Of a DNA stretch of 64,000 bases, positions 1 through 64,000 are shown one piece after another; positions within the stretch are counted from its first letter, which is position 1, and each line of letters begins with the position of its first letter. Source of the DNA: an uncultured Planctomycetota bacterium (lineage in GTDB: Bacteria > Planctomycetota > PLA2 > JAEUHO01). Made by a program: the position numbers and the translations under genes. The notes beneath the pieces were generated by a model. The model was not told the origin of the DNA. It worked only from the letters and a program-made list of their open reading frames with translations, and searched no databases. Location: NCBI GenBank assembly GCA_963752285.1, contig CAVVXN010000001.1, positions 1 through 64,000 on the forward strand, in the 5' to 3' direction.

Positions 1-327
1 CCCCGGGTCGCCCAGGCCCTCGCGCGCCACGCCTCCGTCGAGACGACCATGGCGCGGTACACGGACCTCGCGCTGGTGGATCTGCGGGGGAGCGTGGAGC
101 GCCTCCCGCTCCCGGCGGCTTCGAAGCGGCGCGGGCGGCCCGTGAAGGCCCTCCTCTACCTGGGGATCGCTGGGGCGGGCGCGCCGGGGGGTAGGGCGCG
201 CGGAGCGGGCGTGGGGGGCGCCCGGGGCGGACGGGCGGACGTTCGTACCCAGGCCGCGGAGGAGGCGCCCGTTCGCGCCCACGTCGCGGGCGTCGCGGGG
301 TCGAGCTCGGTGGCGTTGGGCGATTGA
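1..327 (+). CDS. Tyrosine integrase C-terminal end (cut by window edge)
   Basis: PRVAQALARHASVETTMARYTDL contains the catalytic H and Y. Near-identical to 21579-21900. Confidence 0.85.
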   Translation, partial: PRVAQALARHASVETTMARYTDLALVDLRGSVERLPLPAASKRRGRPVKALLYLGIAGAGAPGGRARGAGVGGARGGRADVRTQAAEEAPVRAHVAGVAGSSSVALGD

Positions 328-508
328 CTCTCTCGCGAAGCCGACTCGAAAAGCTGCGTGACTTGGGTCGCCAGTTGAGACGGTCTCCTGACGCTTCCTT
401 GCGCTTCGCTGCACGATGTAAGGAAGCGGGCCGGATTCGGCGCACTTCGAGAGAGTCGCCGTAACGGTGCAACGACGCGCAGGTTGCGGCGAGGAGGCGC
501 AACGAGGG

Positions 509-557
509 TGGAGCGCCCGATCGGGTTCGAACCGACGACATTCAGCTTGGGAAGCTG
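509..557 (-). repeat. 3' 49 nt of tRNA-Gly(CCC), att core copy 1
   Basis: Minus strand reads CAGC-TTCCCAA-GCTG...GGTTCGAACC...GCGCTCCA: anticodon arm, T arm and CCA end. The 5' half of the tRNA is absent. Confidence 0.9.
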
Positions 558-710
558 CGCGCCCCCCATCGCAAGTCACGCACCCGCCCAAGGTTACGAC
601 GCTCGCCAGAAGCCGTTGAGACCTGGGTTGAGACGAGCCGAAAGGCCCGCTTGTGACGGCCTCTGGTCCTTGCTCCGGCGGGCCGCGGCAGGTGCAGCAG
701 CAGCCCGCGC

Positions 711-818
711 TTCGGGACCGGCGATCACGTCCCGGAGCTCCTCGCCGCCCACCGCGCCGACGCGCGAGCTCGGCGCATCGCCGGGAACCGAGCACGACGA
801 TGTGTCGTCTGCGCCTGA
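711..818 (+). pseudogene. C-terminal tail of an rve/DDE-type transposase
   Basis: FGTGDHVPELLAAHRADARARRIAGNRARRCVVCA*, homologous to tails at 35690, 47477, 56660, 61335 and 61871. Confidence 0.6.
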
Positions 819-985
819 CCACGCCTCGCTCTTTGCCACCCCCGACCCGCCCCTACGGTCCGGCACCCACGCGCGCACCGCGCTCACGCGGACCGCGGCC
901 CCCGATCTGGCACGGGCCGGATGCCGAGATCTCGAACGAAAAGCCCCGTTCGAACTGAGAAGCAGCACGGCCGCGTTGCTCCGGT

Positions 986-1029
986 GCCGAGCTCTCGGCG
1001 AAGTCATCCAAAGGGACTGGCACGCACCT
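986..1029 (+). repeat. ~45-bp cassette-boundary / IS-end motif (degenerate copy)
   Basis: GCCGAGCTCTCGGCGAAGTCATCCAAAGGGACTGGCACGCACCT matches the repeated motif. Confidence 0.7.
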
Positions 1030-1309
1030 GGGCAATCTCCCTGATCTCCCGCTCATCAGTCGGACTTGCCTCCAAGTCGACGGGCCAGCATCTGCACAAA
1101 CGACCACGCTAATGCCCCGCCCGCTGCTCCCACTGAACATGTCCCCATTGGGTCCTCTGGTGGCCATGCCGCCCAGAAGAGTTGCACTCATGAAAACCAG
1201 GAGTGCGATCCTCTCAGCTGCCGAACTCGTGGCAAGAGTAAGCTCCCGCCAAGCAAACCACCGCATACGGATTGAGATGGATGGCCCACAGGAAGAATGG
1301 CCAGTCTCG

Positions 1310-2905
1310 TCAGCTCCAGACTGGATTGCTCCTAGTTGTTCTTCCGGGGCCCGCCGACGCGCAGCCATCGATGTTCTCCACAATGAGCTGAAATCCTGGG
1401 CCGAACGACCCACTGATAGTGAGGTACATGACTTCAGCCCACACGGTCGTCTCCGTCCATTTCTTGGTGTAATTCTGGTGTGAACCGGTTGCGCCCAAGT
1501 CGTTGTACACTTCTGTAAGACATAGTACTCGTTATTAAGCTCAAGGGCTTCTGCCAACCCGAGGAGCGCCACCTCAAGGTTCACCAGTATCGCGGGGCTC
1601 TTCGTGTGGCTCGCAGCGGCGGACCAGAGTACCTCGATACTCCAGGCCGCCGTCGTCCGGTCTGCCTTGCCGAAATCCGTCCCGATACGGTAGTCCTGTC
1701 GGAATAGCGTGTCTCTGAGTTTATCAGCGGCATCGTCATCGATCAGCCACCGCGGGACGACTGTCACGGACCAGGATTCCTCCATGTCAACCTCGTCCGT
1801 CACCGTTCGCTCGAAGGTGTACGTGACCCACCAACGCGTGCTGGATGCACCGAACTGGATATTCGTAAGCGTCCACGGCCCATAGGTTCTGCGCGCGGGC
1901 GAGCTCGAAAGAACGTGCGGCGTCGTGAACACGTGAACGCCATGGCTGCTGGCCGCTGTCGACGCGGGCGACACGACCTTCTTGCCCGCTGGAGCCGGGG
2001 GTGGAACGCCCTTTAGGCCGGTAGGATCGACGAAAGTTGCGGGCGAGGAGCGGACGAATTCACTGGTATCGGGGCCCGACGCGATGCCGACCGGGTCCTG
2101 CTGGAGGAATTTCCCGACCACAGGGTCATATTGCCTTGCCCGGTAGAAGTAGAGCCCATCCTCCGGATCAAACTCCCGCCCCGTGAACAGGAACGGGTTC
2201 CCGACCGGGCTCTGGCCGACGACGTTCCCCTGCTGGTCGAGGATCGTGGGCTTCCCGTAGACGTCGTAGCTCGCCCACTCGAGGGGTGCCGCCCGGCTCC
2301 GAGACCTCCGTCACAACCAGCGCCTGCTGGTGGTACGTGAACCGGAGCACCTCGGCCGTGTTCTCGTCCCATTGACGTCCGCCTGGTCGGCCCGGTCCAT
2401 GACCCGCGGGCGGTCGATCCCGTCCTCGTAGACGTAGCGGCCCTGCCAGACGTCCTGCGCGTCGTACTCCTCCACGACCTGCGGTCCGTCCAGGACGTAG
2501 CGGGTCGTCGACCGCCGACACGGCCTTCTGACCCGGCGGCCCAGCGCGTCGTAGCGGTAGGTGGCGATCACTGCCTGCGTCGCCTTGAGCTTCACCTCGA
2601 CCAGCCGGTTCTCGGAGTGTTCGCGAAGAGGTAGGTCCCATCGTCCTTGAGGTTCCCGTTGTTGTCGTGGGTCCGGGTGACACCACGGACCTGGGTGTAC
2701 TGGTTCACCACGTCGAAGCGTACGTCACCGTCGAGGGCGGGGTAGGCGGTGTGGTCAGGACCTGGCTGGGTTCCGAGGCCGTCCAGCACGTACTGGGTGT
2801 TCTTGGCGAAGGTCTGGCTCCCGGGGGTCTGGACCTCCTGGAGGGGGTTGGTCGTGTCGTAGCGAACGTCCGTCAGGCGGTACGCTTAGTCGTAGGCGTA
2901 GACGT
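1310..2905 (-). pseudogene. Frameshifted Rhs core stub (family A) with variable C-terminal toxin region
   Basis: YRYDALGRRV, GKFLQQDPVG and DPTGL motifs, with many small indels relative to the intact cores. Confidence 0.8.
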
Positions 2906-4182
2906 CCCGCCGCGTTACCTCAGCCTCGACCAGTCCAGCACCTCCCACGTCCCATCCGGGCGGGAGTGGAGAGGATCTCCAGACCCTTGAAGCGGCTGCT
3001 CGTGCTGAAGCGCAAAGCGCAACGCTCATGTCCAGTGCATGTACGCTCGCAAACTCAAGTTCTTGTTCCACCACCGCTTCTAGAGCGCCACTCTTTCCGA
3101 AGGATACCTTGTCCGCACCCCAAATGGCATGCAACTTCTCTCTTAGACGTTCCCGCAGCACGGCGAACGAATACTTCGCCCCTTTGCGTGCCTCAGCTTC
3201 CTGGGCACGGAAGTCGACGATTTCACTGAGCAGCGTCGCATCTCCCCCACTTGCTGCAGTCTTGATAAAAGCAAGGGCAGCGTAGGGACCCTGCACGCGG
3301 CGCACCCCCGATGCCCGCACGCTACCGCCGGAAGCATGCCCTCGCGCACGCACCGAAGGGACGTCCCGTGGAAAAGGGCCAGAAACCTGCGGTCATCTAG
3401 GTCAAGGTAGACCACCTGTGGTGCCTGATCATGTTCTTCAAGATCCACGATCAGTGCTTCACGTGTTTGCGTCCCCAGATCGAGAACGGCATGCCCCTTT
3501 ACCCGCACGGTCATCGGATAGAACGCCCCTCCAATCGGGTCCCAAGAGTCGAATTCGTATCCTGGGCCGCATCCGGGCACTTCCGCACAAACATCAGGAT
3601 CGCCGTTGTCGTTGCCGTTGTTCCGATACTCGAACGGAGGGAGTACGTATGCGTGGCCCCCCCGAATTGGTGACTTCCCTTAATGGACGCTCCTTGTCGA
3701 AGTAGGCGAATCGTCCTAGGCCCTTTCCCGAATCCCAGATCAATGCATTCCAGATCGTCGAGCGCGAGCGTGCGCTCGAAATGCCCACTGCAAGTCACGT
3801 CGGTGTTGTCGAGGGGGGCCACCTGCCCCTTCCATCGATCAGTCAATCTCCAACGTGCGGGGCGGTTGGGCTCCGCCTCAGCCAACGCCGTGAACTCAGC
3901 CTTCCCAACTTCATGAAGTCCGATCCAAACTCCCGCCCGCACGTCAAACGCGTCCGCAGCGTTCGGTGGCCCCAGAGACGCGCGTATCTTCGCTGCCGCT
4001 TCTGCTGGACTCTGAGGCGCAGCGGCCACGGGGCCGATTGCAACGCCCAACCCAAGGGATGCGAGAACCGGCCATGCAAGCATTCGCCAGATGCGGTAAG
4101 GGCGTGTCCTCGTTGAAAGCTCATCTATGTCGGAAGGCTCCAACTTCCTGCTAGCCGATCGGAGATGGTGTGATCGCGTCAA
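2886..4182 (-). pseudogene. Putative exported immunity protein, split over several frames
   Basis: Directly follows the toxin region at 4179. Signal-like segment LAWPVLASLGLGVAIGPVAAA. Overlapping ORFs 3511-4182, 3143-3580 and 2886-3353. Confidence 0.45.
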
Positions 4183-4860
4183 TTCACCGTCCTCTGCGCG
4201 TGCAGCGTCGCTCTTAGTTCGTTACAGGCTTCAGCACTCGAACAAGAGTGCCGACACGGGCACTCGATCGGGCCAGGGACCACTTCCTGGGAGCAGCTTG
4301 TCTGCGTGGGCGCTTGAACGGGATCTTGCCAGAGTCCAAAGGCGTAGTGCTGCTTATAGGAGGGGTCTCCACCATCCCGAGCATGCTGCACATCGATTAT
4401 GTGCTTGATGTGGTCACCCTGAGCTTCCCCAAGGTTCCACAGCGGATTGATCTTGTCATTGGCCTTCACGTACTGGTCAAAGGCCCATTGCAGGAACGCA
4501 GTTAGCGAGTCGCTCGCCCCCACGGGCTTGTACGGATCCACATCAGCTGTGCGCCGCCTAGTTACGCTCACTACGTGTGTCGTGGTACACGTCGTGATTG
4601 TCGTATACATGCGGCAGCAGTTATGGCACCGCTCACCTCGCATGAGTTGCTCGTCCGATGGGGTGATCGTCACCCGACACCAATCCACAGATCTGCTGAC
4701 AGCCGGCGGATCGGTCCAAGTCCACGTGTACTTCTGCCACCCAAGCCAAGCATGGGAATCGGAGGTGAACACCGGCATTACATTCTCGGGAATCCCAGGT
4801 ACTTGCGGGGGAGGTGCTTGATAGTCGCCCGTGTGGTCCTCAGAGAAACCCTGCCGCCAA
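4179..4860 (-). pseudogene. Orphan Rhs-type C-terminal toxin region, core replaced by a transposase fragment
   Basis: Cys-rich, less GC-rich reading frame in the toxin position upstream of an immunity-like gene. No DPxG motif is retained. Confidence 0.5.
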
Positions 4861-5500
4861 AGGCGGGGAAATGGGTAGAGAAACGCGCCTCGTCTTGAAC
4901 TCCAGGTAGCCCAGCTCGGTGAGCGCGCGCGTGATCGCCGTGCGCTCGTCGAGCGCGAGTCGGGAACGTCCCGACTCGGGATGTCGTACCGCGGCCAGCG
5001 CCTCCCGGTGCCGGGCGAGCGCGTCGCGAAGGGCGTCGCACGCCTCCGGCGTCGGAGCCCGCCGCATCGACCAGGCCGCCATCGGCACGGGCCGGCCTCG
5101 GCCGAACGGGCGTCCGAACTCGTTGCCGTAGCATCGGGCACGCTCGAGGTCCTCGCAGGTCCACTCGCCGGGTCGCCCGGCCCACGCCGAGAGGTGGTGG
5201 GCCCGGGTCTTGAGCCCGCCGATCCCGGCCTCGCAGGCCCCATTGTAGCGAGGCCAGCGTGGCGGGGAGTAGAGGGCGGTCACGCCGTAGGCCTCGAGCA
5301 GCGCCCGAAACGCCCCGGCGAGGAACGCCGAGCCGTTGTCCGTCTTGAGCACGAGCGGCGCGCCGTGCGCCCGGAACGCCGCCTCGAGCGCGGCCATCGC
5401 CGTGGCCTCGGTCGTGTCGTCGCACGCCAGCGCCACCAGCTGCATCCCGCTCGACAGGTCCCGCACGCTGAGCAGGTAGCGGTAGCGCCCCCCCGCGACC
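4840..5500 (-). pseudogene. rve integrase-core (IS3/IS481-like) transposase fragment
   Basis: YLLSVRDLSSG...APLVLKTDNGSAF...YSPPRWPRYNGACE. N-terminus missing. Confidence 0.85.
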
Positions 5501-5564
5501 CCACCCGCACCCGCCGCCAGCCCGCGCCACGCCCCGCCGCGGCAGGACGACACGCCGTCCCCGT

Positions 5565-5610
5565 GTTCGAGTACTCGGCAGAAATCTCCACAAGGGACTA
5601 ACACGCACCT
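5565..5610 (+). repeat. ~45-bp cassette-boundary / IS-end motif
   Basis: GTTCGAGTACTCGGCAGAAATCTCCACAAGGGACTAACACGCACCT. Supplies the stop codon of ORF 5598-6326. Confidence 0.8.
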
Positions 5611-6326
5611 CGGGTCCCGTTCGAACCGAGAAGCATTACGGAACACCGCCGCAGCCGCAGCGCGCCGAAGAGAACCACCGCGGCGCCGAACAACAACACG
5701 AGCGCGCCCATCGCCCGCCTCACTGCAGCCGATATCATTGGCCCCAGCTCCTCATACTCGGCACGCGTTGCCACTATGTTCGGCCGAGCGGCCTTCAGGG
5801 CAGGCGGAATTTGATGTACGATGACATCAATGTCGATCCACTGCTCCGAATCGCAACTGAACCTCCCGAGGTGAATACGACGATCTTCTTCGCTGCGCTG
5901 AGTAAAGAAGCGCGAGGGGGACCGGCCTATCGCCAGTTGCCGATCCTTGCTGGTGATGTAGTAGTCAATCTCCAGCTCAGGGCTCCCGGAGGTCTCACCA
6001 GTCGCATCCAGAAGTGCATCGTCTGTCACGAGGCGTGGATCCACATCTAGCTCAAGTAGGAAGCTGCCTCCGTCCGGAACTCTGAAGTGTGCCTTGTACT
6101 CGGATGCAACCGAATCCTGCAGCGGAATTGCCAATCGCCAGTCAGATCTTATGTGGGCGATGCTCAGGGACAGAGAGACTCCGCCAGTCAGCATTACGCC
6201 GAGTCCTATCACCACGATCAAGAGCCAACAGTTGCTGGACGCTGACACTCGCGCACTCAAAGTCTGCTCCGGTTTGCTTTGGATCCGTCGCTTCCGATCC
6301 ATCCACGCCGGAACGAGAAGGCGCAT
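5598..6326 (-). CDS. Putative immunity protein with two transmembrane segments
   Basis: Immediately downstream of the Rhs CT at 6345. Hydrophobic N- and C-terminal helices. Confidence 0.65.
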   Translation of the reverse strand: MRLLVPAWMDRKRRIQSKPEQTLSARVSASSNCWLLIVVIGLGVMLTGGVSLSLSIAHIRSDWRLAIPLQDSVASEYKAHFRVPDGGSFLLELDVDPRLVTDDALLDATGETSGSPELEIDYYITSKDRQLAIGRSPSRFFTQRSEEDRRIHLGRFSCDSEQWIDIDVIVHQIPPALKAARPNIVATRAEYEELGPMISAAVRRAMGALVLLFGAAVVLFGALRLRRCSVMLLGSNGTRGAC

Positions 6327-6344
6327 GCTTTCGCCATTGGCGGC

Positions 6345-7554
6345 TTAGGGGCAAGGCCCCCGATCAGGGGGGATAGGATGAGGCGGCCTGGGGCAATTCG
6401 GATCTGGGTTCACGTGACCAACGTCGGGGCCAACGTAACCTCCGCCACACAAGCCAACAAGTCCGCACCACATCGAAGCTCGTGAGGTCCAAGGGACGGC
6501 ATCACAAGGGAGACAGCACGCCTTCAAGATGTCACCGGTCCAGTCGCCGCAGGAGTAGTCCGACGTCACCTTGTGTGTGTTCTGGGCGGCGGCCTTCTTG
6601 AGGCAGTCCTCGATCTGCGTCGGGGTGATAGTCGTGCACGGAATCCCGGTCGCGCTCTTCTTTGGCGCGTAGGGCTCCGGCCCATACATGCCGTACCAGA
6701 CGAACCACTCACTCGAAAAGGTAGGAGTGACGCGTCGGCAGTGTTGCTCCTGACCTTTCGTCCCTTCATTCGCAGTCGGGTCTCCGGAGGGGCCCCCCCA
6801 GAAGTCTCCAAGATAGGTCGCATGCCCGGACGCATCGGTAATCTTGATATACGCGTGATTGGCGGGGCCGCCCTGATCGAGCGTTCGGTAACAGACTTCT
6901 ACGATCTCGCCACTCGGGTCTCTTGCCACGGCTGGGCTGCTTCCGGCATACTCGAACAGACATGGTCCCGCTACGTAGCCGCGCGGATCCCGCTGCAGGA
7001 ACCTCCCCAGCACCGGGTTGCTGTACCTCGCCCGGTAGTAGTAGAGCCCCGTCTCCTCGTCTCGGAAGCGACCCGTGTACGTCCAGTGCTGCCCGAGCGG
7101 ATCCGACGACTGCGTCTGCCCACCCCGCGTGATCGTGATCTTCCCATACGGATCGTAGCGGTAGGACACCGCCGTCGCTTCGTTCATGTCCGTGACCGCC
7201 ATCACGGACCCCAGAGCGTTCTTGTGGTAGAAGGACCGGGTCGTCTCGCTCGTGTTCTGGTCCGAGTCGAAGTCGAGCACGTCCGCCTGCTCGAGCATCA
7301 ACACGTTGTCGATCCCCTGGCCGAACACGAAGTCCTGCTTCCAGGTGTTGGACCCGTCGTAGGTCGCGATCGTCTCCACGCCCGCGTAGATGTAGCGCTC
7401 GGTGACGCCGCCCGTCACGGCCTTCTCCACCCGTCGGCCCAGCGCGTCGTACTTGTAGGTCGCCACCGTCGTGCCGCCGTTCTTGACCCGGCAGATCTCA
7501 TTACGGTAGTTGTACTCGTACGTCAAGGTCCCGTCGTCGGACAGGTTCCCGTTG
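6345..7554 (-). pseudogene. Rhs (family B) C-terminal core and toxin domain, separated from its upstream part by an insertion
   Basis: NGNLSDDG...GLYYYRARY...RFLQRDPRG...DPSG, then a unique CT. The gene continues at 10216-10643. Confidence 0.85.
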
Positions 7555-7811
7555 AACGAAACCGCTCCGCGGTAGCCCAGAGCCGAGCATGCGAGCGTGG
7601 TCGGGCGCTCACCTGATCTTCTCTGCTGCGCCCATTCGATCCGGTACGTGTGCGCGGCGTCGCGCGGCATTCTGGGTTCCAAGCCGTTTGCACGCCGAGA
7701 GCGATCTTCGCTGGCATCAAGATGCCGAATTCGGGAAATAGGGGGCCCCTCTCTCCCATCTAGACCTGGCACCGGGAGCACCACCTCCCGACGCCGCAGA
7801 AAGGAGCCCCC

Positions 7812-8660
7812 GTGACTGAACTTCGCAAGAGGATGCTCGAGGATCTGCGGATCCGCAACCGTTCTCCGCACACCCAGCGAAACTACGTCCACCACGTCGC
7901 CGCGTTCGCGCGCCACTTCGGCCGCTCGCCCGAGGAACTCGGGCCTGAACACGTCCGTATCTACCAGGTCCACCTCGTCCAGGAACGCGGCGTCTCCTTC
8001 AGCACGTTCAACATCGCTGTCTGCGCCCTGCGCTTCCTCTACCGCGTGACCCTCGGCAGGGACTGGGCCCTCAAGCGCATTCCGTTCGCGAGGCCTGCGT
8101 GCAAGTTGCCCGTCGTGCTCAGCCCCGCCGAGGTCGGCCGCTTCCTCGCCGTGGTCGAGAACCTCAAGCACCGCGCGATGCTCATGGTCGCCTACTCCGG
8201 TGGCTTGCGCGTCTCCGAGGTCTCCCGCCTGCGCGTCGCGGACATCGACAGCAAGCGCATGGTGATCCACGTGCGTGCCGCCAAGGGCCGCAAGGACCGC
8301 TTCGTCCCCCTCTCGCCACGCCTTCTGGAGCAGTTGCGCGCCTACTGGCGCGAGGAACGCCCGAAGGAATACCTCTTCCCGGGGCGGACTCCGCTTTGCC
8401 CCATCGCGACCGGATCGATCCGGCAGGTCTGCCGCATCGCAGCCGAGAAGGCCGGGCTCGATCGGCGCGTCACGCCGCACACGCTGCGCCACTGCTTCGC
8501 GACCCACCTGCTCGAGAGCGGCACCGACGTGCGTACCATCCAGCTCCTGCTCGGCCACGGCGCCCTGCGCACCACCACGCGCTACACGCACGTCTCGACG
8601 GAAAAGCTGCGTTCGGTCCGGACGCCGCTCGACCTCCTCCCCGATGTGAACACCCCGTAG
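7812..8660 (+). CDS. Tyrosine recombinase/integrase (XerD-like, SAM-type N-domain)
   Basis: YSGGLRVSE, KGRKDRFVPL and HTLRHCFATHLLESGTDVRTIQLLLGH...TTRY motifs. Confidence 0.95.
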   Translation: MTELRKRMLEDLRIRNRSPHTQRNYVHHVAAFARHFGRSPEELGPEHVRIYQVHLVQERGVSFSTFNIAVCALRFLYRVTLGRDWALKRIPFARPACKLPVVLSPAEVGRFLAVVENLKHRAMLMVAYSGGLRVSEVSRLRVADIDSKRMVIHVRAAKGRKDRFVPLSPRLLEQLRAYWREERPKEYLFPGRTPLCPIATGSIRQVCRIAAEKAGLDRRVTPHTLRHCFATHLLESGTDVRTIQLLLGHGALRTTTRYTHVSTEKLRSVRTPLDLLPDVNTP

Positions 8661-8667
8661 GGTCGTC

Positions 8668-9867
8668 ATGTCACGGCCGCCTCTCGAGGTGGCCGACATC
8701 TTCCGCGCCCACGGCCCGGAGTTCCTCCGGGCTCGTGGCGCGGTCGCTTCGTCGGCCAAGAAGAAGGTACTCCGAAAGCTGGCTGCGTGTCGCACGGCCG
8801 CTCTCGGCGGCCACGTCGACGCGTGTAGCGAGGGCTGCGGCTACGAGAAGATCAGCTACAACTCCTGCCGGGATCGCCACTGCCCCAAGTGCCAGGCAGC
8901 GGCCCGCGGCGAATGGCTGGAGGCGCGCCAAGCCGACCTCCTGCCCGTGGGGTACTTCCACGTCGTCTTCACAGTGCCCGCGCAGATCGCCGAGATCGCC
9001 CTGCAGAACAAGCGCGTGATGTACGACATCCTCTTCCGCGCCTCGGCCGAGACCCTCAAGGAGATCGCCGCCGACCCCAAGCACCTGGGCGCCCGCATCG
9101 GCTTCATCGGCCTGCTCCACACCTGGGGGCAGAGCCTCCACCACCATCCCCACATCCACTACGTCGTTCCCGGCGGTGGGCTCGATCCCGAGGGCGCCCG
9201 CTGGATCTCCTGCCGCCCAGGCTTCTTTCTGCCCGTACGGGTGCTCGGCCGGCTCTTCCGCGGCAAGTTCCTCGCGCTCGTGCGACGCGCCTTCGAGCGC
9301 AGCCAATTGACCTTCCAGGGCCGCCTGGCTCCGCTGCAGGACCCGCAGGCGTTCCGTGACTTCCTCGCCCCACTCTACGAAGCAGACTGGGTCGTCTACG
9401 CCAAGCCGCCCTTCGGCGGGCCCGAGCAGGTGCTCAAGTGCCTCGCGCGCTACACCCACCGCGTCGCCATCGCCAACCGCCGCCTGCTCTCGCTGCACGA
9501 CGGCCGCGTCCGCTTCCGCTACAAGGACTATGCCCACGGAAGCCGACAGCGGGTCATGGAGCTCGATGCGACCGAGTTCATCCGCCGCTTCCTGCTCCAC
9601 GTCCTTCCCAAGGGCTTCGTGCACATCCGCCATTTCGGCTTCATGGCCAATCCCGTTCGCCGGGAGCGTCTGAACCGTTGCAGGGAGTTGCTCCACGCAG
9701 TCGCCCCGGCCGAGCCCACCAGCGATGCCGCCGACGCTGAAACCGGATGCGGGGAATCGACGACCATCTGTCCGAACTGCAAGCAAGGCCGCATCACCCG
9801 CCACAAACTGGATCCGGCGCCGGGCCCCGCCCCGCTCCGGACAGCTCCCGGAATCGACAGCTCGTGA
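8668..9867 (+). CDS. IS91-family (HUH/Y2) transposase with Zn-binding N-domain
   Basis: YNSCRDRHCPKCQ, YFHVVFTVP, LHTWG..HPHIH and LARYTHRVAI motifs. Confidence 0.95.
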   Translation: MSRPPLEVADIFRAHGPEFLRARGAVASSAKKKVLRKLAACRTAALGGHVDACSEGCGYEKISYNSCRDRHCPKCQAAARGEWLEARQADLLPVGYFHVVFTVPAQIAEIALQNKRVMYDILFRASAETLKEIAADPKHLGARIGFIGLLHTWGQSLHHHPHIHYVVPGGGLDPEGARWISCRPGFFLPVRVLGRLFRGKFLALVRRAFERSQLTFQGRLAPLQDPQAFRDFLAPLYEADWVVYAKPPFGGPEQVLKCLARYTHRVAIANRRLLSLHDGRVRFRYKDYAHGSRQRVMELDATEFIRRFLLHVLPKGFVHIRHFGFMANPVRRERLNRCRELLHAVAPAEPTSDAADAETGCGESTTICPNCKQGRITRHKLDPAPGPAPLRTAPGIDSS

Positions 9868-10215
9868 ACCGCCGACGAACGCCTCATCGGCCGACCTGCC
9901 GAACGGACGCCACAGGGCGCACCGCACGTCCCACTGCGGCCCCGTGGGCTGGATCCCGCCGCCTATGTACCTCCAGCGCGCCGCTTCGCACAGCGAGGAT
10001 CCCGAATTCAGCCTGCGTAGAGCTGCGCGCCTCTAGGCGAGAGACCATCCTCCGTGCCGATGGCCCCTCGCACATCTGCTGCGACCACGACGAACCCCCA
10101 TAGCCCCAGCGCGGCTTCGCTCAACCAGCTTCTTCCGCACATGGTCGGCAAGGTACGCCTCGCTCACACACGGGCGGTCTCCGTCACGCCGACCACATGC
10201 GGAAGAAGCCTATGC

Positions 10216-10643
10216 GTTGTCGTCCCAGCTGTGGGTGACGCCGCCGACGGAGGTGTACTGGTTCAGGGTGTTGGTGCTGTAGCTGGTCGTCGTCGCGGAC
10301 TGTCCGTACGGGGTCACCACGACGGAAGTCCTGTTCCCGTCGTCGTCGTAGTTGTACTCGATCTTCTTCGTGTAGGCCGCCCCGCTCGGGCTGTCGGGCG
10401 ATGCCGAGCCCATCCAGGCGACCGTCAAGCGCCGGGCCTTGTCGTACTCGAAGGCGTCCCCGGAGGAGCCCGAGGCCCCGTAGCGCTCGTAGACCCGGTC
10501 GTGGACGTCGTTGTAGGCGTAGTCGAGCCTGACGATCGTCGAGGGGCTCGAGGTCTCGTGGTCGATGCTCGTGACCTCCTCCCGGAACCCGCCGTACGTG
10601 TTCGCCTGCGTCGTTCCGTTCTGGAAGGTCGTACCCTTGGGCC
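10216..10643 (-). pseudogene. Rhs family B internal fragment (upstream part of 6345-7554)
   Basis: Near-identical to 19290-19716. Confidence 0.85.
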
Positions 10644-10799
10644 GCGTGGTCGACTTCCACGCGCTTCGGACGACGTTCGTGTCCTGGCTCGCGATGAACG
10701 GCGCCCACCCCCGGGTCGCCCAGGCCCTCGCGCGCCACGCCTCCGTCGAGACGACCATGGCGCGGTACACGGACCTCGCGCTGGTGGATCTGCGGGGGG
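10639..10799 (+). pseudogene. Tyrosine integrase C-terminal fragment
   Basis: GRVVDFHALRTTFVSWLAMNGAHPRVAQALARH, copy of 21508-21668. Confidence 0.85.
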
Positions 10800-10802
10800 C
10801 CG

Positions 10803-11058
10803 ATCCAACTGGACGTTCTGCGGCAGCGAGCGCGGCGGCGCCTGGGCGGCCACCTTCTACGGCCTGCTCGGAACCTGCCGCATGCAGGGGATCGATCCGC
10901 TGGCCTGGCTGACGGACGTCCTCGCGCGGGTCGACAACCACCCCGCGGACCGCATGCACGAACTCACGCCCCGGGCATGGCGCGAGGCCCGCGAGCAGAC
11001 GGCGGCGGGCGGCGGCTGAGCCGCCCGGCCAGGAGACCTGCGTTCACAGGACGCATAC
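10803..11058 (+). mobile_element. IS66 remnant: TnpC C-terminus and right terminal repeat
   Basis: NWTFCGSERGG...YGLLGTCRMQGIDPLAWLTDVL...ELTP. Ends in GGACGCATAC, like IS66 inverted repeats. Confidence 0.8.
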
Positions 11059-11288
11059 CCTTCGGGGTACTCCGCTCGGCCCCGAACTCTCACGGGTCGG
11101 CTGCCGAGAACTCAAACGAGAGGGCCCGTTCGATCTACGTAGCAGCGGGGATAGCTCCTCCAGTCCCCCCATCCGCCCCTACTTCGACGCCTCGCGGCGC
11201 GTCAGTAGGTGCACTGTGATGCCTCTGCCGGCCGCTCCTCCCGACTCCGAAGCCGACCCCTCGATCATGCTGGTCGCACCGACATCGA
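11059..11288. repeat. ~230-bp copy of 14205-14434 (3' end of an immunity gene plus downstream flank)
   Basis: Direct sequence match. Confidence 0.85.
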
Positions 11289-11317
11289 ACTGCAGTTACG
11301 GCAGAGCGGAAACCCCC

Positions 11318-11836
11318 TCAGTTATCTTGGCGGCGATGAGACTCAGCCGGCCTGACGCGGATCTCGACAGTACGAACGTCACTTGTATTGATGCAGACAC
11401 CTGTATCCGGGGTCAATGTGTACCCCTCAACCCATTCGCCTGATCCAATGACGACTTCGTCCGGCCTCATCGGTTCCTCCCGAGGGGCAACGCGAGCAAT
11501 CCAGTTGCCGCGTCGGACTGCCGTGCCTTTGTGCTCCGCGAACCACCTGAATGCTATGTCGCCAGCAAGCGCTTGAACCTGCAGCGGATGCCACGCTTCA
11601 CCTTGGACATGCCCGGTTTCGTCGGCCTTCACAGAAAGCGCAAGGTCCAGGTTGGCAGCGGCGAGCACATCGATCGTTGCGGGTGTCCGCCACGTACCCG
11701 CGCAAGCAGCAAGCAAGCAGGCAAACACGACGAGGCCGCATCGGGGCCATGCAGGAGGCTCCCGTGAATACAGTCTCGCACCACGCACGACGTGACTATC
11801 ACTAGCGCCCATGATTGGTATTCCGATCGTAGTCAT
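11318..11836 (-). CDS. Putative immunity lipoprotein
   Basis: Follows the Rhs CT. Lipobox-like LVVFACLLAAC. The true start may be downstream of 11836. Confidence 0.6.
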   Translation of the reverse strand: MTTIGIPIMGASDSHVVRGARLYSREPPAWPRCGLVVFACLLAACAGTWRTPATIDVLAAANLDLALSVKADETGHVQGEAWHPLQVQALAGDIAFRWFAEHKGTAVRRGNWIARVAPREEPMRPDEVVIGSGEWVEGYTLTPDTGVCINTSDVRTVEIRVRPAESHRRQDN

Positions 11837-14125
11837 CGTTGGCCTTGTTCGCAGCGCTCCTCACCTCCTGCGTGCGCTTCGCAGCCTCCTCCGTGGGGTC
11901 GTCGTCATCGTGGTACTTGGGGTCCCCATTGGCATCCCTCTCTGCAGCGTTGTGGTCGTCCAGCACCTTCTGCGTTACATCGACGTGTCCCTCCTCATGC
12001 TTGTCCTTGGATCCGTCATCGGGCACAAGCATGACAGGCGGTTTCGCCCATTCGTACCAGTACAGAACGCCCTTGCCCTCAACGTACTTCCACCGGCATC
12101 GCAGATTCCGGCTCGTTACTCCTGAGGTGTAACCAACGACTGAGCCCGATTGGTCCTTGACGGGATTCCCTATGCTCTTCCACAAGCTGGGCGGCACATC
12201 GAACTTGCCTTCCGGGTTCTTCTTCAGATGGTCTTCAACGGCATCCTTGGCGTTCTGCTTGTTCTCAGCAGCAGCCTTCGCATCGTCCGGATTCCTGCTC
12301 TTCCTGTATGGAATCCTTATGGGTTTGGGCTTATCAGAGAGTCCCAGAGGATCCAGACGAGACACGGGAGCGGCCGAGGCATACCAGTACTCAGGCGCAA
12401 CGCCGCAGAGCGACGGGTCCCTCTGTAGGAACCTTCCCGTCCGCGGGTCATACGTCCGCGCCCGATAGAAGTACAGTCCATCCTCCGCGTCGTACTCCCG
12501 CCCTGTGAACAGGTACGGGTTCCCGACCGGGCTCTGGGAGACGACGTTCCCCTGCTGGTCGAGGATCGTGGGCTTCCCGTATACATCGTAGGTCACCCAC
12601 TCGACGACGCTCCCGCCCGGCTCCGAGACCTCCGTCACCGAACCCAGCGCCTGCTGGTGGTAGGTGAAACGGAGCACCTCCGTCGTGTTCTGGTTCCCGT
12701 TCACGTCCGCCTGGTCGGCCCGGTCCATGACGCGCGGCCGGTCGATCCCGTCCTCGTAGACGTAGCGCGCCTGCCAGACGTCGCTTCCGTCGTACTCCTC
12801 GATCACCTGCTGCCCATCGAGCACGTACCGCGTCGTCGCGCCGCCGGACACGGCCTTCTCGACCCGCCGCCCGATCGCGTCGTAGCGATAGGTCGCGACG
12901 ACGGCCTGCGTCGCCTTGAGCTTGACCTCGACCAGCCGGTTCTCGAAGTCGTATTGGAAGAGGTAGGTCCCGTCGTCCTTGAGGTTCCCGTTGTTGTCGT
13001 GGGTCCGGGTGACGCCGCCGACCTGGGTGTACTGGTTCACCACGTCCGAAGCGTACGTCACGGTCGAGGGCGGGGTAGGCGGTGTGGTCAGGACCTGGCT
13101 CCGGTTCCCGAGGCCGTCGAGCACGTACTGGGTGTTCTTGGCGAAGGTCTGGCTCCCGGGGGTCTGGACCTCCTGGAGGGGGTTCGTCGTGTCGTAGCGG
13201 ACGTCCGTCAGGCGGTAGGCCCAGTCGTAGGCGTAGACGTCCCCCTTGGTGTTGCGGGTCGCGAGGAAGGTCTGGACGGCCTGCGGAAGGGTCCCGACCC
13301 AGGTGGCGTCGAACGTGTTCTGCTCCATCCGCCGGTTGTGGGCCCGATCGTAGGCGTAGGTGAACTTGTGGAGCGTCTGCCCGCTTCCGAGCTTGTGGTC
13401 GATGTCCTGGATCCGGGCGAAGCCGTCCCAGGCGTACTCGGTCGAGGTCCCGTTCTGGTTCGAGGTCGTCGCGAGCCGGCCCGCACCCTGGTACGTGAAC
13501 GTCGCGATGTTCGTCCCCGCCCCCACGTCCTGGAGCGCGGTCATGCGGTAGATCGCGTCCCGCGTGTGGGCGGCCGCGAAGGCGCTCGGGTAGAGGACGC
13601 TCTGGACGCTCGAGGCGTCCGACCACGTCGTCGTGACCGACTTCCACCGCTCCTGCCCCTGCGTAGTGTAGCCCTGCCGCTCCTTCAAGAGGTTCCCCAC
13701 GCTGTCCCACGTGAGCTCGACCTGGAAGTCGTTGTCGACGGCGGTGAGCGCCCTCCCGAGGGCGTCGTAGGTGAACTGCTCGAACGTGCTCCCGAGGACC
13801 CCCGTCCCACGCGTCACGCTCGCATACGTCTTCCGGTCGAGCGCGTCGAACGTGTTCTGGACCACCGTCCCGTTCTGATCGGTCCACTGCGACACGTTCG
13901 AGCTCGGGTCGTACTGGGTGTCGACGTACCGGGTGATCGCATCGTAGTCGAACTCGGTCACGAACGTCTCGCTCCCGCCCCCGGCCGGGAGGTCGGTGTG
14001 GGACCGGGGTCGTGACGTTCCCGTTCGCGTCGAGGGAGAAGTCGTGGTGGTCGCCCATAGCGTCGAGGACCTGGACGAGGCGTGCCGCGGCGTCGAACGA
14101 GTAGCTCGTGCTGTTCGAGAGGGGA
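11802..14125 (-). pseudogene. Rhs family A, N-truncated and internally deleted, CT with HEEGH motif
   Basis: YD repeats, DPLGL cleavage motif and DKHEEGHVD in the CT. Confidence 0.85.
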
Positions 14126-14324
14126 ACCGAGCACGACGATGCGTCGTCTGCGCCTGAACCGCCTCGCTCCTTTCACACCCCCGACGCGCCCCCACAGCCC
14201 GGCGCCTTCGGGGTACTCCGCTCGGCCCCGAACTCTCACGGGTCGGCTGCCGAGAACTCGAACGAGAGGGCCCGTTCGATCTACGTAGCAGCGGGGATAG
14301 CTCCTCCAGTCCCCCCATCCGCCC

Positions 14325-14813
14325 CTACTTCGACGCCTCGCGGCGCGTCAGTAGGTGCACTGTGATGACTCTGCCGGCCGCTCCTCCCGACTCCGAATCC
14401 GACCCCTCGATCATGCTGGTCGCACCGACATCGACCCACCCGTCCTTGTACTCCGGTGCAGGATCGCGAGAAACCTTAAATCTCCACCCGCCGAGCCGGA
14501 TGGACTTCGTCCGCGCGCGCCAATACCAATCACCCACATAAGGCCCCAGGGAGAGGAACTCGTATCCCGTCCCATTCCATGCGCCACTATGCCCGGGATC
14601 CGTCAGCTGCCGAATGGCGTGGAGAAGACCCTCGACTGGGAGAAACTCAACGGGAGAGGATGAGGCTGGAATGATAGCATTGACTATAGCAGGAGGGGCG
14701 CTCGGGGGAACTTCGACACAGGTCAGTCCGTGGCCCCGGCCAATCCAATACCCCACGCCCCCCGCCAATAGGACGGCCGTGGTAGCGAGGATCGCAAGCG
14801 CTCTCTGCATCAA
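14325..14813 (-). CDS. Putative immunity protein with N-terminal membrane anchor (paralogue 1 of 3)
   Basis: Overlaps the toxin stop codon. Paralogues at 53583 and 62426. Confidence 0.75.
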   Translation of the reverse strand: MMQRALAILATTAVLLAGGVGYWIGRGHGLTCVEVPPSAPPAIVNAIIPASSSPVEFLPVEGLLHAIRQLTDPGHSGAWNGTGYEFLSLGPYVGDWYWRARTKSIRLGGWRFKVSRDPAPEYKDGWVDVGATSMIEGSDSESGGAAGRVITVHLLTRREASK

Positions 14814-16372
14814 TCGTCCCTCCTGCGCCTCTCGCGTGCCTCGTCGTCGCTTCCGGCAGTACCGACACGCTCATGGCGCCTCTTCTGGTCCTCTCTGCTC
14901 TCTTCCTTCCTCGAGTCAGCTCTGTTGGCGTCGCCGGCAGCTCCCAGTTGACTTGCGTCCTCGCCACTCGTGCCATCTTGTACGTATTCCTCGCCCACGT
15001 CCATCCCCATTGACTCAGCCAACCTTTCCTCGTCGACCACGTGCCCGTATTCGTGATCAAGCAACATGTCGTCGCCCTCCGGATATAGGATGACAAGCCG
15101 GAGGAGCCTGGATCGCCAGTGCATCTTGTGATAGCCAGGGCGATTGCAGGACTCGATCGACCACGTGTGCTCCCACTCTGGCCACGTGAGCGCGTCGATA
15201 AGCGAGCCCTCCTCTCCATCCGGATGTTGTGTCCCAATGGGATCGGCAGCGCTCTCAGGGATCGGCTCCTCGCCCGGGTGTTCATCGCTATAGTCCTGGA
15301 TGGCCTCACGAGCATTCTCTCGATCCTGCTTAGGGTCGCCGGTGCGTTCGTAAGAAATTCTCGTCACTGGTGCCAAGCCTGAAGACAAGCCAAGTGGGTC
15401 TTGGTAGCTTGCGCTCGCGGACCTGGCGTACTCATAACCGTTGAACGAGTCTCTGTAGTGGCACGGATCGGCTTGCAAGAACCGCCCTGCCACAGGGTCG
15501 TACGCTCTTGCCCGGTAGAAGTAGAGCCCGTCCTCGGCGTCGAACTCCCGCCCCGTGAACAGGTACGGGTTCCCGACCGGGCTCTGGGTGACCACGTTCC
15601 CCTGCTGGTCGAGGATCGTGGGCTTCCCGTAGACGTCGTAGGTCACCCACTCGACGACGCTCCCGCCCGGCTCCGAGATCTCCGTCACCGAACCCAGCGC
15701 CTGCTGGTGGTACGTGAACCGGAGCACCTCCGTCGTGTTCTGGTTCCCGTTGACGTCCGCTTGGTCGGCCTGGTCCATGACGCGGGGACGATCGATCCCG
15801 TCCTCGTAGACGTAGCGGGCCTGCCAGACGTCCTGCCCGTCGTACTCCTCGACGGCCTCTTGCCCGTCGAGCACGTAGCGGGTCGTCGCACCGCCCGACA
15901 CGGCCTTCTCGACCCGGCGGCCGAGCGCGTCGTAGCGGTACGTCGCGATCACTGCCTGCGTCGCCTTGAGCTTCACCTCGACCAGCCGGTTCTCGAAGTC
16001 GTATTGGAAGAGGTAGGTCCCGTCGTCGGTCAGGTTCCCGTTGTTGTCGTGGGTCCGGGTGACGCCGCCGACCTGGGTGTACTGGTTCACCACGTCCGAA
16101 GCGTACGTCACGGTCGAGGGCGGGGTAGGCGGTGTGGTCAGGACCTGGCTCCGGTTCCCGAGGCCGTCGAGCACGTACTGGGTGTTCTTGGCGAAGGTCT
16201 GGCTCCCGGGGGTCTGGACCTCCTGGAGGGGGTTCGTCGTGTCGTAGCGGACGTCCGTCAGGCGGTACGCCCAGTCGTAGGCGTAGACGTCCCCCTTGGT
16301 GTTGCGGGTCGCGAGGAAGGTCTGGACGGCCTGCGGAAGGGTCCCGACCCAGGTGGCGTCGAAGGTGTTCTG
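14810..16372 (-). pseudogene. Rhs family A core stub with acidic HEYGH metallopeptidase-like CT
   Basis: GLYFYRARAYDP, DPLGL and LLDHEYGHVVDE. Confidence 0.85.
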
Positions 16373-16439
16373 ATCGGGCTCTGGCCGACGACGTTCCCCT
16401 GCTGGTCTAGGATCGTGGGCTTCCCGTACACGTCGTAGG

Positions 16440-16700
16440 TCATGCGATCGACGCCGACATCGCTTCGATCTCGACGAACGCCGGCCTCGGCGACCCGCCG
16501 CCGGAGGTCGCCGCGCGCGGCCCCGCGACGCGCCGACGCAGAGAGGAATAGTCCAGCCGCAGCGCGGCCGACGTCGCGTGCACGCCGTGGCGCCGGGCGA
16601 GCTCCGTCGCCTGGCGCCACAGCTCGGGCGGGATCACCCGCTTCGTGCGCCGCCTACGCCACGCCTCGAACCGCCGCGCCGCGGCCGCCAGGGCCGGCGG
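16440..16700 (-). pseudogene. IS66-type accessory protein (TnpA-like) fragment
   Basis: RRFEAWRR...IPPELWRQATELARRHG...LRLDYSSLRRR...PAFVEI. Confidence 0.55.
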
Positions 16701-16788
16701 CCGGCGGATTCTTGCACCCTTGCCGAAAGGACACGAAGGAGCTGACACGCACCTGTGGTGACTAACCAATTGTCCTGGGGGCGAGCCG

Positions 16789-17784
16789 CTAGCGATCCTC
16801 TGGGACCTCGATACCCTCACCGCTGGGTGCCGCCTCCCAGGGAGCAAGGCGAGTGAAGTAGGTTCCAGAAGGAGCGACTTCCAACAAGGCAACGTACGTC
16901 TGTAGGACCGCCTCGTACGTCAGACTCGCGTCGTAGGCGTCGGATGCGACCTCCACAGTACCCGCGGCCCCTCCCGAGCGATGGGGAGGCACTTTCTGTA
17001 GCGCTATCTTCACTGCCGCCACTAGGCCCGAAAGGTCTTGGGGCACTCGGTAGCGGTCTAGCCCGCATGAAGCCATTGCCTGCCGAGCCTTGCTCCCACC
17101 GGGAGAGACAGTTGCTTCGAGGCGGACCGATGCACGCGGCACGGATTGCCCCCGAGGCTCCGCTGGCTTCTTCCCGGTTAGAACCTCCCACGGAAGCGCA
17201 AAGGCGACGGAGGTCACGATGTTCGCCGTCTTCAGGTCGTCAGTCTCTTTCTTGGCTGTTTCCGCCACCACGCAGAACTCGATCCTGGCAATGGCAATCT
17301 GCTTGTCCGCCGCCACATCCAGCAGGTGTTCAACAGCCATCCACGGAGTATCCTTCGACGCGTAGATGACCATACGACATCGTGAAGCGCCTCCGCCCCC
17401 CGCGTCTACCCCGATCCCGTGTAGGACGTCCACGAGTCGATCTCTCAGCACATTGGACGGGCCGACAGCAGGCGGGTCCGGCCACCCAAGGCTCAAGACT
17501 GTCCTATTGGAGCCAAGCATGACGTTCAGATCGTGATCGCGGGAGAGCACGAACACCAGGGCCTGGCCACTTCCTCTTAGGTCCTCTCTCACACGCACGT
17601 GGGGCAGGTCAATTTTCGTTCCCGGGACGCCATGCTTCCACCATTCGCCCGGGTCACCCGCCATGGCCCGTCCCGTTAGCAACAAGGAGGCGAGCACTGC
17701 GGCGCGGGCCGCAATGCCGAGGCGCCCGGAGGGCCGGCGCGTCCGACTGCCGACAGGGCCCCGGAAAGGGATCATCTTGCCCAT
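16789..17784 (-). CDS. Putative exported immunity protein with ExbD/TolR-like segments
   Basis: Signal peptide AAVLASLLLTGRAMA. Segment IYASKDTPWMAVEHLLDVAA. Downstream of the Rhs CT. Confidence 0.55.
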   Translation of the reverse strand: MGKMIPFRGPVGSRTRRPSGRLGIAARAAVLASLLLTGRAMAGDPGEWWKHGVPGTKIDLPHVRVREDLRGSGQALVFVLSRDHDLNVMLGSNRTVLSLGWPDPPAVGPSNVLRDRLVDVLHGIGVDAGGGGASRCRMVIYASKDTPWMAVEHLLDVAADKQIAIARIEFCVVAETAKKETDDLKTANIVTSVAFALPWEVLTGKKPAEPRGQSVPRASVRLEATVSPGGSKARQAMASCGLDRYRVPQDLSGLVAAVKIALQKVPPHRSGGAAGTVEVASDAYDASLTYEAVLQTYVALLEVAPSGTYFTRLAPWEAAPSGEGIEVPEDR

Positions 17785-17969
17785 CGCGCTCGACCGCTGG
17801 GAACGAAGAACTTCGTGCAGGGCGCAGAAGCTGGAAGGGGGTGCGCGTCCATCGACACGGCGGGCTCCCCCCCTAACTTACGCCACAAGAACTCGATCAC
17901 TGGTCTTGCTTCGAGACTCAAACCGAGGCATCCAGGTTCTTCCAGACAGAGCGGCATCGGACCACCAAG

Positions 17970-20575
17970 TCAGAGAGGAGGTCCGTCGAAGTAGTTTCCC
18001 TCACTGCCATTACGTGGCAAAGCTCCATCCACTTTGACCATATGCGTGCTAGGATTCTCGGTGCAAGGATAAGAGGCTGGGGGTGCGTGGTCGCATGGCA
18101 CTTTCCAGGCGTGGCTCACCCTCTTCTGGAAGTTCTCCCAATGCTTCTCCACCCACGAATTGTGACCGTCGTGCGAGACCCATTCCCATCCATTGCTCTC
18201 GAGATACATGGCGGCGAGCTCCAAGCCGAAGTCAGCGACGGTGATCCACGCGTTCACCTTGAAGAAGGTACGAGCGCCGGTTTCAAGCGCCTCTTCCCCA
18301 AGAGTCGAGTAGAGGGTCACTTCTGCCTTCGTCGTAGCGAACTCCCAACAAGCACCAGCGACCGAGATGTGGTGCGAGTACCAGGCCCCTATGCGACCCA
18401 GGGCCGTGCGCTCATGCGTACCGTACTGGTAGTCAGATGTGTACAGGTAATAGACTATGTCCCACTCAGCGAAAATCTCCACAACCCAGCACATGTCCGC
18501 ATCCTGCGTCCGGGGATCTCGGCTGGAGCTACTTGGATCTGCCGAGCCCCCCCCGCAGGCGCCATTGGTAGTCGCCACGGGGCAAACCGCGTATCGAGTC
18601 GTCTCAACGTGCTGGCGCGATATCTCCGTCCTGCCGATGTCATTCAGGCCCAGCGGATCGCGCCGGACAATGGGGCTAGCCGAAGCGTATTGGTAGAGGT
18701 TGGCGCCGGCCACGGCTCCCATCGCGTCCCTACCGAGGAACCCCCCGCGCGCAGGCGAATACACCCGAGTGCGGTAGTAGTATGCGCCCGTCTCCTCGTC
18801 AAGCAAGCGTCCCGCATAGGTCCAGTGCTGCCCCAGCGGATCCACCGACCGCGTCTGCCCGCCCCGCGTGATCGTGACGGTCCCGTACGGATCGTAGCGG
18901 TACGACACCGCCGTCGCCTCGTTCATGTCCGTGATCGCCATCACGGAGCCGAGCGCGTTCTTGTGGTAGAAGGACCGCGTCGTCTCGCTCGTGTTCTGGT
19001 CCGAGTCGAAGTCGAGCACGTCCGCCTGCTCGAGCATCAGGACGTTGTCGATCCCCTGCCCGAAGACGAAGTCCTGCTTCCACGTGTTCGACCCGTCGTA
19101 GGTCGCGATCGTCTCCACGCCCGCGTAGACGTACCGCTCGGTCGCGCCGCCCGTCACGGCCTTCTCCACCCGTCGGCCCAGCGCGTCGTACTTGTAGGTC
19201 GCCACCGTCGTGCCGCCGTTCTTGACCCGGCAGATCTCATTACGGTAGTTGTACTCGTACGTCAAGGTCCCGTCGTCGGACAGGTTCCCGTTGTAGTCCC
19301 AGCTGTGGGTGGCGCCGCCGACGGAGGTGTACTGGTTCAGGGTGTTGGTGCTGTAGCTGGTCGTCGTCGCGGACTGTCCGTACGGGGTCACCACGACGGA
19401 AGTCCTGTTCCCGTCGTCGTCGTAGTTGTACTCGATCTTCTTCGTGTAGGCCGCCCCGCTCGGGCTGTCGGGCGATGCCGAGCCCATCCAGGCGACCGTC
19501 AAGCGCCGGGCCTTGTCGTACTCGAAGGCGTCCCCGGAGGAGCCCGAGGCCCCGTAGCGCTCGTAGACCCGGTCGTGGACGTCGTTGTAGGCGTAGTCGA
19601 GCCTGACGATCGTCGAGGGGCTCGAGGTCTCGTGGTCGATGCTCGTGACCTCCTCCCGGAACCCGCCGTACGTGTTCGCCTGCGTCGTTCCGTTCTGGAA
19701 GGTCGTACCCTTGGGCCTCGTCCCGATATAGGTGAAGGACGCGATGGTGTTCGTGCCGTCCGAAATCGAGGAGAGGGCGCCGACATCGTTGTAGCTCTCG
19801 GCAAGCGCGCGGCCGGAGGGGTAGGTCAATGTCTTCAAGTTCCCGACCTCGTTGTAGGTGCTCGTGACGGTCTTCGTGTACGCCGTCCCCGATGCGTACT
19901 CCTGGGCCTCCGTGTAGACGGTCGAGTCGAGCCCCCGGACCCCGTACGTGAAGTCCACCGTGTAGTCGTTGTTCTCGGCCTCCGTCAGGCGATTCAACGC
20001 GTCGTAGGAGTAGGACTCCGAGGTCGTCCCGATGAACGACCCTGCCCGCGTGATGTTCCGAGCCGTCATCCGATTCAGGTTGTCGAACGTGTCCTCGATG
20101 TCGTTCCCAGCCGCGTCGACCGTCTCGACCACGTCGTCTGTCGCGTCGTGCGTGTACGTGATGTAGGTCGAGTCCGGGTAGGTCATCGTCGCGGCGCGGT
20201 CGAGCGCGTCGTACGTCCAGGTCGTCTCGTGGCTCGCGTCGTCCTTGAAGGACACGAGCCGGTCATTGTCGTCGAATCCCCACTGGGTCACGATCGCGCT
20301 CGTGAACGTCTCGATCGGATCGCCGTACGCGAGCGCGACCTCCTTCTTCGTCATCCGGCCGAGGCCGTCGAAGGTGAAGCGCGTCGGGTTCCCCTCCGCG
20401 TTCACCGTCCACACGAGGTTCGACCGGCTGTCGCGCCCGTACGTGGTCTCGAGCTCGTGCTCCCCGTCCAGGCGGTCGATCTCGGTCCGGGTGGCCATGC
20501 GGTTCAGCACATCGTACGTCGCCTCGTACTGGTGCGTCACGCTCGACTCGCCGTCGATCTCCGTGCGCGTCCTGA
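17970..20575 (-). pseudogene. Rhs family B, N-terminally truncated, unique CT
   Basis: About 860 codons of YD repeats, core and CT. GAYYYRTRVY and DPLGL motifs. Confidence 0.85.
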
Positions 20576-20869
20576 CCCTCGCCGCCTCTACGACTCGTCG
20601 GATGGGTCGCCCGACGCCATCGCCGTCGAAGTCGACCAGATCCTCGCGACCGGCTACCTGCGCCTCCGCGACGCCGCCGCCCTCGCCCACGCGGAGACCG
20701 CCTCCGGACGCTCCCCCGCACGGGGCGCCAGGGCCATCCACGGCGCCGCCCGGAGGGGGCAGCTGGGGTCCGGAGCCGCCGGCAGATCCCAAGAACTGGC
20801 CCCGGGCGGGGGGGAGGAATGACCTTGAGAGCGTCGCGAGCCCGAGCCCTTGTGTGAGCAAGGCCGGGG

Positions 20870-21769
20870 ACGGTCAAGGACCTCGACCTCACGAAGGCCA
20901 GCGCGAGGCTCACGGCCGTCCGCGACACGGGCGTCGGCGCCCGGACCGTGAACCGACACCGCGCCGCGATCCGACAGTTCGGCACCTGGCTCGTTCGGAC
21001 CCGCCGCGTCGCGTTCGACCCCTTCGAGGGGCTCAAGGCCCTGAACGAGGAGGCGGACCGGCGCCACGTCCGCCGCGCACTCAAGCCCGAGGAGGCCGAA
21101 CGGCTGCTCGACGGCGCCCGGCGCCGGCCCCTCGCGAAGGCCCAGGCCGAGCGGATCCACGCCGGCGTGACGCCCCGGGAGCGCCTGCGCCTGACCCGGC
21201 TCGGCGAGATCCGCGCGCTCGTCTACGCCGTCGCGCTCGTGACCGGGCTTCGGCGCGGGGAGATCCAGCGCCTTCGCTGGTTGGACGTGGACCTCGACCG
21301 CGGGCGGGTGACGGTCAGGGCCTCGTCGGCGAAGTCGAGGCGAGAGCAGGTCGTGCCGCTCCACAGCGGGCTTGTGGCGACGCTCGCCTCGTGCCGCCCC
21401 GTCGGCGCGTCCCCGACCGACCTCGTGGTGCCCGCGGGCGCGTTCCCCTCGATCCGCACGTTCTGGGCGGACCTCGAGGCGGCGAAGATCGCGCGAGAGG
21501 ACGACGAGGGCCGCGTGGTCGACTTCCACGCGCTCCGGACGACGTTCGTCTCCTGGCTCGCGATGAACGGCGCCCACCCCCGGGTCGCCCAGGCCCTCGC
21601 GCGCCACGCCTCCGTCGAGACGACCATGGAGCGGTACACGGACCTCGCGCTGGTGGATCTGCGGGGGAGCGTGGAGCGCCTCCCGCTCCCGGAGGTTTCG
21701 AAGCGGCGCGGGCGGCCCGTGAAGGCCCTCCGCACCTGGGACCGCCGGGGCGGGCGCGCCGGGGGGTAG
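20870..21769 (+). pseudogene. Tyrosine integrase C-terminal ~300 codons (N-terminal part at 34863-35205)
   Basis: TGLRRGEI, DFHALRTTF, ARH and RYT catalytic motifs. Adjacent to an att site. Lacks its own N-terminus. Confidence 0.9.
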
Positions 21770-22083
21770 GGCGCGCGGAGCGGGCGTGGGGGGCGCCCGG
21801 GGCGGACGGGCGGACGTCGTACCCAGGCCGCGGAGGAGGCGCCCGTCCGCGCCCACGTCGCGGGCGTCGCGGGGTCGAGCTCGGTGGCGTGCCGGCGATT
21901 GACTCTCTCGCGAAGCCGACTCGAAAAGCTGCGTGACTTGGGTCGCCAGTTGAGACGGTCTCCTGACGCTTCCTTGCGCTTCGCTGCACGATGTAAGGAA
22001 GCGCGGCGGCTTCGGCTCGCTTCGAGAGAGTCGCCGTAACGGTGCGACGACGCGCGAGTTGCGGCGAGGAGGCGCAACGAGGA

Positions 22084-22132
22084 TGGAGCGCCCGATCGGG
22101 TTCGAACCGACGACATTCAGCTTGGGAAGCTG
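22084..22132 (-). repeat. 3' 49 nt of tRNA-Gly(CCC), att core copy 2
   Basis: Identical to 509-557. Confidence 0.9.
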
Positions 22133-22385
22133 ACGCTCGCAAGTCGTAAGTCGCGCACGGTCCACGCTTTACGGATCTTGAGGATGGCCACTGTGACGGA
22201 TTTTGTCGAAACGCCCGAGATCGACCTGCTACGGCCCCCTCCACGTCGTTCTGCGCGTTTCGGAAGTTGAGAATGGGTCGGCGGCGCCACGTCGGCCGAC
22301 AGGCGCCGCGGCGCGGGCGCTGCCGCCACCAACGGGGCCGATCCGTCCTGTGCCTCACCGCGGCGCGCGGCCGCGCCGCCCCGGT

Positions 22386-22426
22386 GCCGAGTACTCGGTG
22401 GAATCCTCCAGAAGGAACTGACACGC
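22386..22426 (+). repeat. ~45-bp cassette-boundary / IS-end motif
   Basis: GCCGAGTACTCGGTGGAATCCTCCAGAAGGAACTGACACGCA. Confidence 0.8.
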
Positions 22427-22467
22427 AGCATTGGTCGCGACAGGATTGGAGCACCGCGCACGCAAAA

Positions 22468-23961
22468 TCAGGGGCAGGAGCTGACTGCCAAGAGCCGTTG
22501 CAGTTCCTCTCTCAAATCGGCCGGCAGGAGGTCTCCTCTAACCATCCTCTCCAGTTCCATCCTGCCTCGATTGAGGTCCGCGTTCAGGACCTCAGCCATC
22601 TCCATGCGCACATGGTTGGGCAGTCCTCTATCCAGCACACGACCTGCGACAACTGCCGCCCCATCCTCATAGAGGTATACCAGTCGCCGACCCGAGACCA
22701 TCCGCACTACTCGGAAGTTGTCTTCGAGCCGCGCGACCAGCACGCGTCGCAGGGAGTCCTTCGGCAAGTGGGCTGGTATGAGCTTGGTCAGCGCATCCAC
22801 AACTACCTTGGGCTCCTCGCGGTCTCCAACCTCCGCATCTAATCTCGCCATCACGGCCGCTTGCACTTGCAGGTCACGATCTCCAAGGAGATAATCAATC
22901 GCACCTGTAACAACGTTCTCTGCTGCGATCCCATGAGCCTTCGGTAGCCATTCCAGGAGCATTGCTCGACACTCCGGATCTGGGCCCTGGGCGTGTAGGC
23001 ACCGTTGCCTTACCGCCAAGGACGCATCTATTCGCTCGTCCTCGTCTCCTCCCCCCAGGGCATCACCGACCCTCGACCAAGCCACGCCCGGGATCCGATC
23101 TTCTGTGGCCCGCCAGAGAAGTCTTGCGCGGATTTCCGCATACTCCACGGGGAGCGCATCTGCATCTGTTGCGCTCACTTGGAGCCACGGAAGCTCCTCC
23201 ATGATCTGCTCGCGGACTGCCCCCCCTCTCCTTGCGAGATCCGCCATCGCAGCCAGGAGGCCGCTTGCTACCGCGCCGCCCCGTACGCTCCGCCGAGTCG
23301 AGAGCCACGTCAGTGCGCGGCACTGACGGGACTTCGCTTCGCGAAGCATACTCGCCACTCCGACCGCCTGATCCTCCATGAGGTCAAGGCAGATCCAGTC
23401 CTGAAAATCCGCGGCCGCTTCCCCCGCCTCCTTCCATCTCTCGGGCGCTATACGGCCCACGAGCCACCTCAATCGGGCGCCCCGCTCCTCAAATCCTCTC
23501 CACGCTACGTTTGACCCCGTGAGGATGGAGAGCGCCTTGAGTGCGTGATGTGCATCCAGTTTCCCGCTCCCCGCTAGCGCTCCCGCGATCTTCTCCATGA
23601 GATCCCAGATCCGACCATCCACGTATCCTTCCTCTGGTCCGAATTCGGCTTGGCCTTGGAGCAGGACCCCCAACCTATGGAGGGCGAGCGGGTGCTCCGC
23701 CACTGGACCAATCAGAGCCGGATACAGCCCCTCGAGTTGTGGCAGCAGGGCGTTCCTCGGCCCCGGTGCGCGCGCGCGGTCTCCGCAACCGGCACCGAGC
23801 AGGGTCATCGCAAGCAGCCAGCAGCATCCCCTACTTCGCCCAGAACCGTTGGATAGCACCTGCGGTCGCAGCGTCCATTTCTGATACGACCAACCAAGGC
23901 TGCCGGACATGCTCCCTCCCATTTGCGTGGGCTCCTTCGCCACCGCTGCGAATCGCCTCAA
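22468..23961 (-). CDS. Putative immunity lipoprotein, helical/HEAT-like
   Basis: Lipobox-like LLAMTLLGAGC. Directly downstream of full-length Rhs 1. Start uncertain. Confidence 0.65.
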   Translation of the reverse strand: MRRFAAVAKEPTQMGGSMSGSLGWSYQKWTLRPQVLSNGSGRSRGCCWLLAMTLLGAGCGDRARAPGPRNALLPQLEGLYPALIGPVAEHPLALHRLGVLLQGQAEFGPEEGYVDGRIWDLMEKIAGALAGSGKLDAHHALKALSILTGSNVAWRGFEERGARLRWLVGRIAPERWKEAGEAAADFQDWICLDLMEDQAVGVASMLREAKSRQCRALTWLSTRRSVRGGAVASGLLAAMADLARRGGAVREQIMEELPWLQVSATDADALPVEYAEIRARLLWRATEDRIPGVAWSRVGDALGGGDEDERIDASLAVRQRCLHAQGPDPECRAMLLEWLPKAHGIAAENVVTGAIDYLLGDRDLQVQAAVMARLDAEVGDREEPKVVVDALTKLIPAHLPKDSLRRVLVARLEDNFRVVRMVSGRRLVYLYEDGAAVVAGRVLDRGLPNHVRMEMAEVLNADLNRGRMELERMVRGDLLPADLREELQRLLAVSSCP

Positions 23962-23996
23962 ACGCGCTGGTTACATGACTCGAAACGGGAGTCGGG

Positions 23997-26900
23997 TTAT
24001 TTCACCTTATGCCTGTTCGCTGCGTCCCGTACTTTCTGCTTTGCCTTCTCGCCTTCGGGTCTCTGCCACCTCTGGGCAGTTCCGGCATCCGGATAGTTCC
24101 CTGTATCCGGATCGGGGGGAGGCGTAGGCCCCACGAGGCGGTCTCCCTCCGGCGTATAGTCATCCGGGTGTGGGTTCACCGATCGCCCTGGACCCAGATC
24201 GCTGGCGCTGATGCAACAAGCGAAGACTACGACGAACTGAAAATTGGGACCGCATCCGACGAGGTCGCGCACGCGCCGGTACCCCGTCTTGCTGTAGTCA
24301 TTGTCTCCACATTGGACCTCCCCACTATTATTCCCATGAGCAGCAATAATCAAACCGCCGTACTTGTCAGGGTTCTGCTCCATCTCCTCCAAGAGTTTCT
24401 TCAGTTTCTCCTCGGCCTCCTTGTTGCGCTTGTCGCGTTCCGCATCCTCGGCCTTCACTCGCTCGCGGTACTCCTCATCGCTCTCTCCGGATCTCTGCTC
24501 CGGGGTTGGGGCCCGCCCCGACTCAAACTCCACTACATCCTCATCCCTGACCTCGTACCCAGCATCCTCTGCCGCCTGCTCAATCCCATCAACAACGTCG
24601 TTGAACTCGTCGTTCGCCGGTTGGGTATCTCCATGTGTGAAGTCGCCCGGCCTCGTGTCCCGTATTACCGCGACACGCGGCTTGTCTCCCTTCCCATCCT
24701 CTGAGCCCCAACCAGACGCGTCTCTATATGTCGTGGGGCGACTCCGAACATACTGGTGCAGGCCAAGATCATCGATGTAGCCGAGTGGGTCTCTCTGCAA
24801 GAACCTCCCCTTCCCCGGGTCGTACGTCCTCGCCCGATAGAAGTAGAGCCCGTCCTCCGCGTCGTACTCCCGCCCCGTGAACAGGAAGGGGTTCCCGACC
24901 GGGCTCAGTGAGACGACGTTCCCCTGCGGGTCGAGGATCGCGGGCTTCCCGTACACGTCGTAGGTCGCCCACTCGACGACGCTCCCGCCGGGCTCCGAGA
25001 TCTCGGTCACCGACCCAAGCGCCTGCTGGTGGTACGTGAAGCGGAGCACCTCGGTCGTGTTCTGGTTCCCGTTCACGTCGGCCTGGTCAGCCCGGTCCAT
25101 GACCCGCGGCCGGTCGATCCCGTCCTCGTAGACGTAGCGCGCCTGCCAGACGTCCTGCCCGTCGTACTCCTCGATCACCTGCTGGGCGTCCAGCACGTAC
25201 CGCGTCGTCGCCCCGCCCGACACGGCCTTCTCGACCCGCCGTCCGATCGCGTCGTAGCGGTAAGTGGCAATGAGCGCCTGCGTCGCTTTGAGCTTCACCT
25301 CGACCAGCCGGTTCTCGAAGTCGTACGCGAAGAGGTAGGTCCCGTCGTCGGTCAGGTTCCCGTTGTTGTCGTGCGTCCGGGTGACGCCGCCGACCTGGGT
25401 GTACTGGTTCACCACGTCCGAAGCGTACGTCACGGTCGAGGGCGGGGTCGGCGGGGTCGTGAGCGTCTGGCTCCGGTTCCCGAGCCCGTCCAGCACGTAC
25501 TGGGCGTTCTTGGCGAAGGCCTGGCTCCCCGGGTTCTGGACCTCCTGGAGGGGATTCGTCGTGTCGTAGCGGACGTCCGTCAGGCGGTACGCCCAGTCGT
25601 AGGCGTAGACGTCCCCCTTGGTGTTGCGGGCCGCGAGGAAGGTCTGGACGGCCTGCGGAAGGGTCCCGACCCAGGTGGCGTCGAACGTGTTCTGCTCCAT
25701 CCGCCGGTTGTGGGCCCGATCGTAGGCGTAGGTGAACTTGTGGAGCGTCTGCCCGCTTCCGAGCTTGTGGTCGATGTCCTGGATCCGGGCGAAGCCGTCC
25801 CAGGCGTACTCGGTCGAGGTCCCGTTCTGGTTCGAGGTCGTCGCGAGCCGGCCCGCACCCTGGTACGTGAACGTCGCGATGTTCGTCCCCGCCCCCACGT
25901 CCTGGAGCGCGGTCATGCGGTAGATCGCGTCCCGCGTGTGGGCGGCCGCGAAGGCGCTCGGGTAGAGGACGCTCTGCACACTCGAGGCGTCCGACCACGT
26001 CGTCGTGACCGACTTCCACTTCTCCTGACCCTGGGCGTTGTAGCCCTGGCGCTCCTTCAAGAGGTTCCCCACGCTGTCCCAGGTGAGCTCGACCTGGAAG
26101 TCGTCATCGACGGCGGTGAGCGCCCTCCCGAGGACGTCGTAGGTGAACTGCTCGAACGTGCTCCCGAGGACCCCCGTCCCACGCGTCACGCTCGCATACG
26201 TCTTCCGGTCGAGCGCGTCGAAGGTGTTCTGGACGACCGTCCCGTTCTGATCGGTCCACTGCGACACGTTCGAGGCCGGGTCGTACTGGGTGTCGACGTA
26301 CCGCGTGTCCGCGTACGTGACGCGGGTCTGGCGATCTCGCGCGTCGAACTGATACGACGTCGAATCGAAGTTGTCGTCGGTCAGGCCCGTCAATCGATCA
26401 TTGCCGTCGTACTGGAAGCTCTCCGTGATCGACTGCGTGAAGTCCTCGATCGTCTGGCCGGTCTGGAGCGCACGCTCGTAGGTGAGGAGCCGGCTTGCGA
26501 GGTCGTATGTCCACCGGACCGGATGGGACTCGGCATCCAGCCGCCACGTCAGGTCGTTTCGGCTGTCGTAGCCGAGATTCGTCGTGAGAACGTTCTGGCC
26601 GTTCGACCGATCGATCTCGCGCCTCTGGGTCACGCGATTGATCGCATCGTAGTCGAACTCGGTCACGAACGTCTCGCTCCCGCCCCCGGCCGGGAGGTCG
26701 GTGTGGGAGCGGGTCGTGACGTTCCCGTTCGCGTCGAGGGAGAAGTCGTCGTGGTCGCCCATCGCGTCGAGGACCTGGACGAGGCGTGCCGCGGCGTCGA
26801 GCGAGTAGCTCGTGCTGTTCGAGAGGGGATCCGTTACTTGCGTCACGAGCCCGGTCGGGTCCCTCGTGATGATCGTCGTCGGCTGGCTCGGCGTCAGGTT

Positions 26901-29900
26901 CGGGCCGAAGCGGTCGTCGACCGTCTTCCAGAGCCGGTCCACCTCGTCGAAGTAACGCGTCGTCCGCGCGAGGAGCGCCGCCTGGCTGTCGTAGGCCTCG
27001 ACCAGCGTCTGGTTCCCCGACTTGTCGTATTGAAACGCCCGGTACGCGCCGAGGGCGTCCGTGACGCGCGTTCGACGGTCGAACAGGTCGTGATCGTACG
27101 TGGTCTCGTACGAGCGCGGGTTCTTCGAGGTCGCGAGCGAGCCGTTCAAATCGTAGGCGTACTCGATGGTCCCCTCGACCGCGCTCCCGGCTCCGAGGTG
27201 GACCTTGAAGGGGAGGTGGCGCTCGTCCCACTCGTAGCTCGTGACCCCGCCCTCGGGCTTCGTCACGGAGATGACTTCGCCGCTTCCGTCGTAGGCCCAG
27301 GTCGTGGTCGCCGTCGTGCTCGCGGTCAGGTCCACGGCCCTCGTGAGCATCCGCCCCACGATGTCGTAGGTGAACGACGTGTCGATCCACGGCGTCGTCG
27401 GGTCCTGGGTCCCGTGCCGATCGAGGTTCTCCAACTCGACGAGCGTCACCCGACGATCGGCGTCGTACGTGAGTCTGCGGCGGTAGGAGAGGGGCGACGG
27501 CGCCTGGACCTCCGTCACGTAGCCCTCCGCGTCGACGGATATGGCGGTCGTCGCCCCGCGCGCGTCCGTCACCGACACGACGTCCCCGTACTGGCTGTAG
27601 TCGAGCGTGGTCGTGAGCGCGAGCCCGGCTTGGTCCTTCGTCACCGACTGGAGGTAGCCGGCGTGGGACCCGGTCGTGTAGTACGAGAAGTCGACCGTCC
27701 GGCCGGCGCCGTCGGTCGCATTCGTGATCCGGCCCCGGCCGTCGAAGGAGAACGTCTCGGTGATCGTCTGCGTGCTCGGGCTCGTCACCGTGGGGCGCTG
27801 GATCTGCGTCGTGTTGCCCTGGGCGTCGACCTGGTAGACGGTGACGTTCCCCCGCGGGTCCGTGTACTGCGTCCGCTGGTTGTAGGGCCCGTACTGGTAG
27901 GAATGGACGATGTCCGTCCCCGAGTTGTTCGGAGTGTTCGTCTCCTTCCGCCGGAGCTCCGAGAGGTTCAGGGCGGCGTCATAGCGGTAGTCGACCCTGT
28001 TGCCGGCCGGGAACGCCGCGTACCGGATGAGGCCGGTCGTCTGGTCGACCCCGAACGTGGTGACGTACGACGTCGGCTCCCCCTGCCTGAGCCCCTTCGT
28101 GAAGACCTCCTCCTTGATCGGCACGCCGAACGTCGAGAAGGTCCACTCGACCGTGTTCCCGGAACGGTCCACGACCGCCGTCTTCGTGTCCGACCCGCCA
28201 AGGGCCGTATAGCTCATCGTGTAGGAGCCGTCTCCGATCGTCTCGCCGACGACACGGTCGTACCCGTCGTAGTAGAGCGTCTCTACCTTGTCCCCCGTGG
28301 GGCTCCAGACGTGCACCAGGTTGTGCGCCAGCGTCGGGTTCGTGTTGTTGCCCGTGTAGGAGAACCACACGGAGCGGCCCTGCGGGAACTGGGTCGAGCT
28401 CGGGGTCGTCACGCGCTTCAACTGCCCCAGGTAGTCGTACGTGAGGGTCCAGGTCCGCCCCCCGAAGTCCGTGATGCTCGAGAGGCGACCATCCGTCCCG
28501 TAGGACAGCGTGTAGCTCCGGTTGAGCGTGTCGGTCACCCCGGTCAGCTGGTCTCCGCTCCAGGTGTAGGAGAGGGCGTTCCCGTAGCGGTCCTGGACCT
28601 GCGTCCGGTAACCGTTCAGGAACGTGCTCGTCGTGCCAAATCGTGTCACGAGGGTCGACGTCTGCCCCTGGACGCCGAGAGTCGAGTCGTACTGCGGCGG
28701 CGGCACGAAGCTCCCGTTTCCCGCCAGCACGAACCGGTCGGCGCGGCCCCGGCCGTTCAAGTACGTCTGGTCCCCGTTCGTCTCCGCCCGGGTCCTCACG
28801 TCCTGGTTCAGCGTCCAGCCCTTCCCGTACCGGTAGTCGTAGCCGATGCGGGAGTGGTAGGTGAGCGTGAACTCTGCATCGAGCCCCACACCGGGCACGC
28901 CAAAGAGCGGGAGCGAGTAGACCTCCTCGGCGGTCGCGAACTCGACGCTCCCCTCGGTGGCCGGCGGCCACGCGTCGTTCGGAAGGTACTGGGGATCGGG
29001 ATAGCCCGAGAGCCCGCCTCGACCGAAACCCTCGCCGTCGAGGCACGAGCCGCAGCGGCTGGGGGTCGTGGACTGGACCCCCGAGGAGCTCGTCTGGACG
29101 AGCCCCGTCCCCGTCCCCGTGATCGTCGGGCTCGCTCCGGGGTTCCAGAGCACGTTGTCGAGGATGGAACGCCCCGACTCGCCCGCGGCGCTCGACCCCG
29201 TGTTCGCCACGAGCACGTAGAGGTCCTCGAAGCTCCCGGCCGGGTCGATCCACGACGACCCGCCCCCGGCCGGCGGCATGTTGGGCTCGATGTTGATCCA
29301 GCCGACCTGAAGGACGTTGGCGGGGTCGGCCGCGTCGAAGTAGTAGGCGTCGGTCCCGCCGGTGAGCCCCGGACAGAAGACGGTCAGGAACTGCCCGGCC
29401 GACGTCACGTCCGAGGCCCCCACGGCCGGTCCCGTCCAGACGGGCGGCGCCGTGAACGTGAAGAAGGCCCCGGTGTAGGGGAGCTGGAGCAGATAGGCCA
29501 TCCCCGTGACCGCGTCCGTCGCGGAGACGTAGGCCTCGTTGTCCAGGCTCGTGATGCCGGTGGGCACGGCCGGCGGCGGCCCCCAGGTCGGAAACGACGC
29601 GGGCGTCATGGCCGTCCGGTCGAAGAACGACACACCCACGAACCCGGGACCCGTACGGCCGAGGAGCATCAGATAGCGGGTCGCGGGGTTGCCGCTCGGC
29701 CTCACCTCGATCAGCTCGGTCGCCGTGGCGAAGGGGATGGCGGTCGCCGGAGCGAACACCCCGCCCACGAGGAACTGGTCGAGCCAGGCGCGGTTTCGGT
29801 CGTAGCCCCACGCGTAGAGCGCGCCTCCGAGCAGGTTGTCGGCCGTGATCTGGCTGTAGTTGGCCGCGGGGTTGCTGAGGGAGAGCGTCGCCACGCCGGT

Positions 29901-30302
29901 GGCGGGGTCGACGGTCCAGACCTGCCCGTTGTTGCAGCCGACGACGAGCTGCTGGAGCGAGACCGACCAGTCCATGTCCATGCAGGTGTTGGGCGGGATC
30001 GGGAGCGTCAGGGTCCCGGTCGAGAGGTTCGCCTTCGGGTCGACGACCGTCACGGTCGAGTTCCCGCTGTTCAGGACGTAGGCGGCGCTCCCGTCGGCAA
30101 GCGTCACCGTGTCCACCGGGTTCGGCCCCGTCGGAATCCCCTGGGCCAAGGCACCCGGCAGGTGCCCCACGAGGAGCACGACCAGGACGAGCCCCACGAT
30201 CTCGGGCCATCTCCCCCGGATCTCGGGGAGCGTCGCGGCCAACCCCCTCTCCTCGATCCGACGCGGCCGGCGGACGTTCTCGCTCCGGCTCTTCTTCGAC
30301 AC
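23997..30302 (-). CDS. Full-length Rhs/YD-repeat polymorphic toxin 1 (signal peptide, YVTN-like propeller, DUF6531-like region, Rhs core, caspase-like CT)
   Basis: GTG start by analogy to 44085. Continuous YD repeats. RFLQRDPLG...DASG, then a CT with IIAAHG and VVFAC. Confidence 0.9.
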   Translation of the reverse strand: MSKKSRSENVRRPRRIEERGLAATLPEIRGRWPEIVGLVLVVLLVGHLPGALAQGIPTGPNPVDTVTLADGSAAYVLNSGNSTVTVVDPKANLSTGTLTLPIPPNTCMDMDWSVSLQQLVVGCNNGQVWTVDPATGVATLSLSNPAANYSQITADNLLGGALYAWGYDRNRAWLDQFLVGGVFAPATAIPFATATELIEVRPSGNPATRYLMLLGRTGPGFVGVSFFDRTAMTPASFPTWGPPPAVPTGITSLDNEAYVSATDAVTGMAYLLQLPYTGAFFTFTAPPVWTGPAVGASDVTSAGQFLTVFCPGLTGGTDAYYFDAADPANVLQVGWINIEPNMPPAGGGSSWIDPAGSFEDLYVLVANTGSSAAGESGRSILDNVLWNPGASPTITGTGTGLVQTSSSGVQSTTPSRCGSCLDGEGFGRGGLSGYPDPQYLPNDAWPPATEGSVEFATAEEVYSLPLFGVPGVGLDAEFTLTYHSRIGYDYRYGKGWTLNQDVRTRAETNGDQTYLNGRGRADRFVLAGNGSFVPPPQYDSTLGVQGQTSTLVTRFGTTSTFLNGYRTQVQDRYGNALSYTWSGDQLTGVTDTLNRSYTLSYGTDGRLSSITDFGGRTWTLTYDYLGQLKRVTTPSSTQFPQGRSVWFSYTGNNTNPTLAHNLVHVWSPTGDKVETLYYDGYDRVVGETIGDGSYTMSYTALGGSDTKTAVVDRSGNTVEWTFSTFGVPIKEEVFTKGLRQGEPTSYVTTFGVDQTTGLIRYAAFPAGNRVDYRYDAALNLSELRRKETNTPNNSGTDIVHSYQYGPYNQRTQYTDPRGNVTVYQVDAQGNTTQIQRPTVTSPSTQTITETFSFDGRGRITNATDGAGRTVDFSYYTTGSHAGYLQSVTKDQAGLALTTTLDYSQYGDVVSVTDARGATTAISVDAEGYVTEVQAPSPLSYRRRLTYDADRRVTLVELENLDRHGTQDPTTPWIDTSFTYDIVGRMLTRAVDLTASTTATTTWAYDGSGEVISVTKPEGGVTSYEWDERHLPFKVHLGAGSAVEGTIEYAYDLNGSLATSKNPRSYETTYDHDLFDRRTRVTDALGAYRAFQYDKSGNQTLVEAYDSQAALLARTTRYFDEVDRLWKTVDDRFGPNLTPSQPTTIITRDPTGLVTQVTDPLSNSTSYSLDAAARLVQVLDAMGDHDDFSLDANGNVTTRSHTDLPAGGGSETFVTEFDYDAINRVTQRREIDRSNGQNVLTTNLGYDSRNDLTWRLDAESHPVRWTYDLASRLLTYERALQTGQTIEDFTQSITESFQYDGNDRLTGLTDDNFDSTSYQFDARDRQTRVTYADTRYVDTQYDPASNVSQWTDQNGTVVQNTFDALDRKTYASVTRGTGVLGSTFEQFTYDVLGRALTAVDDDFQVELTWDSVGNLLKERQGYNAQGQEKWKSVTTTWSDASSVQSVLYPSAFAAAHTRDAIYRMTALQDVGAGTNIATFTYQGAGRLATTSNQNGTSTEYAWDGFARIQDIDHKLGSGQTLHKFTYAYDRAHNRRMEQNTFDATWVGTLPQAVQTFLAARNTKGDVYAYDWAYRLTDVRYDTTNPLQEVQNPGSQAFAKNAQYVLDGLGNRSQTLTTPPTPPSTVTYASDVVNQYTQVGGVTRTHDNNGNLTDDGTYLFAYDFENRLVEVKLKATQALIATYRYDAIGRRVEKAVSGGATTRYVLDAQQVIEEYDGQDVWQARYVYEDGIDRPRVMDRADQADVNGNQNTTEVLRFTYHQQALGSVTEISEPGGSVVEWATYDVYGKPAILDPQGNVVSLSPVGNPFLFTGREYDAEDGLYFYRARTYDPGKGRFLQRDPLGYIDDLGLHQYVRSRPTTYRDASGWGSEDGKGDKPRVAVIRDTRPGDFTHGDTQPANDEFNDVVDGIEQAAEDAGYEVRDEDVVEFESGRAPTPEQRSGESDEEYRERVKAEDAERDKRNKEAEEKLKKLLEEMEQNPDKYGGLIIAAHGNNSGEVQCGDNDYSKTGYRRVRDLVGCGPNFQFVVVFACCISASDLGPGRSVNPHPDDYTPEGDRLVGPTPPPDPDTGNYPDAGTAQRWQRPEGEKAKQKVRDAANRHKVK

Positions 30303-30318
30303 GGCCTCCCCCTCTCCC

Positions 30319-31440
30319 CTACCAGGTCGCGTTCGAGATCTGGTTCTTGGCCTGCGTGGCCGTGGCCGCGATCGACGGGTTCGCATTGGCCGCATCTGCG
30401 GACATCGTCGTGAGCCCCGACTTGTCGTGGAGCTGGAGGAGCGCGAGAGCGGCCTCGCGCCGGACCGAGAACGTGGTCGAGCCGAGGAGCGTCTTCAAGG
30501 TCGGCACCACCTGGCTCGAGATGTCCGAGGAGACCCTGCCCGCGATCTTCGCGGCGAGCCCCTGGACCCGCGGATCCGTGTCGCCGAGCAAGAGGAGCAC
30601 GGCGCTCCGGTTCTGGGCCGCGCCCCCGAGGAGCCCCAGGCCCTGGAGCGCCGTCCACCGGACCGTCGCGTCCGCATCCGTGAGCGCCGCCGCGTAGGTC
30701 GAGCCCTGGTTCTTGTCCCCGGTCCGGACCATCGCGGAGAGAGCCCGACTCCGAACCCACGCCTGGCTGTTGCTCGCGAGAGCCGTGAGCTCGCTCAGGG
30801 CCTTGGCCTCTCCGAGCGCGTCGATCGCGTTCTCGCGCTCCGCCCGCGACGCCTTGCTCTCCCGCGCGAGGTCGTAGACGTCGGAGAGCCCGTCGCTCGA
30901 CACGACCGCGAGCGCACGCACGGCGGCGTCCCGGACCGCGCGAGGGGCATTCTCGTCCCCGGCGACCTGCCGGAGGTCGCCGGTCGCGGTGCCACCGGCC
31001 TGCCCGAGGCCCCGCACCGCCACCACGCGGATCGAGGCGAGCTCCTCGGGATCCTGCGCACGGCTCGAAAGCGTGCCAAGCGCGCCGCTCGCATGGCGCG
31101 CGAGGATCCGGACCGCCGCCGCCCGCGTCACCACGTCGTTCGAGGACGCGAGCGAGACGACACCCGTGAGTTGGCTCGTGGAGAGGCTCATCCGCCCGAT
31201 CGCCTCGGCGAGGCCCGCCTTGACGAGCGCCGAGGCGTCGCTGTCGAGGACCTGGAGCAGGTCGTCGAGTCGCGACGGCTCCGAGGCGAGCTGCGCGATC
31301 GTCGCCTCACGCGCGCTCCCGTCGGCGTTCGAGAGCTCGTTCACGAACGACGGCTGCTCCGTCACGTCCGCGAGGAGCCAGGCACCGCCTCCCACGACGA
31401 GCACCACCGCGAGAGGACCCCACCGTCTCGAGGAACGCAT
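30319..31440 (-). CDS. HEAT-repeat protein with N-terminal signal/anchor
   Basis: Repeats such as DADATVRWTALQGLG and DTDPRVQGLAAK. GGGAGG ribosome-binding site upstream. Confidence 0.85.
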   Translation of the reverse strand: MRSSRRWGPLAVVLVVGGGAWLLADVTEQPSFVNELSNADGSAREATIAQLASEPSRLDDLLQVLDSDASALVKAGLAEAIGRMSLSTSQLTGVVSLASSNDVVTRAAAVRILARHASGALGTLSSRAQDPEELASIRVVAVRGLGQAGGTATGDLRQVAGDENAPRAVRDAAVRALAVVSSDGLSDVYDLARESKASRAERENAIDALGEAKALSELTALASNSQAWVRSRALSAMVRTGDKNQGSTYAAALTDADATVRWTALQGLGLLGGAAQNRSAVLLLLGDTDPRVQGLAAKIAGRVSSDISSQVVPTLKTLLGSTTFSVRREAALALLQLHDKSGLTTMSADAANANPSIAATATQAKNQISNATW

Positions 31441-31579
31441 GAGCGCGACCTCCCTTCTCGTACGGCACCATCTCGTCCGAGGGGGAGAGTGGCGCCGCCT
31501 ACGTCACAGCGCAAGTGGGGACCGACCCGATCCATGAGGAATTCGTAGGGGTTGCCACAATCTTGCAGCGCGGCGTTCC

Positions 31580-32458
31580 CTAGCGCGACAGCGTCAGTGT
31601 TGCCTGCTGCGCGCCCGCAACACGCCGCACGCGCACGTCGCCGGTCACCTCGTTTCCAAATGCGGCGAGAGCACGCGAAACGTCCGAGACGGCGTGGTCC
31701 CCGATACGCTCGATCACATCTCCCGGCTTGAGGCCGAGTTGCGCAATCTGGCTCTCTCCGCGAACGCCGGTCACGCGCACACCGGTGACGCGGCCCTCGG
31801 CTCCGTAGAACGGGACGAGCTTCACGTCTCCCGCCGCGCTCGTTCCCGACGCAACCTCAGCGCGGCCAGCGTCTTCCACCGCTTCCGGGGCCGTCCCGCC
31901 TCGCCGCAGAGGCCCGACACCCCGCACGCGGCGATCGATCGGATGGTCGAGGGGCACGACGAACGTGAAGGTCTCCTCGCCTCGTGCGAGCGTGATCAGG
32001 CCTTCGCGGTCCCTCTCCTCGATCCGGCGGATGACGACGCCTTGGTCCGGCCGCCCCTCCGAGACCACGTAGGTCTCGGGGTGCGCGGGGTCCTTCGAGA
32101 CGAGCACCACCGCGTCGGGACCCGCGGGGTCCCGCCACCAGGCCGCGATCTTGTGGGCCGAGAGCGGCAGGGACGTGGCCTGCCCCACGATCACGTCGGC
32201 ATGCCTCGGTGGCTGGCGCTCCGGGAACTCGCACGGCCACCACCGGCTCACCTCCCTCACGAGGTCCGCCCACGCGACGGGGCCCGAGCGAGGCGGGGCC
32301 GCGGGCGGAGGCAGGGCGCGCGCGTCGAGAGCGGCGCCGGTCTCAGGCCTTCCCCCCGCCCCGCCCGCGAGCAGGGCCCACCACGCCCACACGGCCGCGA
32401 CCAGGAGCGCGCCGTTCAGGCGCCAGAGCCAGCGGCGCGCGAGGAACACGCGGAGCAC
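31580..32458 (-). CDS. GspC-like protein: N-terminal TM helix, beta-rich middle domain, C-terminal PDZ
   Basis: WRLNGALLVAAVWAWW TM segment. GVRVTGVRGESQIAQLGLKPGDVIERIG PDZ signature. Confidence 0.75.
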   Translation of the reverse strand: MLRVFLARRWLWRLNGALLVAAVWAWWALLAGGAGGRPETGAALDARALPPPAAPPRSGPVAWADLVREVSRWWPCEFPERQPPRHADVIVGQATSLPLSAHKIAAWWRDPAGPDAVVLVSKDPAHPETYVVSEGRPDQGVVIRRIEERDREGLITLARGEETFTFVVPLDHPIDRRVRGVGPLRRGGTAPEAVEDAGRAEVASGTSAAGDVKLVPFYGAEGRVTGVRVTGVRGESQIAQLGLKPGDVIERIGDHAVSDVSRALAAFGNEVTGDVRVRRVAGAQQATLTLSR

Positions 32459-32614
32459 ACGCCCACGGTAGCGCCGGCGGCTACGAAGGGGAAGGACGGC
32501 TGAACGCGAGCCGAAGACGCGCGGCCCGAGGTCGGGAGGGCGCCGCTCTCGGCTCCGTTCTCCCGCACGCGGCGTCGAGGTCGAGGCGCGCCTGCGTGCG
32601 CGGACCCCGGTAGA

Positions 32615-33700
32615 TCATCCCGCGCTCGCGGCCGAGCCAGCCCCGTACCTCTTCCTCGCGTCGTGGAGCGTCACGCTCTTCCCCGTGGCGTCCTGGAACC
32701 GCCAGAAGCTCCAGCCGTTCGTCGCCATCGGCCGGCCCATGACGCGCTCCCGGACCGCACTCGCGACCTTCGAGGGATTGTCGTAGGTCCGGCCCTCCCA
32801 CTCGATCATGGCGTCCGGGCGTAGCGTGGCCTCGTAGGTCGCGCCCTTGTACCTCCGGTGAAGCGAGAGCGGCGTCGCCACGAACCCGGCCTCGATCAGC
32901 TGCGCCAACGTGACGCTCCTCCCGCTCGGCACGTCCGCGGTGCCTCCGGCATCCGACTTGCCGCCCGGGACGTGTTCGGCCTGGCCCCTACGCACCTTCC
33001 CGAGCGCGGCCTCGTAAGCAGGGTCGTCGAGAATGTCCCGCTTGATCACCTCTGACCGCAGGACCTGGCGGAGCTCTCGCGGCTCGACGCGGATCCCGAT
33101 CACCTTCCGTACCTCGCGCCGCAGCCCCAGGAGGACCTTGCGGTTCTGCAGCAGCAGGGCGGCGACGAGGTGGCGGCTCAACGCCTCCTGCAGATCCCGC
33201 AGTTTGACGTGCGCGCCCTTCTGGCAGCCCTCCTTGCTGAAGGCGTAGAGCCGCTCGATCTGCTGGTCGTCTTTCGGGTCGAGCGCGAGGAGGTCCAGCT
33301 CGGCCACCAGCGTCTTGTCGATCGGCTTCGCGAAGAGGACGCTGTAGAGCTGCCAGGTCACGCCGTTCGTGAGGACCAGCCACTCCACCCCCTCGTTCGA
33401 GGCGTAGCCCAGCGCCTGCTTCAGGTGCCGCTCCTTCAGCGCGAAGCCGATCGCCTTCACCTCGACGAGGTGGGTGATCTTCCCGTCGAGCTTCACGGCC
33501 AGGTCGCAAAACGTCCCCCGGATCGCGTACTCGCCCGTGAGCTCGGTGTACTTGTCGTAGCCCAGGACCTCGCTCAGGACGTCCTTCACGACCGTGACCG
33601 TATCGGCCTCGGACACGTCGCGCGACCGCTGCTGCTCGAGGATCGGACGCAGGCGCTCGAGCCCCGCATCGAACCGCTCGCGGATCTTCTTCGGAACCAT
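32615..33700 (-). CDS. HsdR-N-like PD-(D/E)xK restriction-type nuclease fused to a RAMA-like domain
   Basis: SEADT...LGYD...CDLAVK...LVEVKA...LTNG..W nuclease motifs. C-terminal YDNPSKVA...NGWSFW. Confidence 0.75.
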   Translation of the reverse strand: MVPKKIRERFDAGLERLRPILEQQRSRDVSEADTVTVVKDVLSEVLGYDKYTELTGEYAIRGTFCDLAVKLDGKITHLVEVKAIGFALKERHLKQALGYASNEGVEWLVLTNGVTWQLYSVLFAKPIDKTLVAELDLLALDPKDDQQIERLYAFSKEGCQKGAHVKLRDLQEALSRHLVAALLLQNRKVLLGLRREVRKVIGIRVEPRELRQVLRSEVIKRDILDDPAYEAALGKVRRGQAEHVPGGKSDAGGTADVPSGRSVTLAQLIEAGFVATPLSLHRRYKGATYEATLRPDAMIEWEGRTYDNPSKVASAVRERVMGRPMATNGWSFWRFQDATGKSVTLHDARKRYGAGSAASAG

Positions 33701-33910
33701 GGCCCGACCTCCCGTCGCGTAGAGTCGAGTACTACTGCGGCGCGCGTCTCCCGGTCAACCCCCTCTCCGCCTCGTGAGCCGGGCGCCCCACAAGCCGAAT
33801 CAATCACTTCTGCTTCTTAGTCAATCAGTCCAGCGCGTTCTGATGCCGTTTGATCGGTGGACGCCGCCCGGACCTTGCCACCTTGCGCCCCCGGTGCCCT
33901 ACTTCGGCGC

Positions 33911-34291
33911 GTGGCCAAGCGCCGGACCTGGACGTGGTGGGAGAAGGCCGCCGCCGAGCGGGGCCGGCGCGGCTGGTCCGTCGCCGAGCTCGCCCGCCGC
34001 GCCCACGTGGACGCGACGGCGCTCCGGCGCTGGCTTCGGGGGGAGCACGCGCCCCGGGAGGGGACGGTCGCGAAGATCGCCGCCGCCTTCGGCTGGCCGA
34101 CCGCCTACCTCGCCGACCCCGACCTCCCCTACGAGCCGACGCTCGACAAGGAGGCGGCGGCGAAGGTCGTGTCGGGCCTCTCCCCCGACGCCCTCAAGGT
34201 CGTGAACGCCCTCGCCGACCCCAAGGCCGTCGCCTTCCTCGCACGCTGCGTCGACCAGTTCTACGAGCTGCGGCGGAACCTAGGGCGATGA
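33911..34291 (+). CDS. XRE-family HTH regulator
   Basis: GWSVAELARRAHVDATALRRWLRGEHAP...KIAAAFG. Confidence 0.85.
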   Translation: MAKRRTWTWWEKAAAERGRRGWSVAELARRAHVDATALRRWLRGEHAPREGTVAKIAAAFGWPTAYLADPDLPYEPTLDKEAAAKVVSGLSPDALKVVNALADPKAVAFLARCVDQFYELRRNLGR

Positions 34292-34862
34292 GGGCCCACG
34301 CGACCACCGTATGGGAGCGGAGCGCGAGCACCCTTCGCCTGAGCTTCTCGGTCTTCGTGCGTCCCACGAGAGGGCCTCTCTCCCCCCCATGGCCGGGGCG
34401 GGCGCCCCGGCGGGAGAGCGGCATTCCCTCCCGGGGCATGCGGAGCGTAGCCGCGGGCGCTGCGGGAGGTCACGGCGGCAATGGGGAAGGGACGCGGCGG
34501 GAGTGTCGCACGCGTCGGAAGCGAGGTGGAACGTGACGAAGAGGTCGCATGGAATCTTCCGGCGCGGCACGGTCGCGCTCATGATCCTGGGTTTCGCCGC
34601 CGCTGCGAGCCGGCACGCTGCGGGCGGCGACGGCGCTGTCCGGCGACGGTCGGGTCGCGGTCCCGGGGCAGGGAGGGAACGTGGACAAAGCGCTGGCCCG
34701 GCTTCGCTATGGGCGGCGCGTCGCCTGGACGGGCAAGGGGCGGCGGGGCAACCCCTACCGGTACGCCGCCCTCGGTACGCTGCCGGCGGAGGGGCCGGAC
34801 ACAGCTGCCGACGGGGGGGCCAAGGCCCGCGTGTGGGCGCCGCTCCGGAGAGGGGGTGGGCG

Positions 34863-35205
34863 ATGAGGGTCTACCGCAGGAAGTACAAGGGCCCGGACGG
34901 CGCCGAGAAGCTCGGGAAGACCTACTGGGCGCTCTACTACGTCGGCGGGAAGCGCTTCCACGAGTCGCTCGGCACCCACGACAAGCGGGCGGCCGAGCTC
35001 ATCGCGAACGAACGCCTCCGCCGGGAGGAGCTCCGCCGGGCCGGCATCGAGGACCCGTTCGAACGGAGCCACGAGAAGACGCTCGACGACCACCTCGCGG
35101 ACTTCGAGAAGACGCTCCGGGCCCGCGGCGTCGTCTCACGCTACGTGGCCGACCGGCTGAAGTGCCTGCGGGACTTCTTCGCCGGGGCCGGCGCCCGGAC
35201 GGTCA
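34863..35205 (+). pseudogene. Tyrosine integrase N-terminal ~114 codons
   Basis: MRVYRRK...YWALYYVGGKRFHESLGTHDKRAAE...TLDDHLADF arm-binding/core-binding region, with RBS. Truncated at an ISAzo13 remnant. Confidence 0.8.
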
Positions 35206-35668
35206 CGCGCACTGATCGCAGGACCGCGACGCGACAGCTCGGTCGCCAGTACCCGCGTGCTCTTGCACGTCCAGCGCAGACGGGACATTGGGTCGCCGCG
35301 CGTGCTCGGCTCGATCAGGTCCTCCAACCGGTTGGCGAGCGAGGGATCCAGGTCCCGTGCACGCTTGCGCCCGCCCCCGGGTCGTCGAATGCGGCCTTCT
35401 TCGAGCGCGACACCGTCCTCCACGTCCCGGATGCCGCGCGAGACCGTCGAGCGGGAGACCTTCGTGGCTCGCACAACCGCGGCGATCCCGCCGCGACCCA
35501 GCGCCAAGGCCTCGGCCGCAGCGAAGATGCGCTGGCTGCGCTCATCCAGCACGGCGCGCAGCATGCGGTAGCGCGCTCGAACGGCCTTGACGTCGTCGCT
35601 CGCGGTCACGCCCCATGAGATCGGATCTGCCGAGCGATTGCTTCAGTTATTTCGTAGCAGGCCCTTAG
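35206..35668 (-). mobile_element. ISAzo13-family remnant (left end and transposase N-terminus, 35609 downward)
   Basis: LDERSQRIFAAAEA..LGRGGI...RIRRPGGGRK...RGDPMSRLRWTCKSTR. Confidence 0.85.
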
Positions 35669-35689
35669 GGCGCTGGCGTATCCGAGCGT

Positions 35690-36019
35690 CCCGCCGCCCA
35701 CCGCGGCGACGCGCGAGCTCGGCGCATCGCCGAGAACCGAGCACGACGATGCGTCGTCTGCGCCTGACCCCGCCTCGTTCCTTGACACCCCCGACGCGCC
35801 CCTACGGTCCGGCACCCACGTGCGCACTGCGCTCACGCGGACCGTAGCCCCGATCTCACACCGGCCGGCTGCCGAGACCTCGCGGCGGCACCGCTTTCCC
35901 GCCAGCAGGCCGCCGAGAACTCGAACGAAACGTCCCCTTCGAACTGAGAAGCAGCAGGGAAACCCGCCGCGTCGCTGTTCGAGTACTCGACAGAATTCTC
36001 CAGAAGGAATTGACACGCA
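35690..36019 (+). repeat. Transposase tail, downstream flank and ~45-bp boundary motif (35977-36019)
   Basis: Homologous to 740-1029. Confidence 0.75.
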
Positions 36020-36099
36020 ACTCGGACACGCACCTCTGCATAGAGCCCGCGAATGGCCAGTTCAGAACGAACACGAACACAGCGCCGCTGAATGCCCCC

Positions 36100-37749
36100 T
36101 CACGGGCCGTTGGCGGTTCGGTCCAGAGCCAACCGCACTGCACGTGCAATCACTGGGTCCGGGTCCGAGACCGCCTGTTCCAACTGGCCCCTTATTCGTG
36201 AACACCTTCGCCCGTAGTTGGCGAGGGCTATGGCGGCGTCTCTTCCGAATTCGACTCCCATCGTCTTCGATCGCAACTCGTTCGCCAGCGTCTCGCAAAC
36301 CGCCGGCTCTCTATCCAAGTACCATCCCAGGTAGGAGGCAAGGTAAGCCCGCGTTCGCGGTCGGATCCTGTCCTCGTGTAGCGCTTGGCGAATGCGCGCG
36401 CTCGCGTCTTCATTCCACTCGCACACGACGAAGCGTCCTGCCGCGGACGCCGCCAATTCGTTGTCGGATAGCGCGACGTCCAGGAGGGCCGATCGAGCAA
36501 CCGACCACTGTTCCGCCAGACGCGTCAACGCGGTGAGCGCACCAGACCTGGAGTGGGCATACATGGAGCGGGCACGCTCGTCGATCATACCGCGGAGCCG
36601 GGAAACTGCGTCCTCCACGTACAGGCCTACGTGTGTGTCCGCGCGCGAGCCCTCTCTGATAAGACGAGAGAGAACCTCCTCCGGGCATGGGCGTTGTCCT
36701 GTCGGAGTGTCGAACGTACTCGCGTGGCCAACGACCCTCACGTTGGTCAGCCAAGGCGATCGGTATACGTGCTCCCCCAACCGCAACCAGCCCAGGCCCT
36801 CTCTAGTCCCAGCTTGGTGCTGAAGCGTCGACTCCCACTCCTCGCAAAGTGGAGCGACGAGTGCCACCGAGTACCCCGCCTCCCTGAGGACCCCGAGGCA
36901 ATCATCGGGTGGCCCTAGATGCCACGAGCCGACGAGTATCACGAGTTTTCGCCTCTTGGACGATCCGGAACGACAGACCTCCTCGGCTAGGAGCCTGATG
37001 CGGTCCCCATAGGTTGGCTTTGATCGCCCAGGGTAGAACCCGAACCCATGGAATGCGACGCCGTCGAGACGGGAGTCGGAGAGAAGTGACTCGTACCCCC
37101 GGCTCGGCCAACCCGTCACACTCTCCCGTAATCTTGCCAGGACTTCCCCTCCAGAAGGTCCCCCGCCCGTGCTCGTGGGGTCCCGCTGAATCATCTTTGA
37201 GAATCCCCAAGGCAGCATCTCAAGACCCACGTCCACGCCACCATCCTCATCTGCAGAAGTGGCGACCATGCCCACTACCATCGGGAGGGTCGCAGCTATG
37301 GGGGGCGCATCGTGGCGATCCGGAACGACGATGACGTCGCAACTCGCGAGATCGGCTCGAACAGCGCCTTCATCCACGACAAGCCGATCGAGGTTCTCCG
37401 TCAGTAGTCTCCTCGTGCCCTCTTGAAAAGCCGTTAGATTTTCGCAATTGGTTGAAGACCAGATCCTCATCCAATCCCAGCGATCCGGCACTTGGATCTC
37501 CTCTTGAAGAAGGAGATTCGGCGCCGGCGGCGCGGGCGCTGCCGACACGCCAGCGCCGCCGAGCACTGCGGCGAGGCAGAGCACTCTACACATCATCTCC
37601 GGCGCCGAGAGCCGCAGAGCCCCAAGCGCCCCCCCCGGCAGGCGAGGCTCAGGATCGGCTTCCGCACTACCAGCGGGGGCCACGCCCCCTGCCCGCGCAT
37701 GCTCGTTCCCCAGGTCCGCGCTGCGAGCTTCTTCCGTGGCGTCGTCCAT
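36100..37749 (-). CDS. Putative exported immunity protein (ChaN/TIKI-like GxxH region plus HEAT-like C-terminus)
   Basis: Signal-like MCRVLCLAAVLGGAGVSA. LVILVGSWHL. DPDPVIARAVRLAL. Follows Rhs 2. Confidence 0.6.
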   Translation of the reverse strand: MDDATEEARSADLGNEHARAGGVAPAGSAEADPEPRLPGGALGALRLSAPEMMCRVLCLAAVLGGAGVSAAPAPPAPNLLLQEEIQVPDRWDWMRIWSSTNCENLTAFQEGTRRLLTENLDRLVVDEGAVRADLASCDVIVVPDRHDAPPIAATLPMVVGMVATSADEDGGVDVGLEMLPWGFSKMIQRDPTSTGGGPSGGEVLARLRESVTGWPSRGYESLLSDSRLDGVAFHGFGFYPGRSKPTYGDRIRLLAEEVCRSGSSKRRKLVILVGSWHLGPPDDCLGVLREAGYSVALVAPLCEEWESTLQHQAGTREGLGWLRLGEHVYRSPWLTNVRVVGHASTFDTPTGQRPCPEEVLSRLIREGSRADTHVGLYVEDAVSRLRGMIDERARSMYAHSRSGALTALTRLAEQWSVARSALLDVALSDNELAASAAGRFVVCEWNEDASARIRQALHEDRIRPRTRAYLASYLGWYLDREPAVCETLANELRSKTMGVEFGRDAAIALANYGRRCSRIRGQLEQAVSDPDPVIARAVRLALDRTANGP

Positions 37750-37860
37750 CAGGGAGACTCCTCACCGCGCCCATCAGGAACTCCAGGTCCGCGCTGCGAG
37801 CTTCTTCCGTGGCGTCTGCCCCACCAAGGCCGAGGGCCTAGCCAGCCCCAAGTCACCCCG

Positions 37861-40800
37861 CTAACCATCCGGACCAGAGCCGGGCGGGGCATAAGGGGGT
37901 CGACCAGGCTTGTCCGGGTCCCAGTTCTTCCCCCTGAGCATGGGACCTTCGTATGGATTCTGTTCGCACCAATCCCACCTCCACGGAACAGGACCATCGG
38001 GGTTGGGAACCCCGATTAGGCTTCGGAGGAGTCGCTCGCCAGGGCCAAAGTGCCGCCAGAACCACCCATCCGGTAGCGGCTCTGGATACTCAGGAGATGG
38101 TGTCGGCGGCTGTCCAGGTGCGTGTGCAGCAGCTGCAGCCGCGTCCCTCTCGGCCACCTTCCCCTTCAGCTTCTCTTTCCGCTTGCGAGCCTCATGGGCA
38201 GCGACGTCTGCTTGGTTCCACTCGTCCTTCAGCTTGTCGATCTCGCCATTGAGCCTGTCGATCTCCGCGTCTCGGAATCCTTCGGGACTCAAGTTGGCCG
38301 TGGCTTCGCCCCCCGGCGGACCGAAGATGCTACCGTTCTGCCGCCTCTGACGCTCCTGGAGCTGTTCTGGATACATGGTCAGCACCTGGTGGACTTCATT
38401 CTGGAGTTCCTCGATCCGCTTTTCCGCGTCATCCCTTGTCTTGGTGGCCTCCGCTTCGTCCCGCTCGGCTTTCGCGAGCGCGTCATCGAGCTCGTCTCGG
38501 CCCGTCGGGTCACGACCCGATGCCGGCCTCGCATGTACGTACAGGTAAAGCGAAGGAACATCCCGGTACCCGATCGGGTCGCGTTGGATAAACCGACCGC
38601 AACTGGGATCGTACGTGCGCGCGCGATGGAAATAGAGCCCGTCCTCCGCGTCATACTCCCGCCCCGTGAACAGGTACGGATTCCCGACCGGGCTCTGGCC
38701 GACGACGTTCCCCTGCTGGTCGAGGATCCTGGGCTTCCCGTAGACGTCGTACGTCACCCACTCGACGACGCTCCCGCCCGGTTCCGAGAGCTCCGTCACC
38801 GACCCCAGCGCCTGCTGGTGGTAGGTGAAACGGAGCACCTCCGTCGTGTTCTGGTTCCCGTTCACGTCCGCCTGGTCGGCCCGGTCCATGACGCGTGGAT
38901 GGTCGATCCCGTCCTCGTAGACGTATCGCGCCTGCCAGACGTCGCTTCCGTCGTACTCCTCGATCACCTGCTGGCCGTCGAGCACGTACCGCGTCGTCGC
39001 GCCGCCGGACACGGCCTTCTCGACCCGCCGCCCGAGCGCGTCATAGCGGTAGGTCGCGACGACGGCCTGGGTCGCCTTCAGCTTCACCTCGACCAGCCGG
39101 TTCTCGAAGTCGTACGCGAAGAGGTAGGTCCCGTCGTCGGTCAGGTTCCCGTTGTTGTCGTGGGTCCGGGTGACGCCGCCGACCTGGGTGTACTGGTTCA
39201 CCACGTCCGAAGCGTACGTCACGGTCGAGGGCGGGGTAGGCGGCGTGGTCAGGACCTGGCTCCGGTTCCCGAGGCCGTCCATGACGTACTGGGTGTTCTT
39301 GGCGAAGGTCTGGCTCCCGGGGTTCTGCACCTCCTGGAGGGGGCTCGTCGTGTCGTAGCGGACGTCCGTCAGGCGGTACGCCCAGTCGTAGGCGTAGACG
39401 TCCCCCTTGGTGTTCCGGGCCGTTAGGAAGGTCTGGACGGCCTGGGGCAGCGTCCCGACCCACGTGGCGTCGAAGGTGTTCTGCTCCATGCGCCGGTTGT
39501 GGGCCCGATCGTAGGCGTAGGTGAACTTGTGGAGCGTCTGCCCGCTTCCGAGCTTGTGGTCGATGTCCTGGATCCGGGCGAAGCCGTCCCAGGCGTACTC
39601 GGTCGAGGTCCCGTTCTGGTTCGAGGTCGTCGCGAGCCGGCCCGCACCCTGGTACGTGAACGTCGCGATGTTCGTCCCCGCCCCCACGTCCTGGAGCGCG
39701 GTCATGCGGTAGATCGCGTCCCGCGTGTGGGCGGCCGCGAAGGCGCTCGGGTAGAGGACGCTCTGGACGCTCGAGGCGTCCGACCACGTCGTCGTGACCG
39801 ACTTCCACTTCTCCTGACCCTGGGCGTTGTAGCCCTGGCGCTCCTTCAAGAGGTTCCCCACGCTGTCCCAGGTGAGATCGTCCTGGAAGTCGTCGTCGAC
39901 GGCCGTGAGCATCCGCCCGAGGGCGTCGTACGTGAACTGCTCGAACGTGCTCCCGAGGACCCCCGTCCCACGCGTCACGCTCGCGTAGGTCTTCCGGCCG
40001 AGCGCGTCGAACGTGTTCTGGACCACCGTCCCGTTCTGATCGGTCCACTGCGACACGTTCGAGGCCGGGTCGTACTGGGTGTCGACGTACCGCGTGTCCG
40101 CGTACGTGACGCGGGTCTGGCGATCTCGCGCGTCGAACTGATACGACGTCGAATCGAAGTTGTCGTCGGTCAGGCCCGTCAATCGATCATTGCCGTCGTA
40201 CTGGAAGCTCTCCGTGATCGACTGCGTGAAGTCCTCGATCGTCTGGCCGGTCTGGAGCGCCCGCTCGTAGGTGAGGAGCCGGCTTGCGAGGTCGTATGTC
40301 CACCGGACCGGATGGGACTCGGCATCCAGCCGCCACGTCAGGTCGTTTCGGCTGTCGTAGCCGAGATTCGTCGTGAGAACGTTCTGGCCGTTCGACCGAT
40401 CGATCTCGCGCCTCTGGGTCACGCGATTGATCGCATCGTAGTCGAACTCGGTCACGAACGTCTCGCTCCCGCCCCCGGCCGGGAGGTCGGTGTGGGAGCG
40501 GGTCGTGATGTTCCCGTTCGCGTCGAGGGAGAAGTCGTCGTGGTTTCCCGTCGCGTCGAGGATCTGGACGAGCCTCGCCGCGGCGTCGAACGAGTAGCTC
40601 GTGCTGTTCGAGAGGGGATCCGTGACCTGGGTCACGAGGCCCGATGGGTCCCTCGTGACGATCGTGGTCGGCTGGCTCGGCGTCAGGTTCGGGCCGAAGC
40701 GGTCGTCAACCGTCTTCCAGAGCCGGTCCACCTCGTCGAAGTAACGCGCCGTCCGCGCGAGCAGCGCCGCCTGGCTGTCGTAGGCCTCGACCAGCGTCTG

Positions 40801-43800
40801 GTTCCCCGACTTGTCGTATTGAAACGCCCGGTACGCGCCGAGGGCGTCCGTGACGCGCGTCCGTCGATCGAAGTGGTCGTGCTCGAACGTGGTCTCGTAC
40901 GAGCGCGGGTTCTTCGAGGTCGCGAGCGAGCCGTTTAAGTCATAAGCGTATTCAAAGGTCCCTTCGACGGCACTCCCCGCGCCTGCGCGCACCTTATGGA
41001 TGAGGCGACGCTCGTCCCACTCCAGCGCAGTCACTCCGCCCTCGGGCCTCGTCACCGAGACGAGGTCGCCGCTTCCGTCGTAGGCGTATGTGGTCGTCGC
41101 GGTCGTTGTAGACGTCAGGTCCACTGTCTTTGCGAGGGGCCGTCCCACGACGTCGTAGGTGAACGACGTCTCGATCCACGGCGTCGTCGGGTCCTGTGTC
41201 CCGTGGCGGTCGACGTTCTCGACCTCGACGAGGGTCACGCGCCGGCCGGCGTCGTACGTGAGCCGGCGGCGGTAGGAGAGGGGCGACGGGGCCTGCACCT
41301 CCGTCACGTAGCCCTCCGCGTCGACGGATATGGCGGTCGTTGCCCCGCGCGCGTCCGTCACCGACACGATGTCGCCGTACTGGCTGTAGTCGAGCGTGGT
41401 CGTGAGCGCGAGCCCTGCCTGGTCCTTCGTCACCGACTGGAGGTACCCGGCGTGGGACCCTGTCGTGTAGTAGACGAAGTCGACCGTCCGGCCGGCGCCA
41501 TCGGTCGCGTTCGTGATGCGGCCCCGGCCGTCGAACGAGAACGTCTCGGTGATCGTCTGCGTGCTCGGGCTCGTCACCGTCGGCCGCTGGATCTGCGTGG
41601 TGTTGCCCTGGGCGTCGACCTGGTAGACGGTGATGTTCCCCCGCGGGTCCGTGTACTGGGACCTCTGGTTGAAGGGCCCGCCGTACTGGTAGGAGTACAC
41701 GATGTCCGTGCCGGACTGGTTCGGGGTATCCGTTTCCTTGCGCCGCACCTCGACCAGGTTCAGCGCGCTGTCGTACTGGTAGTCGGTCCGGTTTCCCGCC
41801 GGGGCGCTCACGTGCGTCACCAAACCCGTCGTCTGGTCGACCCCCATGGTGGTCACGTACGAGTTCGGCTCCCCCTGCCGAAGGCCCTTGGTGAAGACCT
41901 CCTCCTTGATCGGCACGCCGAACGTCGAGAAGGTCCACTCGGTCGTGTTCCCGGATCGGTCCACCACGGTGGTCTTCGTGTCGGACCCCATGAGGGACGC
42001 ATAGCTCATCGCGTACGAGCCGTCCCCGATCGTCTCCTTCACGACCCGATCGTAGCCGTCATAGTACAGCGTCTGGACCCCGTCGCCGAGCGGGCTCCAC
42101 ACGTGAACCAGATTGCTTGCGAGCGCGGAGTTCGTGCTGTTCCCCGTGTAGGAGAACCACACGGAGCGCCCCTGTGGGAACTGGGTAGAGGCAGGCGTCG
42201 TCACGCGCTTCAACTGCCCCATGTAGTCGTACGTGAGGGTCCAGGTCCGACCCCCGAAGTCGGTGATGCTCGAGAGCCTTCCATCCGTCCCGTACGAGAG
42301 CGTGTAGCTCCGGTTGAGAGTGTCGGTGATCGACGTCAACTGGTCGCCCGTCCACGAGTACGTGAGCGCGTTTCCGTAGCGGTCCTGGACCTGCGTCCGG
42401 TACCCGTTCTGGAAGGTGCTGGCGGTCCCAAACCGACTGGTGAGCGTCGCCGTCGTCCCTTGCACGTTGAGCGTCGAATCGTAGCGGACCGGAGGAACGA
42501 AACTTCCCCCTCCTGCCGAAGCGAAGGTGTCGGCCCGACCGTGCCCATTGAGGTAGGTCTCGTCGCCGTTCGGCTCCGTGCGAAGCCTCACGTCCTGGTC
42601 GAGCGTCCAGCCCCTTCCGTAGCGATAGTCGTAACCGATTCTCGATCGATAGGTCAGGTTCACGCCCAGGTCCATCCCCACGCCGGGGATCTTGAAGAGC
42701 GGCAGCGAGTAGACCTCCTCGGCGGTCGCGAACTCGACGCTGCAGGCAGTCGCCGGGAAGTCCTTCCGAACGTCCGGATCGGGCCAGGCGTCGATCCAGC
42801 CCCGCCCGAGGAACTCCTCGTCCATACATGCGCCGCACCCACTCGGAGTCGTCGGCTGGACCGCCGAGGAGCTCGTCTGGACGAGCCCCGTCCCCGTCCC
42901 CGTGATCGTCGGGCTCGCTCCGGGGTTCCAGAGCACGTTGTCGAGGATGGAACGCCCCGACTCGCCCGCGGCGCTCGACCCCGTGTTCGCCACGAGCACG
43001 TAGAGGTCCTCGAAGCTCCCGGCCGGGTCGATCCACGACGACCCGCCCCCGGCCGGCGGCATGTTGGGCTCGATGTTGATCCAGCCGACCTGAAGGACGT
43101 TGGCGGGGTCGGCCGCGTCGAAGTAGTAGGCGTCGGTCCCGCCGGTGAGCCCCGGACAGAAGACGGTCAGGAACTGCCCGGCCGACGTCACGTCCGAGGC
43201 CCCCACGGCCGGTCCCGTCCAGACGGGCGGCGCCGTGAACGTGAAGAAGGCCCCGGTGTAGGGGAGCTGGAGCAGATAGGCCATCCCCGTGACCGCGTCC
43301 GTCGCGGAGACGTAGGCCTCGTTGTCCAGGCTCGTGATGCCGGTGGGCACGGCCGGCGGCGGCCCCCAGGTCGGAAACGACGCGGGCGTCATGGCCGTCC
43401 GGTCGAAGAACGACACACCCACGAACCCGGGACCCGTACGGCCGAGGAGCATCAGATAGCGGGTCGCGGGGTTGCCGCTCGGCCTCACCTCGATCAGCTC
43501 GGTCGCCGTGGCGAAGGGGATGGCGGTCGCCGGAGCGAACACCCCGCCCACGAGGAACTGGTCGAGCCAGGCGCGGTTTCGGTCGTAGCCCCACGCGTAG
43601 AGCGCGCCTCCGAGCAGGTTGTCGGCCGTGATCTGGCTGTAGTTGGCCGCGGGGTTGCTGAGGGAGAGCGTCGCCACGCCGGTGGCGGGGTCGACGGTCC
43701 AGACCTGCCCGTTGTTGCAGCCGACGACGAGCTGCTGGAGCGAGACCGACCAGTCCATGTCCATGCAGGTGTTGGGCGGGATCGGGAGCGTCAGGGTCCC

Positions 43801-44085
43801 GGTCGAGAGGTTCGCCTTCGGGTCGACGACCGTCACGGTCGAGTTCCCGCTGTTCAGGACGTAGGCGGCGCTCCCGTCGGCAAGCGTCACCGTGTCCACC
43901 GGGTTCGGCCCCGTCGGAATCCCCTGGGCCAAGGCACCCGGCAGGTGCCCCACGAGGAGCACGACCAGGACGAGCCCCACGATCTCGGGCCATCTCCCCC
44001 GGATCTCGGGGAGCGTCGCGGCCAACCCCCTCTCCTCGATCCGACGCGGCCGGCGGACGTTCTCGCTCCGGCTCTTCTTCGACAC
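37861..44085 (-). CDS. Full-length Rhs/YD-repeat polymorphic toxin 2 (coiled-coil, Pro-rich CT)
   Basis: 2074 aa with the same architecture as 23997-30302. DPTG followed by a different CT. Confidence 0.92.
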   Translation of the reverse strand: MSKKSRSENVRRPRRIEERGLAATLPEIRGRWPEIVGLVLVVLLVGHLPGALAQGIPTGPNPVDTVTLADGSAAYVLNSGNSTVTVVDPKANLSTGTLTLPIPPNTCMDMDWSVSLQQLVVGCNNGQVWTVDPATGVATLSLSNPAANYSQITADNLLGGALYAWGYDRNRAWLDQFLVGGVFAPATAIPFATATELIEVRPSGNPATRYLMLLGRTGPGFVGVSFFDRTAMTPASFPTWGPPPAVPTGITSLDNEAYVSATDAVTGMAYLLQLPYTGAFFTFTAPPVWTGPAVGASDVTSAGQFLTVFCPGLTGGTDAYYFDAADPANVLQVGWINIEPNMPPAGGGSSWIDPAGSFEDLYVLVANTGSSAAGESGRSILDNVLWNPGASPTITGTGTGLVQTSSSAVQPTTPSGCGACMDEEFLGRGWIDAWPDPDVRKDFPATACSVEFATAEEVYSLPLFKIPGVGMDLGVNLTYRSRIGYDYRYGRGWTLDQDVRLRTEPNGDETYLNGHGRADTFASAGGGSFVPPVRYDSTLNVQGTTATLTSRFGTASTFQNGYRTQVQDRYGNALTYSWTGDQLTSITDTLNRSYTLSYGTDGRLSSITDFGGRTWTLTYDYMGQLKRVTTPASTQFPQGRSVWFSYTGNSTNSALASNLVHVWSPLGDGVQTLYYDGYDRVVKETIGDGSYAMSYASLMGSDTKTTVVDRSGNTTEWTFSTFGVPIKEEVFTKGLRQGEPNSYVTTMGVDQTTGLVTHVSAPAGNRTDYQYDSALNLVEVRRKETDTPNQSGTDIVYSYQYGGPFNQRSQYTDPRGNITVYQVDAQGNTTQIQRPTVTSPSTQTITETFSFDGRGRITNATDGAGRTVDFVYYTTGSHAGYLQSVTKDQAGLALTTTLDYSQYGDIVSVTDARGATTAISVDAEGYVTEVQAPSPLSYRRRLTYDAGRRVTLVEVENVDRHGTQDPTTPWIETSFTYDVVGRPLAKTVDLTSTTTATTTYAYDGSGDLVSVTRPEGGVTALEWDERRLIHKVRAGAGSAVEGTFEYAYDLNGSLATSKNPRSYETTFEHDHFDRRTRVTDALGAYRAFQYDKSGNQTLVEAYDSQAALLARTARYFDEVDRLWKTVDDRFGPNLTPSQPTTIVTRDPSGLVTQVTDPLSNSTSYSFDAAARLVQILDATGNHDDFSLDANGNITTRSHTDLPAGGGSETFVTEFDYDAINRVTQRREIDRSNGQNVLTTNLGYDSRNDLTWRLDAESHPVRWTYDLASRLLTYERALQTGQTIEDFTQSITESFQYDGNDRLTGLTDDNFDSTSYQFDARDRQTRVTYADTRYVDTQYDPASNVSQWTDQNGTVVQNTFDALGRKTYASVTRGTGVLGSTFEQFTYDALGRMLTAVDDDFQDDLTWDSVGNLLKERQGYNAQGQEKWKSVTTTWSDASSVQSVLYPSAFAAAHTRDAIYRMTALQDVGAGTNIATFTYQGAGRLATTSNQNGTSTEYAWDGFARIQDIDHKLGSGQTLHKFTYAYDRAHNRRMEQNTFDATWVGTLPQAVQTFLTARNTKGDVYAYDWAYRLTDVRYDTTSPLQEVQNPGSQTFAKNTQYVMDGLGNRSQVLTTPPTPPSTVTYASDVVNQYTQVGGVTRTHDNNGNLTDDGTYLFAYDFENRLVEVKLKATQAVVATYRYDALGRRVEKAVSGGATTRYVLDGQQVIEEYDGSDVWQARYVYEDGIDHPRVMDRADQADVNGNQNTTEVLRFTYHQQALGSVTELSEPGGSVVEWVTYDVYGKPRILDQQGNVVGQSPVGNPYLFTGREYDAEDGLYFHRARTYDPSCGRFIQRDPIGYRDVPSLYLYVHARPASGRDPTGRDELDDALAKAERDEAEATKTRDDAEKRIEELQNEVHQVLTMYPEQLQERQRRQNGSIFGPPGGEATANLSPEGFRDAEIDRLNGEIDKLKDEWNQADVAAHEARKRKEKLKGKVAERDAAAAAAHAPGQPPTPSPEYPEPLPDGWFWRHFGPGERLLRSLIGVPNPDGPVPWRWDWCEQNPYEGPMLRGKNWDPDKPGRPPYAPPGSGPDG

Positions 44086-44101
44086 GGCCTCCCCCTCTCC
44101 C

Positions 44102-45225
44102 CTACCAGGTCGCGTTCGAGATCTGGCTCACGGCCTGCGTGGCCGTGGCCGCGATCGACGGGTTCGTCGATGGCGGCATCGGCCTGACATCGTCGTGAAG
44201 CCCCGACTTGTCGTGGAGCTGGAGGAGCGCGAGCGCGGCCTCGCGACGGACCGAGAACGTGGTGGAGCCGAGGAGCGTCTTGAGGCCGGCGTCACCTGGC
44301 TCGAGATGTCCGAGGAGATCGCGCCCGTGATCTTCGCGGCGAGCCCCTGGACCCGCGGGTCGGTGTCGTCAGGAGCAGGAGCACCGCACTTCGGTTCTGG
44401 GCCGCACCTCCGAGGAGCCCCAGGCCCTGGAGCGCCGTCCAGCGGACCGTCGCGTCTGCGTCCGGAGCGCGCGCCGCGTAGGTGGAGGCGTGGGTCTTGT
44501 CGTCGGTCCGGACCATCGCCGTCAGCGCTCGGCTCCGGACCCAGGCCTGGGTGTGGCTCGCCAGTGCCGTGAGCTCGCTGAAGGCCTTGCGCCTCGCCGA
44601 GCGCGTCGATCGCGTTCTCGCGCTCCGACCGCGAGGCCTTGCTCTCCCGCGCGAGGTCGTAGACGTCCAAGAGCCCGTCGCTCGACACGACCGCGAGCGC
44701 GCGAACGGCGGCGTCCCGGACCGCACGAGGGGCCTTCTCGTCCCCGGCAACCTGTCGAAGGTCCGGGAGCGCCGTGCCCCCCGCCGCGCCGAGGCCCCGG
44801 ACGGCCACGACGCGGATCGAGGCGAGCTCCGCACCATCCTGCGCACGAGCCGCGAGCGTCGTCCGCGCGCCGCTCGCGTGTCGCGCGAGGATCCGAACCG
44901 CCGCCGCCCGCGTCACCACGTCGCTCGAAGAGGCGAGGGTCACGATCCCCGAGAGACTGTTCGTCGAGAGGCTCATTCTCCCGATGGCCTCGGCGAGGCC
45001 CGCCTTGACGATCGGCGCGGCGTCGCTCTCGAGGACGTCGAGCATGTCCGCAAGGCGCGACGGCTCCGACGCGAGCTGCTTGATCGTCGCCTCACGCGCG
45101 GTTCCGTCGGAGCTCGAGAGATCGTTCACGAACGCGGGCTCGGTCGTCACGTCGGCGAGCAGCAGCGCCCCGCCTCCCACGACGAGCACCACCGCGAGAG
45201 GACCCCACCTTCTCGAGGAACGCAT
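44102..45225 (-). pseudogene. HEAT-repeat protein copy 2, frameshifted
   Basis: Paralogue of 30319-31440 with several indels in 44100-44600. Confidence 0.8.
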
Positions 45226-45364
45226 GAGCGCGACCTCCCTTCTCGTACGACACCGTCTCGTCCGAGGGGGAGAGTGGCGCCGCCTACGTCACAGCGCAAG
45301 TGGCGACCGACCCGATCCATGAGGAATTCGTAGGGGTTGCCACAATCTTGCAGCGCGGCGTTCC

Positions 45365-46246
45365 CTAGCGCGACAGCGTCAGTGTTGCCTGCTGCGCGCC
45401 CGCAACACGCCGCACGCGCACGTCGCCGGTCACCTCGTTTCCAAGTGCGGCGAGGGCACGCGAAACGTCCGAGACGGCGTGGTCCCCGATGCGCTCGATC
45501 ACATCTCCCGGCTTGAGGCCGAGTTGCGCAATCTGGCTCTCTCCGCGAACGCCGGTCACGCGCACACCTGTGACGCGGCCCTCGGCTCCGTAGAACGGGA
45601 CGAGCTTCACGTCTCCCGCCGCGCTCGTTCCCGACGCAACCTCAGCGCGGCCAGCGTCTTCCACCGCTTCCGGGGCCGTCCCGCCTCGCCGCAGAGGCCC
45701 GACACCCCGCACGCGGCGATCGATCGGATGGTCGAGGGGCACGACGAACGTGAAGGTCTCCTCGCCTCGCGCGAGCGTGATCAGGCCTTCGCGGTCCCTC
45801 TCCTCGATCCGGCGGATGACGACGCCTCGATCCGCCTGCCCCTCCGAGACGACGTACGTCTCGGGGCGCGCCGGGTCTTTCGAGGCCAGAACGATCGCGT
45901 CCGGACCCGTCGGGTCACGCCACCACGCCGTCACCCGGAACGCCGCTAGGGGCAGCCTCGTCGCATTCCCCACCACGATGTTGGGGCCGGGCACGCGGTG
46001 GTCCCGGTTGGGCAGGTCGCAAGGCCACCAGGGTCCGCACTCCCGCACGATCTCGTCCCATGCGACGGGACCCGATCGCGTCGGGCCGGCGCGCGCGGGA
46101 AGGTCCTGCGGAGAGATGGTGGGGGGCGAACGGCTGTTCTCTCGGGTGACGCCAGCCAGCACTCCCCCCCATGCCACGAGGACCGCCAGCAGAAGCGCGC
46201 CGTTCAGACGCCAGAGCCAGCGGCGCACGACGAACACGCGCAGCAC
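45365..46246 (-). CDS. GspC-like PDZ protein copy 2
   Basis: Paralogue of 31580-32458 with a near-identical C-terminal half. Confidence 0.78.
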   Translation of the reverse strand: MLRVFVVRRWLWRLNGALLLAVLVAWGGVLAGVTRENSRSPPTISPQDLPARAGPTRSGPVAWDEIVRECGPWWPCDLPNRDHRVPGPNIVVGNATRLPLAAFRVTAWWRDPTGPDAIVLASKDPARPETYVVSEGQADRGVVIRRIEERDREGLITLARGEETFTFVVPLDHPIDRRVRGVGPLRRGGTAPEAVEDAGRAEVASGTSAAGDVKLVPFYGAEGRVTGVRVTGVRGESQIAQLGLKPGDVIERIGDHAVSDVSRALAALGNEVTGDVRVRRVAGAQQATLTLSR

Positions 46247-46520
46247 ACCTTCACGATAGCGCCAACCAGCCCAAGACGGAAGCGCGGTTGAATGCCGGGT
46301 TGACGAGAGCAAGGCGGCCTCGCCCCACGGCCGCCCGACTTCTTCTGCTTCTGCTCCGGGCCCTACGAAGTCGAGTCCGGCGTGGTCGTGCGGGGGACCG
46401 AGTACCGGACTACCGCCGAGTCGGAGGTGCCGCCCGAGTGGCGGACGCCGTGGACGGAGAGGAGGCCGACGTAGCGCGGGCGGCGGCGCCGCCCGCGACG
46501 CGCCCCATGAGCCGCGCCGC

Positions 46521-46724
46521 CTACTTCTTCTTCCGGGGCCGCGTCCCCGCCCCCACCCGCAAAGAGATCCCGTTCACCGAGGCGATCTGGCGCGTCGCGG
46601 TGACGGTCCGGCCCAACTCGGCGGCGATTCGGGGTGCGGGCGTGCCCGCCTTGACGAGCTGGCGGATGCGACGCACGTCGGCGGCGGTGACGGACTGGCG
46701 GTGGTTCTTGGGGCGCTTCGGCAT
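46521..46724 (-). CDS. Small basic HTH-like protein
   Basis: MPKRPKNHRQSVTAADVRRIRQLVKAGTPAPRIAAELGRT, with RBS upstream. Confidence 0.6.
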   Translation of the reverse strand: MPKRPKNHRQSVTAADVRRIRQLVKAGTPAPRIAAELGRTVTATRQIASVNGISLRVGAGTRPRKKK

Positions 46725-46848
46725 CGGGGCTCCTGGGTTGCGAGGAGTATGCGGGCGGGCGGCGACACTCGCTCCGGCAAACAACCATGTTCTCGGCTCG
46801 CGGCGATTGAGTGTCGCCGTCGCCGCGTGGCATGGCCTGCGAGTGCTG

Positions 46849-47065
46849 TCAGCCCGCGACCATCCGCGACACGACGGCGACATGCCACCGCTTCCCCGTC
46901 CGGGGCCGGAACCCGGCGCCGTCCAGGTCCGCTCCCACGGCCCGAAGCGACGCGCCCTCGGATCGGAGCCGCTTCGCCAGCGCGACCGCCTTGGCCTCCA
47001 GCGGCTCCGGCTCGAGCCGCCCGTCGTCGCGGACCCGCCACCCGTACGGCACGCCCCCGATCCGT
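46849..47065 (-). pseudogene. Serine recombinase recombinase-domain fragment
   Basis: GGVPYGWR...GASLRAVGADLDGAGFRPRTGKRWHVAVVSRM. Confidence 0.65.
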
Positions 47066-47306
47066 ATGTCGGACCAGATCCTGAGGCCATGCGGGAGCTT
47101 GAGGCTCGTCGGATCGCACTTCGAGACCGGGAGTCGGCAGAGCAGTACGAGGATGAGGCCATGGGGGACGAGCCCGCCTAGGTTGGGCACGCGTCGAAGC
47201 CTCGACACAGGCCACGCGACGCCCCGCGCCTTGTTGTGACGCCGGATGCTGACGCCCTTGGAGCACAGTTGAGACGGTCTCCTGACCTTTCGTTGCCGCT
47301 CGTTGC

Positions 47307-47319
47307 GCTTGGGAAGCTG
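47307..47319 (-). repeat. Deleted att core remnant (anticodon arm only)
   Basis: GCTTGGGAAGCTG between a left arm matching 55525-55600 and a right arm matching 558-675. Confidence 0.75.
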
Positions 47320-47476
47320 CGTGCCCCCCATCGCAAGTCACGCGTCCCGCGCAGGTTACGACGATCGCCAGAAGCCGTTGAGACCTGGGTTGAGACGAGC
47401 TGAAAGGCCCGCTTGTGACGGCCTTTGGTCCTTGGTGCGAGCGGGCCCCGGCGGGCGCACCAGCGGGTTCCGCTCG

Positions 47477-47752
47477 GAGACCGGCGACCACGTCCCAGAG
47501 TTCCTCGTGACCCGCTGCCGCGAGGCCCGTGCCGCCCGCCCGGCCGCCAACCGAGCTGCACGCTGCGGTGTGCGCAGCGCCTGACGACACCGAAGAGGGG
47601 CCACGCCACTACGAGCCCCGTGCACGACCGTCCCGGCTCCGGGTTGTCCAGCTCCGTTCTCCCCGCCGCGGCCCAGGCCGCGGCAGGAGGAACCCCCCGC
47701 CCCGCTGTTCGAGTACCCGGCAGAAATCTCCGGAAGGGACGGACCCGCACCT
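47477..47752 (+). repeat. Transposase tail (to 47584) and boundary motif (47707-47752)
   Basis: TGDHVPEFLVTRCREARAARPAANRAARCGVRSA*, then GTTCGAGTACCCGGCAGAAATCTCCGGAAGGGAC. Confidence 0.7.
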
Positions 47753-47886
47753 CCCCGCTCTCCAAGACCCGCCGGCCACGGGCCAGAACCACCCCAGCAG
47801 CGACCCAGTCGCGGCAGGAGAACCCTCGGCTCCGGTTCTCGAGTACTCGGGGGGACTCTCCAGTCCGAACGGGCCACGAAGCGCCT

Positions 47887-48552
47887 CTACTTATCGCATC
47901 TAACCTCGAAGTCAGCCTCGGCAACCCACTCGACCACGCCGACACTCCCGCGCCCGATCGGACCCGGGTTCAGGTCGTAGCGCACGTTTCTTGGGGCATC
48001 CAACTCTCGGAAGATAGTCCCGCACTCCACCGAGTCGACCCGAACATGATCGGCGAAGGGGAATGACCCCTCAGGAATCCACTCCCCCTCCCCTCCCTCG
48101 ACGGCACCGGAGAGGGTGTACTCCAGACTGGCCACGCCACTTGCATCCGTGGTTCCGATGGCCCATCCATCTCCAGCGATCTCGCCCGAGGCGCGGGACA
48201 ACTGGATAGACCTCCGGATGGCTTCAACAGCCTCTTCCCTTGCACGAGCCAAAGGGGATGCCACGACGCGGGCATCGGCCACGGGGCGTCCGCTGGCGTC
48301 GATCACGTGGATGCGTACCCGCACGAGCACCGTCCCCGAGCCGACGAATACGCGCTTGCGCCCGCCGACGTCGCGTGAACCGATGCGGAAGCCGGTGGTG
48401 AAGAGCGCCACTCCAGCGATGGCAGCGACGAGCACGACTGAGAGAGCAACCCACGCCCATCGCCCCATCAGCCAACAACTCCGTCCATATTCGCCGCCGC
48501 GCGGACGCGCATCGCTCGAGGGCGCCGGCCCGTTCCGGGTGGAACTGCTCAT
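47887..48552 (-). CDS. Putative immunity protein (TM anchor plus carboxypeptidase-regulatory-like beta domain)
   Basis: VRVRIHVIDASGRPVADARV. Homologous to 57048-57818. Confidence 0.65.
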   Translation of the reverse strand: MSSSTRNGPAPSSDARPRGGEYGRSCWLMGRWAWVALSVVLVAAIAGVALFTTGFRIGSRDVGGRKRVFVGSGTVLVRVRIHVIDASGRPVADARVVASPLARAREEAVEAIRRSIQLSRASGEIAGDGWAIGTTDASGVASLEYTLSGAVEGGEGEWIPEGSFPFADHVRVDSVECGTIFRELDAPRNVRYDLNPGPIGRGSVGVVEWVAEADFEVRCDK

Positions 48553-48565
48553 GCTTTGGGCCCCC

Positions 48566-50431
48566 TCACCGTGCCCACCCTCGCAACGCGTTCGCCGTAT
48601 CCACGATGGACCGAGCGGCGTTCCGGTCGACGCGCTGCCACTCGCTCGACCCTTGCGGGACACCCCCTCTACCTGGATCTGCTGGATGCTCACGGAACTC
48701 AAGTGGCCCCTGCTCAGCGTGACGGACTTCATGCAATACCACACCCACCACCTTTGCTTCCCCGAGCCAGTCACCGTTATTGAATTTGTCCGCCATCTTG
48801 TCCATAAACGAGGTCTTGAAGCGCAGTTCGCCCGATTCAGGGTCGTACTCGCCCTCCGCCCTCGGATCCTGTTGCGCGAGCTCTGGCACTGTTTTAAACC
48901 TGCCATTCTCCAGGAGCGATTCGGCGTGCGCAATCCACTCTGACTTGCCGTTGCCAAACGCCACGGCGTCCAATCGAGCCAGTCGGAGGAGGTCCGCATC
49001 CGAGATCGGCCCACTCGTAGGCACCGCCCCGTGGCCGCCCATGAGCTCCCACATGTTCTGTGCTGCCGCGTGAAATTCGGCTTCGGCGGCATCCAGTGCG
49101 TCCTCAAGGGGGTCGAGAACGGCGATCGCATCATCGACCGCTTGCCACGCATCCGCTTGCTTCGCCCTCGCGTCCTTCAGGGCCGCCTTCAACTCGGCCA
49201 GCTTCTTGTTATCCTCCGCCGGGTCGTAGCACTCATCCTCCGCCTTCTTCTTGATCAGCTCCTCTAGATCGTGGATCTGCTTCTCGAGAGCGAGGGCTGC
49301 GCCCCCTGCGGCGTACGCTGCGTCCAAAGCCGCGAGGTAGGCGTTGTATGCCGCTTCCTCAGCCTTTTGAGCTTTCAGGAGCGCCTGGCCCGCATCACGA
49401 AGCCACTCGACTGGCTTGTTCTCCTTGTCCTTCGGCGCAAGCCCCGAGGGATCGGCGGACGATGCTGGGTCCGATCCGACGTACTCGTGGAGGGACAGCC
49501 CCCCGACGAATCCGGCGGGATCCCTCTGGAGGAACCGCCCGGTGGCCGGGTCGTACGCGCGCGCGCGGAACTAGTAGGTCTTCGTCTCGGCGTCGTACTC
49601 CCGCCCCGTGAAGAGGAACGGGTTCCCCACCGCGCTTTGCGAAACGACCGTCCCCTGTGAGCCGCGGATCGTCGGTTGGCCGTAGACGTCATAGGTCGTC
49701 CACTCGACGACCGCACCGCTCGGTTGCGTGATCTCCGTGACGTCGCCCCTCGCGCTCTGGGCGTAGGTGAAACGCAGGATCTCGCTCGTGTTCCCGTTGC
49801 CGTTGACGTCAGCACCGTCGGCTCGATCCATCGCTCGCGGCTGGTCGATCCCGTCCTCGTAGACATAGCGGGCTTGCCAGACGTCCTGCCCGTCGTACTC
49901 CTCGACGACCTGCTGACCGTCGAGCGCGTAGCGGGTCGTCGCGCCGCCGGAGACGGCCTTCTCGACACGCCGCCCGAGCGCGTCATAGCGGTAGGTCGCG
50001 ATCACGGCCTGCGTCGCCTTGAGCTTCACCTCGACCAGCCGGTTCTCGAAGTCGTAGGCGAAGAGGTACGTCCCGTCGTCCTTGAGGTTCCCGTTGTTGT
50101 CGTGGGTCCGGGTGACGCCGCCGACCTGGGTGTACTGGTTGACCACGTCCGAAGCGTACGTCACGGTCGAGGGCGGGGTCGGCGGGGTCGTGAGCGTCTG
50201 GCTCCGGTTCCCGAGGCCGTCCAGCACGTACTGGGTGTTCTTGGCGAAGGTCTGGCTCCCCGGGTTCTGGACCTCCTGGAGGGGGCTCGTGGTGTCGTAG
50301 CGGACGTCCGTCAGCCGGTACGCCCAGTCGTAGGCGTAGACGCCCCCCTTGGTGTTTCGGGCCGCGAGGAAGGTCTGGACGGCCTGCGGGAGCGTCCCGA
50401 CCCAGGTCGCGTCGAAGGTGTTCTGCTCCAT
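48566..50431 (-). pseudogene. Rhs family A stub with coiled-coil/HEVRH metallopeptidase-like CT and in-frame TAG at 49571-49573
   Basis: Core motifs continue in frame past the stop (FRARAYDP...RFLQRDP). VVLHEVRHAEQ in the CT. Confidence 0.85.
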
Positions 50432-50630
50432 CCGCCGGTTGAGCGCGACCTCCCTTCGCGGACCGCACCACTTCTTCCGAGACCGAGGGTCGCGCTCTCC
50501 ATGTCACCGCGCAAGGGGGAAACCGAGCCGCATGTGATGGATCCGTGAAGTCGGAGTGAGAGCCTCGCGGTGCATCAATTGAGAGTGCGACTCAGTATGA
50601 CCTGCGAAGAAGTTGCATCCGAAGCGGCGA

Positions 50631-51509
50631 TCAGCGAGAAATCGTCACGCGCCGGGGCGCCGAGCGGATTCCGCGCTGCACGGAGATGGGCCCGACGGCG
50701 TCGCTCCCGAGCACGGCGAGCGCGCGAGGCACGTCGACCGCCGCGTCGTCCCCGACCCGCTCGATCACATCTCCCGCGCGGAGGCCGAGTTTCGCCCATC
50801 GGCTCTCCGCCCGGACGCCGGTCACGCGAACGCCCGCGACGCTTCCCTCTTCTCCGTAGAAGGGAACGAGCCTCACGTCGCTTGGGGCGCCACCCCCCGT
50901 CGCAACATCGGAGCCGTTCGCGACTTCTGACGCGGCGCTCGTTCGTAAGACCCCGGATCCCCCGACGCCGCGGACGCGACGGTCCACGGGCCGGTCGAGC
51001 GGGACCACGAACGTGAACGTCTCGGGGCCGCGCGCGAGGGTGATGTGCCCTTCGCGGCGGCGTTCCTCGATGCCGACGATGGAGACGTCCCGGTCGGGAC
51101 GCCCCTCGAGGACCACGTAGGTCTCGGGGTGCGCGGGGTCCTTGGACGTGAGGACCACGGCGTCGGGGCCACCCGGGTCGCGCCACCACCCCGTCACGCG
51201 AAAGGCCCCGAGCGGCGGGCGCGTGGCCGGGCCGACGACGACTGGCTCCGTGACCTCTCGCTTGCAGACCTCCCCCAGGTCGCACGGCCACCAGCCCCGG
51301 AACTCGTGGACGAGCTCGTCCCACGCGACCGGCCCCGTGCGGGTCGGGGCCTCGGCCAAAGGAAGCTCACGGATGCCCCCGTACCGCCAGGAACGCGCCG
51401 TTTCCCCGGATCGGTCCCCGAGCCAGGCTCCCCACGTCGCGAGCGCCCCCACGAGCAGCGCGCCGTTCAGGCGCCAGAGCCAGCGGCGCGTCGCCCGGAA
51501 CCGGACCAC
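50631..51509 (-). CDS. GspC-like PDZ protein copy 3 (more divergent)
   Basis: Paralogue of 31580 and 45365. Confidence 0.78.
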   Translation of the reverse strand: MVRFRATRRWLWRLNGALLVGALATWGAWLGDRSGETARSWRYGGIRELPLAEAPTRTGPVAWDELVHEFRGWWPCDLGEVCKREVTEPVVVGPATRPPLGAFRVTGWWRDPGGPDAVVLTSKDPAHPETYVVLEGRPDRDVSIVGIEERRREGHITLARGPETFTFVVPLDRPVDRRVRGVGGSGVLRTSAASEVANGSDVATGGGAPSDVRLVPFYGEEGSVAGVRVTGVRAESRWAKLGLRAGDVIERVGDDAAVDVPRALAVLGSDAVGPISVQRGIRSAPRRVTISR

Positions 51510-51693
51510 GGAAGACAGGGTAGCGCGAGACGCCCGCCGTGCGAGAGGGCCGTCACGGGACGAACCGGTGCAGGCTGCCGGCCGGCGAGGGGCGTCCTCC
51601 GCCTACGGTCCACCCGAACCTCCTCCACGTCGTCATCGTCTCGCGGCACGCGGGGCAGGACGGCGCGCGGCTCGCCATGGACAACCGGCGTCC

Positions 51694-51996
51694 CTACACG
51701 CTCCCCGTGGGTTCCGCGTCACCGTAGCCCGCTCGGCGCGCGCGGTCTGGATGGTAGGTGCGCATCCACTGGCGCGCGGCCTCGTGCATCGCCCGACCGT
51801 TGGCCGAGCCACCCCACCCCAACTCGTTGTAGATCCGGACGAGATCCGCCGGGCTGGACTTCGCCAGCCATGCGACGACGAGTCGTGACATGTCACCGTA
51901 GATCGTGCTCTGGTCCTGGTAGGCCTCTCCGTCGGCGGTGTGGATCTCCGCCAGCATGCGCGCGAAGACCTCGCGCTCCGTGAAGTTTCGCGACAT
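51694..51996 (-). CDS. Hypothetical protein (100 aa)
   Basis: ATG preceded by GGAGGAG. Protein-like composition. Confidence 0.55.
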   Translation of the reverse strand: MSRNFTEREVFARMLAEIHTADGEAYQDQSTIYGDMSRLVVAWLAKSSPADLVRIYNELGWGGSANGRAMHEAARQWMRTYHPDRARRAGYGDAEPTGSV

Positions 51997-52545
51997 GAGA
52001 TCGACTCCTCCGGTCGGTTCCGATGATCCTCGGGCGACGCCTACACGCGCCCCAGCCCCCGGGTGCGTCGTCCGGAAGCGCGCCACGGGCGACAGCGTAC
52101 AGCGAAGCGCCCCCCGGGAGCTTCCGAGCCAATGACCGGCCGCGCCCGGGCGCGCGGCCGCCGGCCTACCGGCCTCCCGCGATCTCCTCCACGTCGTCGT
52201 CGTCGCGCGTAGCACGCGGGGCCGGACGGCGCGCACCGGCGAGGCGGCGGCGCCGGCGGGGGCGGTAACGGCGGCCGTAAATCCGTACACGCGTCAATGC
52301 GGCCGCGGCGTCGCCGCCGCGGAAGGGTCACGCGACCGAACTCGCCGGCGCGCCGCGATTGGCAGGCGGGGCGAAACCGAGCCGCAGAAGCTGCGTGACT
52401 TGGGTCGCCACTCGAGACGGTCTCCTGACGCTTCCTCGCACTTCGCTGCACGATGTAAGCGAGCGCGGGTGGATCCGCGTTATCGAAGAGGATCGCCGCA
52501 AACGTGCGACGACGCGCGAGTTGCGGCGAGGAGGCGCAACGAAGG

Positions 52546-52594
52546 TGGAGCGCCCGATCGGGCTCGAACCGACGACATTCAGCTTGGGAAGCTG
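52546..52594 (-). repeat. 3' 49 nt of tRNA-Gly(CCC), att core copy 3
   Basis: One mismatch to 509-557. Confidence 0.9.
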
Positions 52595-52831
52595 AGTGCC
52601 CCGACTCGTAAGTCGCGCGCAGTACAGGAGTTACAGATCTTGAGAATGGCCACTGGGACGGATCCTATCGATTTCCAGAGGAACGACCTGCTACGGTGTC
52701 CTGCGAGCCGTTCCGTGCGTTTCGGATTTTGAGAATGGCCGGTGCCGGCCCGCTGGCCGCCAGGGGGCCCACGAAGCGCCGTGGGTCGGTGGCTACAATC
52801 CGGGAACGTCCCCTCGCACCCGGAGACATCC

Positions 52832-53044
52832 ATGAAGTTCCGCATCGTGATCGAACCCGACGAGGATGGGGTCTTCGTGGCGAGTTGCCCGAGTCTCCCG
52901 GGCTGCCATTCGCAGGGCCGGACCCGGGAGGAGGCGCGCGCCAACATCCAGGAGGCGGTCGAGCTCTACCTGGAGTCGCTCCGGGAGCACGGGGAGCCGA
53001 TCCCGCCCGGGATCACGGAGGACGTGGTCGAGGCATCCGGTTGA
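52832..53044 (+). CDS. hicB: HicB-family antitoxin
   Basis: IEPDEDGVFVASCPSLPGCHSQGRTREEARANIQEAVELYLE. Confidence 0.92.
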   Translation: MKFRIVIEPDEDGVFVASCPSLPGCHSQGRTREEARANIQEAVELYLESLREHGEPIPPGITEDVVEASG

Positions 53045-53100
53045 GCCGGCTCCCGGTGGTCTCCGGCCGCGAGGCCGTTCGGGCGTTCGCGAGGATCTCC
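53041..53100 (+). pseudogene. hicA: HicA toxin, first ~19 codons only
   Basis: MSRLPVVSGREAVRAFARI overlaps the hicB stop, then unrelated sequence follows. Confidence 0.7.
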
Positions 53101-53229
53101 GAGCTGGTGGAGAGCATTGGCGGCCGTATCCACTATGACGACATCGACATGTCCGTGCACACTGGGACGATCTACGTCCACGGAGAACAAGACTTCGACA
53201 TCGTCCTTCCTGAGTTTCAGGCGCCTCCG

Positions 53230-53585
53230 ACACCGCGAGACATGATCTGCACGACGATCCTGGTCCGGGCTTCCCGGCCCGTTCACGCATCCCCCGGCCT
53301 GATCGCGGCGGCCGCCGCGTCGCCTCGGTGCCGAGTACTCGGCGGAATCGTCCAGAAGGAACTGGCACACACCTCGGGCGGATATCGCGGCCGCTACCCG
53401 ATATCTCGGCTCCGGGAGCCCCTTCCTTTCGCGCCCATCCGCTCTAAACCACTGCCATCACGGCACTTGCACGTCGTCCAAGAGTAGCCACACCCAACTG
53501 AGAAGCAGCACCCGGTACAAGTCGAACGAAACGTTTCGTTCGAACTGAGAAGAAGCAGAGTCTCGTCGCCCTCCGTCCGCCCCTA
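53230..53585. repeat. Flank shared with 62073-62428, includes boundary motif (53330-53374) and a 22-bp palindrome
   Basis: Direct sequence match. Confidence 0.85.
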
Positions 53586-54071
53586 CTTGGATCCTTCGCG
53601 GCGCGCCAGTAGGTGCACTTTGATGACTCTGCGGGTCGCCCCTCCCGAATCCGAAGCCGACCCCTCGATTGTGCTGGCCGCACCCACATTGACCCATCCG
53701 TCCTTGTACTCCGGTTCAGGATCGCCAGAAACTCTGAATCTCCACCCGCCGAGCCGAATGGTCTTAGTGCGCGCGCGCCAATACCACTCAAGCACATAAG
53801 GACCGAGGGAAAGGAACTCGTAACCTGTCCCATCCCATCGGTCAGTCTGCCCCGGGTCCGTCAACCTCCTAATGGCGTAAAGAAGACCCTCGACGGGAAG
53901 AAACTCGACGGGAGAGGATGAGGCTGGAATCAAGGGACTGGGACTCACGGGAGGAGCGTGCTGGGGAACATCGGCGCAGGTCAGCCCATGGCCGCGGCCA
54001 ATCCAATACCCAACGCCCCCGGCCAACAGTACGGCCGTGGCAGAGATGATCCCGATCGCTCTGTGCGTCAA
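53583..54071 (-). CDS. Putative immunity protein (paralogue 2 of 3)
   Basis: Homologous to 14325 and 62426. Confidence 0.75.
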   Translation of the reverse strand: MTHRAIGIISATAVLLAGGVGYWIGRGHGLTCADVPQHAPPVSPSPLIPASSSPVEFLPVEGLLYAIRRLTDPGQTDRWDGTGYEFLSLGPYVLEWYWRARTKTIRLGGWRFRVSGDPEPEYKDGWVNVGAASTIEGSASDSGGATRRVIKVHLLARREGSK

Positions 54072-55170
54072 TCGTCCCTCCTTCGCCTCGCGCGCGCCTC
54101 GTCGTCGCTTCCAGAAGTTCCCTCACGCTCATGGCGCGCCTTCTCGTCCTTCCTACTCTCGTCTTCTCTCAATCCCGCTCTGTTGGCGTCGCCCTCAGAT
54201 CCCAGTTGATTGACGTCCTCTTCGCTCGTGCCATCCTGTACGTATTCCTCTCCCACGTCCGCCCCCATTGACTCAGCCAATTCCTCCTCGTCGACCACGT
54301 GCCCGTATTCATGATCAAGCAACTTGTCATTGCCCTCCGGATACAGGATGACCAGCCGGCGGAGGCGGGATCGCCACTGCATCTTGTGATAGCCAGGGCG
54401 ATTGCAGGGTTCGACCGACCACTCGTGCCACCAGTCTGACAACGTTCGTGCGTCAACAAGCGTGCCCTCCTCTCCATCGGGATGTTCTGTCCCGATTGGA
54501 TCGGCCGCGCTCTCCGGAATCGGCTCCTCGTCCGGGTGCTCCTCGTTGTACTCTTGGATAGCCTCCCGAGCGTTCTCACGAGACTGCTTGGGATCATTGC
54601 TTCGCTCGTAAGGAACCCTAGTCACAGGCGCCAAGCCCGAGGGGTCTACCCTAATCGTTGGCGTTGATGCCACGTATTCGAAGAGGTTGATTCCTTCCGC
54701 GCAGCCTGCGGGATCCCTCTGCAAGAGCCTACCAGTAGCCGGATCATAACTTCTGTCGCGGTAGTAGTAGAGCCCGTCCTCCGGATCGTACTCCCGCCCC
54801 GTGAAGAGGTACGGGTTCCCGTCCGGGCTCTGGGCGACGGCGGTCCCCTGCTGGCCGAGGATCGTCGGCTTCCCGTACACGTCGTACGTCACCCATTCGA
54901 CGACGCTCCCCCCGGGCTCGGAGATCTCGGTCACCGACCCCAGCGCCTGCTGGTGGTACGTGAAGCGAAGCACCTCGCTCGTGTTCTGGTTTCCGTTCAC
55001 GTCCGCCTGATCCGCCCGGTCCATGACGCGTGGGCGGTCGATCCCGTCCTCGTAGACGTAGCGCGCCTGCCAGACGTCCTGCCCGTCGTACTCTTCGACG
55101 ACCTGCTGTGCGTCGAGCACGTAGCGCGTCGTCGCGCCGCCCGACACGGCCTTCTCGACCCGCCGGCCCG
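54068..55170 (-). pseudogene. Rhs family A stub with HEYGH CT (paralogue 2)
   Basis: Begins at GRRVEKAVSGG. DPSGL and LLDHEYGH motifs. Confidence 0.85.
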
Positions 55171-55570
55171 GCGCATCCGTCGTGCTGCGGGTCGAGACTG
55201 TCCTGCGGGCGCGAGGCGCCGCCGTGCGTCCCGACCGCGGACCTGCCCCGAATTCGGCCATCGAGAGGATGCTATCGCCCCTCGGGTCGGTGCGCCAAGG
55301 TGACGCCGTGGAGGGCATGTGGATGCGACTTCGTTGCGGGCCCGCTTGGGGCGGCTGTCGTCGAGCGGGCGGCGGTCGGGTGGAAGCGGTCCGAGTCTGG
55401 CCAGCCTGGCTGCCTCCGTTGACTGCGCGATGGAGCCGCCCCGTCCCAAGTCCGCGCGCGACGCGGCATCCGAAGGTCGCCTGGGTCCTCGGCCTTCCAT
55501 CTTGCGGTCGGGTGCGTCGCGACTTGTGACGCCAGATGCTGGCGCCCTTGGAGCACAGTTGAGACGGTTT
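54790..55570. repeat. Near-identical block to about 59540-60320 (Rhs stub, ~370-bp spacer, left att arm)
   Basis: Direct sequence match, including the same Rhs truncation point. Confidence 0.85.
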
Positions 55571-55692
55571 CTTGACCTTTCGTTGCCGCTCGTTGCGCTT
55601 TGTCAGGAACGGACGGCCTCGGCGCCGCGCTCGTATCGGGCGCCGCAACGTGGCAACGACGCGCAGGTTGCGGCGAGGAGGCGCAACGAGGG

Positions 55693-55741
55693 TGGAGCGC
55701 CCGATCGGGTTCGAACCGACGACATTCAGCTTGGGAAGCTG
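55693..55741 (-). repeat. 3' 49 nt of tRNA-Gly(CCC), att core copy 4
   Basis: Identical to 509-557. Confidence 0.9.
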
Positions 55742-56018
55742 ACGCACGCGAGTCGTAAGTCTAGCCCCAACCAGGGGTTACGGATCTTGAGAATGGCCAC
55801 TGTGACGTACTTTGTCGATTCCTCCAGGATCGACCTGCTACGGTGTCCTGCGGGCCATTCTGTGCGTTGGGGAAGTTGAGAGTGGCGCCCGGGGCGGGGC
55901 GTGACGCGTCCCCCCCCCTCCGACCGACCACGGGACCCGGGTGCGTGCTGCACGGCTCGCTTGCCTGACCCGCTCCGCGGGGATCGGCGCATCCTCGGAC
56001 GGTATACTCGCCAGCGCC

Positions 56019-56264
56019 GTGCCCATCCTCTCCTACACCGTCCTCTACGAGCCGCAGCCGGACGGCGGGTTCACCGTGCTCGTGCCGGCGTTGCCCGGTT
56101 GCGTCACCGAGGGCGACACGATCGAGGAGGCCCGGCGCATGGCCGCCGATGCCATCCGCGCCTACTGCGAGAGCCTCCTCCAGGATGGCGAGCCCCTGCC
56201 CCCCGACGTCCCGGAGCCCCCGCGTCACGAGCGGATCGAGGTCTCTCTCGCCGGCAGCCGCTGA
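56019..56264 (+). CDS. hicB: HicB-family antitoxin
   Basis: YTVLYEPQPDGGFTVLVPALPGCVTEGDTIEEARRMAADAI. Confidence 0.92.
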   Translation: MPILSYTVLYEPQPDGGFTVLVPALPGCVTEGDTIEEARRMAADAIRAYCESLLQDGEPLPPDVPEPPRHERIEVSLAGSR

Positions 56265-56267
56265 TCC

Positions 56268-56495
56268 ATGGCGGCCCTGCCCGTCCTCCGGCCGCGCGCG
56301 GTCGTAGCCGCCCTGGAGCGAGCCGGGTACGTCGTCCATCACCAGACGGGTAGCCATGTCGTTCTCAAGCACCCGCGACCCCCTGCGCGGCGCGTGGTGG
56401 TGCCGATGCATGGACGCGATCTCAAGAGAGGCACGCTCCGGAGTATCCTCCGCGAGGCCCAGCTGACGGTCGAGGCGTTCATCGATCTGCTCTGA
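56268..56495 (+). CDS. hicA: HicA-family toxin
   Basis: ALERAGY...QTGSHVVLKH...VVVPMHGRDLKRGTLRSIL. Confidence 0.93.
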   Translation: MAALPVLRPRAVVAALERAGYVVHHQTGSHVVLKHPRPPARRVVVPMHGRDLKRGTLRSILREAQLTVEAFIDLL

Positions 56496-56659
56496 TTCGT
56501 GAGCGTCCGGGAGAGCGCCCGCTTGGCGACCCAGTCGTGCTCAAACAAGTTGGCTGCGCTCCGGGAGGACGTCGTCGATCCCACACCACCCACGTTCGCG
56601 CGCTGCTCGAGAAGAAGCGTCGCGGCGAGCGCGACGTGGTCGTGAACCGCTTCCTGGCC

Positions 56660-56982
56660 CTCCCGCACTCCGCCTTTCGCGGAGAGACTCCCGACGACGT
56701 CTACTTCGGGACCGGCGACCACGTCCCGGAGCTCCTCGCCACCCGGCGCCGCGAAGCCCGTGCCGCCGGCCTCGCCGCGAACCGCGCCGCGCGATGCGGG
56801 GTGTGCAGCGCCTGACGACACCGAGGAGGAGGAACCCGACACGGCGGGTCCTATGCCCGGTCGGCCCGACTGGGGGGCGCCGCCGCCACACTTACACACG
56901 CCACGGCCGTCATCGCGGCGGGAGATCCGCGGCCCGGATGTTCGAGTCCTCGGCAGAAATCTCCAGAAGGGATTGACACGCA
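56660..56982 (+). repeat. Transposase tail (to 56815) and boundary motif (56940-56982)
   Basis: PHSAFRGETPDDVYFGTGDHVPELLATRRREARAA. Confidence 0.75.
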
Positions 56983-57047
56983 ACACGGCTACATACCGTC
57001 CTCCCTTCCCAAGTTGACGTGGCGCACCTGACACACAGCAGGGCTTT

Positions 57048-57818
57048 CTATTCATTGCAATGCACGACGAACTCCGCTTCCGCCACTGGCAGACGTCCAG
57101 TTGGCGTCGTAATCCGTCGATAGTGAATGCTCCTGCCGTCGCCCAGCTCTTGCAGCACGGTCCCGCAACTGCGGGCATCGACTCGAACGTAGGCGCCAAA
57201 GACAAATGGCTTCCGTGCCGAGTCCTGCTCATCATCGAAGAGCGGATCGTCACTCTCAGTGAGTCGCGTGAATTCCAGCTCGACGGCGCCGTCTTGACCC
57301 GTTTTTCCGATCGCGCACGTCCATGCCCTCTCGCCCTGAGCAAGCCTGAATTCGATCGCCCTGCGGATACTCTCGACGTCCTCTTCGGTTCGCATCACAT
57401 CCTTCGTCGGGGCCACCATTACACGCGCGCCAGCAACGGGTCTATTCCGCGCGTCGCGCAAGAGTATTCTGACTCGCACGAGGGCCGTCACTGTAACGCA
57501 ACGCGACATCCGCCTCAGACCCCCGTCCGGCTGCGGGCGACTCCGAAGCGCCTCGCCCGCAAGGAGCAGTACAGTGACCAACCCCATTACTCCTAAGACG
57601 ACAAGTAGCCGCCTTCTCCCGCCGCCAATCGCTCTGCTAGCCACCGTGCGACTCTCTCTCCGCCGCACATGCAGCGCAGTCGAGCCTTGCACGGAACACT
57701 CGGTGGATCTCGTTGCTTCGTGCTGCGCTCCGCGAGATCCGGGGGACATTCGGCAACATGGCTGCCGGTTTGCTGGCGGTGGCCATGACGGGTTGTAGCT
57801 GGCTGGGACAACGCCCAA
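57048..57818 (-). CDS. Putative immunity protein homologous to 47887-48552
   Basis: TM segment LLVVLGVMGLVTVLLLAG. VRVRILLRDARNRPVAGARV. Start uncertain. Confidence 0.62.
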   Translation of the reverse strand: MGVVPASYNPSWPPPANRQPCCRMSPGSRGAQHEATRSTECSVQGSTALHVRRRESRTVASRAIGGGRRRLLVVLGVMGLVTVLLLAGEALRSRPQPDGGLRRMSRCVTVTALVRVRILLRDARNRPVAGARVMVAPTKDVMRTEEDVESIRRAIEFRLAQGERAWTCAIGKTGQDGAVELEFTRLTESDDPLFDDEQDSARKPFVFGAYVRVDARSCGTVLQELGDGRSIHYRRITTPTGRLPVAEAEFVVHCNE

Positions 57819-58570
57819 TCCGAGAGAACTCGTCCGTAGCGCGCTCCCAGGTGCGCTTCCTCATGCCCGGCGGCGTTCGATGCCGACCCAAAGCAGTTGC
57901 AGTCTCCGTCGAAGTCCGGATTGCCATATTCGGCACGACCCCTTCAAAGCGAATGCTCATCAGGCTCATCGCTCGGCTCCTGACGTCACCACCTGTTGTT
58001 GTGCATCCGCCCAGAGTGGGGCGCTCGCCCAAACGCCCCTGCGGAGTAAGGACGGCTATGAGGTCTTCCGCACGCCTCCCACCCGATCGTGAGCCGTCAG
58101 TCAGATCCTCGGGCATAGTAGACCTGTACTGGGCAAAGCTCTGCTGTCCATCGACAGCATGGTACACAATTTGACTTAGCCGCGCTACGGCAATGCTAGA
58201 TCCTCCGCAAACCGTTGGTGATATTGCCGACCGGAAGTTCCTCCTCTCGAAGTCGGCCCCCTTGCCTGCGTAGATGGCCATTCCTCGAGTCGGCCCCGAT
58301 GCGGACCCAGTACGCAGGTCCTTGCGCGCCGGCCTCCAGTGCAGCGTGAAAAGCGCTGTGTCTAGGCGCAGCATCTCATCAACTTCTTCGGCTTGTGACC
58401 CTGTCACCGCGGGTAGGGGGGTTCGAAATGACGGCACTACAGGACGGCGGCCCGGCGAACCGAGGCCCGCCGGCACCGGGCACATCGCCGACGCTGTGGA
58501 GAGTAGCAGGCCCCTCCCGCACGAGCGGGAGTCCGGCTTTCGTTGCGACGCAGGAAAAAGCACAGACACA

Positions 58571-59919
58571 TCACCTTCCCCTTTGGGCCCGGTGCACTAT
58601 TTGCTCTATGCCAAGTCCGCTGGACTGGTCAGCGTCGTGCCAGCCACTCTGCCCGCCCCTGGGGGCGTCTCGCTCTGAATCCGCCGGATGCCCGCTCCGC
58701 CCGTCCTCGTGCTCCTCCGCATAGTGCCTGCCCTCATGTAACAGCGTCTCTAGGAGATCGCTCTCCCCCCAGTGCTCCCAGGTGGTCACGGCGTTATCTA
58801 CCGACGAGTACGGTATCCACATCACACCGTCAGAGTACGCTCCCATTGCGTGCTTACCTTCCACCAGAAAGACGGGGTCCGAGTCGGGCGCAAGCGTCAT
58901 TAGACCATTCTCCATAGCATCGTGAACCCATTTCGGGCCGAAGTCGAGGAGGTCCTGCCTCACCATGTCGAGAATGTCTTGTCGTGTCGGCTTGACGCCA
59001 CTTCCATTTAGATCATTTCTGGCGGCATTGAATGTCGCCAGAGCGGCATCGTACGCCGCCGCGGCTTCATCGTAGGCCGTCTGCGCCGCACTGGCGGCTC
59101 GATTGGCCGCATCACGGTCCTCTTTGGCCTTCTGCAGGGCGTCCCACAGATCGTCCAGCTCAGAGTCTCTACCACGAACAAGCGGACCCACATCGCTGCA
59201 TCTGCGCTTCTTGCATGCTGCCTTCCATGCCGAAAGGGCAATGTCATAAGCCTTCTGCGCCGCAGCCGCTTCCTCCTTCGCCTTCTCCAGCGCATCTGAT
59301 GCTCTCGTGTACGCCTTGTAGGCCGCATTGAGCTTTGCGCGCGCAGCAAGTAGCGCCTGCACTTTGGGGTCCCTTGTTTCGAGGCCGAGGGGGTCGACAG
59401 CTGTACAGGGGGCGCTCGTCGTGTACTCGTATGCAGATGGGCCGTCCACATACCCGGCTGGATCGCGCTGCTGAAAGCGCCCGGTGGAAGGATCGTAGAC
59501 TCTCGTCCGGAAGTGGAACTTCCCATCTTCGGCGTCGTACTCCCGCCCCGTGAAGAGGTACGGGTTCCCGTCCGGGCTCTGGGCGACGGCGGTCCCCTGC
59601 TGGCCGAGGATCGTGGGCTTCCCGTACACGTCGTACGTCACCCACTCGACGACGCTCCCACCGGGCTCGGAGACCTCCGTCACCGATCCCAGCGCCTGCT
59701 GGTGGTACGTGAAGCGGAGCACCTCGGTCGTGTTCTGGTTCCCGTTCACGTCCGCCTGGTCGGCCCGGTCCATGACGCGCGGGCGGTCGATCCCGTCCTC
59801 GTAGACGTAGCGCGCCTGCCAGACGTCCTGCCCGTCGTACTCTTCGACGACCTGCTGTGCGTCGAGCACGTAGCGCGTCGTCGCGCCGCCCGACACGGCC
59901 TTCTCGACCCGCCGGCCCG
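58571..59919 (-). pseudogene. Rhs family A stub with coiled-coil/HEGRH metallopeptidase-like CT
   Basis: DPLGL and LETLLHEGRHY. Homologous layout to the CT at 48566. Confidence 0.85.
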
Positions 59920-60441
59920 GCGCATCCGTCGTGCTGCGGGTCGAGACTGTCCTGCGGGCGCGAGGCGCCGCCGTGCGTCCCGACCGCGGACCTGCCCCGA
60001 ATTCGGCCATCGAGAGGATGCTATCGCCCCTCGGGTCGGTGCGCCAAGGTGACGCCGTGGAGGGCATGTGGATGCGACTTCGTTGCGGGCCCGCTTGGGG
60101 CGGCTGTCGTCGAGCGGGCGGCGGTCGGGTGGAAGCGGTCCGAGTCTGGCCAGCCTGGCTGCCTCCGTTGACTGCGCGATGGAGCCGCCCCGTCCCAAGT
60201 CCGCGCGCGACGCGGCATCCGAAGGTCGCCTGGGTCCTCGGCCTTCCATCTTGCGGTCGGGTGCATCGCGACTTGTGACGCCAAATGCTGACGCCCTTGG
60301 AGCACAGTTGAGACGGTCTCCTGACGCTTCCTTGCGCTTCGCTGCACGATGTAAGCGAGCGGACGCGGAGTCGCGCGATCGTAGAGCAACGCCCTAAGCG
60401 TGCAAGGACGCGCAGGTTGCGGCGAGGAGGCGCAACGGGGG

Positions 60442-60490
60442 TGGAGCGCCCGATCGGGTTCGAACCGACGACATCCAGCTTGGGAAGCTG
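60442..60490 (-). repeat. 3' 49 nt of tRNA-Gly(CCC), att core copy 5
   Basis: One mismatch to 509-557. Confidence 0.9.
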
Positions 60491-60717
60491 CCGCGAGTCG
60501 GTCGTAAGTCGCGGCCCACCAGCATCTTACGGATCTTGAGAACTGCCACTGTGACGGATTCTGTCGAAACCCCCAGGATCCACCTGCTACGGTGCCATGC
60601 GGGCCGTTCCAGGCGTTCCGGAAGTTGAGAACGGGGGCGCAGGGCCCCCCGAGCCCGAGGTGCGCCGACCTCCCTCGGGCAGGGGTCACCACCTCCCGCA
60701 GAGTAGGATCGCCACTC

Positions 60718-60945
60718 ATGGACTACCGCGACCGGATCACCATCGACCCCACGCGTCGCGCCGGAAAGCCCTGCATCCGGGACCTGCGGATCACGGTCTA
60801 CGACGTCCTCGAGTACCTCGCCTCCGGCATGACCGAGGCGGAGATCCTCGCGGACTTCCCCGACCTCGAGGCCGAGGATGTCCGGGCGTGCCTCGCGTAC
60901 GCCGCGGATCGAGAGCGCAAGTTCTCCTCCATCCCGCCGCGGTGA
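60718..60945 (+). CDS. DUF433 putative antitoxin
   Basis: RITIDPTRRAGKPCIRDLRITVYDVLEYLASGMTEAEILADFPDL. Confidence 0.92.
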   Translation: MDYRDRITIDPTRRAGKPCIRDLRITVYDVLEYLASGMTEAEILADFPDLEAEDVRACLAYAADRERKFSSIPPR

Positions 60946-60949
60946 CGAC

Positions 60950-61282
60950 CTGCGCCTCCTGCTGGACCAGAACCTGTCGCCTCGCTTGGCACGGGCACTC
61001 GAAGACGTGTACCCGGGAGCCGTCCACGTGAGAGATGTCGGCTTGGCCCACGCGAGCGACACGGCAGTCTGGGACCACGCACTGGCCCGCGACCTGATCA
61101 TCGTGTCCAAGGACGCGGACTTCCACCAGCGGATCTTCCTCTCGGCTCCGCCGCCGAAGGTAATATGGATCCGCCTGGGCAACTGCACGACGAACGAGAT
61201 CGAGGCCCTCCTCCGGCAGCACGAACACGCCATTCGTGAGTTCGCCGACGATGCGACGGCCGCCTTCCTCGCCGTGGGGTAA
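60950..61282 (+). CDS. DUF5615 PIN-like toxin
   Basis: LLLDQNLS...DTAVWDHA...IIVSKDADF...KVIWIRLGN. Start codon atypical or uncertain. Confidence 0.85.
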   Translation: MRLLLDQNLSPRLARALEDVYPGAVHVRDVGLAHASDTAVWDHALARDLIIVSKDADFHQRIFLSAPPPKVIWIRLGNCTTNEIEALLRQHEHAIREFADDATAAFLAVG

Positions 61283-61334
61283 CAGCGAGCGGAGCGGCGC
61301 GGTCTGCGCGGGCCGAGCGCCTCGCCACCGCCTC

Positions 61335-62218
61335 CTACGTCTCCGAGCACAACTCGAAGATCCCACACTCGGCCTTCCAGCGGCAGACCCCGGACGCAGC
61401 GTACTTCGGCACGAGCGCCCACGTCCCCGAGCTCCTCGCCGCGCATCGCCGCGAGGCTCGTGCCCCCTGGCTCGCGGCCAATCGCGCGGCACGATGCAGG
61501 GTGTGCTCCGCCTGACGACACCGAGGAGGACCTCCGCCCACCTGAGCCCCATGCACGGTCGGCGCGAACGCGGGTGCCACCGTCTCGCTCACGCCCTCCG
61601 CCGCCGGATCGCGGCAGGGGGACCCGCGGCCCCGGTGTTCGAGTACTCGGCAGATTTCTCCAGAAGGGATTGGCACGCACCTCGGCTCCATGCCGTCCTC
61701 CCTTCCCAAGTTGACGTGGCGCACTTGACACGCAACTCCGGCCTGCGCCCGACACAGGTTGACGTCCGGCGCGGGCCAACGTGCCCCTACCTGGGTTCAC
61801 GAGACGGATACCGGAAGGAACTGGCACACACCGCCGCGGATTCCGTATGCTCCGCCGATGCACCGAGCGTGCTACGTCTCCGAGCCCAACGCCAAGATCC
61901 CGCACTCGGCCTTCCAGGGCCAGACTCCGGACGAGGTCTACTTCGGCACCGGCGACCACGTCCCCGAGCTCCTCGCCACCCGGCGCCGCGAAGCCCGTGC
62001 CGCCCGCCTCGCCGCCAACCGCGCTGCGCGATGCGGGGTGTGCACCGCCTGACGACACCGAGGAGGACCTCCGACACCGCGAGACATCATCTGCACGACG
62101 ATCCTGGTCCGGGCTTCCCGGCCCGTTCACGCATCCCCCGGCCTGATCGCGGCGGCCGCCGCGTCGCCTCGGTGCCGAGTACTCGGCGGAATCGTCCAGA
62201 AGGAACTGGCACACACCT
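61335..62218 (+). repeat. Two tandem transposase tails (to 61515 and 62052), each followed by the boundary motif (61637-61682, 62174-62218; partial copy 61811-61832)
   Basis: KIPHSAFQGQTPDEVYFGTGDHVPELL...CGVCTA*. Confidence 0.75.
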
Positions 62219-62425
62219 TGGGGGGATATCGCGGCCGCTACCCGATATCTCGGCTCCGGGAGCCCCTTCCTTTCGCGCCCATCCGCTCTAAACCACTGCC
62301 ATCACGGCACTTGCACGTCGTCCAAGAGTAGCCACACCCAACTGAGAAGCAGCACCGGTACAAGTCGAACGAAACGTTTCGTTCGAACTGAGAAGAAGCA
62401 GAGTCCCGTCGCTCTCCGTCCGCCC

Positions 62426-62914
62426 CTACTTGGGTCCTTCTCGACGCGCCAGCAGGTGCACTTTGATGACTCTGCCGGCCGCTCCTGCCGACTCCGAAGC
62501 CGACCCCTCGATCGTGCTGGTCGCACCGACATCGACCCACCCGTCCTTGTAGTCCGGTGCAGGATCGCGAGAAACCTTAAATCTCCACCCGCCGAGCCGG
62601 ATGGACTTCGTCCGCGCGCGCCAATACCAATCACCCACATGAGGCCCCAGGGAGAGGAACTCGTATCCCGTCCCATTCCATGCGCCACTATGCCCGGGAT
62701 CCGTCAGCTGCCGAATGGCGTGGAGAAGACCCTCGACTGGGAGAAACTCAACCGGAGAGGATGAGGCTGGAATCAAAGCATTGACTCTAGCAGGAGGGGC
62801 GCTCGGGGGAACTTCGACACAGGTCAGTCCGTGGCCCCGGCCAATCCAATACCCCACGCCCCCCGCCAATAGGACGGCCGTGGTAGCGAGGATCGCAAGC
62901 GCTCTCTGCATCAA
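62426..62914 (-). CDS. Putative immunity protein (paralogue 3 of 3)
   Basis: Very close to 14325-14813. Confidence 0.75.
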   Translation of the reverse strand: MMQRALAILATTAVLLAGGVGYWIGRGHGLTCVEVPPSAPPARVNALIPASSSPVEFLPVEGLLHAIRQLTDPGHSGAWNGTGYEFLSLGPHVGDWYWRARTKSIRLGGWRFKVSRDPAPDYKDGWVDVGATSTIEGSASESAGAAGRVIKVHLLARREGPK

Positions 62915-64000
62915 TCGTCCCTCCTGCGCCTCTCGCGTGCCTCGTCGTCGCTTCCGGCCGTACCGACACGCTCATGGCGCCTCTTCTCGTCCTTTCTGCT
63001 CTCTTCCTTCCTCGAGTCGGCTCTGTTGGCGTCGCCGGCAGCTCCCAGTTGACTTGCGTCCTCGCCACTCGTGCCATCTTGTACGTATTCCTCGCCCACG
63101 TCCATCCCCATTGACTCAGCCAACCTTTCCTCGTCGACCACGTGCCCGTATTCGTGATCAAGCAACTTGTCGTCGCCCTCCGGATATAGGATGACAAGCC
63201 GGAGGAGCCTGGATCGCCACTGCATCTTGTGATAGCCAGGGCGATTGCAGGACTCGATCGACCACGTGTGCTCCCAGTCTGGCCACGTGAGCGCGTCGAC
63301 AAGCGCGCCCTCCTCTCCATCCGGATGTTGTGTCCCAATGGGATCGGCAGCGCTCTCAGGGATCGGCTCCTCGTCCGGGTGTTCATCGTTATAGTCATGG
63401 ATGGCCTCACGAGCATTCTCTCGATCCTGCTTAGGGTCACCGGTGCGTTCGTAAGAAATTCTCGTCACAGGTGCCAAGCCTGACGGGTCAGCCTTAACTG
63501 TTGGCGTAGAGGTCACGTATTCGATAAGATTGAAGCCTTCCGAGTATCCTGAAGGATCTCTTTGCACGAATCGGCCGGCGGAGGGGTCATATGTCCTCGC
63601 CCTATAAAAGTACAGCCCATCCTCGGCGTCGTACTCCCGCCCCGTGAACAGGTACGGGTTCCCGACCGGGCTCTGGGCGACGGCGGTCCCCTGCTGGTCG
63701 AGGACCCTCGGCTTCCCGTACACGTCGTACGTCACCCACTCGACGACGCTCCCGCCCGGCTCCGAGAGCTCCGTCACCGACCCCAGCGCCTGCTGGTGGT
63801 ACGTGAAGCGGAGCACCTCGGTCGTGTTCTGGTTCCCGTTGACGTCCGCCTGGTCGGCCCGGTCCATGACGCGCGGGCGGTCGATCCCGTCCTCGTAGAC
63901 GTAGCGGGCCTGCCAGACGTCCTGGCCGTCGTACTCCTCGACGACCTGCTGTGCGTCGAGCACATACCGGGTCGTCGCGCCGCCCGACACGGCCTTCTCG
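62911..64000 (-). CDS. Rhs family A core with HEYGH CT (paralogue 3; cut by window edge)
   Basis: Core motifs, DPSGL and LLDHEYGH. Confidence 0.85.
   Translation of the reverse strand, partial: EKAVSGGATTRYVLDAQQVVEEYDGQDVWQARYVYEDGIDRPRVMDRADQADVNGNQNTTEVLRFTYHQQALGSVTELSEPGGSVVEWVTYDVYGKPRVLDQQGTAVAQSPVGNPYLFTGREYDAEDGLYFYRARTYDPSAGRFVQRDPSGYSEGFNLIEYVTSTPTVKADPSGLAPVTRISYERTGDPKQDRENAREAIHDYNDEHPDEEPIPESAADPIGTQHPDGEEGALVDALTWPDWEHTWSIESCNRPGYHKMQWRSRLLRLVILYPEGDDKLLDHEYGHVVDEERLAESMGMDVGEEYVQDGTSGEDASQLGAAGDANRADSRKEESRKDEKRRHERVGTAGSDDEARERRRRDD

Follow-up and report, generated by a model that had tools for sequence, protein, structure and literature searches.

Rhs orphan arrays of enterobacteria are made up of core-end fragment/CT/immunity modules that lie co-oriented downstream of a full-length rhs gene, and exchange among them is taken to be homologous. 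Such modules are usually put down to homologous recombination alone, and it is seldom possible to see how new ones come to lie beside an rhs gene. We know of no classical Rhs orphan array that has been described with tRNA-derived att punctuation or with flanking integrase remnants. Tandem islands at tRNA and tmRNA genes, integrase-less att-bounded remnants and att-flanked toxin-immunity modules are already known, and the array described here, in 64,000 nucleotides from an uncultured Planctomycetota bacterium (hereafter the window), is a new combination of known processes. Analogues were found in the literature searched, with subscription journals outside its scope, but no account of an Rhs array that has tRNA att sites between its units.

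The tandem ssrA islands of Dehalococcoides, in the parts of the source drawn on here (PMC3146451), resemble this locus in that several islands lie downstream of one small-RNA gene, are bounded by direct repeats of the 3' end of that gene with extra conservation around them, and carry one cargo family per island, rdhA there and the Rhs CT here. Some of these units are without integration genes and are discussed in the same parts as cis-mobilisable elements arising by accretion. The target there is the tmRNA gene with a 20-bp repeat whereas here it is tRNA-Gly with a 49-nt repeat, the integrase there is the serine recombinase DsiB whereas here it is a tyrosine integrase, and, unlike in Dehalococcoides, this locus carries a polymorphic toxin, pieces of which appear also to recombine homologously with one another. 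In the Prochlorococcus tycheposons and tRNA-flanked islands (bioRxiv 10.1101/2020.12.28.424599), repeated integration at one tRNA displaces older elements deeper into the island, and fragmented integrases and partial tRNAs dispersed through the islands are traces of older events, as here; they differ in being cyanobacterial and in carrying nutrient-uptake and defence cargo, with no Rhs or other polymorphic toxin described in the portions of that preprint used here. In the T6SS Aux3 element of Vibrio cholerae (PMC7721734, in part), a toxin-immunity module lies inside an att-flanked, integrase-mobilised element and a truncated 'grounded' form is kept in the chromosome, which is like the present case, but it is a single element with no stacked copies at a tRNA reported in that part of the account, and its effector is of another kind than the Rhs CT with its core-end homology.

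The tRNA-Gly repeat and its arms

A 49-nt 3' fragment of tRNA-Gly(CCC) had been noticed in an earlier note five times in one orientation, and this is correct. A scan of the window found the 49-nt string on the + strand without mismatch at 509-557, 22084-22132 and 55693-55741 and with one mismatch each at 52546-52594 and 60442-60490, that is, five matches against 0.00 expected from 100 shuffles. Since all the copies are on the + strand, the sense of the tRNA is on the - strand. ARAGORN and Rfam found no whole tRNA in the 64-kb window, and the Rfam gathering scan of the window gave no matches. The identity of the fragment is real because a 76-nt tRNA-Gly(CCC) on four related Planctomycetota MAG contigs ends in the same 49 nt; fragments of it were found on four others. 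Thus, as in elements that target tRNA genes, the direct repeats (five 49-nt copies with 0-1 mismatch) are the 3' part of a tRNA, and an intact tRNA-Gly(CCC) is expected from the sequence beyond the right edge of the window.

Each core is flanked by conserved sequence on both sides, as was claimed, about 140 nt to the left and about 145 nt to the right. Together they make up a 339-nt att region that was used as a profile and searched at E<=10. String search and profile place the five copies, all on the - strand, at 369..707 (copy 1), 21944..22282 (copy 2), 52406..52744 (copy 3), 55553..55891 (copy 4) and 60302..60640 (copy 5). The sixth, deleted copy that had been claimed was also recovered on the - strand at 47264..47436, where the profile matched at 47264-47308 (positions 2-46) and at 47307-47436 (positions 177-306), which amounts to a 130-nt internal deletion that left the last 13 nt of the core at 47307-47319. 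No further att remnants were found in the window at E<=10. Candidate degenerate att sites near 10.9, 14.1 and 35.6 kb gave no profile match, the similarity there being to a separate conserved segment of about 200 nt downstream of the cassettes (35684..35882; also 735-966, 11059-11288 and 14122-14292). The interval sizes stood up as well, measuring start to start 21575 nt, about 25.2 kb, about 5.2 kb, 3147 nt and 4749 nt, followed by 3.5 kb to the window end.

In the ten pairwise comparisons the cores were identical at 47-49 of 49 positions (96-100%), the left arms at 62-94% and the right arms at 43-75%. Because the cores are far more alike than the arms, this argues against duplication in place followed by neutral drift, which would erode both equally. 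The right arms fall into two types, A at copies 1 and 6 and B at copies 2-5, and the change from one type to the other coincides exactly with the edge of the core: copy 1 matches copy 2 at 95% from the end of the integrase across the left arm to the end of the core (1-583 shares 95% nucleotide identity with 21578-22158), and the right arms beyond are unrelated to each other. The motif GTTGAGA lies at -135 in four of the five window copies and at -136 and -137 in the related loci L003 and L004; of 14 matches to KTTGAGAM in the window, 12 are within att regions, with 4.3 expected overall. A simple scan of the copy-2 att region found no promoters or terminators.

For comparison we used nine loci from related genomes, in which Pfam was run on 241 of 645 frames of at least 100 aa, namely those that passed a codon-position GC filter, so that small or atypical genes may have been missed. 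The native downstream flank of the tRNA, as seen at the unoccupied site of L005 and at the terminal fragments of L002 and L006, is unlike all five window left arms, and therefore the window arms are element-borne and all window junctions are internal. That the left arm is the native chromosomal flank of the tRNA was excluded for the same reason, the unoccupied site in L005 having another flank. In L001 two integrase homologs converge on an intact tRNA, and in L004 a 1243-nt stretch of integrase, arm and fragment is colinear with the window and 70% identical to it. This geometry bears out the proposal that a tyrosine-integrase family with tRNA-Gly(CCC) as its target uses the repeats as att sites and that the element junctions are attP-like. 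The unit next to it in L004 has a homolog of the diverged Rhs of the window (79% nucleotide identity); among the relatives an Rhs gene beside the tRNA fragment was found only there, the others having unrelated cargo. L002 has a 2.6-kb integrase-less unit with a toxin-antitoxin-like pair between tRNA and fragment.

Integrase remnants

Four remnants of one tyrosine-integrase family, full homologs of which have about 412-415 aa, were found, all on the + strand and each on the side on which the model expects the integrase. The remnant at 1..153 (tblastn), which is cut by the window edge, covers residues 350-403 of a 415-aa homolog and is the right end of a unit to the left of the window; P0037 suggests that this copy is N-terminally truncated. 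The remnant at 10589..10801 (tblastn) covers residues 301-380, and the att junction expected beside it is lost. The longest, at 20873..21742, covers residues 115-407 of 415 without the N-terminal arm-binding part and coincides with a Phage_integrase match at 20858-21766 (E 1e-20). The last, at 34863..35195 (tblastn), covers residues 1-112, is preceded by a Cro/C1-type HTH gene (33854-34288), adjoins a truncated ISAZ013-type transposase fragment and marks a destroyed att junction. The different breakpoints of the four remnants point to several int-bearing elements. A tyrosine recombinase thus lies beside the attachment sites, all four remnants being incomplete. Among the 369 window frames of at least 90 aa (171 minus, 198 plus) there was no full-length integrase and no excisionase-type gene; therefore integrase activity at this locus is something that we infer for the past.

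Rhs genes, orphan modules and short units

The 12 CT regions counted in the earlier note come down to 11 with an Rhs core end that can be recognised before them; in addition there is a core-end scar of 85 nt (16372-16456). As had been stated, they are co-oriented, all on the - strand, and every interval has at least one. All 11 CTs are followed by a small ORF on the same strand, and they make up nine unrelated sequence families. The core-end motif of the PxxxxDPxGL type occurs at seven sites by strict pattern and in variant forms at four more. No Pfam or NCBIfam cut-off was reached by any of the 11 CTs or by any downstream ORF. The only hints of toxin function were a weak DUF922 match for CT3 and an HEYGH motif in CT4, CT9 and CT11. 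One CT/immunity-like family occurs three times, and its 162-aa ORFs show third-position-biased divergence, this check for coding-type divergence having covered that trio only.

The first att interval holds five CTs. The leftmost is in an orphan module (856..2908) with CT1 at 856-2013 (386 aa) and a frameshifted core end at 2086-2908. A diverged Rhs gene follows (copy 1, 6348..10647, with CT2 from 6348 to about 6950) that is interrupted at 7764-9864 by an IS91-family transposase and a tyrosine recombinase on the + strand. Two more orphan modules are at 11321..14324, with a core fragment equivalent to RhsA residues 1395-1903, CT3 at 11805-12338 and an ORF at 11321-11836, and at 14328..16633, with a core fragment, CT4 (14813 to about 15400) and a 162-aa immunity-like ORF at 14328-14813; the latter bears a double core-end scar, 'DPLGLSSGLAPV'. 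The fifth is in a second copy of the diverged Rhs without its N-terminus (17973..20873, CT5 17973-18644), which adjoins the truncated integrase at 20873..21742 head to head. The second interval holds two CTs, in the full-length RhsA (24000..30494, about 2130 aa, CT6 24000 to about 24750) and the full-length RhsB (37864..44127, CT7 37864 to about 38560). RHS_repeat was found in these two genes at E 4e-39 and 2e-42, and the RHS core TIGR03696 in RhsA and the diverged Rhs. Upstream of RhsA are a HEAT-repeat gene (30322-31503) and a GspC/PDZ-like gene (31583-32614), and the RhsB locus (38606-46263) is 90% identical to the RhsA locus (24817-32475), which makes a 7.7-kb duplication. Nine Rhs core-end repeats of 450-900 nt share 85-95% identity, and near-identical patches (98-99%) link the units.

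Orphan CTs in the long intervals are flanked by a conserved core end and the conserved downstream segment of about 200 nt, a layout as expected for homologous exchange. Since the orphan cassettes have no N-terminus, site-specific movement alone would not lead to their expression, which would take homologous recombination as well.

The shorter units follow. In unit 3 (48569..51602, - strand), CT8 (48569-49438) is preceded by a frameshifted core end equivalent to RhsA residues 1594-1884, and the equivalent of residue 1594 is joined within about 130 nt to a homolog of the GspC-like gene (50634-51602); this unit is a deletion derivative of a full Rhs locus. The cargo of unit 4 (52742..55177) is a HicB-like gene on the + strand (52742-53044), for which no HicA partner was found, and on the - strand a 162-aa immunity-like ORF (53586-54071), CT9 (54071-54631) and a 181-aa core end. 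That of unit 5 (55941..59926) is a HicB-like gene (55941-56264) and HicA (56268-56495) on the + strand, and an ORF (57640-58569), CT10 (58574-59380) and a 181-aa core end on the - strand. Unit 6 (60592..64000), which is cut by the window edge, has DUF433 (60592-60945) and DUF5615/PIN (60878-61282) genes on the + strand, and on the - strand a 162-aa immunity-like ORF (62429-62914), CT11 (62914-63474) and a core end. Unit 4 (52595-55692) and unit 5 (55742-60441) each lie between two complete att regions without any integrase match inside, and thus resemble cis-mobilisable elements in being att-bounded without recombination genes. They have in common a truncation junction at residue 1748, a 550-nt block that is 93% identical, and segment X (55177-55524), which had no informative match in the window or the relatives' loci; their cores agree at 48 of 49 positions, which is not discriminating for that pair. 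Duplication by unequal crossing-over or by mobilisation in trans fits these two units at least as well as two arrivals.

Origin of the array

Based on these findings we propose that the array probably arose by serial site-specific integration of related elements at one tRNA-Gly(CCC), followed by heavy decay. The window would lie within a tandem array of more than 64 kb, in which related elements had inserted successively into the 3' 49 nt of the tRNA gene, from the anticodon stem to CCA. A tyrosine integrase at the tRNA-proximal end of each element would have carried out the insertion, and every element would have delivered an Rhs toxin locus. Newer arrivals would have displaced older elements from the tRNA and left attP-like junctions of left arm, 49-nt core and right arm. 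Decay in place would then have truncated the integrases, brought in IS elements and, through internal deletions, reduced some units to 3-5 kb. Left in these short units, besides a type II toxin-antitoxin module or an antitoxin gene without a partner, are an immunity-like gene, a CT and 181 codons from the end of the Rhs core. These core-end/CT/immunity pieces would be ordinary Rhs orphan modules, and homologous recombination could connect them to the two full-length Rhs genes or exchange them between units. What is observed directly is the repeats and their descent from the tRNA, the build of the arms, the integrase remnants with their places, the junctions left by deletion and the arrangement in the relatives; the order of events and the homologous use of the orphans we infer. 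Simple accretion leaves one thing unexplained, that integrase fragments 1-112 and 115-407 are exactly complementary yet in the wrong order.

The earlier note went further and read the locus as an integron-like library with toxin-immunity modules packaged in units that can be excised site-specifically. As stated this is not supported: the modules do not in general come one to an att interval, only four of the 11 CTs being alone between two att sites and the other seven sharing an interval with other CTs, and the reading is countered also by the origin of unit 3 as a deletion derivative, by the one truncation junction in two other units and by the homologous-exchange layout of the orphans. The term integron-like is an analogy and not a finding: on the integron integrase model TIGR02249, which has a cut-off of 265 bits, the family integrase scores 28.9-32.8 and the IS91-linked recombinase (7764-8657) 205, also below it; promoterless cassettes ending in a folded attC downstream of attI/Pc were not found, the repeats are 49-mers of tRNA origin between arms of about 140 nt, and the cassettes are not one per site. 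It is nevertheless conceivable, although unlikely, that the att-bounded units are active cassettes, still excised and re-inserted by a family integrase supplied in trans, with modules gained, lost and shuffled site-specifically. The intact arms and near-perfect cores of copies 2-5 with GTTGAGA at a fixed distance, the one backbone of units 4 and 5 (core end, segment X, arms) with different CT, immunity and toxin-antitoxin cargo, the small integrase-less unit of L002 and, in the parts of the Dehalococcoides paper used here (PMC3146451), the discussion of integrase-less att-bounded units mobilised with or by their neighbours would all suit active cassettes, but the lack of a full-length integrase or excisionase-type gene among the window frames, the distance of the family integrase from integron integrases, the crowding of seven CTs into shared intervals and the need for homologous recombination before a cassette without an N-terminus is expressed speak against them. 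It is similarly doubtful that the 3-5 kb units, in which the toxin-antitoxin genes would act as a stabiliser, are the propagating form, excised and re-inserted in trans at tRNA-Gly and then wired in homologously through the 181-codon adapter; if this were true, the short units would give these planctomycetes a two-step trade in Rhs toxins, site-specific capture followed by homologous wiring.

Amplification in place, in which one or two elements integrated once and unequal crossing-over at the 450-900 nt core-end repeats carried the att junctions along as passengers, the cargo being replaced later by homologous recombination, would account for the nine similar core ends, the RhsA/RhsB duplication, the 98-99% patches between units, the truncation junction common to units 4 and 5 and the CT/immunity family that occurs three times. 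We consider it quite improbable because the arms differ by 6-57% and the cores by 0-4%, the core edge is exactly where one right-arm type gives way to another, unrelated one, and the different breakpoints of the four integrase remnants speak for several int-bearing elements. It has also to be considered that the assembly might have chained strain variants of a single island into a tandem array that does not exist, as the source looks environmental and an assembler could be misled by the repetition of cores and core ends, but such an artefact is very unlikely indeed since the units differ beyond strain variation (arms 43-94% identical, nine unrelated CT families) and each junction has unique sequence on both sides.

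Under serial integration and decay, the route by which orphan modules arrive would be legible here: every element directed at the one tRNA brings an Rhs locus with it, and the orphan store is built from what is left of these elements. Should the short att-bounded units be mobile in trans, polymorphic toxins would have a site-specific cassette system here; if they are not, the locus is a clear case, and a datable one, of islands accreting and decaying in a phylum that has been little studied. The array would also serve well for testing the rate at which such arrays turn over, and the locus shows one way in which bacteria may gather spare toxin genes.

Repeats of the tRNA-Gly 3' end in the window and in related genomes

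A string search of the window found the 49-nt sequence five times, always on the + strand, with starts at 509, 22084, 52546, 55693 and 60442, and the tRNA sense of these copies is the minus strand. Three of them match exactly and two differ at a single position, where chance would give no copy at all. Conserved arms flank each core, the left one about 140 nt long and the right one about 145 nt. At 47264-47436 there is a sixth copy with a 130-nt deletion, which took most of its left arm and 36 nt from the start of the core; the final 13 nt of the core remain (47307-47319). Thus, the five copies in one orientation, their spacings, the conserved sequence on both sides and the deleted sixth copy that had been reported in the earlier note were all recovered. 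No whole tRNA was detected in the window by ARAGORN or by a gathering scan with Rfam. The identity of the repeat was instead established from relatives. Searching genome contigs with the 49-mer gave nine loci on eight contigs from six MAGs, of which five carry the label Planctomycetota or Planctomycetia and the sixth Chloroflexia. On four of the eight contigs the 49 nt, running from the anticodon stem to CCA, are the 3' end of a 76-nt tRNA-Gly(CCC), and therefore the fragment identity that had been assigned from the window is real. The four other contigs, and a second site on one contig, carry the 49 nt as fragments.

In four contigs, a conserved region made up of a PilJ-type chemoreceptor gene and a che cluster flanks the intact tRNA on its 5' side. 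The native 3' flank of the tRNA is visible at locus L005, where the site is apparently unoccupied, and next to the terminal fragments of loci L002 and L006; it is unlike every left arm in the window. Because of this difference the five junctions in the window must be internal, element-to-element junctions. The array is predicted to extend beyond both window ends. Relatives share the geometry of the window. At locus L001 two integrase homologs converge on the intact tRNA. At L004 a stretch of 1243 nt comprising integrase, arm and fragment aligns colinearly with the window at 70% identity, and the unit across the fragment has a homolog of the diverged Rhs gene with 79% nucleotide identity to that of the window. 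It was also observed that the T arm and acceptor of a partial tRNA, about 30 nt in all, are joined to a window-like left arm at L002 10741-10907, L005 4261-4341 and L006 9661-9819, about 145-185 nt past the tRNA or the terminal fragment; this resembles an older fossil junction that the genomes have kept in common.

Probable serial integration versus duplication, and the integrase remnants

Over the ten copy pairs, core identity is 47-49 of 49 nt while the left arms are 62-94% identical and the right arms 43-75%. From the end of the integrase through the left arm and the core, copies 1 and 2 share 95% identity; their right arms, beginning exactly at the core edge, are unrelated. If the array had arisen by duplication in place followed by drift, neither the well-kept cores nor the switch of arm type at the core edge would be predicted, and we consider this origin quite unlikely. 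Serial site-specific integration of diverged relatives predicts both. In four of the five copies the motif GTTGAGA is found 135 nt to the left of the core, in loci L003 and L004 at 136 and 137 nt, respectively, and both types of right arm contain it too. Of the 14 matches to KTTGAGAM in the window, 12 are inside att regions (4.3 matches expected overall), and we infer that these motifs are candidate arm-type integrase sites. The left arm (400-445 in the window and the equivalents left of each core) also has two hairpin-capable stretches, one of the type CGCTTCCTT...AAGGAAGCG, in which both sides have changed between copies, and the other, GTTGCG...CGCAAC, directly past the tRNA 3' end; a simple terminator scan found nothing in these stretches.

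To the left of copy 2, at a distance of about 320 nt, is the end of an ORF with a Phage_integrase domain. Integrase homologs of this family are about 412-415 aa long, the named ones being from Planctomycetota, and in BLASTP the window integrase aligned to one of them, the 415-aa P0004, from residue 117 onward only. A tblastn search of the window with full-length P0004 revealed four remnants, all on the + strand: 1-153 (residues 350-403), 10589-10801 (301-380), 20873-21742 (115-407) and 34863-35195 (1-112). No full-length integrase or excisionase-type gene was present among the window frames of at least 90 aa (171 minus and 198 plus). The last two remnants complement each other exactly, but their order is the reverse of that in the protein, the C-terminal part being 14 kb farther left. 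Two histories could account for this: an IS-disrupted integrase lineage of which two copies lost opposite sides, or a circularly permuted element spanning 20873-35195 that has copy 2 as its own attP. In P0037, a 185-aa protein flagged as belonging to the genome from which the window comes, residues 123-173 match window 1-153 at 100%, the first 35 residues match the antisense of a GspC-like gene (31694-31798, 97%) and the last 12 residues are in a frame that differs from the window reading. Based on these two matches, the integrase left of copy 1 was probably truncated and fused to a fragment of the GspC-like gene.

We also considered an integron. Integrons have attC sites, whereas the window repeats are not attC-like and the Rfam gathering scan returned nothing. 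The family integrase scored 29-33 bits on the integron-integrase model, for which the cut-off is 265, and an integron was therefore ruled out. Of the earlier interpretation, the tandem array punctuated by att sites at tRNA-Gly stands; an active integron-like cassette library was not supported, and with these scores and the lack of a full-length integrase or excisionase gene in the frames scanned we regard it as rather unlikely.

Rhs genes, toxin regions and unit structure

Two full-length Rhs genes with RHS repeats and the RHS-associated core domain, RhsA (24000-30494) and RhsB (37864-44127), and nine more Rhs core-end fragments are on the minus strand. The orphan core fragments start at the equivalent of RhsA residue 1395, 1570, 1594 or 1748. 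Past recognisable core-end motifs there are 11 putative C-terminal toxin (CT) regions and not the 12 that had been counted before; there is in addition an 85-nt core-end scar (16372-16456). The 11 CTs make nine sequence families, with CT4, CT9 and CT11 grouped together, and each is followed by a same-strand ORF. No CT and no downstream ORF reached a Pfam or NCBIfam cut-off. In CT4, CT9 and CT11 and their 162-aa downstream ORF the third codon position has an excess of differences (in one example 22, 20 and 43 differences), which shows that these are real genes under selection. Directly upstream of both full-length Rhs genes (30322-32614 and 44131-46573) we observed HEAT-repeat and GspC/PDZ-like genes, the latter with 38 bits to NCBIfam GspC_delta, under the cut-off; a role of the two genes as accessory or export factors of Rhs in this lineage is possible. 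The GspC-like gene is found again in unit 3 (50634-51602), where it is joined straight to RhsA-equivalent residue 1594. In the full loci it lies two genes upstream of Rhs, and so unit 3 derives from such a locus by deletion.

Counting two destroyed junctions there are at least nine units, every one with an Rhs CT and four with an integrase remnant at the expected end. Units 4 and 5 are truncated at the same residue, 1748, and share a block of 93% identity that reaches into the att region, but they differ in their CT, immunity-like and toxin-antitoxin genes. Directly past the right arm is a lone HicB-like gene in unit 4, HicB and HicA in unit 5, and DUF433 and DUF5615/PIN genes in unit 6, and it is plausible that these are stabilisers surviving decay. 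Units 3, 5 and 6 together contain four copies of a segment of about 280-380 nt with 73-79% identity (47474-47753, 56661-57037, 61361-61734 and 61898-62218), two of them in tandem in unit 6. The segment had no Pfam match and could represent small orphan genes of one family.

Decay, probable homologous exchange and known systems

The integrase at 20873 is head to head with a diverged Rhs gene without its N-terminus, and the two abut. The other diverged-Rhs copy is split by an IS91-family transposase (436 bits) and its own tyrosine recombinase (7764-9864); this 298-aa recombinase precedes the transposase and scored 205 bits on the integron-integrase model, under the cut-off. The N-terminal integrase piece at 34863-35195 adjoins a truncated ISAZ013-type transposase fragment, past which come a predicted destroyed junction and then the RhsB locus. 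Beside the deleted sixth att copy, an ORF on the minus strand (46852-47337) with coding-type codon bias resembles a serine recombinase; it has a weak match to Pfam Recombinase and a tblastx match to a resolvase ORF of L003. A minus-strand gene (32618-33754) that separates the RhsA locus from an HTH regulator has the restriction-enzyme-associated RAMA and HSDR_N_2 domains and may be defence cargo of the element.

The long intervals contain orphan modules with no att sites between them. Downstream of four cassettes is a conserved segment of about 200 nt (735-966, 11059-11288, 14122-14292 and 35684-35882), which together with the core end would form two homology arms around the cassette. The 14.8-kb orphan bears a recombination scar, the double motif 'DPLGLSSGLAPV'. 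Taken with the att evidence, the traces at the core end and the 200-nt segment show that both site-specific and homologous processes left marks. Elements would have been brought in by site-specific integration and then reshaped by homologous and illegitimate recombination.

Parts of this are familiar. In PMC3146451, the ssrA islands of Dehalococcoides are tandem and bounded by repeats of the 3' end of a small-RNA gene, and units without integrase are discussed as cis-mobilisable. Repeated tRNA integration in Prochlorococcus leaves fragmented integrases and partial tRNAs (bioRxiv 10.1101/2020.12.28.424599), and the account of Aux3 of V. cholerae in PMC7721734 includes an att-flanked toxin-immunity element that was later grounded. 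In the literature searched we found no description of an Rhs array punctuated by tRNA att sites. The att-punctuated Rhs array at tRNA-Gly is a novel combination of already known processes.

Follow-up and report, generated by a model that had tools for sequence, protein, structure and literature searches.

The two integrase fragments at 20868..21769 and 34863..35205 of the 64,000-nt window (the whole stretch of planctomycete DNA analysed here) very likely belong to two neighbouring decayed integrative elements, each cut by its own deletion, the two deletions likely ending by chance within a few bases of each other. The locus is probably a product of ordinary decay. An initial annotation of the window had read 20868-35205 as one complete element, circularly permuted within its integrase gene, and had offered as the alternative that two adjacent tandem copies had both broken near one position; this alternative is the one supported by the array around the locus, the identities of the flanks and the other junctions.

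The N-half of the integrase (residues 1-114; 34863..35205, plus strand) is the stump of the middle unit's gene. The C-half (residues 113-411; 20868..21769, plus strand), assigned by a PF00589 match, alignment and motifs, is likely the stump of the left unit's own integrase. The 9-mer GGACGGTCA closes the N-half at 35197-35205 and opens the C-half at 20868-20876; these are its 2 copies in the whole window, with 98 genome-wide. Both halves are 79-80% identical to the best homologue, P0001 (412 aa). When the halves are aligned as separate rows to full-length homologues (93 of the 120 listed have at least 385 aa), the N-half fills columns 1-115 and the C-half runs from column 114, with T113-V114 common to both. 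The overlap of 9 nt and the in-frame joint to about 410 aa that had been proposed are therefore borne out as residues 1-411 of the homologue alignment, and the 411-aa joined protein, examined for the gap or duplication against homologues that the annotation had raised, has neither. Its claim that the joined protein holds all catalytic residues also stands: the motifs with R240, K267, H332, R335, H358 and Y368, which we take to be catalytic as established for tyrosine recombinases, were located, and every one is in the C-half. The window had been said to hold no intact copy of this integrase, and with the search widened to the assembly (89% complete), again neither an intact copy nor a second N-half was found.

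Circularising 20868-35205 would, by alignment, place an in-frame integrase beside an att site, and in this the annotated geometry is correct; any two adjacent tandem units broken at one codon share it. The 9-nt ‘repeat’ is most likely integrase sequence retained in both stumps rather than a target duplication. The native continuation of the left unit's leader may supply up to 7 of the 9 nt as microhomology, giving a true overlap of 0-9 nt, and one cut in one gene copy could therefore also have produced both ends. Target-site duplication by an outward-facing transposon was considered and rejected: the flanks are not IS ends, and the IS on the right is cut inside its own gene.

Relatives keep the gene whole at this position. 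N-half matches in 39 other genomes number 34, with a C-half match within 30 nt in 17 and within 300 nt in 4; of the others, 1 is distant with no C-half match listed and 12 are without a cross-check. Among these 34 matches, 21 of which continue into the C-half, no integrase split at codon ~114 with its halves at opposite ends was seen. The whole integrase gene lies next to the arm in G001 and G012. An array of the same kind in G033 has a near-complete integrase in one unit, and the stump of the next unit is broken at about residue 175. One observation counts against two chance deletions: in the short homologue P0006, too, homology ends immediately ahead of residue 114.

A tandem array of about 90 kb at tRNA-Gly(CCC) includes the window. 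Besides the intact tRNA gene at C1:64538-64613, which stands at one end, the array holds six extra att cores in the same orientation, and its units run in the order arm, Rhs cargo, regulator, integrase, arm, att; a sister unit in C2 has the order cargo, integrase, att. The core at 22084..22138 (minus strand) is the 3′ 55 nt of tRNA-Gly(CCC) and matches the intact gene. To its left lies the integrase-side arm (21947..22083, plus strand), conserved across array units in the att-site alignment and with matches in G001 and G012. To its right lies the left arm of the middle unit (22139..22303, plus strand), of the same type as the arms behind the cores at 52576, 55723 and 60472. The attP-like site with both arms that the annotation had noted is thus this tRNA-derived core with conserved sequence on either side, and it has two arms because it is the junction of two tandem units. 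The core begins 315 nt past the integrase stop and outside the integrase frame, a layout alike in G001 and G012.

Integrase stumps lie near the att sites of several units, at 1-153, 10639-10798, 20868-21769 and 34863-35205. The first is part of an integrase stump with att (1..583, plus strand) at the same locus as C2:8489-9069, its stump starting at the equivalent of 21315. The second is an internal stump (10639..10798, plus strand; the equivalent of 21508-21667) with a second-type Rhs gene on its left and IS66-like DNA on its right. The other stumps of the split integrase break at the equivalents of 21315, 21508 and 21667. No integrase match lies between the cores at 52576, 55723 and 60472 and the tRNA, where decayed units have kept both att sites. 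For at least 11 short-homology junctions, the genome contains both parent sequences, which share about 1-10 nt. The locus is here classed as a tandem integrative array rather than an IME.

The left unit has a 5′-truncated Rhs gene of the second type (17970..20565, minus strand; TIGR03696 match), of which 18808-20565 is 94.7% identical to C5:307499-305739, the match ending at 20565. It is followed by a small-gene remnant and leader (20566..20867, plus strand) with the deletion junction at the right end; in intact relatives, this leader precedes a DUF2924-like gene. Sequence comparison identifies the left flank as leader DNA of the element family itself, in its native order. The 22-nt motif at 20847-20868 (at most 3 mismatches) occurs here and in G012 alone among 40 genomes, with 0 in controls, and in G012, which has the closest intact integrase, it sits 1343 nt upstream of that gene on the same strand. 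A similar leader lies 945 nt upstream of the integrase in G001 and ahead of PF11149 genes in G011. Flank searches of relatives, by DNA and by protein, gave mostly weak chance matches, and a true homologue of the small gene in G011 only; scanning metagenomes for the leader pattern gave 0 matches and later 45, none with integrase or DUF2924-like matches. Another Rhs copy of the left unit's type likewise adjoins an integrase stump (10215-10798).

The right flank is the 5′ part and left end of an ISAzo13 transposase (35204..35664, minus strand), cut at the N-half junction. It matches PF07592 at positions 2-41 of 308, the sole such match in the genome, and the IS end region matches C5:502396-502459 as far as 35665. 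A single contig from run X2, in which the share of the words is small, extends the IS in frame with the family-typical VVAELLHDLG; this continuation shares just CA with the 9-mer and differs from the left flank sequence. A reading of the left flank as the missing IS continuation was rejected: the likeness came down to a chance ‘ALL’ in one frame, none of 14 IS loci matched, and the continuation in X2 is different. Beyond the IS lies the left arm of the next unit (35684..35882, plus strand), 89.5% identical to 735-934, which trails the att core at 539. The IS had inserted into this arm, and the att core expected before it is absent; elsewhere the arm trails an att core, and a single deletion therefore accounts for the right junction.

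We thus observe the array, its unit order, the identity of both flanks and many further short-homology junctions. In the history that we propose, ordinary recombination by the tyrosine integrase would have brought in elements of the family serially at the tRNA-derived att core. The left unit would have lost about 1.7 kb, from the leader end to integrase codon ~112-114. The middle unit would have lost its integrase from codon ~114, the arm, the att core and the 3′ part of ISAzo13 (about 2.3 kb, estimated), the IS cut by this deletion having presumably sat in the next unit's arm.

Against two such deletions stands the coincidence of break points that they require. The chance of one adjacent pair breaking within 9 nt is about 1.5%, and that for any of the 3×2 breaks in the integrase gene about 9%, both calculated for a finding that was itself selected for the coincidence of its breaks. 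One way round the coincidence retains the tandem anatomy and has the breaks coincide through cutting or stalling at GACGGTC, by the integrase at a relaxed site or by an element nuclease. This 7-mer occurs in only three places in the integrase plus arm, and stumps start at or just after each (20868 and the equivalents of 21315 and 21960); the arm copy is conserved in relatives. Two of the five other integrase or arm breaks share it with the split site (P 0.008 with the site fixed, 0.03 with a random site), which pure chance accounts for poorly. Such cutting is nevertheless unlikely: the motif is at none of the 22 donor sides of other junctions, the G033 stump breaks elsewhere, each break at a GACGGTC site also has a short match in its partner, and the motif is common (0.53 per kb) and was picked after the fact. 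A resemblance of GACGGTCA to the att core half-sites, inspected by eye, was set aside, as the predicted cut positions do not fit the breaks. We regard as a long shot the extended proposal that a sequence-directed GACGGTC break inactivates integrases of this family in adjacent units, always at one codon, and so freezes the Rhs array, with the 9-nt repeat allowing rare release of a circle with whole integrase and attP. A true site preference for GACGGTC would offer a way to freeze and revive such Rhs arrays, and a fixed-codon break with circle release, if true, would be a bacterial counterpart of the archaeal suicidal integrases, made from two copies.

Circles offer other explanations. An excised circle of the middle element, opened once in its integrase gene, could have had both ends taken up through illegitimate joining, in place of about 4 kb of array DNA (DUF2924, integrase and att of the left unit, and the 3′ part of the IS). 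This yields exact complementarity without coincidence, and the overlap may even be zero if the left flank gave GGACGGT and the IS gave CA. It nonetheless has only a slim chance of being correct, needing both ends to stay unresected and to land exactly in integrase-syntenic context (next to the leader at one end and a post-att arm at the other, left and right respectively, with the strand retained), despite the attP and the kilobases of array homology on the circle. Ku could protect the ends of an opened circle; it was not found in the genome (89% complete), and this we counted for the two-unit reading and against the captured circle. The headline of the annotation, a single conservative crossover of one circle through a 9-bp site in its own integrase gene (an SSV-type suicidal integration, forming a lock or switch), fits the exact permuted geometry and the whole joined frame. 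A single crossover, however, needs flanks that rejoin into one target bearing the 9-mer; because they fail to do so, the IS being without the 9-mer, circle integration is unsupported. The family's att core is moreover the tRNA 3′ end downstream of the integrase gene, not within it, and relatives keep the integrase whole at the split codon, making this reading extremely improbable.

An assembly error in a repeat-rich metagenome bin is also very unlikely. Three contigs do end in the array, there is branching of the assembly close by (C1:1-7607 is the same as C2:8489-16111 at 99.2%, and C3:1-4052 the same as C2:1-4052), and no record among those listed bridges 20868 or 35205. Both junctions, however, join assembly-unique sequence with no more than 9 bases in common, which is too short a match for an assembler to use, and each is biologically sensible by itself. 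In run X1, a contig is identical to 20536-20618 through the nearby 20565 junction (30 letters on the left, one too few to count as bridging), and a junction of the 16375 type is present in two runs. The runs comprise 5 DNA runs with small shares, with no RNA run among those listed. The 35205-to-20877 joint that a circle would create is absent among the matches listed in 4 of the 5 runs, but with cover at 20500-21010 nil in two of them this weighs neither way.

The middle unit carries, from left to right, a putative immunity gene (22468..23961, minus strand), assigned by position and with no Pfam or NCBIfam match; a full-length Rhs/YD protein of 2132 aa (23997..30395, minus strand; PF05593, PF20148, TIGR03696); a HEAT-repeat protein (30319..31440, minus strand; PF13646); a conserved element gene, possibly PDZ-like (31580..32458, minus strand), with sister copies in C1, C2, C3 and G033; a restriction-like protein with HSDR_N_2 and RAMA domains (32615..33700, minus strand; PF13588, PF18755); and an XRE-type regulator (33857..34291, plus strand; PF01381). 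Family matches thus confirm the Rhs, HEAT, nuclease (HSDR_N_2 plus RAMA) and XRE genes of the annotated cargo. The ‘PDZ’ call comes from a weak match under the cut-off to NF041515 (GspC_delta, E 1e-9), and the ‘immunity’ call from position. Nor was completeness of the element confirmed: among the ORFs scanned from the span, none matched a family for replication or primase, whereas a primase/DUF3987 gene is present in the intact G001 relative.

Tandem accretion and decay at tRNA genes are described for IME/ICE-CIME arrays in the consulted part of a review (PMC5704250, citing Pavlovic et al. 2004). As portrayed there, those arrays resemble the present one in elements stacked at one tRNA 3′ end, chimeric two-armed internal att sites, and decayed units without integrase that keep their att sites; they differ from it in that here the host is a planctomycete, the cargo is Rhs, the units are unusually many, internal deletion is heavy, and the genes identified include none for conjugation or mobilisation. 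RecA-independent deletion between short direct repeats, as outlined in parts of PMC5426353 and PMC3411829, likewise leaves few shared bases at junctions with the intervening DNA lost, although here deletion is deduced from one assembly, without the rates or genetics of those studies.

Archaeal SSV-type (type I, ‘suicidal’) integrases, such as those of pT26-2 and SSV1, are given in the consulted sections of PMC7253208 as so far restricted to archaea; their attP lies within the integrase gene and matches the tRNA 3′ end (51 bp for pT26-2), and their flanks rejoin into the tRNA gene. The locus resembles them, on that account, in that int(N) and int(C) flank a stretch of element genes, with the catalytic tyrosine in int(C) and circularisation rebuilding the gene. 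Unlike in SSV-type elements, the att site is separate and downstream of the integrase gene, the flanks do not rejoin, the terminal repeat is 9 nt of coding sequence that is no part of the tRNA or att core, and no relative was seen broken at this codon (of the 34 N-half matches, 21 extend into the C-half). In the literature as consulted, integrases that split on integration come from archaea and none from Planctomycetota, which is in itself no proof that they are absent from print. The locus is a cautionary case: a stump in one tandem unit can, together with the stub in its neighbour, pass for a circularly permuted element; asking whether the flanks rejoin separates the two.

Apart from this, the uncultured planctomycete provides a large example of Rhs cassettes arrayed at a tRNA gene, with 15 Rhs core ends in the ~90-kb array path. 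Like the polymorphic toxin loci with stand-alone Rhs toxin cassettes described in part of PMC3482391, the array has numerous Rhs core ends whose tips differ, a few genes of full length and many short cassettes; unlike in those loci as presented there, att sites derived from the tRNA, together with integrase stumps, separate its predicted Rhs cassettes.

The genome is assembled in five contigs (89% complete), and the window covers the opening 64 kb of one of them, C1. The integrase, whose named homologues come from Planctomycetota, is encoded in two halves: an N-half at 34863–35205 and a C-half at 20868–21769. The catalytic motifs, whose roles are those general to tyrosine integrases, are located in the C-half. 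The 9-mer GGACGGTCA is common to both halves and occurs in the window just twice, at 35197 and 20868. The initial annotation had the halves overlapping by 9 bp and joining in frame to about 410 aa, and alignment bears this out: as separate rows, N-half and C-half tile full-length homologues exactly, with T113–V114 in common and a total of 411 aa. It had also seen no intact copy in the window, and a search of the 89% complete assembly likewise found neither a whole integrase nor a second N-half. Its list of cargo genes was broadly right, except that support for PDZ is weak and immunity was assigned from position only.

The halves lie in an array stacked at tRNA-Gly(CCC), the intact copy of which lies just beyond the window end (C1:64538–64613). 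The tRNA 3′ end is repeated at 539, 22114, 52576, 55723, 60472 and C3:15156, each time with conserved sequence on both sides, which we call arms following general usage for tyrosine integrases. The site at 22.1 kb, singled out earlier as att-like, does have both arms but is not special: since all six cores are flanked in this way, it is one of six internal junctions. Once contig overlaps are joined, the array comes to about 90 kb and includes 15 Rhs core ends and one partial. For at least 11 of its junctions, both parent sequences are present in the genome, with about 1–10 bases common to each. A sister unit on contig C2 runs Rhs, HEAT, conserved gene, integrase stump, att; the integrase is therefore located at the right end of a unit, ahead of its att. 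Stumps of this integrase elsewhere begin at positions corresponding to 21315 and 21508, with one ending at 21667. At 10215–10798, a second copy of the Rhs type seen in the left unit also adjoins an integrase stump.

When a circle integrates by a single crossover, the flanks left behind rejoin into the target. Here, the left flank (20566–20867) is a small-gene remnant and a leader similar to those preceding DUF2924 genes. Its last 22 nt are present, at up to 3 mismatches, in 2 of 40 genomes, this one and the relative G012, where the copy precedes the closest intact integrase by 1,343 nt. As motif and integrase lie on one strand there, the left junction resembles an internal deletion of the left unit, with the C-half as the likely stump of that unit's own integrase. 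On the right, the flank consists of the 5′ portion of an ISAzo13 transposase (Pfam positions 2–41 of 308; the sole match in the genome), followed by the arm that elsewhere comes behind an att core. A contig from an outside sequencing run, X2 (24 of 39 compared pieces at least 99% alike), aligns with the IS from 35204 onward and reads on in frame as VVAELLHDLG, as in named family members; this continuation has only CA in common with the 9-mer and differs from the left flank. The right junction is accounted for by one deletion that starts at integrase codon ~114, removes arm and att and ends within the IS. With an element leader on one side and a cut IS with a different continuation on the other, the two flanks never formed a single target. 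The proposal of one circle integrated through its own integrase gene is thus not supported, and conservative integration of this kind is barely credible. The other suggestion, two neighbouring tandem copies broken near the same point, is supported by the unit order, the flank identities and the other stumps.

Relatives G001 and G012 carry a whole integrase gene, then an arm, then the tRNA end. A similar Rhs array in G033 has a near-complete integrase in one unit and, in the next, a stump broken near residue 175. The N-half has 34 matches across 39 other genomes, 22 of which were cross-checked: a C-half match lies within 30 nt in 17 and within 300 nt in 4, and one distant match has no C-half among the matches listed. 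Within that scope, the recurrence expected of a programmed split was not seen. One homologue of 309 aa, from a contig of 1.1 kb, matches from residue 114 behind 10 unrelated residues; possible causes are a frameshift, an artefact of the contig or a further break at this codon. Multiple tRNA-Gly(CCC) 3′-end copies occur in four other family genomes (G033:C28, L126 and L127; G009:C4, L125; G037:C468, L128; G038:C53, L129), and G033 has Rhs-HEAT-int units resembling those of the window; tRNA-Gly(CCC) is thus a family-wide stacking site.

The locus resembles archaeal SSV-type suicidal integrases (PMC7253208) in geometry, but four of the five features that define them do not hold here; what it agrees with is the accretion of elements in tandem at tRNA genes, followed by decay (PMC5704250). 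Deletion at short repeats (PMC5426353, PMC3411829) would be the route by which the array decays.

Ordinary tandem decay with coincidental breaks is, in our judgement, the most likely explanation. By chance, a given pair of independent breaks would lie within 9 nt of each other in 1.5% of cases, and the figure is 9% when any of the 3×2 breaks in this gene may count, odds that are not small because the finding was picked for its coincidence out of a very large scan. Breakage directed by the motif GACGGTC is unlikely. What speaks against pure chance is that the motif occurs at three places in integrase and arm, with stumps starting at or just after all three, and that 2 of 5 other breaks have a 7-mer in common with the split site (P = 0.008 for this fixed site, 0.03 for a random one), but it is on none of 22 other donor sides and the G033 break lacks it.

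Capture of an opened circle is improbable. The real overlap is 0–9 nt, given that the leader's native continuation was not recovered, and is compatible with a single cut, but a captured circle would have to keep its ends protected and to land in exact synteny, and Ku was not found in the 89% complete genome. Misassembly, which we hold to be very unlikely, could draw on assembly branches near the contig start and on neither integrase junction being bridged among the records listed; against it, the sequences joined at each junction are unique and have no more than 9 nt in common, and an outside contig matches a neighbouring junction, one letter short of what counted as bridging.

Contigs C1 and C2 agree at 99.2% along 7.6 kb before they diverge at C1:7607/C2:16111, and C3 and C2 overlap by 4 kb, from strain mixture, rearrangement or an assembly branch. 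The divergence point lies 53 nt inside a 2.66-kb insertion in an Rhs gene (7555–10214), with a 5-nt flanking repeat, that encodes a tyrosine recombinase (PF00589, PF13495) and an IS91-type Y2 transposase. At 47308, an att site has lost most of its tRNA-derived core, its arms joined by 4-nt microhomology. A conserved arm motif (21947–21970 and other att arms) contains the inverted repeat GAGAC-G-GTCTC, is conserved between the arm types of this locus and in part in G001, and is probably a protein-binding site. Between the cores at 52576, 55723 and 60472 and the tRNA (window 52500–64000, C1 to 64613) lie short units of 3–5 kb, with an Rhs core end and tip and no integrase, which look like att-bounded Rhs cassettes movable by integrase in trans; 53224–55745 and 62068–64590 are ~90% alike. 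Finally, further Rhs loci of the same families (C1:820–835 kb, C2:568–574 kb and C5:305–317 kb) are possible donors of sequence to the array.

Follow-up and report, generated by a model that had tools for sequence, protein, structure and literature searches.

Within the window, that is, the whole stretch of 64,000 nucleotides that was analysed, a gene for a PDZ-domain protein, a gene for a HEAT-repeat protein, a full-length rhs gene and a further ORF follow one another on the minus strand. This order is found in two units, and a third locus carries a reduced version of it. The features are as follows.

Unit 1, 31580..32458, minus strand: PDZ protein copy 1, 292 aa (translation, AF2 model, PDZ matches)
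Unit 1, 30319..31440, minus strand: HEAT-repeat protein copy 1, 373 aa, intact (Pfam HEAT_2, E=2.2e-24)
Unit 1, 23997..30302, minus strand: Rhs1, full length, ~2100 aa (Pfam RHS_repeat, E=3.3e-39, and DUF6531)
Unit 1, 28854..30302, minus strand: 5′ part of Rhs1, signal-peptide-like leader, then an N-terminal domain of ~420 aa that contains a YVTN-like beta-propeller segment
Unit 1, 22468..23961, minus strand: 497-aa ORF, 36 nt past the Rhs1 stop, no family at E<=0.01
Unit 2, 45365..46246, minus strand: PDZ protein copy 2, 78% aa identity to copy 1
Unit 2, 44105..45225, minus strand: HEAT copy 2, three frame changes (tblastn with HEAT copy 1)
Unit 2, 37861..44085, minus strand: Rhs2, full length, 2074 aa (translation; Pfam RHS_repeat, E=9.6e-43, and DUF6531)
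Unit 2, 36100..37749, minus strand: 549-aa ORF downstream of Rhs2, no family match
Third locus, 50631..51509, minus strand: PDZ protein copy 3, 292 aa, 56% aa identity, intact
Third locus, 49448..50446, minus strand: Rhs core-end fragment, ~Rhs2 residues 1528-1860, 83% identity (tblastn), with RHS_repeat and TEN_YD-shell
Third locus, 47887..49152, minus strand: 421-aa ORF downstream of the Rhs fragment, no significant family

Translations and tblastn confirmed the twofold occurrence of this order that a first-pass annotation of the sequence had described, although the second HEAT gene is broken and both units go back to a single event. Positions 24817-32475 and 38605-46263 represent one 7.7-kb paralogous duplication of ~90% identity, and the DNA alignment contains blocks of 100% identity between the units (29132-30331 and ~31528-31977), a gene-conversion-like pattern. 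Units 1 and 2 are therefore paralogues within one genome and do not count as independent occurrences. The deleted third form, which had been placed at 51509-47887, was found as described: PDZ copy 3 is joined straight to a 3′ fragment of Rhs, which begins ~190 bp past it near Rhs residue 1528, while the HEAT gene and the 5′ part of Rhs with the N-domain are absent (tblastn). In total, tblastn found exactly three PDZ copies, two HEAT copies and two Rhs N-domains in the window, with all PDZ copies lying within 20 kb and each followed directly by Rhs sequence, and nine further Rhs core-end fragments are present. The 139-nt spacer between the PDZ and HEAT genes is ~99% identical between units 1 and 2, and the HEAT stop is separated from the Rhs start by ~16 nt. 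A scan of 29800-33000 revealed no terminator-like sites between the PDZ, HEAT and Rhs genes, and no promoters by the sigma-70 consensus, which may not apply in this host.

Rhs1 and Rhs2 have the sequence hallmarks of the Rhs/YD-repeat polymorphic toxins and are predicted from their sequences to belong to them. Rhs1 runs from the leader through the N-domain, DUF6531 and the RHS repeats to the core end DPLGYIDDLGL and a C-terminal domain of its own; Rhs2 shares the leader and N-domain, its core end reads DPIGYRD, and unrelated C-termini follow the two core ends. Leader and N-domain are conserved, the C-terminal domains vary, and this 5′ part has P0178 and P0179 as relatives. The Rhs1 leader consists of a long basic region followed by the hydrophobic segment IVGLVLVVLLVG, ending ALA-QG, and this layout is kept in a relative of 36% identity, where it ends ARA-AS. 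Residues 52-107 matched the YVTN beta-propeller surface-layer protein 1l0q (E=3.4e-6). The basic region, hydrophobic run to ALA-Q and YVTN-like repeat reported earlier for the Rhs N-terminus were all recovered. The start of Rhs1 is probably the GTG at 30302 rather than the listed ORF start at 30395, as in copy 2 and P0178. Among the downstream ORFs, the best family match of the 497-aa ORF was a weak one to GNAT (E=0.025), and the 497-aa and 549-aa ORFs are candidate immunity genes by position only.

HEAT copy 1 contains 6-7 HEAT_2 stretches (Pfam), which are tandem repeats of the PBS-lyase/alphaRep-like kind, and matched alphaRep HEAT designs in the PDB with E-values down to 5e-22. Its N-terminus, MRSSRR followed by a hydrophobic segment that is kept in the homologues from another metagenome-assembled genome (MAG, see below), is predicted to act as a signal peptide or membrane anchor. 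A Tat-type leader (SRRWGPL) was considered and dropped, as the RR pair is missing from the MAG homologues. The protein ends in ...SNATW, and NATW has the appearance of a possible PDZ ligand. HEAT copy 2 is distributed over frames +2, +3, +2 and +1 (tblastn), with indels of 1-3 nt in the DNA alignment, and is a pseudogene or the product of assembly errors; with Rhs2 intact, this implies that HEAT is dispensable or supplied in trans. HEAT-repeat proteins of planctomycetes are listed among immunity proteins (PMC3482391, Table 3). We rejected the idea that HEAT is the cognate immunity protein, since its gene lies upstream, its product is exported or anchored, and it is conserved across differing toxin domains, at ~65-85% between units 1 and 2. 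The chaperone role assigned to it by the first-pass annotation is purely conjectural.

In the PDZ protein, the N-terminus is basic and a TM helix spans residues 2-31; a short helix (63-71) and a beta domain of six strands (102-169) come next, and a disordered linker (172-210) leads to the PDZ domain (212-290). The AF2 model, built with 34 homologues as input, reached a mean pLDDT of 80, with both domains above 90. In this model, the sequence RRWLWRLNG and the hydrophobic run behind it form helix 2-31 (pLDDT ~75-95), and the middle domain comprises six consecutive strands over ~68 residues (pLDDT ~95). Copy 2 is nearly identical to copy 1 over the C-terminal ~150 aa, and the first ~110 aa have diverged. 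The Pfam PDZ model was matched by 29/34 members of the family, and PDB matches were to DegP/DegQ (E=2e-17).

To relate this protein to GspC, the inner-membrane component of type II secretion systems (T2SS) to which the first-pass annotation had likened it, members of its family were compared with curated models. Among the 34 members, NCBIfam GspC_delta matched 32, T2SS_C_SYNERG 21 and TIGR01713 12; for the window protein itself (P0001), GspC_delta gave E=1.3e-9, compared with 0.016 for DegP, the best non-GspC model. In scans of single members (E<=1e-4), GspC_delta was listed for 12/13 and was the top match for 11/13. Profile-profile comparison with a GspC-like set covered residues 108-287 (probability 97.6%, E=3e-12), and in a search of 1.84 billion proteins the family profile matched P0155, a bona fide GspC_delta protein (178.5 bits, cut-off 150), in one stretch over profile positions 98-282 (E=6.4e-6). 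The scores of the window family against GspC_delta are 22-47 bits, far below the cut-off of 150, and the GspC model matches are confined to model positions ~227-290 of 311, which is the PDZ part. The GspC-like set also aligned with a PDZ-only profile (hhalign, E=1.9e-16). Given the strong HtrA-family PDZ matches, part of the GspC signal could stem from the similarity of PDZ domains in general.

In GspC, six consecutive strands make up the sandwich of the HR domain (PMC3169554). The middle domain of the window protein has the same strand count in the AF2 model, and its sequence similarity to the HR domain was not significant. HR-only hhalign gave E=0.27 and E=0.1, against 0.82 for a reversed control; an HR-only HMM reached no GspC-type protein among 174 proteins, the best match being P0074 (E=0.061); and Pfam T2SSC (PF11356) matched 0/34 family members at E<=1. 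Foldseek of the whole model against the PDB, run on a good and on a poor model with the same outcome, gave only HtrA/DegQ/EpsC PDZ matches among those listed. Language-model neighbours of the protein were T2SSC or XpsN clusters, and this held after removal of the PDZ domain: residues 1-175 had T2SSC clusters (98-100% of members) and XpsN as neighbours. We treat this result, with its score of 0.88, as a lead only. Collectively, sequence comparison and modelling support a protein that is GspC-like in architecture and PDZ domain. The earlier GspC-like assignment thus stands for the predicted layout and for a PDZ domain closest to GspC models in 32/34 members, but not for sequence similarity in the HR region.

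A word-based homologue search with the PDZ protein yielded 4 relatives, 2 of them from the window itself, and profile searching reached far wider: an exhaustive search with the family profile over 1.84 billion proteins gave 565 matches at E<=1e-3. The family falls into about 50 clusters without a name, is probably planctomycete, lacks a dedicated model in Pfam and NCBIfam, and has RRWLWRxNG and SKDPAHP as peculiar conserved motifs; tblastn of the PDZ protein against plasmids gave no match. A single-pattern scan of genome contigs identified 2 loci in total in another genome, a Planctomycetia MAG, and the PDZ-HEAT pair was present in both. MAG and window proteins are 39% (PDZ) and 39-40% (HEAT) identical, and identity between the two PDZ paralogues of the MAG is 80%. 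Both MAG contigs are short and end inside the HEAT gene, before any Rhs, as expected next to repeats. Conservation of the triad elsewhere, one of the earlier expectations, therefore extends to the PDZ-HEAT pair in 2/2 loci of one MAG, but not to Rhs. The presence of PDZ in multiple copies is unexpected for a core machine part and fits a cargo-linked gene. Literature searches found no description of a PDZ-HEAT-Rhs arrangement.

As for the delivery context, Pfam scanning of 102 ORFs in the window found no PAAR, VgrG, Hcp or EagR-type families, which bears out the earlier remark on absent T6SS markers. Likewise, scanning of these ORFs from 64 kb of sequence gave no gsp, secretin or pilus genes; no SpvB or TcA-type families appeared in the Rhs proteins or these ORFs, and no MafA or MafB-N homology in the family scans of the locus. 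For a secretin channel, a folded Rhs cocoon of ~230 kDa would be a very large substrate. Very few T2SS were found outside Proteobacteria in one survey (bioRxiv 10.1101/031039). A “T2SS/Sec-dependent” route for signal-peptide Rhs toxins is already in print in general form, in a table where the entry for this class is without signature neighbour genes (PMC3482391, Table 1). The routing of the present Rhs proteins through a T2SS, as first put forward, is pure conjecture.

We consider, with a probability of roughly 0.4, that the PDZ and HEAT proteins form a conserved envelope pair, probably planctomycete-specific, which acts on Sec-exported Rhs toxins from the genes immediately downstream; PDZ-HEAT is plausibly a cargo-linked, GspC-like accessory module. 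The observed basis comprises the order of the genes, the domain layout, a PDZ domain of GspC type, the signal-peptide-like leaders and the PDZ-HEAT pairing in a second genome, and from these we infer any binding, secretin and export role. In the mechanism that we propose, Rhs would cross the inner membrane via Sec by its conserved cleavable leader, and its invariant beta-propeller-like N-domain would be recognised in the periplasm by the PDZ/HEAT pair. The PDZ protein would be a divergent GspC-type inner-membrane protein that uses its PDZ domain to capture either the cargo or HEAT, and its six-strand beta domain would dock on a secretin-type outer-membrane channel encoded elsewhere, either T2SS-like or the type IV pilus PilQ. 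The HEAT protein, membrane-anchored or periplasmic, may hold or present the large Rhs. For an export helper speak the one-strand order, the tight spacing and the position of all three PDZ genes directly before Rhs sequence; against it speak the intact PDZ copy 3 beside an incomplete Rhs and the broken HEAT copy 2. The full version, in which planctomycetes have GspC paralogues that are encoded with the cargo, are dedicated to this substrate and join a periplasmic HEAT partner in plugging Sec-exported Rhs cocoons into a secretin, we regard as unlikely.

Three other explanations could account for parts of these data. PDZ-HEAT could be an envelope quality-control, signalling or immunity-type module that sits at the 5′ edge of a recombining Rhs island and hitch-hikes with it, not acting on Rhs. 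The derivation of units 1 and 2 from one duplication with gene-conversion-like blocks, by which co-occurrence in the window is not independent, agrees with this, as do the broken HEAT copy 2, the PDZ copy 3 with its truncated Rhs, the HEAT-repeat immunity proteins listed for planctomycetes (PMC3482391, Table 3), and the MAG contigs that stop in HEAT, so that the linkage to Rhs is seen in the window only. However, an upstream, exported or anchored HEAT protein conserved at ~65-85% while the toxin domains differ is unlike a cognate immunity protein, another genome, where identity has dropped to 39%, still has the two genes paired and does so in two paralogous copies, and the spacing to the Rhs start is tight; we hold this explanation to be somewhat unlikely, although it is the most probable of the three.

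Anchoring in the envelope without export, by which PDZ and HEAT would tether or cluster the Sec-exported Rhs via its constant N-domain and neither a secretin nor a T2SS would take part, appears doubtful. MafB toxins are proposed to be anchored by the upstream secreted lipoprotein MafA (PMC3482391, section 37), and an N-domain that is constant, lineage-specific and preceded by a signal peptide, joined to a conserved upstream gene for an exported product, follows the MafA/MafB pattern (PMC3482391). The N-terminal membrane segments on both the PDZ and HEAT proteins and the lack of a secretion-machine gene in the window point in the same direction. Yet an inner-membrane anchor leaves the passage of the toxin over the outer membrane to a neighbour cell unexplained, the nearest curated families of the PDZ domain are GspC models and not anchoring proteins, and no MafA or MafB-N homology was seen. 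Delivery of Rhs by a dedicated system encoded elsewhere, such as a T6SS or a TcA partner of the Tc-toxin kind that docks on the beta-propeller at the N-terminus, with PDZ/HEAT being secondary, is improbable. The combination of signal peptide, beta-propeller and RHS repeats is listed for the TcdB/TcaC class (PMC3482391), and the window covers just 64 kb of the genome, but no PAAR, VgrG, Hcp, SpvB or TcA-type family occurs in Rhs or the 102 ORFs, and the conserved Sec-type leader would argue against T6SS loading from the cytoplasm.

Returning to the envelope pair acting on Rhs, PDZ-HEAT offers a concrete, testable candidate for the missing outer-membrane step of signal-peptide Rhs toxins in diderms. 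If true, a secretion-specificity factor would be carried by the cargo locus and not by the machine operon. In the full version, the polymorphic toxins of a diderm would take a previously undescribed trafficking route that is defined by its accessory proteins, and this would be the first T2SS-type specificity factor that travels with its substrate gene. Should export prove wrong, the PDZ proteins would still constitute a sizeable unnamed family, probably planctomycete.

Compared with known systems, the window protein resembles GspC, especially GspC_delta (NF041515), in its ~290 aa, basic N-terminus, single TM helix, ~70-aa six-strand beta domain, disordered linker and C-terminal PDZ nearest to GspC models, whereas its middle domain does not have a recognisable HR sequence and its scores lie far under the curated cut-offs. 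GspC is encoded with gspD-gspM and binds the N0 domain of the secretin; the window protein lies instead beside HEAT and Rhs, in three copies. In Vibrio cholerae, a subset of substrates is selected by the GspC PDZ domain (PMC12369372). PilP of the type IV pilus, the closest structural homologue of GspC HR (PMC3169554), and GspB/OutB (PMC9239104) are inner-membrane-tethered proteins with an HR-type beta-sandwich that contact a secretin. What they share with the window protein is a small beta-sandwich held at the inner membrane by a tether; unlike the window protein, both are without a PDZ domain, and neither was listed in the whole-model Foldseek matches.

On the toxin side, a T6SS-delivered Rhs has an N-terminal PAAR or a prePAAR/VgrG/EagR-type neighbourhood, in place of which a Sec-type leader is found here. 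WapA of Bacillus is a signal-peptide Rhs/YD polymorphic toxin. The signal-peptide Rhs/YD toxins (“T2SS/Sec-dependent”, Zhang et al. 2012) have in common with the present locus the signal peptide, the RHS repeats, the variable C-terminus with a downstream gene and the orphan core-end arrays (PMC3482391); this class is listed there without signature neighbours, whereas the toxin here follows a conserved accessory pair and its host is presumably diderm. MafA/MafB of Neisseria is similar in its signal peptide, constant N-domain, variable C-terminal toxin and orphan cassettes, as well as in the non-polymorphic exported accessory gene upstream (PMC3482391). It differs in that there is no sequence relationship and in that the present locus combines an Rhs cocoon with two accessory genes, compared with one lipoprotein in MafA/MafB.

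A PDZ gene is followed by a HEAT gene, an Rhs gene and a large ORF on the minus strand from 32458 to 22468, and the arrangement is repeated from 46246 to 36100. ORF calling, Pfam and tblastn confirmed that this order occurs twice, as the first-pass annotation had recorded together with a third PDZ copy in a deleted unit, and the two full units proved to be one duplication.

Units with a PDZ gene
31580-32458, minus strand, PDZ gene, copy 1
30319-31440, minus strand, HEAT gene, copy 1
23997-30302, minus strand, Rhs1
22468-23961, minus strand, 497-aa ORF
45365-46246, minus strand, PDZ gene, copy 2
44105-45225, minus strand, HEAT gene, copy 2
37861-44085, minus strand, Rhs2
36100-37749, minus strand, 549-aa ORF
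50631-51509, minus strand, PDZ gene, copy 3

tblastn counted three copies of the PDZ gene in the window, two of the HEAT gene and two of the Rhs N-domain, and no more. About 190 bp after PDZ copy 3 (56% amino acid identity) comes an Rhs fragment starting near residue 1528, and tblastn of the window found no HEAT gene and no Rhs N-domain there. Self-comparison aligned the two full units as a single 7.7-kb duplication, 24817-32475 versus 38605-46263, with about 90% identity, which windowed alignment resolved into a mosaic. Identity is 100% over the Rhs leader and N-domain (29132-30331 versus 42920-44119) and over the 3′ half of the PDZ gene plus spacer (about 31528-31977 versus about 45316-45765), and 70-95% over the rest, dropping to about 60% in the first ~330 nt of the PDZ gene. 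Such a mosaic suggests gene conversion or else assembly collapse, and in either case the two units do not count as independent evidence.

The AF2 model of the PDZ protein, built with 34 homologues, reached a mean pLDDT of 80.4, with both folded domains above 90 (a prior model from 5 sequences was poor, with a pLDDT of 52). It predicts that residues 2-31 form a TM helix and 63-71 a short helix; six consecutive strands lie within 102-169, and after a disordered linker (172-210) the PDZ domain occupies 212-290. Conserved in the family are the motif RRWLWRxNG, where the chain enters the membrane, and SKDPAHP within the beta domain. A word-based search returned only 4 relatives, of which two were the copies in the window itself. 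Run exhaustively over 1.84 billion representatives, the family profile matched 565 proteins at E<=1e-3; 57 of them reached E<=1e-10 and 19 reached E<=1e-30. With the middle domain as the sole HMM query, 53 of the 174 collected proteins matched at E<1e-10; five of the 53 are translations from the window, and the repeat protein P0061 is left out because none of its partial stretches is significant by itself. The family size is thus put at roughly 50 clusters at 50% identity. Neither Pfam nor NCBIfam has a model of its own for this family. Its named members are "Planctomycetes bacterium" or "Planctomycetota bacterium", the nearest Atlas clusters are mostly Planctomycetota, and so is the sole genome match. 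Many members lie on contigs of 1-2.5 kb, which weakly favours a location beside repeats.

To what extent is this protein GspC-like? Among 34 family members scanned with NCBIfam models, GspC_delta was matched by 32, T2SS_C_SYNERG by 21, TIGR01713 by 12 and the DegP/HtrA subfamily by 27, and for the window protein the E-value was 1.3e-9 with GspC_delta and 0.016 with the best protease model. In single scans at E<=1e-4, GspC_delta was listed for 12 of 13 members and ranked top for 11 of 13. A GspC-like set, assembled from three proteins of the profile search (P0101, P0147, P0155) and relatives of E. coli GspC, aligned with residues 108-287 in a profile-profile comparison at a probability of 97.6% and E=3e-12. 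The family profile also reaches P0155, a bona fide GspC_delta protein (178.5 bits, cut-off 150), in one stretch, positions 98-282. Among language-model neighbours of the whole protein, its own family came first, followed by GspC clusters (0.94-0.95); residues 1-175, which exclude the PDZ domain, had as neighbours XpsN and clusters with T2SSC in 98-100% of members, at 0.88, a value that the tool's calibration treats as a lead only.

When the profile-profile comparison was split by domain, the PDZ part carried the signal (E=1.9e-16), and the middle domain gave E=0.27 over 13 columns against the GspC-like set and E=0.1 against GspC_delta-type proteins only (reversed control, 0.82). The NCBIfam GspC matches, of 22-47 bits, were likewise confined to model positions about 227-290 of 311, and none of the 34 members matched Pfam T2SSC at E<=1. 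In the PDB, the best 60 profile matches included HtrA-family and RseP PDZ domains and no GspC chain; Foldseek of the whole protein, with either model, gave PDZ matches only, with the Vibrio EpsC PDZ domain listed at an E of about 0.13 for the poor model. Thus, of the earlier description of the protein as GspC-like, the layout (AF2) and the PDZ type (GspC_delta, 32/34) hold, and the likeness of the middle domain to HR, the middle domain of GspC, is not borne out in sequence; six consecutive strands is also the number described for HR (PMC3169554). We read the PDZ protein as GspC-like in build, with a PDZ domain of GspC type; the matches do not place it demonstrably within the GspC family. Of the other matches of the family profile, P0111 (273 aa) joins a GspD-like N0 domain to a GspC_delta-type C-terminal PDZ part, and in P0074 an IS481-type transposase is linked, by fusion or misjoining, to a GspC_delta-like protein.

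The HEAT protein of copy 1 (373 aa) consists of HEAT_2 repeats throughout (Pfam, E=2.2e-24), with PDB matches to designed alphaRep HEAT proteins. The predicted signal peptide or membrane anchor at its N-terminus reads MRSSRRWGPLAVVLVVGGGAWLLA. Copy 2 is broken between the intact neighbours PDZ2 and Rhs2: tblastn runs through frames +2, +3, +2 and +1 in turn, that is, three frame changes, and DNA alignment shows small indels, as would be expected of either a pseudogene or assembly errors.

Both Rhs1 and Rhs2 carry RHS repeats and DUF6531 (Pfam). ORF calling extends Rhs1 to 30395; the most likely start is the GTG at 30302, because copy 2 and the relative P0178 begin there, and this start leaves a gap of about 16 nt after the HEAT stop. 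As had been described in the first-pass annotation, a long basic region in the N-terminus precedes the hydrophobic run IVGLVLVVLLVG, which is followed by ALA|QG, where signal peptidase would cleave the leader, and by a YVTN-like part: residues 52-107 match 1l0q, a YVTN beta-propeller surface-layer protein, at E=3.4e-6 (the Pfam beta-propeller match is weak, E=0.0096). Relatives of the N-domain in other assemblies are P0178, listed at 84% identity by the search, and P0179, an Rhs protein of 2155 aa with 36% identity over the N-domain, which keeps the layout of the leader, there ending ARA|AS. The core ends in DPLGYIDDLGL in Rhs1 and DPIGYRD in Rhs2, and the C-terminal domains of the two are unrelated. 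That of Rhs1 (23997-24800, minus strand) had no family match; by eye, IIAAHGN and FACC motifs follow a charged coiled-coil-like stretch and are reminiscent of a His/Cys protease dyad. Coiled-coil-like stretches also open the C-terminal domains of Rhs2 and P0179.

Outside the window, a genome scan by one pattern, RRWLWR[LA]N[GA], gave 38 matches, 2 of which encode PDZ relatives; these two lie in a single Planctomycetia MAG, on short contigs of 3162 and 2152 bp. At both loci, a HEAT homologue lies about 400 bp after the PDZ gene on the same strand, is 39-40% identical to the window protein and shares its N-terminal segment; both contigs stop inside the HEAT gene. Since the pair is present at 2/2 loci and the two PDZ proteins are paralogues (80% identical), the PDZ-HEAT pair is conserved beyond the window genome and is multi-copy there too. 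Of the triad supposed to be conserved elsewhere, this pair is what was recovered; linkage to Rhs was seen in the window only, the MAG contigs ending where they do. At one of these loci, the ORF upstream of the PDZ gene is a probable transposase, as judged by reading its translation.

Self-comparison and tblastn located the last 400-1500 nt of the Rhs core at eleven places in the window, whose G+C content is high (62-72%). Two of the eleven lie in the full-length genes and nine are core-end fragments, each with a different 3′ sequence, in the classic pattern of what appears to be an orphan toxin-cassette array across the whole window. Mobile-element genes are dispersed among these repeats.

Rhs core-end fragments (self-comparison and tblastn), mobile-element genes (Pfam scan) and repeats
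2023-2933, core-end fragment 1
6915-7553, core-end fragment 2
10216-10575, core-end fragment 3
12348-13940, core-end fragment 4
15395-16375, core-end fragment 5
18654-20576, core-end fragment 6
54641-55213, core-end fragment 7
59390-59962, core-end fragment 8
63484-63999, core-end fragment 9
4840-5646, minus strand, rve integrase
8668-9867, plus strand, IS91-type transposase
10054-11019, plus strand, IS66 C-terminal piece
10565-10912, plus strand, second tyrosine integrase fragment
20948-21769, plus strand, tyrosine integrase
35136-35609, minus strand, ISAZ013 transposase fragment ("Rhodopirellula")
372-560, 21947-22276, 52371-52738, 55556-55885 and 60305-60635, five-fold repeat

The five-fold repeat (about 190-330 bp, 80-95% identical) lies near cassette ends, and positions 1-583 match 21578-22158 at 95%, both by self-comparison. 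Adjoining DUF433 (E=1.8e-25) and DUF5615/PIN_10 (E=2.3e-33) ORFs at 60592-61282 (plus strand), opposite in strand to an Rhs cassette, resemble a small pair of toxin-antitoxin type. Just upstream of PDZ copy 1, outside the duplication, 32615-33700 (minus strand) encodes 361 aa with RAMA and HSDR_N_2 domains, and an HTH_3 ORF is at 33857-34291 (plus strand).

Pfam scans of 102 window ORFs (13 + 30 + 59) found no PAAR, VgrG or Hcp, in agreement with the earlier remark that T6SS markers are absent, and also no DUF4123 or DUF1795-type adaptor, no SpvB/TcA, and no gsp gene, secretin or pilus gene. For signal-peptide polymorphic toxins, including RHS and beta-propeller forms, Zhang et al. (2012, PMC3482391) assign a "T2SS/Sec-dependent" route, which they treat as the default pathway and for which they list no signature neighbour genes. 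One survey speaks of "very few T2SS outside Proteobacteria" (10.1101/031039); NCBIfam includes GspC models for non-proteobacterial lineages, and a type IV pilus secretin might be an alternative docking partner. A substrate-dedicated GspC-like protein is a reasonable idea, because the EpsC PDZ domain is reported to be needed for one substrate only (Shannon et al., 2025, PMC12369372).

The first-pass annotation had proposed that a GspC-like PDZ and HEAT pair routes Sec-exported Rhs toxins through a host T2SS; its observation is real, with corrections, and its interpretation is partly supported. Our tentative reading (probability about 0.4) is that the pair forms an envelope accessory module for Sec-exported Rhs, in which the GspC-like protein would bridge cargo to an outer-membrane channel, its PDZ domain taking the cargo side and its beta domain the channel side, and the HEAT protein would act as a periplasmic holder. 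The analysis establishes gene order, domain layout, PDZ type, leaders and PDZ-HEAT pairing; every interaction in this model is our inference. A simple export story is made less likely by the break in HEAT copy 2, by PDZ copy 3 standing as an orphan and by how large an Rhs cocoon is.

We consider it rather doubtful that an unrelated envelope module is hitch-hiking beside the Rhs genes: the broken HEAT copy 2, the PDZ copy 3 without a full Rhs gene and the origin of both full units in one duplication speak for it, and the PDZ-HEAT pairing kept in the MAG speaks against it. Anchoring of Rhs in the envelope in the manner of MafA, where MafA/MafB combine a constant N-domain with a conserved exported gene upstream (PMC3482391), would fit the layout here; set beside the GspC-type PDZ domain, it seems unlikely. 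Delivery of Rhs by a system encoded elsewhere is quite improbable, with no T6SS or TcA-type family among the 102 scanned ORFs and with leaders that point to Sec.

No account of a GspC-like/HEAT pair beside Rhs emerged from targeted literature searches; HEAT repeats are listed among planctomycete immunity proteins (PMC3482391). Compared with GspC, the window's GspC-type protein differs in that it sits outside a gsp operon, is paired with a HEAT protein and stands ahead of a signal-peptide Rhs.

Follow-up and report, generated by a model that had tools for sequence, protein, structure and literature searches.

Anatomy of the array beside tRNA-Gly(CCC)

The window analysed here, a 64,000-nt stretch of contig CAVVXN010000001.1, belongs to an uncultured soil planctomycete whose assembly (G000) is 89% complete at 4.64 Mb. 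It contains integrase-less element remnants that are stacked beside a tRNA-Gly(CCC) gene. An att repeat is present in five copies within the window, at positions 351, 21926, 52388, 55535, and 60284, with final spacings of 3147 bp and then 4749 bp. The invariant core block of this repeat comes from tRNA-Gly(CCC), of which it holds the 3′ 48–55 nt, a stretch spanning the anticodon stem through the CCA. A whole tRNA was not detected inside the window by ARAGORN or Rfam, and the scan of the window at the Rfam gathering thresholds gave zero matches. The intact tRNA-Gly(CCC) gene is located at C1 c[64538–64613], 538 nt beyond the window end. The third unit described below therefore closes 538–613 nt outside the window and has a length of 4096 bp. 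Because the contig begins within the array, neither its distal end nor the native attB flank was found.

Three consecutive units, with core-to-core lengths of 3147, 4749, and 4096 bp, follow the single plan that was proposed in the first-pass annotation. The order within a unit is right arm, toxin–antitoxin (TA) pair, remnant of an rve-type IS with its ~50-nt terminal motif, putative immunity gene, Rhs stub, spacer, and left arm. The description of the units as att-to-att is borne out by the tRNA-derived cores and arms at each boundary. Each junction consists of a tRNA fragment (48–55 nt) flanked by the same left and right arms, and the cores at the junctions are 89–96% identical to one another. 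The core at the distal boundary of unit 1 (52546–52595, minus strand) is a 50-nt 3′ fragment that matches nucleotides 27–76 of the 76-nt tRNA with 98% identity. The cores between units 1 and 2 (55693–55745) and between units 2 and 3 (60442–60494) are 53-nt tRNA-Gly fragments, also on the minus strand. The right arms of units 1, 2, and 3 are of type R1 and are found on the plus strand at 52596–52739, 55746–55886, and 60495–60635, respectively. The arm of unit 1 holds two copies of a motif resembling TTGAGAATGG.

The spacer of unit 1 (55178–55534) is 357 bp long, has no coding signature, and is 99.7–100% identical to that of unit 2 and 97% identical to that of unit 3. It is followed by the left arm (55535–55692), which includes a conserved hairpin adjoining the core. 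The corresponding segment of unit 2 (59927–60441) is divided into a spacer at 59927–60283 and a left arm at 60284–60441. The spacer and left arm of unit 3, together with the intact tRNA, all lie beyond the window, after the end of the stub at 64020. The nucleotide identity between units is 97–100% for the spacer, 78–98% for the left arm, and ~70% for the right arm, and units 1 and 3 are 87% identical across 1.9 kb.

The "transposase tail" of the initial reading was correctly recognized as the C-terminal end of an rve-type transposase (...HSAFQGQTPDEVYFG...CGVCSA, then stop). The tail is followed by ~190 nt and then by the ~50-nt terminal ("boundary") motif. The IS 3′ remnant of unit 1 (53224–53371) ends in this motif and its transposase tail is deleted, while the remnant of unit 2 (56661–56988) comprises the tail, the ~190 nt, and the motif. 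Unit 3 carries two successive tail-plus-motif remnants at 61361–61734 and 61898–62215. All of these are on the plus strand. The IS remnants share a common outer end and vary at the inner end, with lengths of 76, 148, 328, 374, and 318 nt.

The Rhs stubs and the putative immunity genes are encoded on the minus strand. The stub of unit 1 (54068–55177) contains 177 core codons, DPSGL at 54632–54646, and a 187-aa C-terminal region (CT) with HEYGH, and its stop is overlapped by the start of the putative immunity gene (53583–54071, 162 aa; 83% nucleotide identity to the copy in unit 3). The stub of unit 2 (58571–59926) contains 177 core codons, DPLGL at 59381–59395, and a 269-aa CT with HEGRH; the putative immunity gene (57637–58569, 310 aa) begins 1 nt past the stub stop. 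In unit 3 the stub (62911–64000, running on to 64020) again has 177 core codons, with DPSGL at 63475–63489 and a 187-aa CT with HEYGH, and the putative immunity gene is at 62426–62914 (162 aa). The immunity label was assigned by position, with each ORF overlapping or abutting the stub stop, but not by family, since the ORFs have no match in Pfam, and the genes are designated putative.

All three stubs have the structure of Rhs orphans, in which the core fragment closes with PxxxxDPxGL and a variable CT comes next. The stub core is 85–91% identical at the nucleotide level to the full-length rhs genes, which are found at 23997–30395 and 37861–44085 on the minus strand. The stubs are upstream of these genes, with att sites between. 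The position described for orphan modules, downstream of the full-length rhs gene and in the same orientation, was considered and rejected, since the stubs lie at higher coordinates. The truncation point was originally assigned to two units only but is common to all three, with 177 codons before DPxGL in each, and the same junction is present in two stubs outside the array (C3:13336 and C1:827471). Two units with this truncation point had been described as carrying different CT–immunity pairs. Unit 2 is distinct (41–49% nucleotide identity), and units 1 and 3 carry the same type (83–84%). The presence of different CT–immunity pairs behind one illegitimate junction indicates that CT exchange, or the recombinational spread of the junction, postdates the truncation, and supports the proposal that the CTs were swapped after the stubs had formed.

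The toxin–antitoxin slot

The Pfam cut-offs are passed by 5 of the 87 ORFs in 51697–63990, and all five are TA genes; the other 82 have no match. As first described, the TA pair differs in each unit. In unit 1 the hicB antitoxin gene (52832–53044, ATG at 52832; Pfam domain at 52838–53008, ORF match at 52742–53041, 48.9 bits) is followed by a hicA remnant (53045–53097) that retains only the first ~17 codons. The reported truncation is confirmed by comparison with the intact hicA of a relative in another genus (G016), to which the homology ends at 53097. Unit 2 carries an adjacent hicB (start at GTG 56019 or at 55941; ORF match at 55941–56261, HicB_lk_antitox, 44.9 bits) and hicA (56268–56495; Pfam-matched ORF at 56268–56492, HicA_toxin, 71.8 bits), which together constitute a type II HicAB pair. 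Unit 3 contains a DUF433 antitoxin-like gene (ATG at 60718; ORF match at 60592–60942, 88.9 bits) that overlaps a DUF5615/PIN_10 toxin-like gene (60878–61282; Pfam-matched ORF at 60878–61279, 114.8 bits), with toxin and antitoxin roles that are predicted. All of these genes are on the plus strand. The likely start codons of the TA pairs are 237, 274, and 224 bp past the core end in units 1, 2, and 3, against the approximately 230–280 bp given previously. Across the 4.64 Mb of the assembly, the three slots account for 2 of 2 HicB, 1 of 1 HicA, 1 of 2 DUF433, and 1 of 2 DUF5615 matches in Pfam. The placement of the TA genes in the three slots is not due to chance. The pairs have their own upstream regions, and a TACAAT box is conserved between unit 1 and G016. 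There is also a hint that the nearest kin of the right arm and TA of unit 1 are in a different genome.

The expectation that the TA position would be conserved elsewhere is confirmed in the relatives. A Pfam-recognized TA pair is found at 5 of the 17 assessable long tRNA-fragment cores, in four other genera, 131–270 bp from the core and oriented away from it. These pairs are DUF4160/DUF2442 and MNT/HepT in G009, HicB/HicA in G016, DUF433/PIN in G011, and DUF2442/DUF4160 in G042. A recognizable TA is absent at the remaining 12 of the 17 cores. In the present genome it is absent from 5 of 8 right arms, namely, all 4 arms of type R2 and the R1 arm of the neighbouring island at 22084, from which the TA is gone altogether. 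The slot is therefore frequent but not universal.

The hicB and the start of hicA in unit 1 are 84.1% identical to those of G016 over 308 nt, and the HicB proteins share 88.6% identity across 70 aa. Despite this similarity, the G016 right arm can scarcely be aligned with those of G000, and thus the TA may move separately from the arm, which would not be expected under a simple backbone model. In G009 the left arm, core, and right arm are likewise repeated but with arm sequences of their own. Units that are TA-only or nearly so occur in G042 (2.6 kb, a TA and one IS), in G009 (1.6 kb), and in G001 (MNT/HepT). The best reading of these data is that the TA slot beside att belongs to the ancestral backbone of the element family. 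The fixed position in four other genera, where the TA families differ, and the hicBA common to two genera suggest that tRNA-targeting elements form a family in which one slot is dedicated to TA or defence genes.

The most likely role of the TA beside the right arm is in addiction or defence. The stabilization of the array by TA modules that the first-pass annotation proposed is not supported: the toxin gene of unit 1 is broken, and the neighbouring island at 22084 has the same type of right arm but no longer any TA. That the pairs are anti-phage defence cargo in an att-side hotspot, and not stabilizers of the array, is a tentative possibility that touches on function alone and would fit either of the origins considered below. 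Hotspots of this kind occur in prophages and satellites, including P2/P4-type elements. The families found at the slot (HicAB, MNT/HepT, DUF4160/DUF2442, and DUF433/PIN) are of TA or abortive-infection types, AbiEii is nearby in G009, and the primase, ParB-like, and methylase genes of the autonomous relative described in the next section are typical of phage- or plasmid-like elements. This function is weakened by the hicBA pair of unit 1, which is already broken.

Probable accretion and decay of the units

None of the 87 ORFs in 51697–63990 matches an integrase or transfer family in Pfam, and each unit is bounded by direct repeats derived from the tRNA 3′ end. Both features are those of cis-mobilisable elements (CIMEs). 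Their definition and a three-step accretion model are given in PMC5704250, a review of such elements and of the tandem accretion of ICE/IME-type islands at tRNA genes, with the ICESt1/ICESt3-related elements of Streptococcus as examples. The sister species G001 encodes an intact 413-aa integrase followed by a homologous left arm and core, and the neighbours of this gene are DUF2924, a DUF3987 primase, a ParB-like protein, and a methylase. This adjacency suggests that the integrase is specific for these att sites. The tRNA locus of G001 is syntenic with that of G000 at 70–76% nucleotide identity, and its own proximal unit has MNT/HepT directly preceding the left arm. With the G001 integrase as the tblastn query, no match was obtained in 52546–64537. 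The cognate integrase is present in G000 only as fragments, corresponding to residues 109–402, 1–109, 326–378, 349–399, and 263–403, and the integrase genes at 351 and 21926 read into the left arm. The only tyrosine recombinases are a phage-type integrase and an Xer-like gene beside an IS91 transposase. The first-pass annotation had called the units non-autonomous satellites; they do lack an integrase, but the mobilization at present that this name implies is not supported, the 89%-complete assembly having the cognate integrase only as fragments. No excision or deletion joint and no circle was seen in four public runs, low-share contig sets that speak neither for nor against excision. Mobility, past or present, is deduced from the anatomy of the units.

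The units are probably decayed CIME-like remnants that were accreted by site-specific integration and reshaped by IS-linked deletion and homologous recombination. Integrative elements inserted in tRNA-Gly(CCC) would form a long tandem array, and this region would be the end nearest the tRNA. A tyrosine integrase would recombine an attP, composed of the left arm, the ~50-nt core from the tRNA 3′ end, and the right arm, with the tRNA gene. Every newcomer would enter the intact tRNA and displace the older elements outward. If insertion always occurs in the intact tRNA, all internal junctions read left arm, core, and right arm. The three units would then be integrase-less survivors. Their common backbone would run from the right arm through a TA with an upstream region of its own, the IS remnant, the immunity gene, the CT, and the 177-codon Rhs stub to the spacer and left arm. 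An rve-type IS that once separated the TA from the immunity gene may have anchored deletions at its outer end, and these would have produced the unequal IS remnants, the cut in hicA of unit 1, and the loss of the TA from the island at 22084. Among the many Rhs, spacer, and arm repeats, homologous recombination or gene conversion would have made the spacer uniform. The same recombination may have swapped the CT–immunity blocks, with the conserved Rhs core on one side and the IS-end motif on the other. This order of events is the one we infer.

It is unlikely that the units are live cassettes, which an integrase acting in trans still excises as 3.1–4.7-kb circles and reinserts, with the tRNA-Gly locus as an integron-like collector. 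The completeness of the left arm, core, and right arm at all internal junctions, the 89–96% identity of the cores, and the TA-only units of G042, G009, and G001 are consistent with such a system, as is the hicBA in the same slot of another genus at 84% nucleotide identity when the syntenic flanks within the genus are at 70–76%. However, the assembly is without an intact cognate integrase, the hicA of unit 1 is broken, the IS remnants are truncated, and the mosaic identities point to homologous recombination. We also regard as doubtful the proposal that tRNA-Gly(CCC) is the docking site of a tRNA-att cassette system in this planctomycete family. In that proposal minimal att-to-att modules, with a TA or abortive-infection pair next to the right arm as their one constant cargo, would be collected in tandem and traded between genera. 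Rhs tips would travel in these modules along with their immunity genes, and the array would be a self-stabilizing store and a horizontally supplied library that re-arms its own full-length Rhs toxins.

Accretion followed by decay is not the only account of the mosaic identities, because a spacer of 99.7–100% identity beside a left arm of 78% also agrees with duplication or conversion that took place locally and recently, without any site-specific event. It is quite improbable that unequal crossing-over among the Rhs, spacer, and att repeats multiplied one unit, with only the first insertion being site-specific and with the TA and CT–immunity pairs replaced later by gene conversion or illegitimate recombination: the near-identical spacers, the unique truncation junction in all three units and in the stubs at C3:13336 and C1:827471, and the 87% identity of units 1 and 3 over 1.9 kb fit this account, but right arms of ~70% identity and unrelated TA families make the core-proximal parts much older than the spacer, and amplification cannot yield a core-to-TA geometry that recurs in four other genera with other arms.

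Comparison with known systems

To our knowledge, the mobile elements of the planctomycete phylum are almost unstudied. Chromosomal integrons and superintegrons contain arrays of small units delimited by recombination sites, and scattered among these are TA pairs of many kinds, which are credited with countering large deletions. The present array resembles these in its small site-bounded units with diverse TA pairs. It differs in having no attC hairpins, attI, or IntI, in being built from ~50-nt tRNA-derived direct repeats with ~150-nt arms that a tRNA-targeting tyrosine integrase would use, and in the upstream regions that the TA pairs have of their own. The units are thus not integron gene cassettes, and the analogy drawn in the first-pass annotation is retained at the functional level only. 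If the units can be excised, they would represent a second, integron-independent route to TA-studded cassette arrays; if they cannot, the locus is a clear worked example of tandem-island decay. Little has been documented on the routes by which new tips of Rhs and other polymorphic toxins pass from genome to genome, and units bounded by integrase sites are a concrete candidate vehicle.

Orphan Rhs/CDI modules and C-terminal displacement are described in PMC3482391, PMC3967940, and PMC7043789. As in the modules outlined in PMC3482391, the stubs have a core fragment ending in DPxGL and then a variable CT, with a small gene next to it; several modules occur near full-length rhs genes, and CTs are exchanged through recombination in the conserved core. 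Unlike those modules, the stubs are upstream of two full-length rhs genes and not downstream, each shares a separate unit, delimited by att sites, with a TA pair, and one truncation junction with a near-identical non-coding spacer is found throughout. The IS-end motif after each stub is a further difference and could be a second homology arm.

The Shewanella putrefaciens CN-32 island of PMC8978831 is, like the present locus, a composite tRNA-gene island with a TA, and there stabilization is credited to the TA, HipAB. That island is 48 kb and its recombination was shown experimentally, whereas the units here are minimal, lack an integrase, and are known from their sequence. With the CIMEs described in PMC5704250, the units share the loss of integration genes, the retention of attL and attR, and the frequent carriage of TA modules. 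They differ from those CIMEs in size (3.1–4.7 kb here and 1.6–2.6 kb in relatives), in the succession of at least three in a row, in the fixed arm-side position of the TA pair across genera, and in the orphan Rhs toxin tip as the other cargo. A further contrast is the planctomycete host, and conjugation genes were not observed. CIME accretion, TA modules on islands, and Rhs orphan arrays are already known, and the array described here is a variant of them.

The tRNA-Gly(CCC) Array

The window comes from an assembly of five contigs (4.64 Mb; 89% complete), in which it covers the initial 64 kb of contig C1. A Rhs-rich array that reads on the minus strand fills the whole window, with nine copies of the 3'-portion of the Rhs core (repeat family D1) and two full-length minus-strand rhs genes at 23997-30395 and 37861-44085. 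A 284-nt repeat (family D13) appears five times, at 351, 21926, 52388, 55535, and 60284. The final spacings of this repeat are 3147 and 4749 bp, in agreement with the 3.1-kb and 4.7-kb units described in the first-pass annotation. What stays constant among the copies is a block that corresponds, in reverse complement, to the 3'-terminal 48-55 nt of tRNA-Gly(CCC), running from the anticodon stem through CCA; assignment of the repeat as an integron attC was rejected. No whole tRNA is found in the window, and the intact gene for tRNA-Gly(CCC) is located 538 nt beyond its end, at C1 c[64538-64613].

The tRNA fragments that constitute the att core are found at 509, 22084, 52546, 55693, and 60442, with a degenerate copy near 47300. 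Every core is preceded on the left by a left arm of ~158 nt. The right arms are of two types; R1 is present at 22084, 52546, 55693, and 60442, and R2 at 509, ~47300, C2:8995, and C3:15186. Two of the left arms, those at 351 and 21926, are entered by plus-strand integrase genes. This geometry would be expected from the successive integration of attP elements (left arm-core-right arm) into a single tRNA gene. The degenerate junction at 47234-47340 consists of the beginning of a left arm, then only the final ~13 nt of the core, and then an R2-type right arm, and the apparent 30-kb island at 22084-52546 is therefore two units of about 25 and 5.2 kb. Positions 1-7607 recur at C2:8489-16111 of the same genome with 99.2% identity over 7.6 kb. 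Further Rhs/att units are located at the ends of C2 and C3. The array exceeds the window; contig C1 begins within it, and its distal attB flank was not found in this assembly.

The arm motif KTTGAGARYGG was matched 13 times in the window vs 6.2 expected, a count reached by 3 of 100 shuffles, and is not enriched in the window overall; six of the 13 matches fall in the four R1 arms. The 35-50 nt of the left arm adjoining the core (55650-55692 in the window) contain an inverted repeat, GTTGCG...CGCAAC, and the same stretch is conserved beside intact tRNA-Gly(CCC) genes in other genera. This hairpin may be the native 3'-processing or terminator hairpin of the tRNA, carried by the elements to restore the gene. 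An Xer-like tyrosine recombinase (Phage_integrase and SAM-like domains) followed by an IS91-family Y2 transposase was found at 7812-9864, inserted within a rhs fragment.

Anatomy of the Three Core-to-Core Units

The units are designated U1 (52546 to 55693), U2 (55693 to 60442), and U3 (60442 to 64538). Pfam was run on all 87 ORFs of at least 60 aa in 51697-63990, and only five were matched: HicB in U1 (52742-53041), HicB and HicA in U2 (55941-56261 and 56268-56492), and DUF433 and DUF5615/PIN_10 in U3 (60592-60942 and 60878-61279). The distances from the end of the core to the likely start codon of the toxin-antitoxin (TA) pair are 237, 274, and 224 bp in U1, U2, and U3, respectively. The hicA of U1 is reduced to about 17 codons. 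The three TA slots account for both HicB matches in the source genome, its only HicA match, and one of two matches each for DUF433 and DUF5615. The sole other DUF433/DUF5615 pair (C1:925215-925619) is located at the extreme end of C1, where it is cut by the contig end, and has no att site or arm nearby. A scan of 52300-64000 for sigma-70-type promoters, which may not suit this phylum, provided 0 sites vs 1.2 expected.

Beyond the TA pair, an rve-type transposase is represented by its final 50-77 codons (...HSAFQGQTPDEVYFG...CGVCSA*), and about 190 nt farther on comes a terminal motif of ~50 nt, GTGTTCGAGTACTCGGCAGAA.TCTCCAGAAGG.A.TGACACGCA. One such IS remnant is found in U2 and two in U3. In U1 the remnant is cut down to its final 148 nt, and in the island at 22084 to its final 76 nt. 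The outer end is common to all of the remnants and the inner end varies. No full-length copy of the IS was detected in the assembly, where none of the eight tblastn hits exceeds 77 aa, and the ORFs adjoining the dispersed copies of the tail match no transposase family. The other transposase tails are mostly close to other Rhs loci. A chance ORF was rejected as an explanation of the tail.

Two minus-strand genes follow the IS remnant, first a small ORF and then a truncated Rhs gene (stub). In each of the three stubs, exactly 177 codons of the Rhs core precede the DPxGL motif. The toxin tip (CT) that follows has 187 aa and contains HEYGH in U1 and U3; that of U2 has 269 aa and contains HEGRH. 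The small ORF overlaps or abuts the stop codon of the stub and is designated a putative immunity gene by position only. Pfam returned nothing meaningful for the stubs, CTs, or putative immunity genes, even with E values up to 1. Upstream of the stub are a 357-bp spacer and then the left arm. The spacer has no coding signature, with GC contents by codon position of 0.66/0.76/0.73 vs 0.68/0.45/0.85 for the stub. HEAT-repeat proteins recurrently adjoin Rhs genes in the source genome and its sister species (window 30322-31440 and 44131-45225; loci L002 859-2010 and L024 7897-9306), and may serve the adjoining Rhs systems in an accessory or immunity role.

The att Core and Its Neighbors in Related Genomes

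In the sister species (G001), the same tRNA locus has flanks that are syntenic with those of the source genome at 70-76% nucleotide identity. The tRNA-proximal unit of G001 contains an MNT/HepT pair that ends 60 nt before the left arm. At another site in G001, an intact integrase precedes the left arm and core, with DUF2924, a DUF3987 primase, a ParB-like protein, and a methylase as neighbors.

Fragments of the tRNA 3'-end with at least 90% identity were found in 8 of 29 genomes of the family. From the loci examined, 17 long fragments were chosen, with five loci dropped as duplicates; one fragment with only 78 bp on the right-arm side leaves 16 assessable, and one more from a scan of genome contigs makes 17. 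A Pfam-recognized TA pair that reads away from the core at a distance of 131-270 bp is present at 5 of these 17 cores: DUF4160/DUF2442 and MNT/HepT in G009, HicB/HicA in G016, DUF433/DUF5615-PIN in G011, and DUF2442/DUF4160 in G042, all from other genera. The remaining 12 are followed by kinases, Rhs/HEAT genes, or ORFs with no assignment; one of the 12 is ambiguous, with a weak NTP_transf_5 match. Only a TA pair and a single rve IS make up the 2.6-kb G042 unit. One G009 unit is 1.6 kb, and the left arm-core-right arm junction recurs in G009 with arm sequences of its own. The hicB and hicA start of G016 are 84.1% identical to U1 over 308 nt (HicB, 88.6% over 70 aa), and this homology stops exactly at the break in the U1 hicA. 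The right arms of G016 and U1 are barely alignable. Across the element family, a TA pair adjoining the right arm recurs as part of the backbone, and its role is most likely addiction or defense.

The scan of genome contigs with the 49-nt core returned 19 loci, nearly all in genomes already examined. Five are from other records, of which L056 and L061 are fragments (L061 at a contig end) and L060, L065, and L066 are intact tRNA genes. The left-arm side of the 49-nt core in L056 carries a 586-aa integrase, and two small unassigned ORFs begin 267 bp away on the right-arm side, with no Pfam TA match. The L056 contig is labeled uncultured Chloroflexia and is binned to a different phylum, which could reflect mis-binning or cross-phylum transfer. 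Short copies (28-31 nt) of the tRNA 3'-end, from the T arm to CCA, are located about 145-215 nt downstream of the tRNA or long core at 5963-5991, 6176-6204, 15701-15729, and 19638-19666 of L015 (G009:C4), and also in G013, G042, G043, and G044. These could be vestiges left by a second integrase type with T-loop crossover, or by tiny empty units.

Mobility, Mosaicism, and Relation to Known Elements

The intact 413-aa integrase of G001 was used as the tblastn query against the source genome, and only pieces of the presumed cognate integrase were recovered. Residues 109-402 (C1:20858-21739) abut the 5'-end of the minus-strand rhs fragment at 17973-20861, and residues 1-109 (C1:34863-35189), at a distance of 13 kb, adjoin an ISAzo13-type transposase fragment. 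The other pieces are at C1:10640-10798, C1:1-141, and C2:8231-8653. The remaining tyrosine recombinases are 37% or less identical to the G001 integrase. The units are therefore non-autonomous, and the 89%-complete assembly contains no intact cognate integrase to move them. Four public soil runs from one study, in which 0.07-0.19 of the sampled words were present, were examined as contigs only. The contigs on 46001-64000 are short, joint-free pieces that say nothing about excision, strain variation, or habitat, and their loose ends are tRNA-Gly genes of other organisms. A 43-letter pattern of left arm and core was matched by none of the metagenome contigs; a 31-letter left-arm pattern was matched by one contig of 1045 bp, too short to display a unit, which carries the tRNA and left arm of a G001-like organism.

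The identities among the units are mosaic. The spacers of U1 and U2 are 100% identical (99.7% by BLAST) and either is 97% identical to that of U3, and the left arms are 98% identical for U1-U3 and 78% for U1-U2. The right arms are about 70% identical in every pair. The immunity gene and CT are 83-84% identical for U1-U3 and 41-49% for either vs U2, and the terminal motif is 100% identical for U1-U3. These values indicate that homologous recombination is probably ongoing. The stub truncation is a single illegitimate junction, which recurs outside the array at C3:13336 and C1:827471. Different CT/immunity pairs stand behind this one junction, and therefore recombination subsequently replaced the CT block or else disseminated the junction. 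In a CT swap, the conserved Rhs core and, at the opposite end, the IS-end motif would be the obvious homology arms.

The best-supported interpretation is tandem accretion of integrative elements that target tRNA-Gly, with the tRNA-proximal members as integrase-less, att-bounded remnants. Decay is evident in the truncated hicA of U1, in the island at 22084 that has lost its TA pair, in the nested truncations of the IS, and in the fragmentation of the integrase. In the literature considered, with subscription papers and supplements outside its scope, no account was found of att-bounded mini-units at tRNA genes with a fixed TA slot, of Rhs tips packaged in such units, or of such arrays in Planctomycetota; this absence is not proof of absence. 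The components are known singly. TA cassettes occur in chromosomal integrons, and the accretion of cis-mobilizable elements (CIMEs) at tRNA genes is already known. TA pairs on islands (PMC5704250 and PMC8978831) and Rhs orphan modules with cassette recombination (PMC3482391) have likewise been described. The CIME category, in which integration genes are lost and attL and attR are kept, is defined together with a three-step accretion model in PMC5704250, and U1-U3, being integrase-less and att-bounded, fit the category as set out there.
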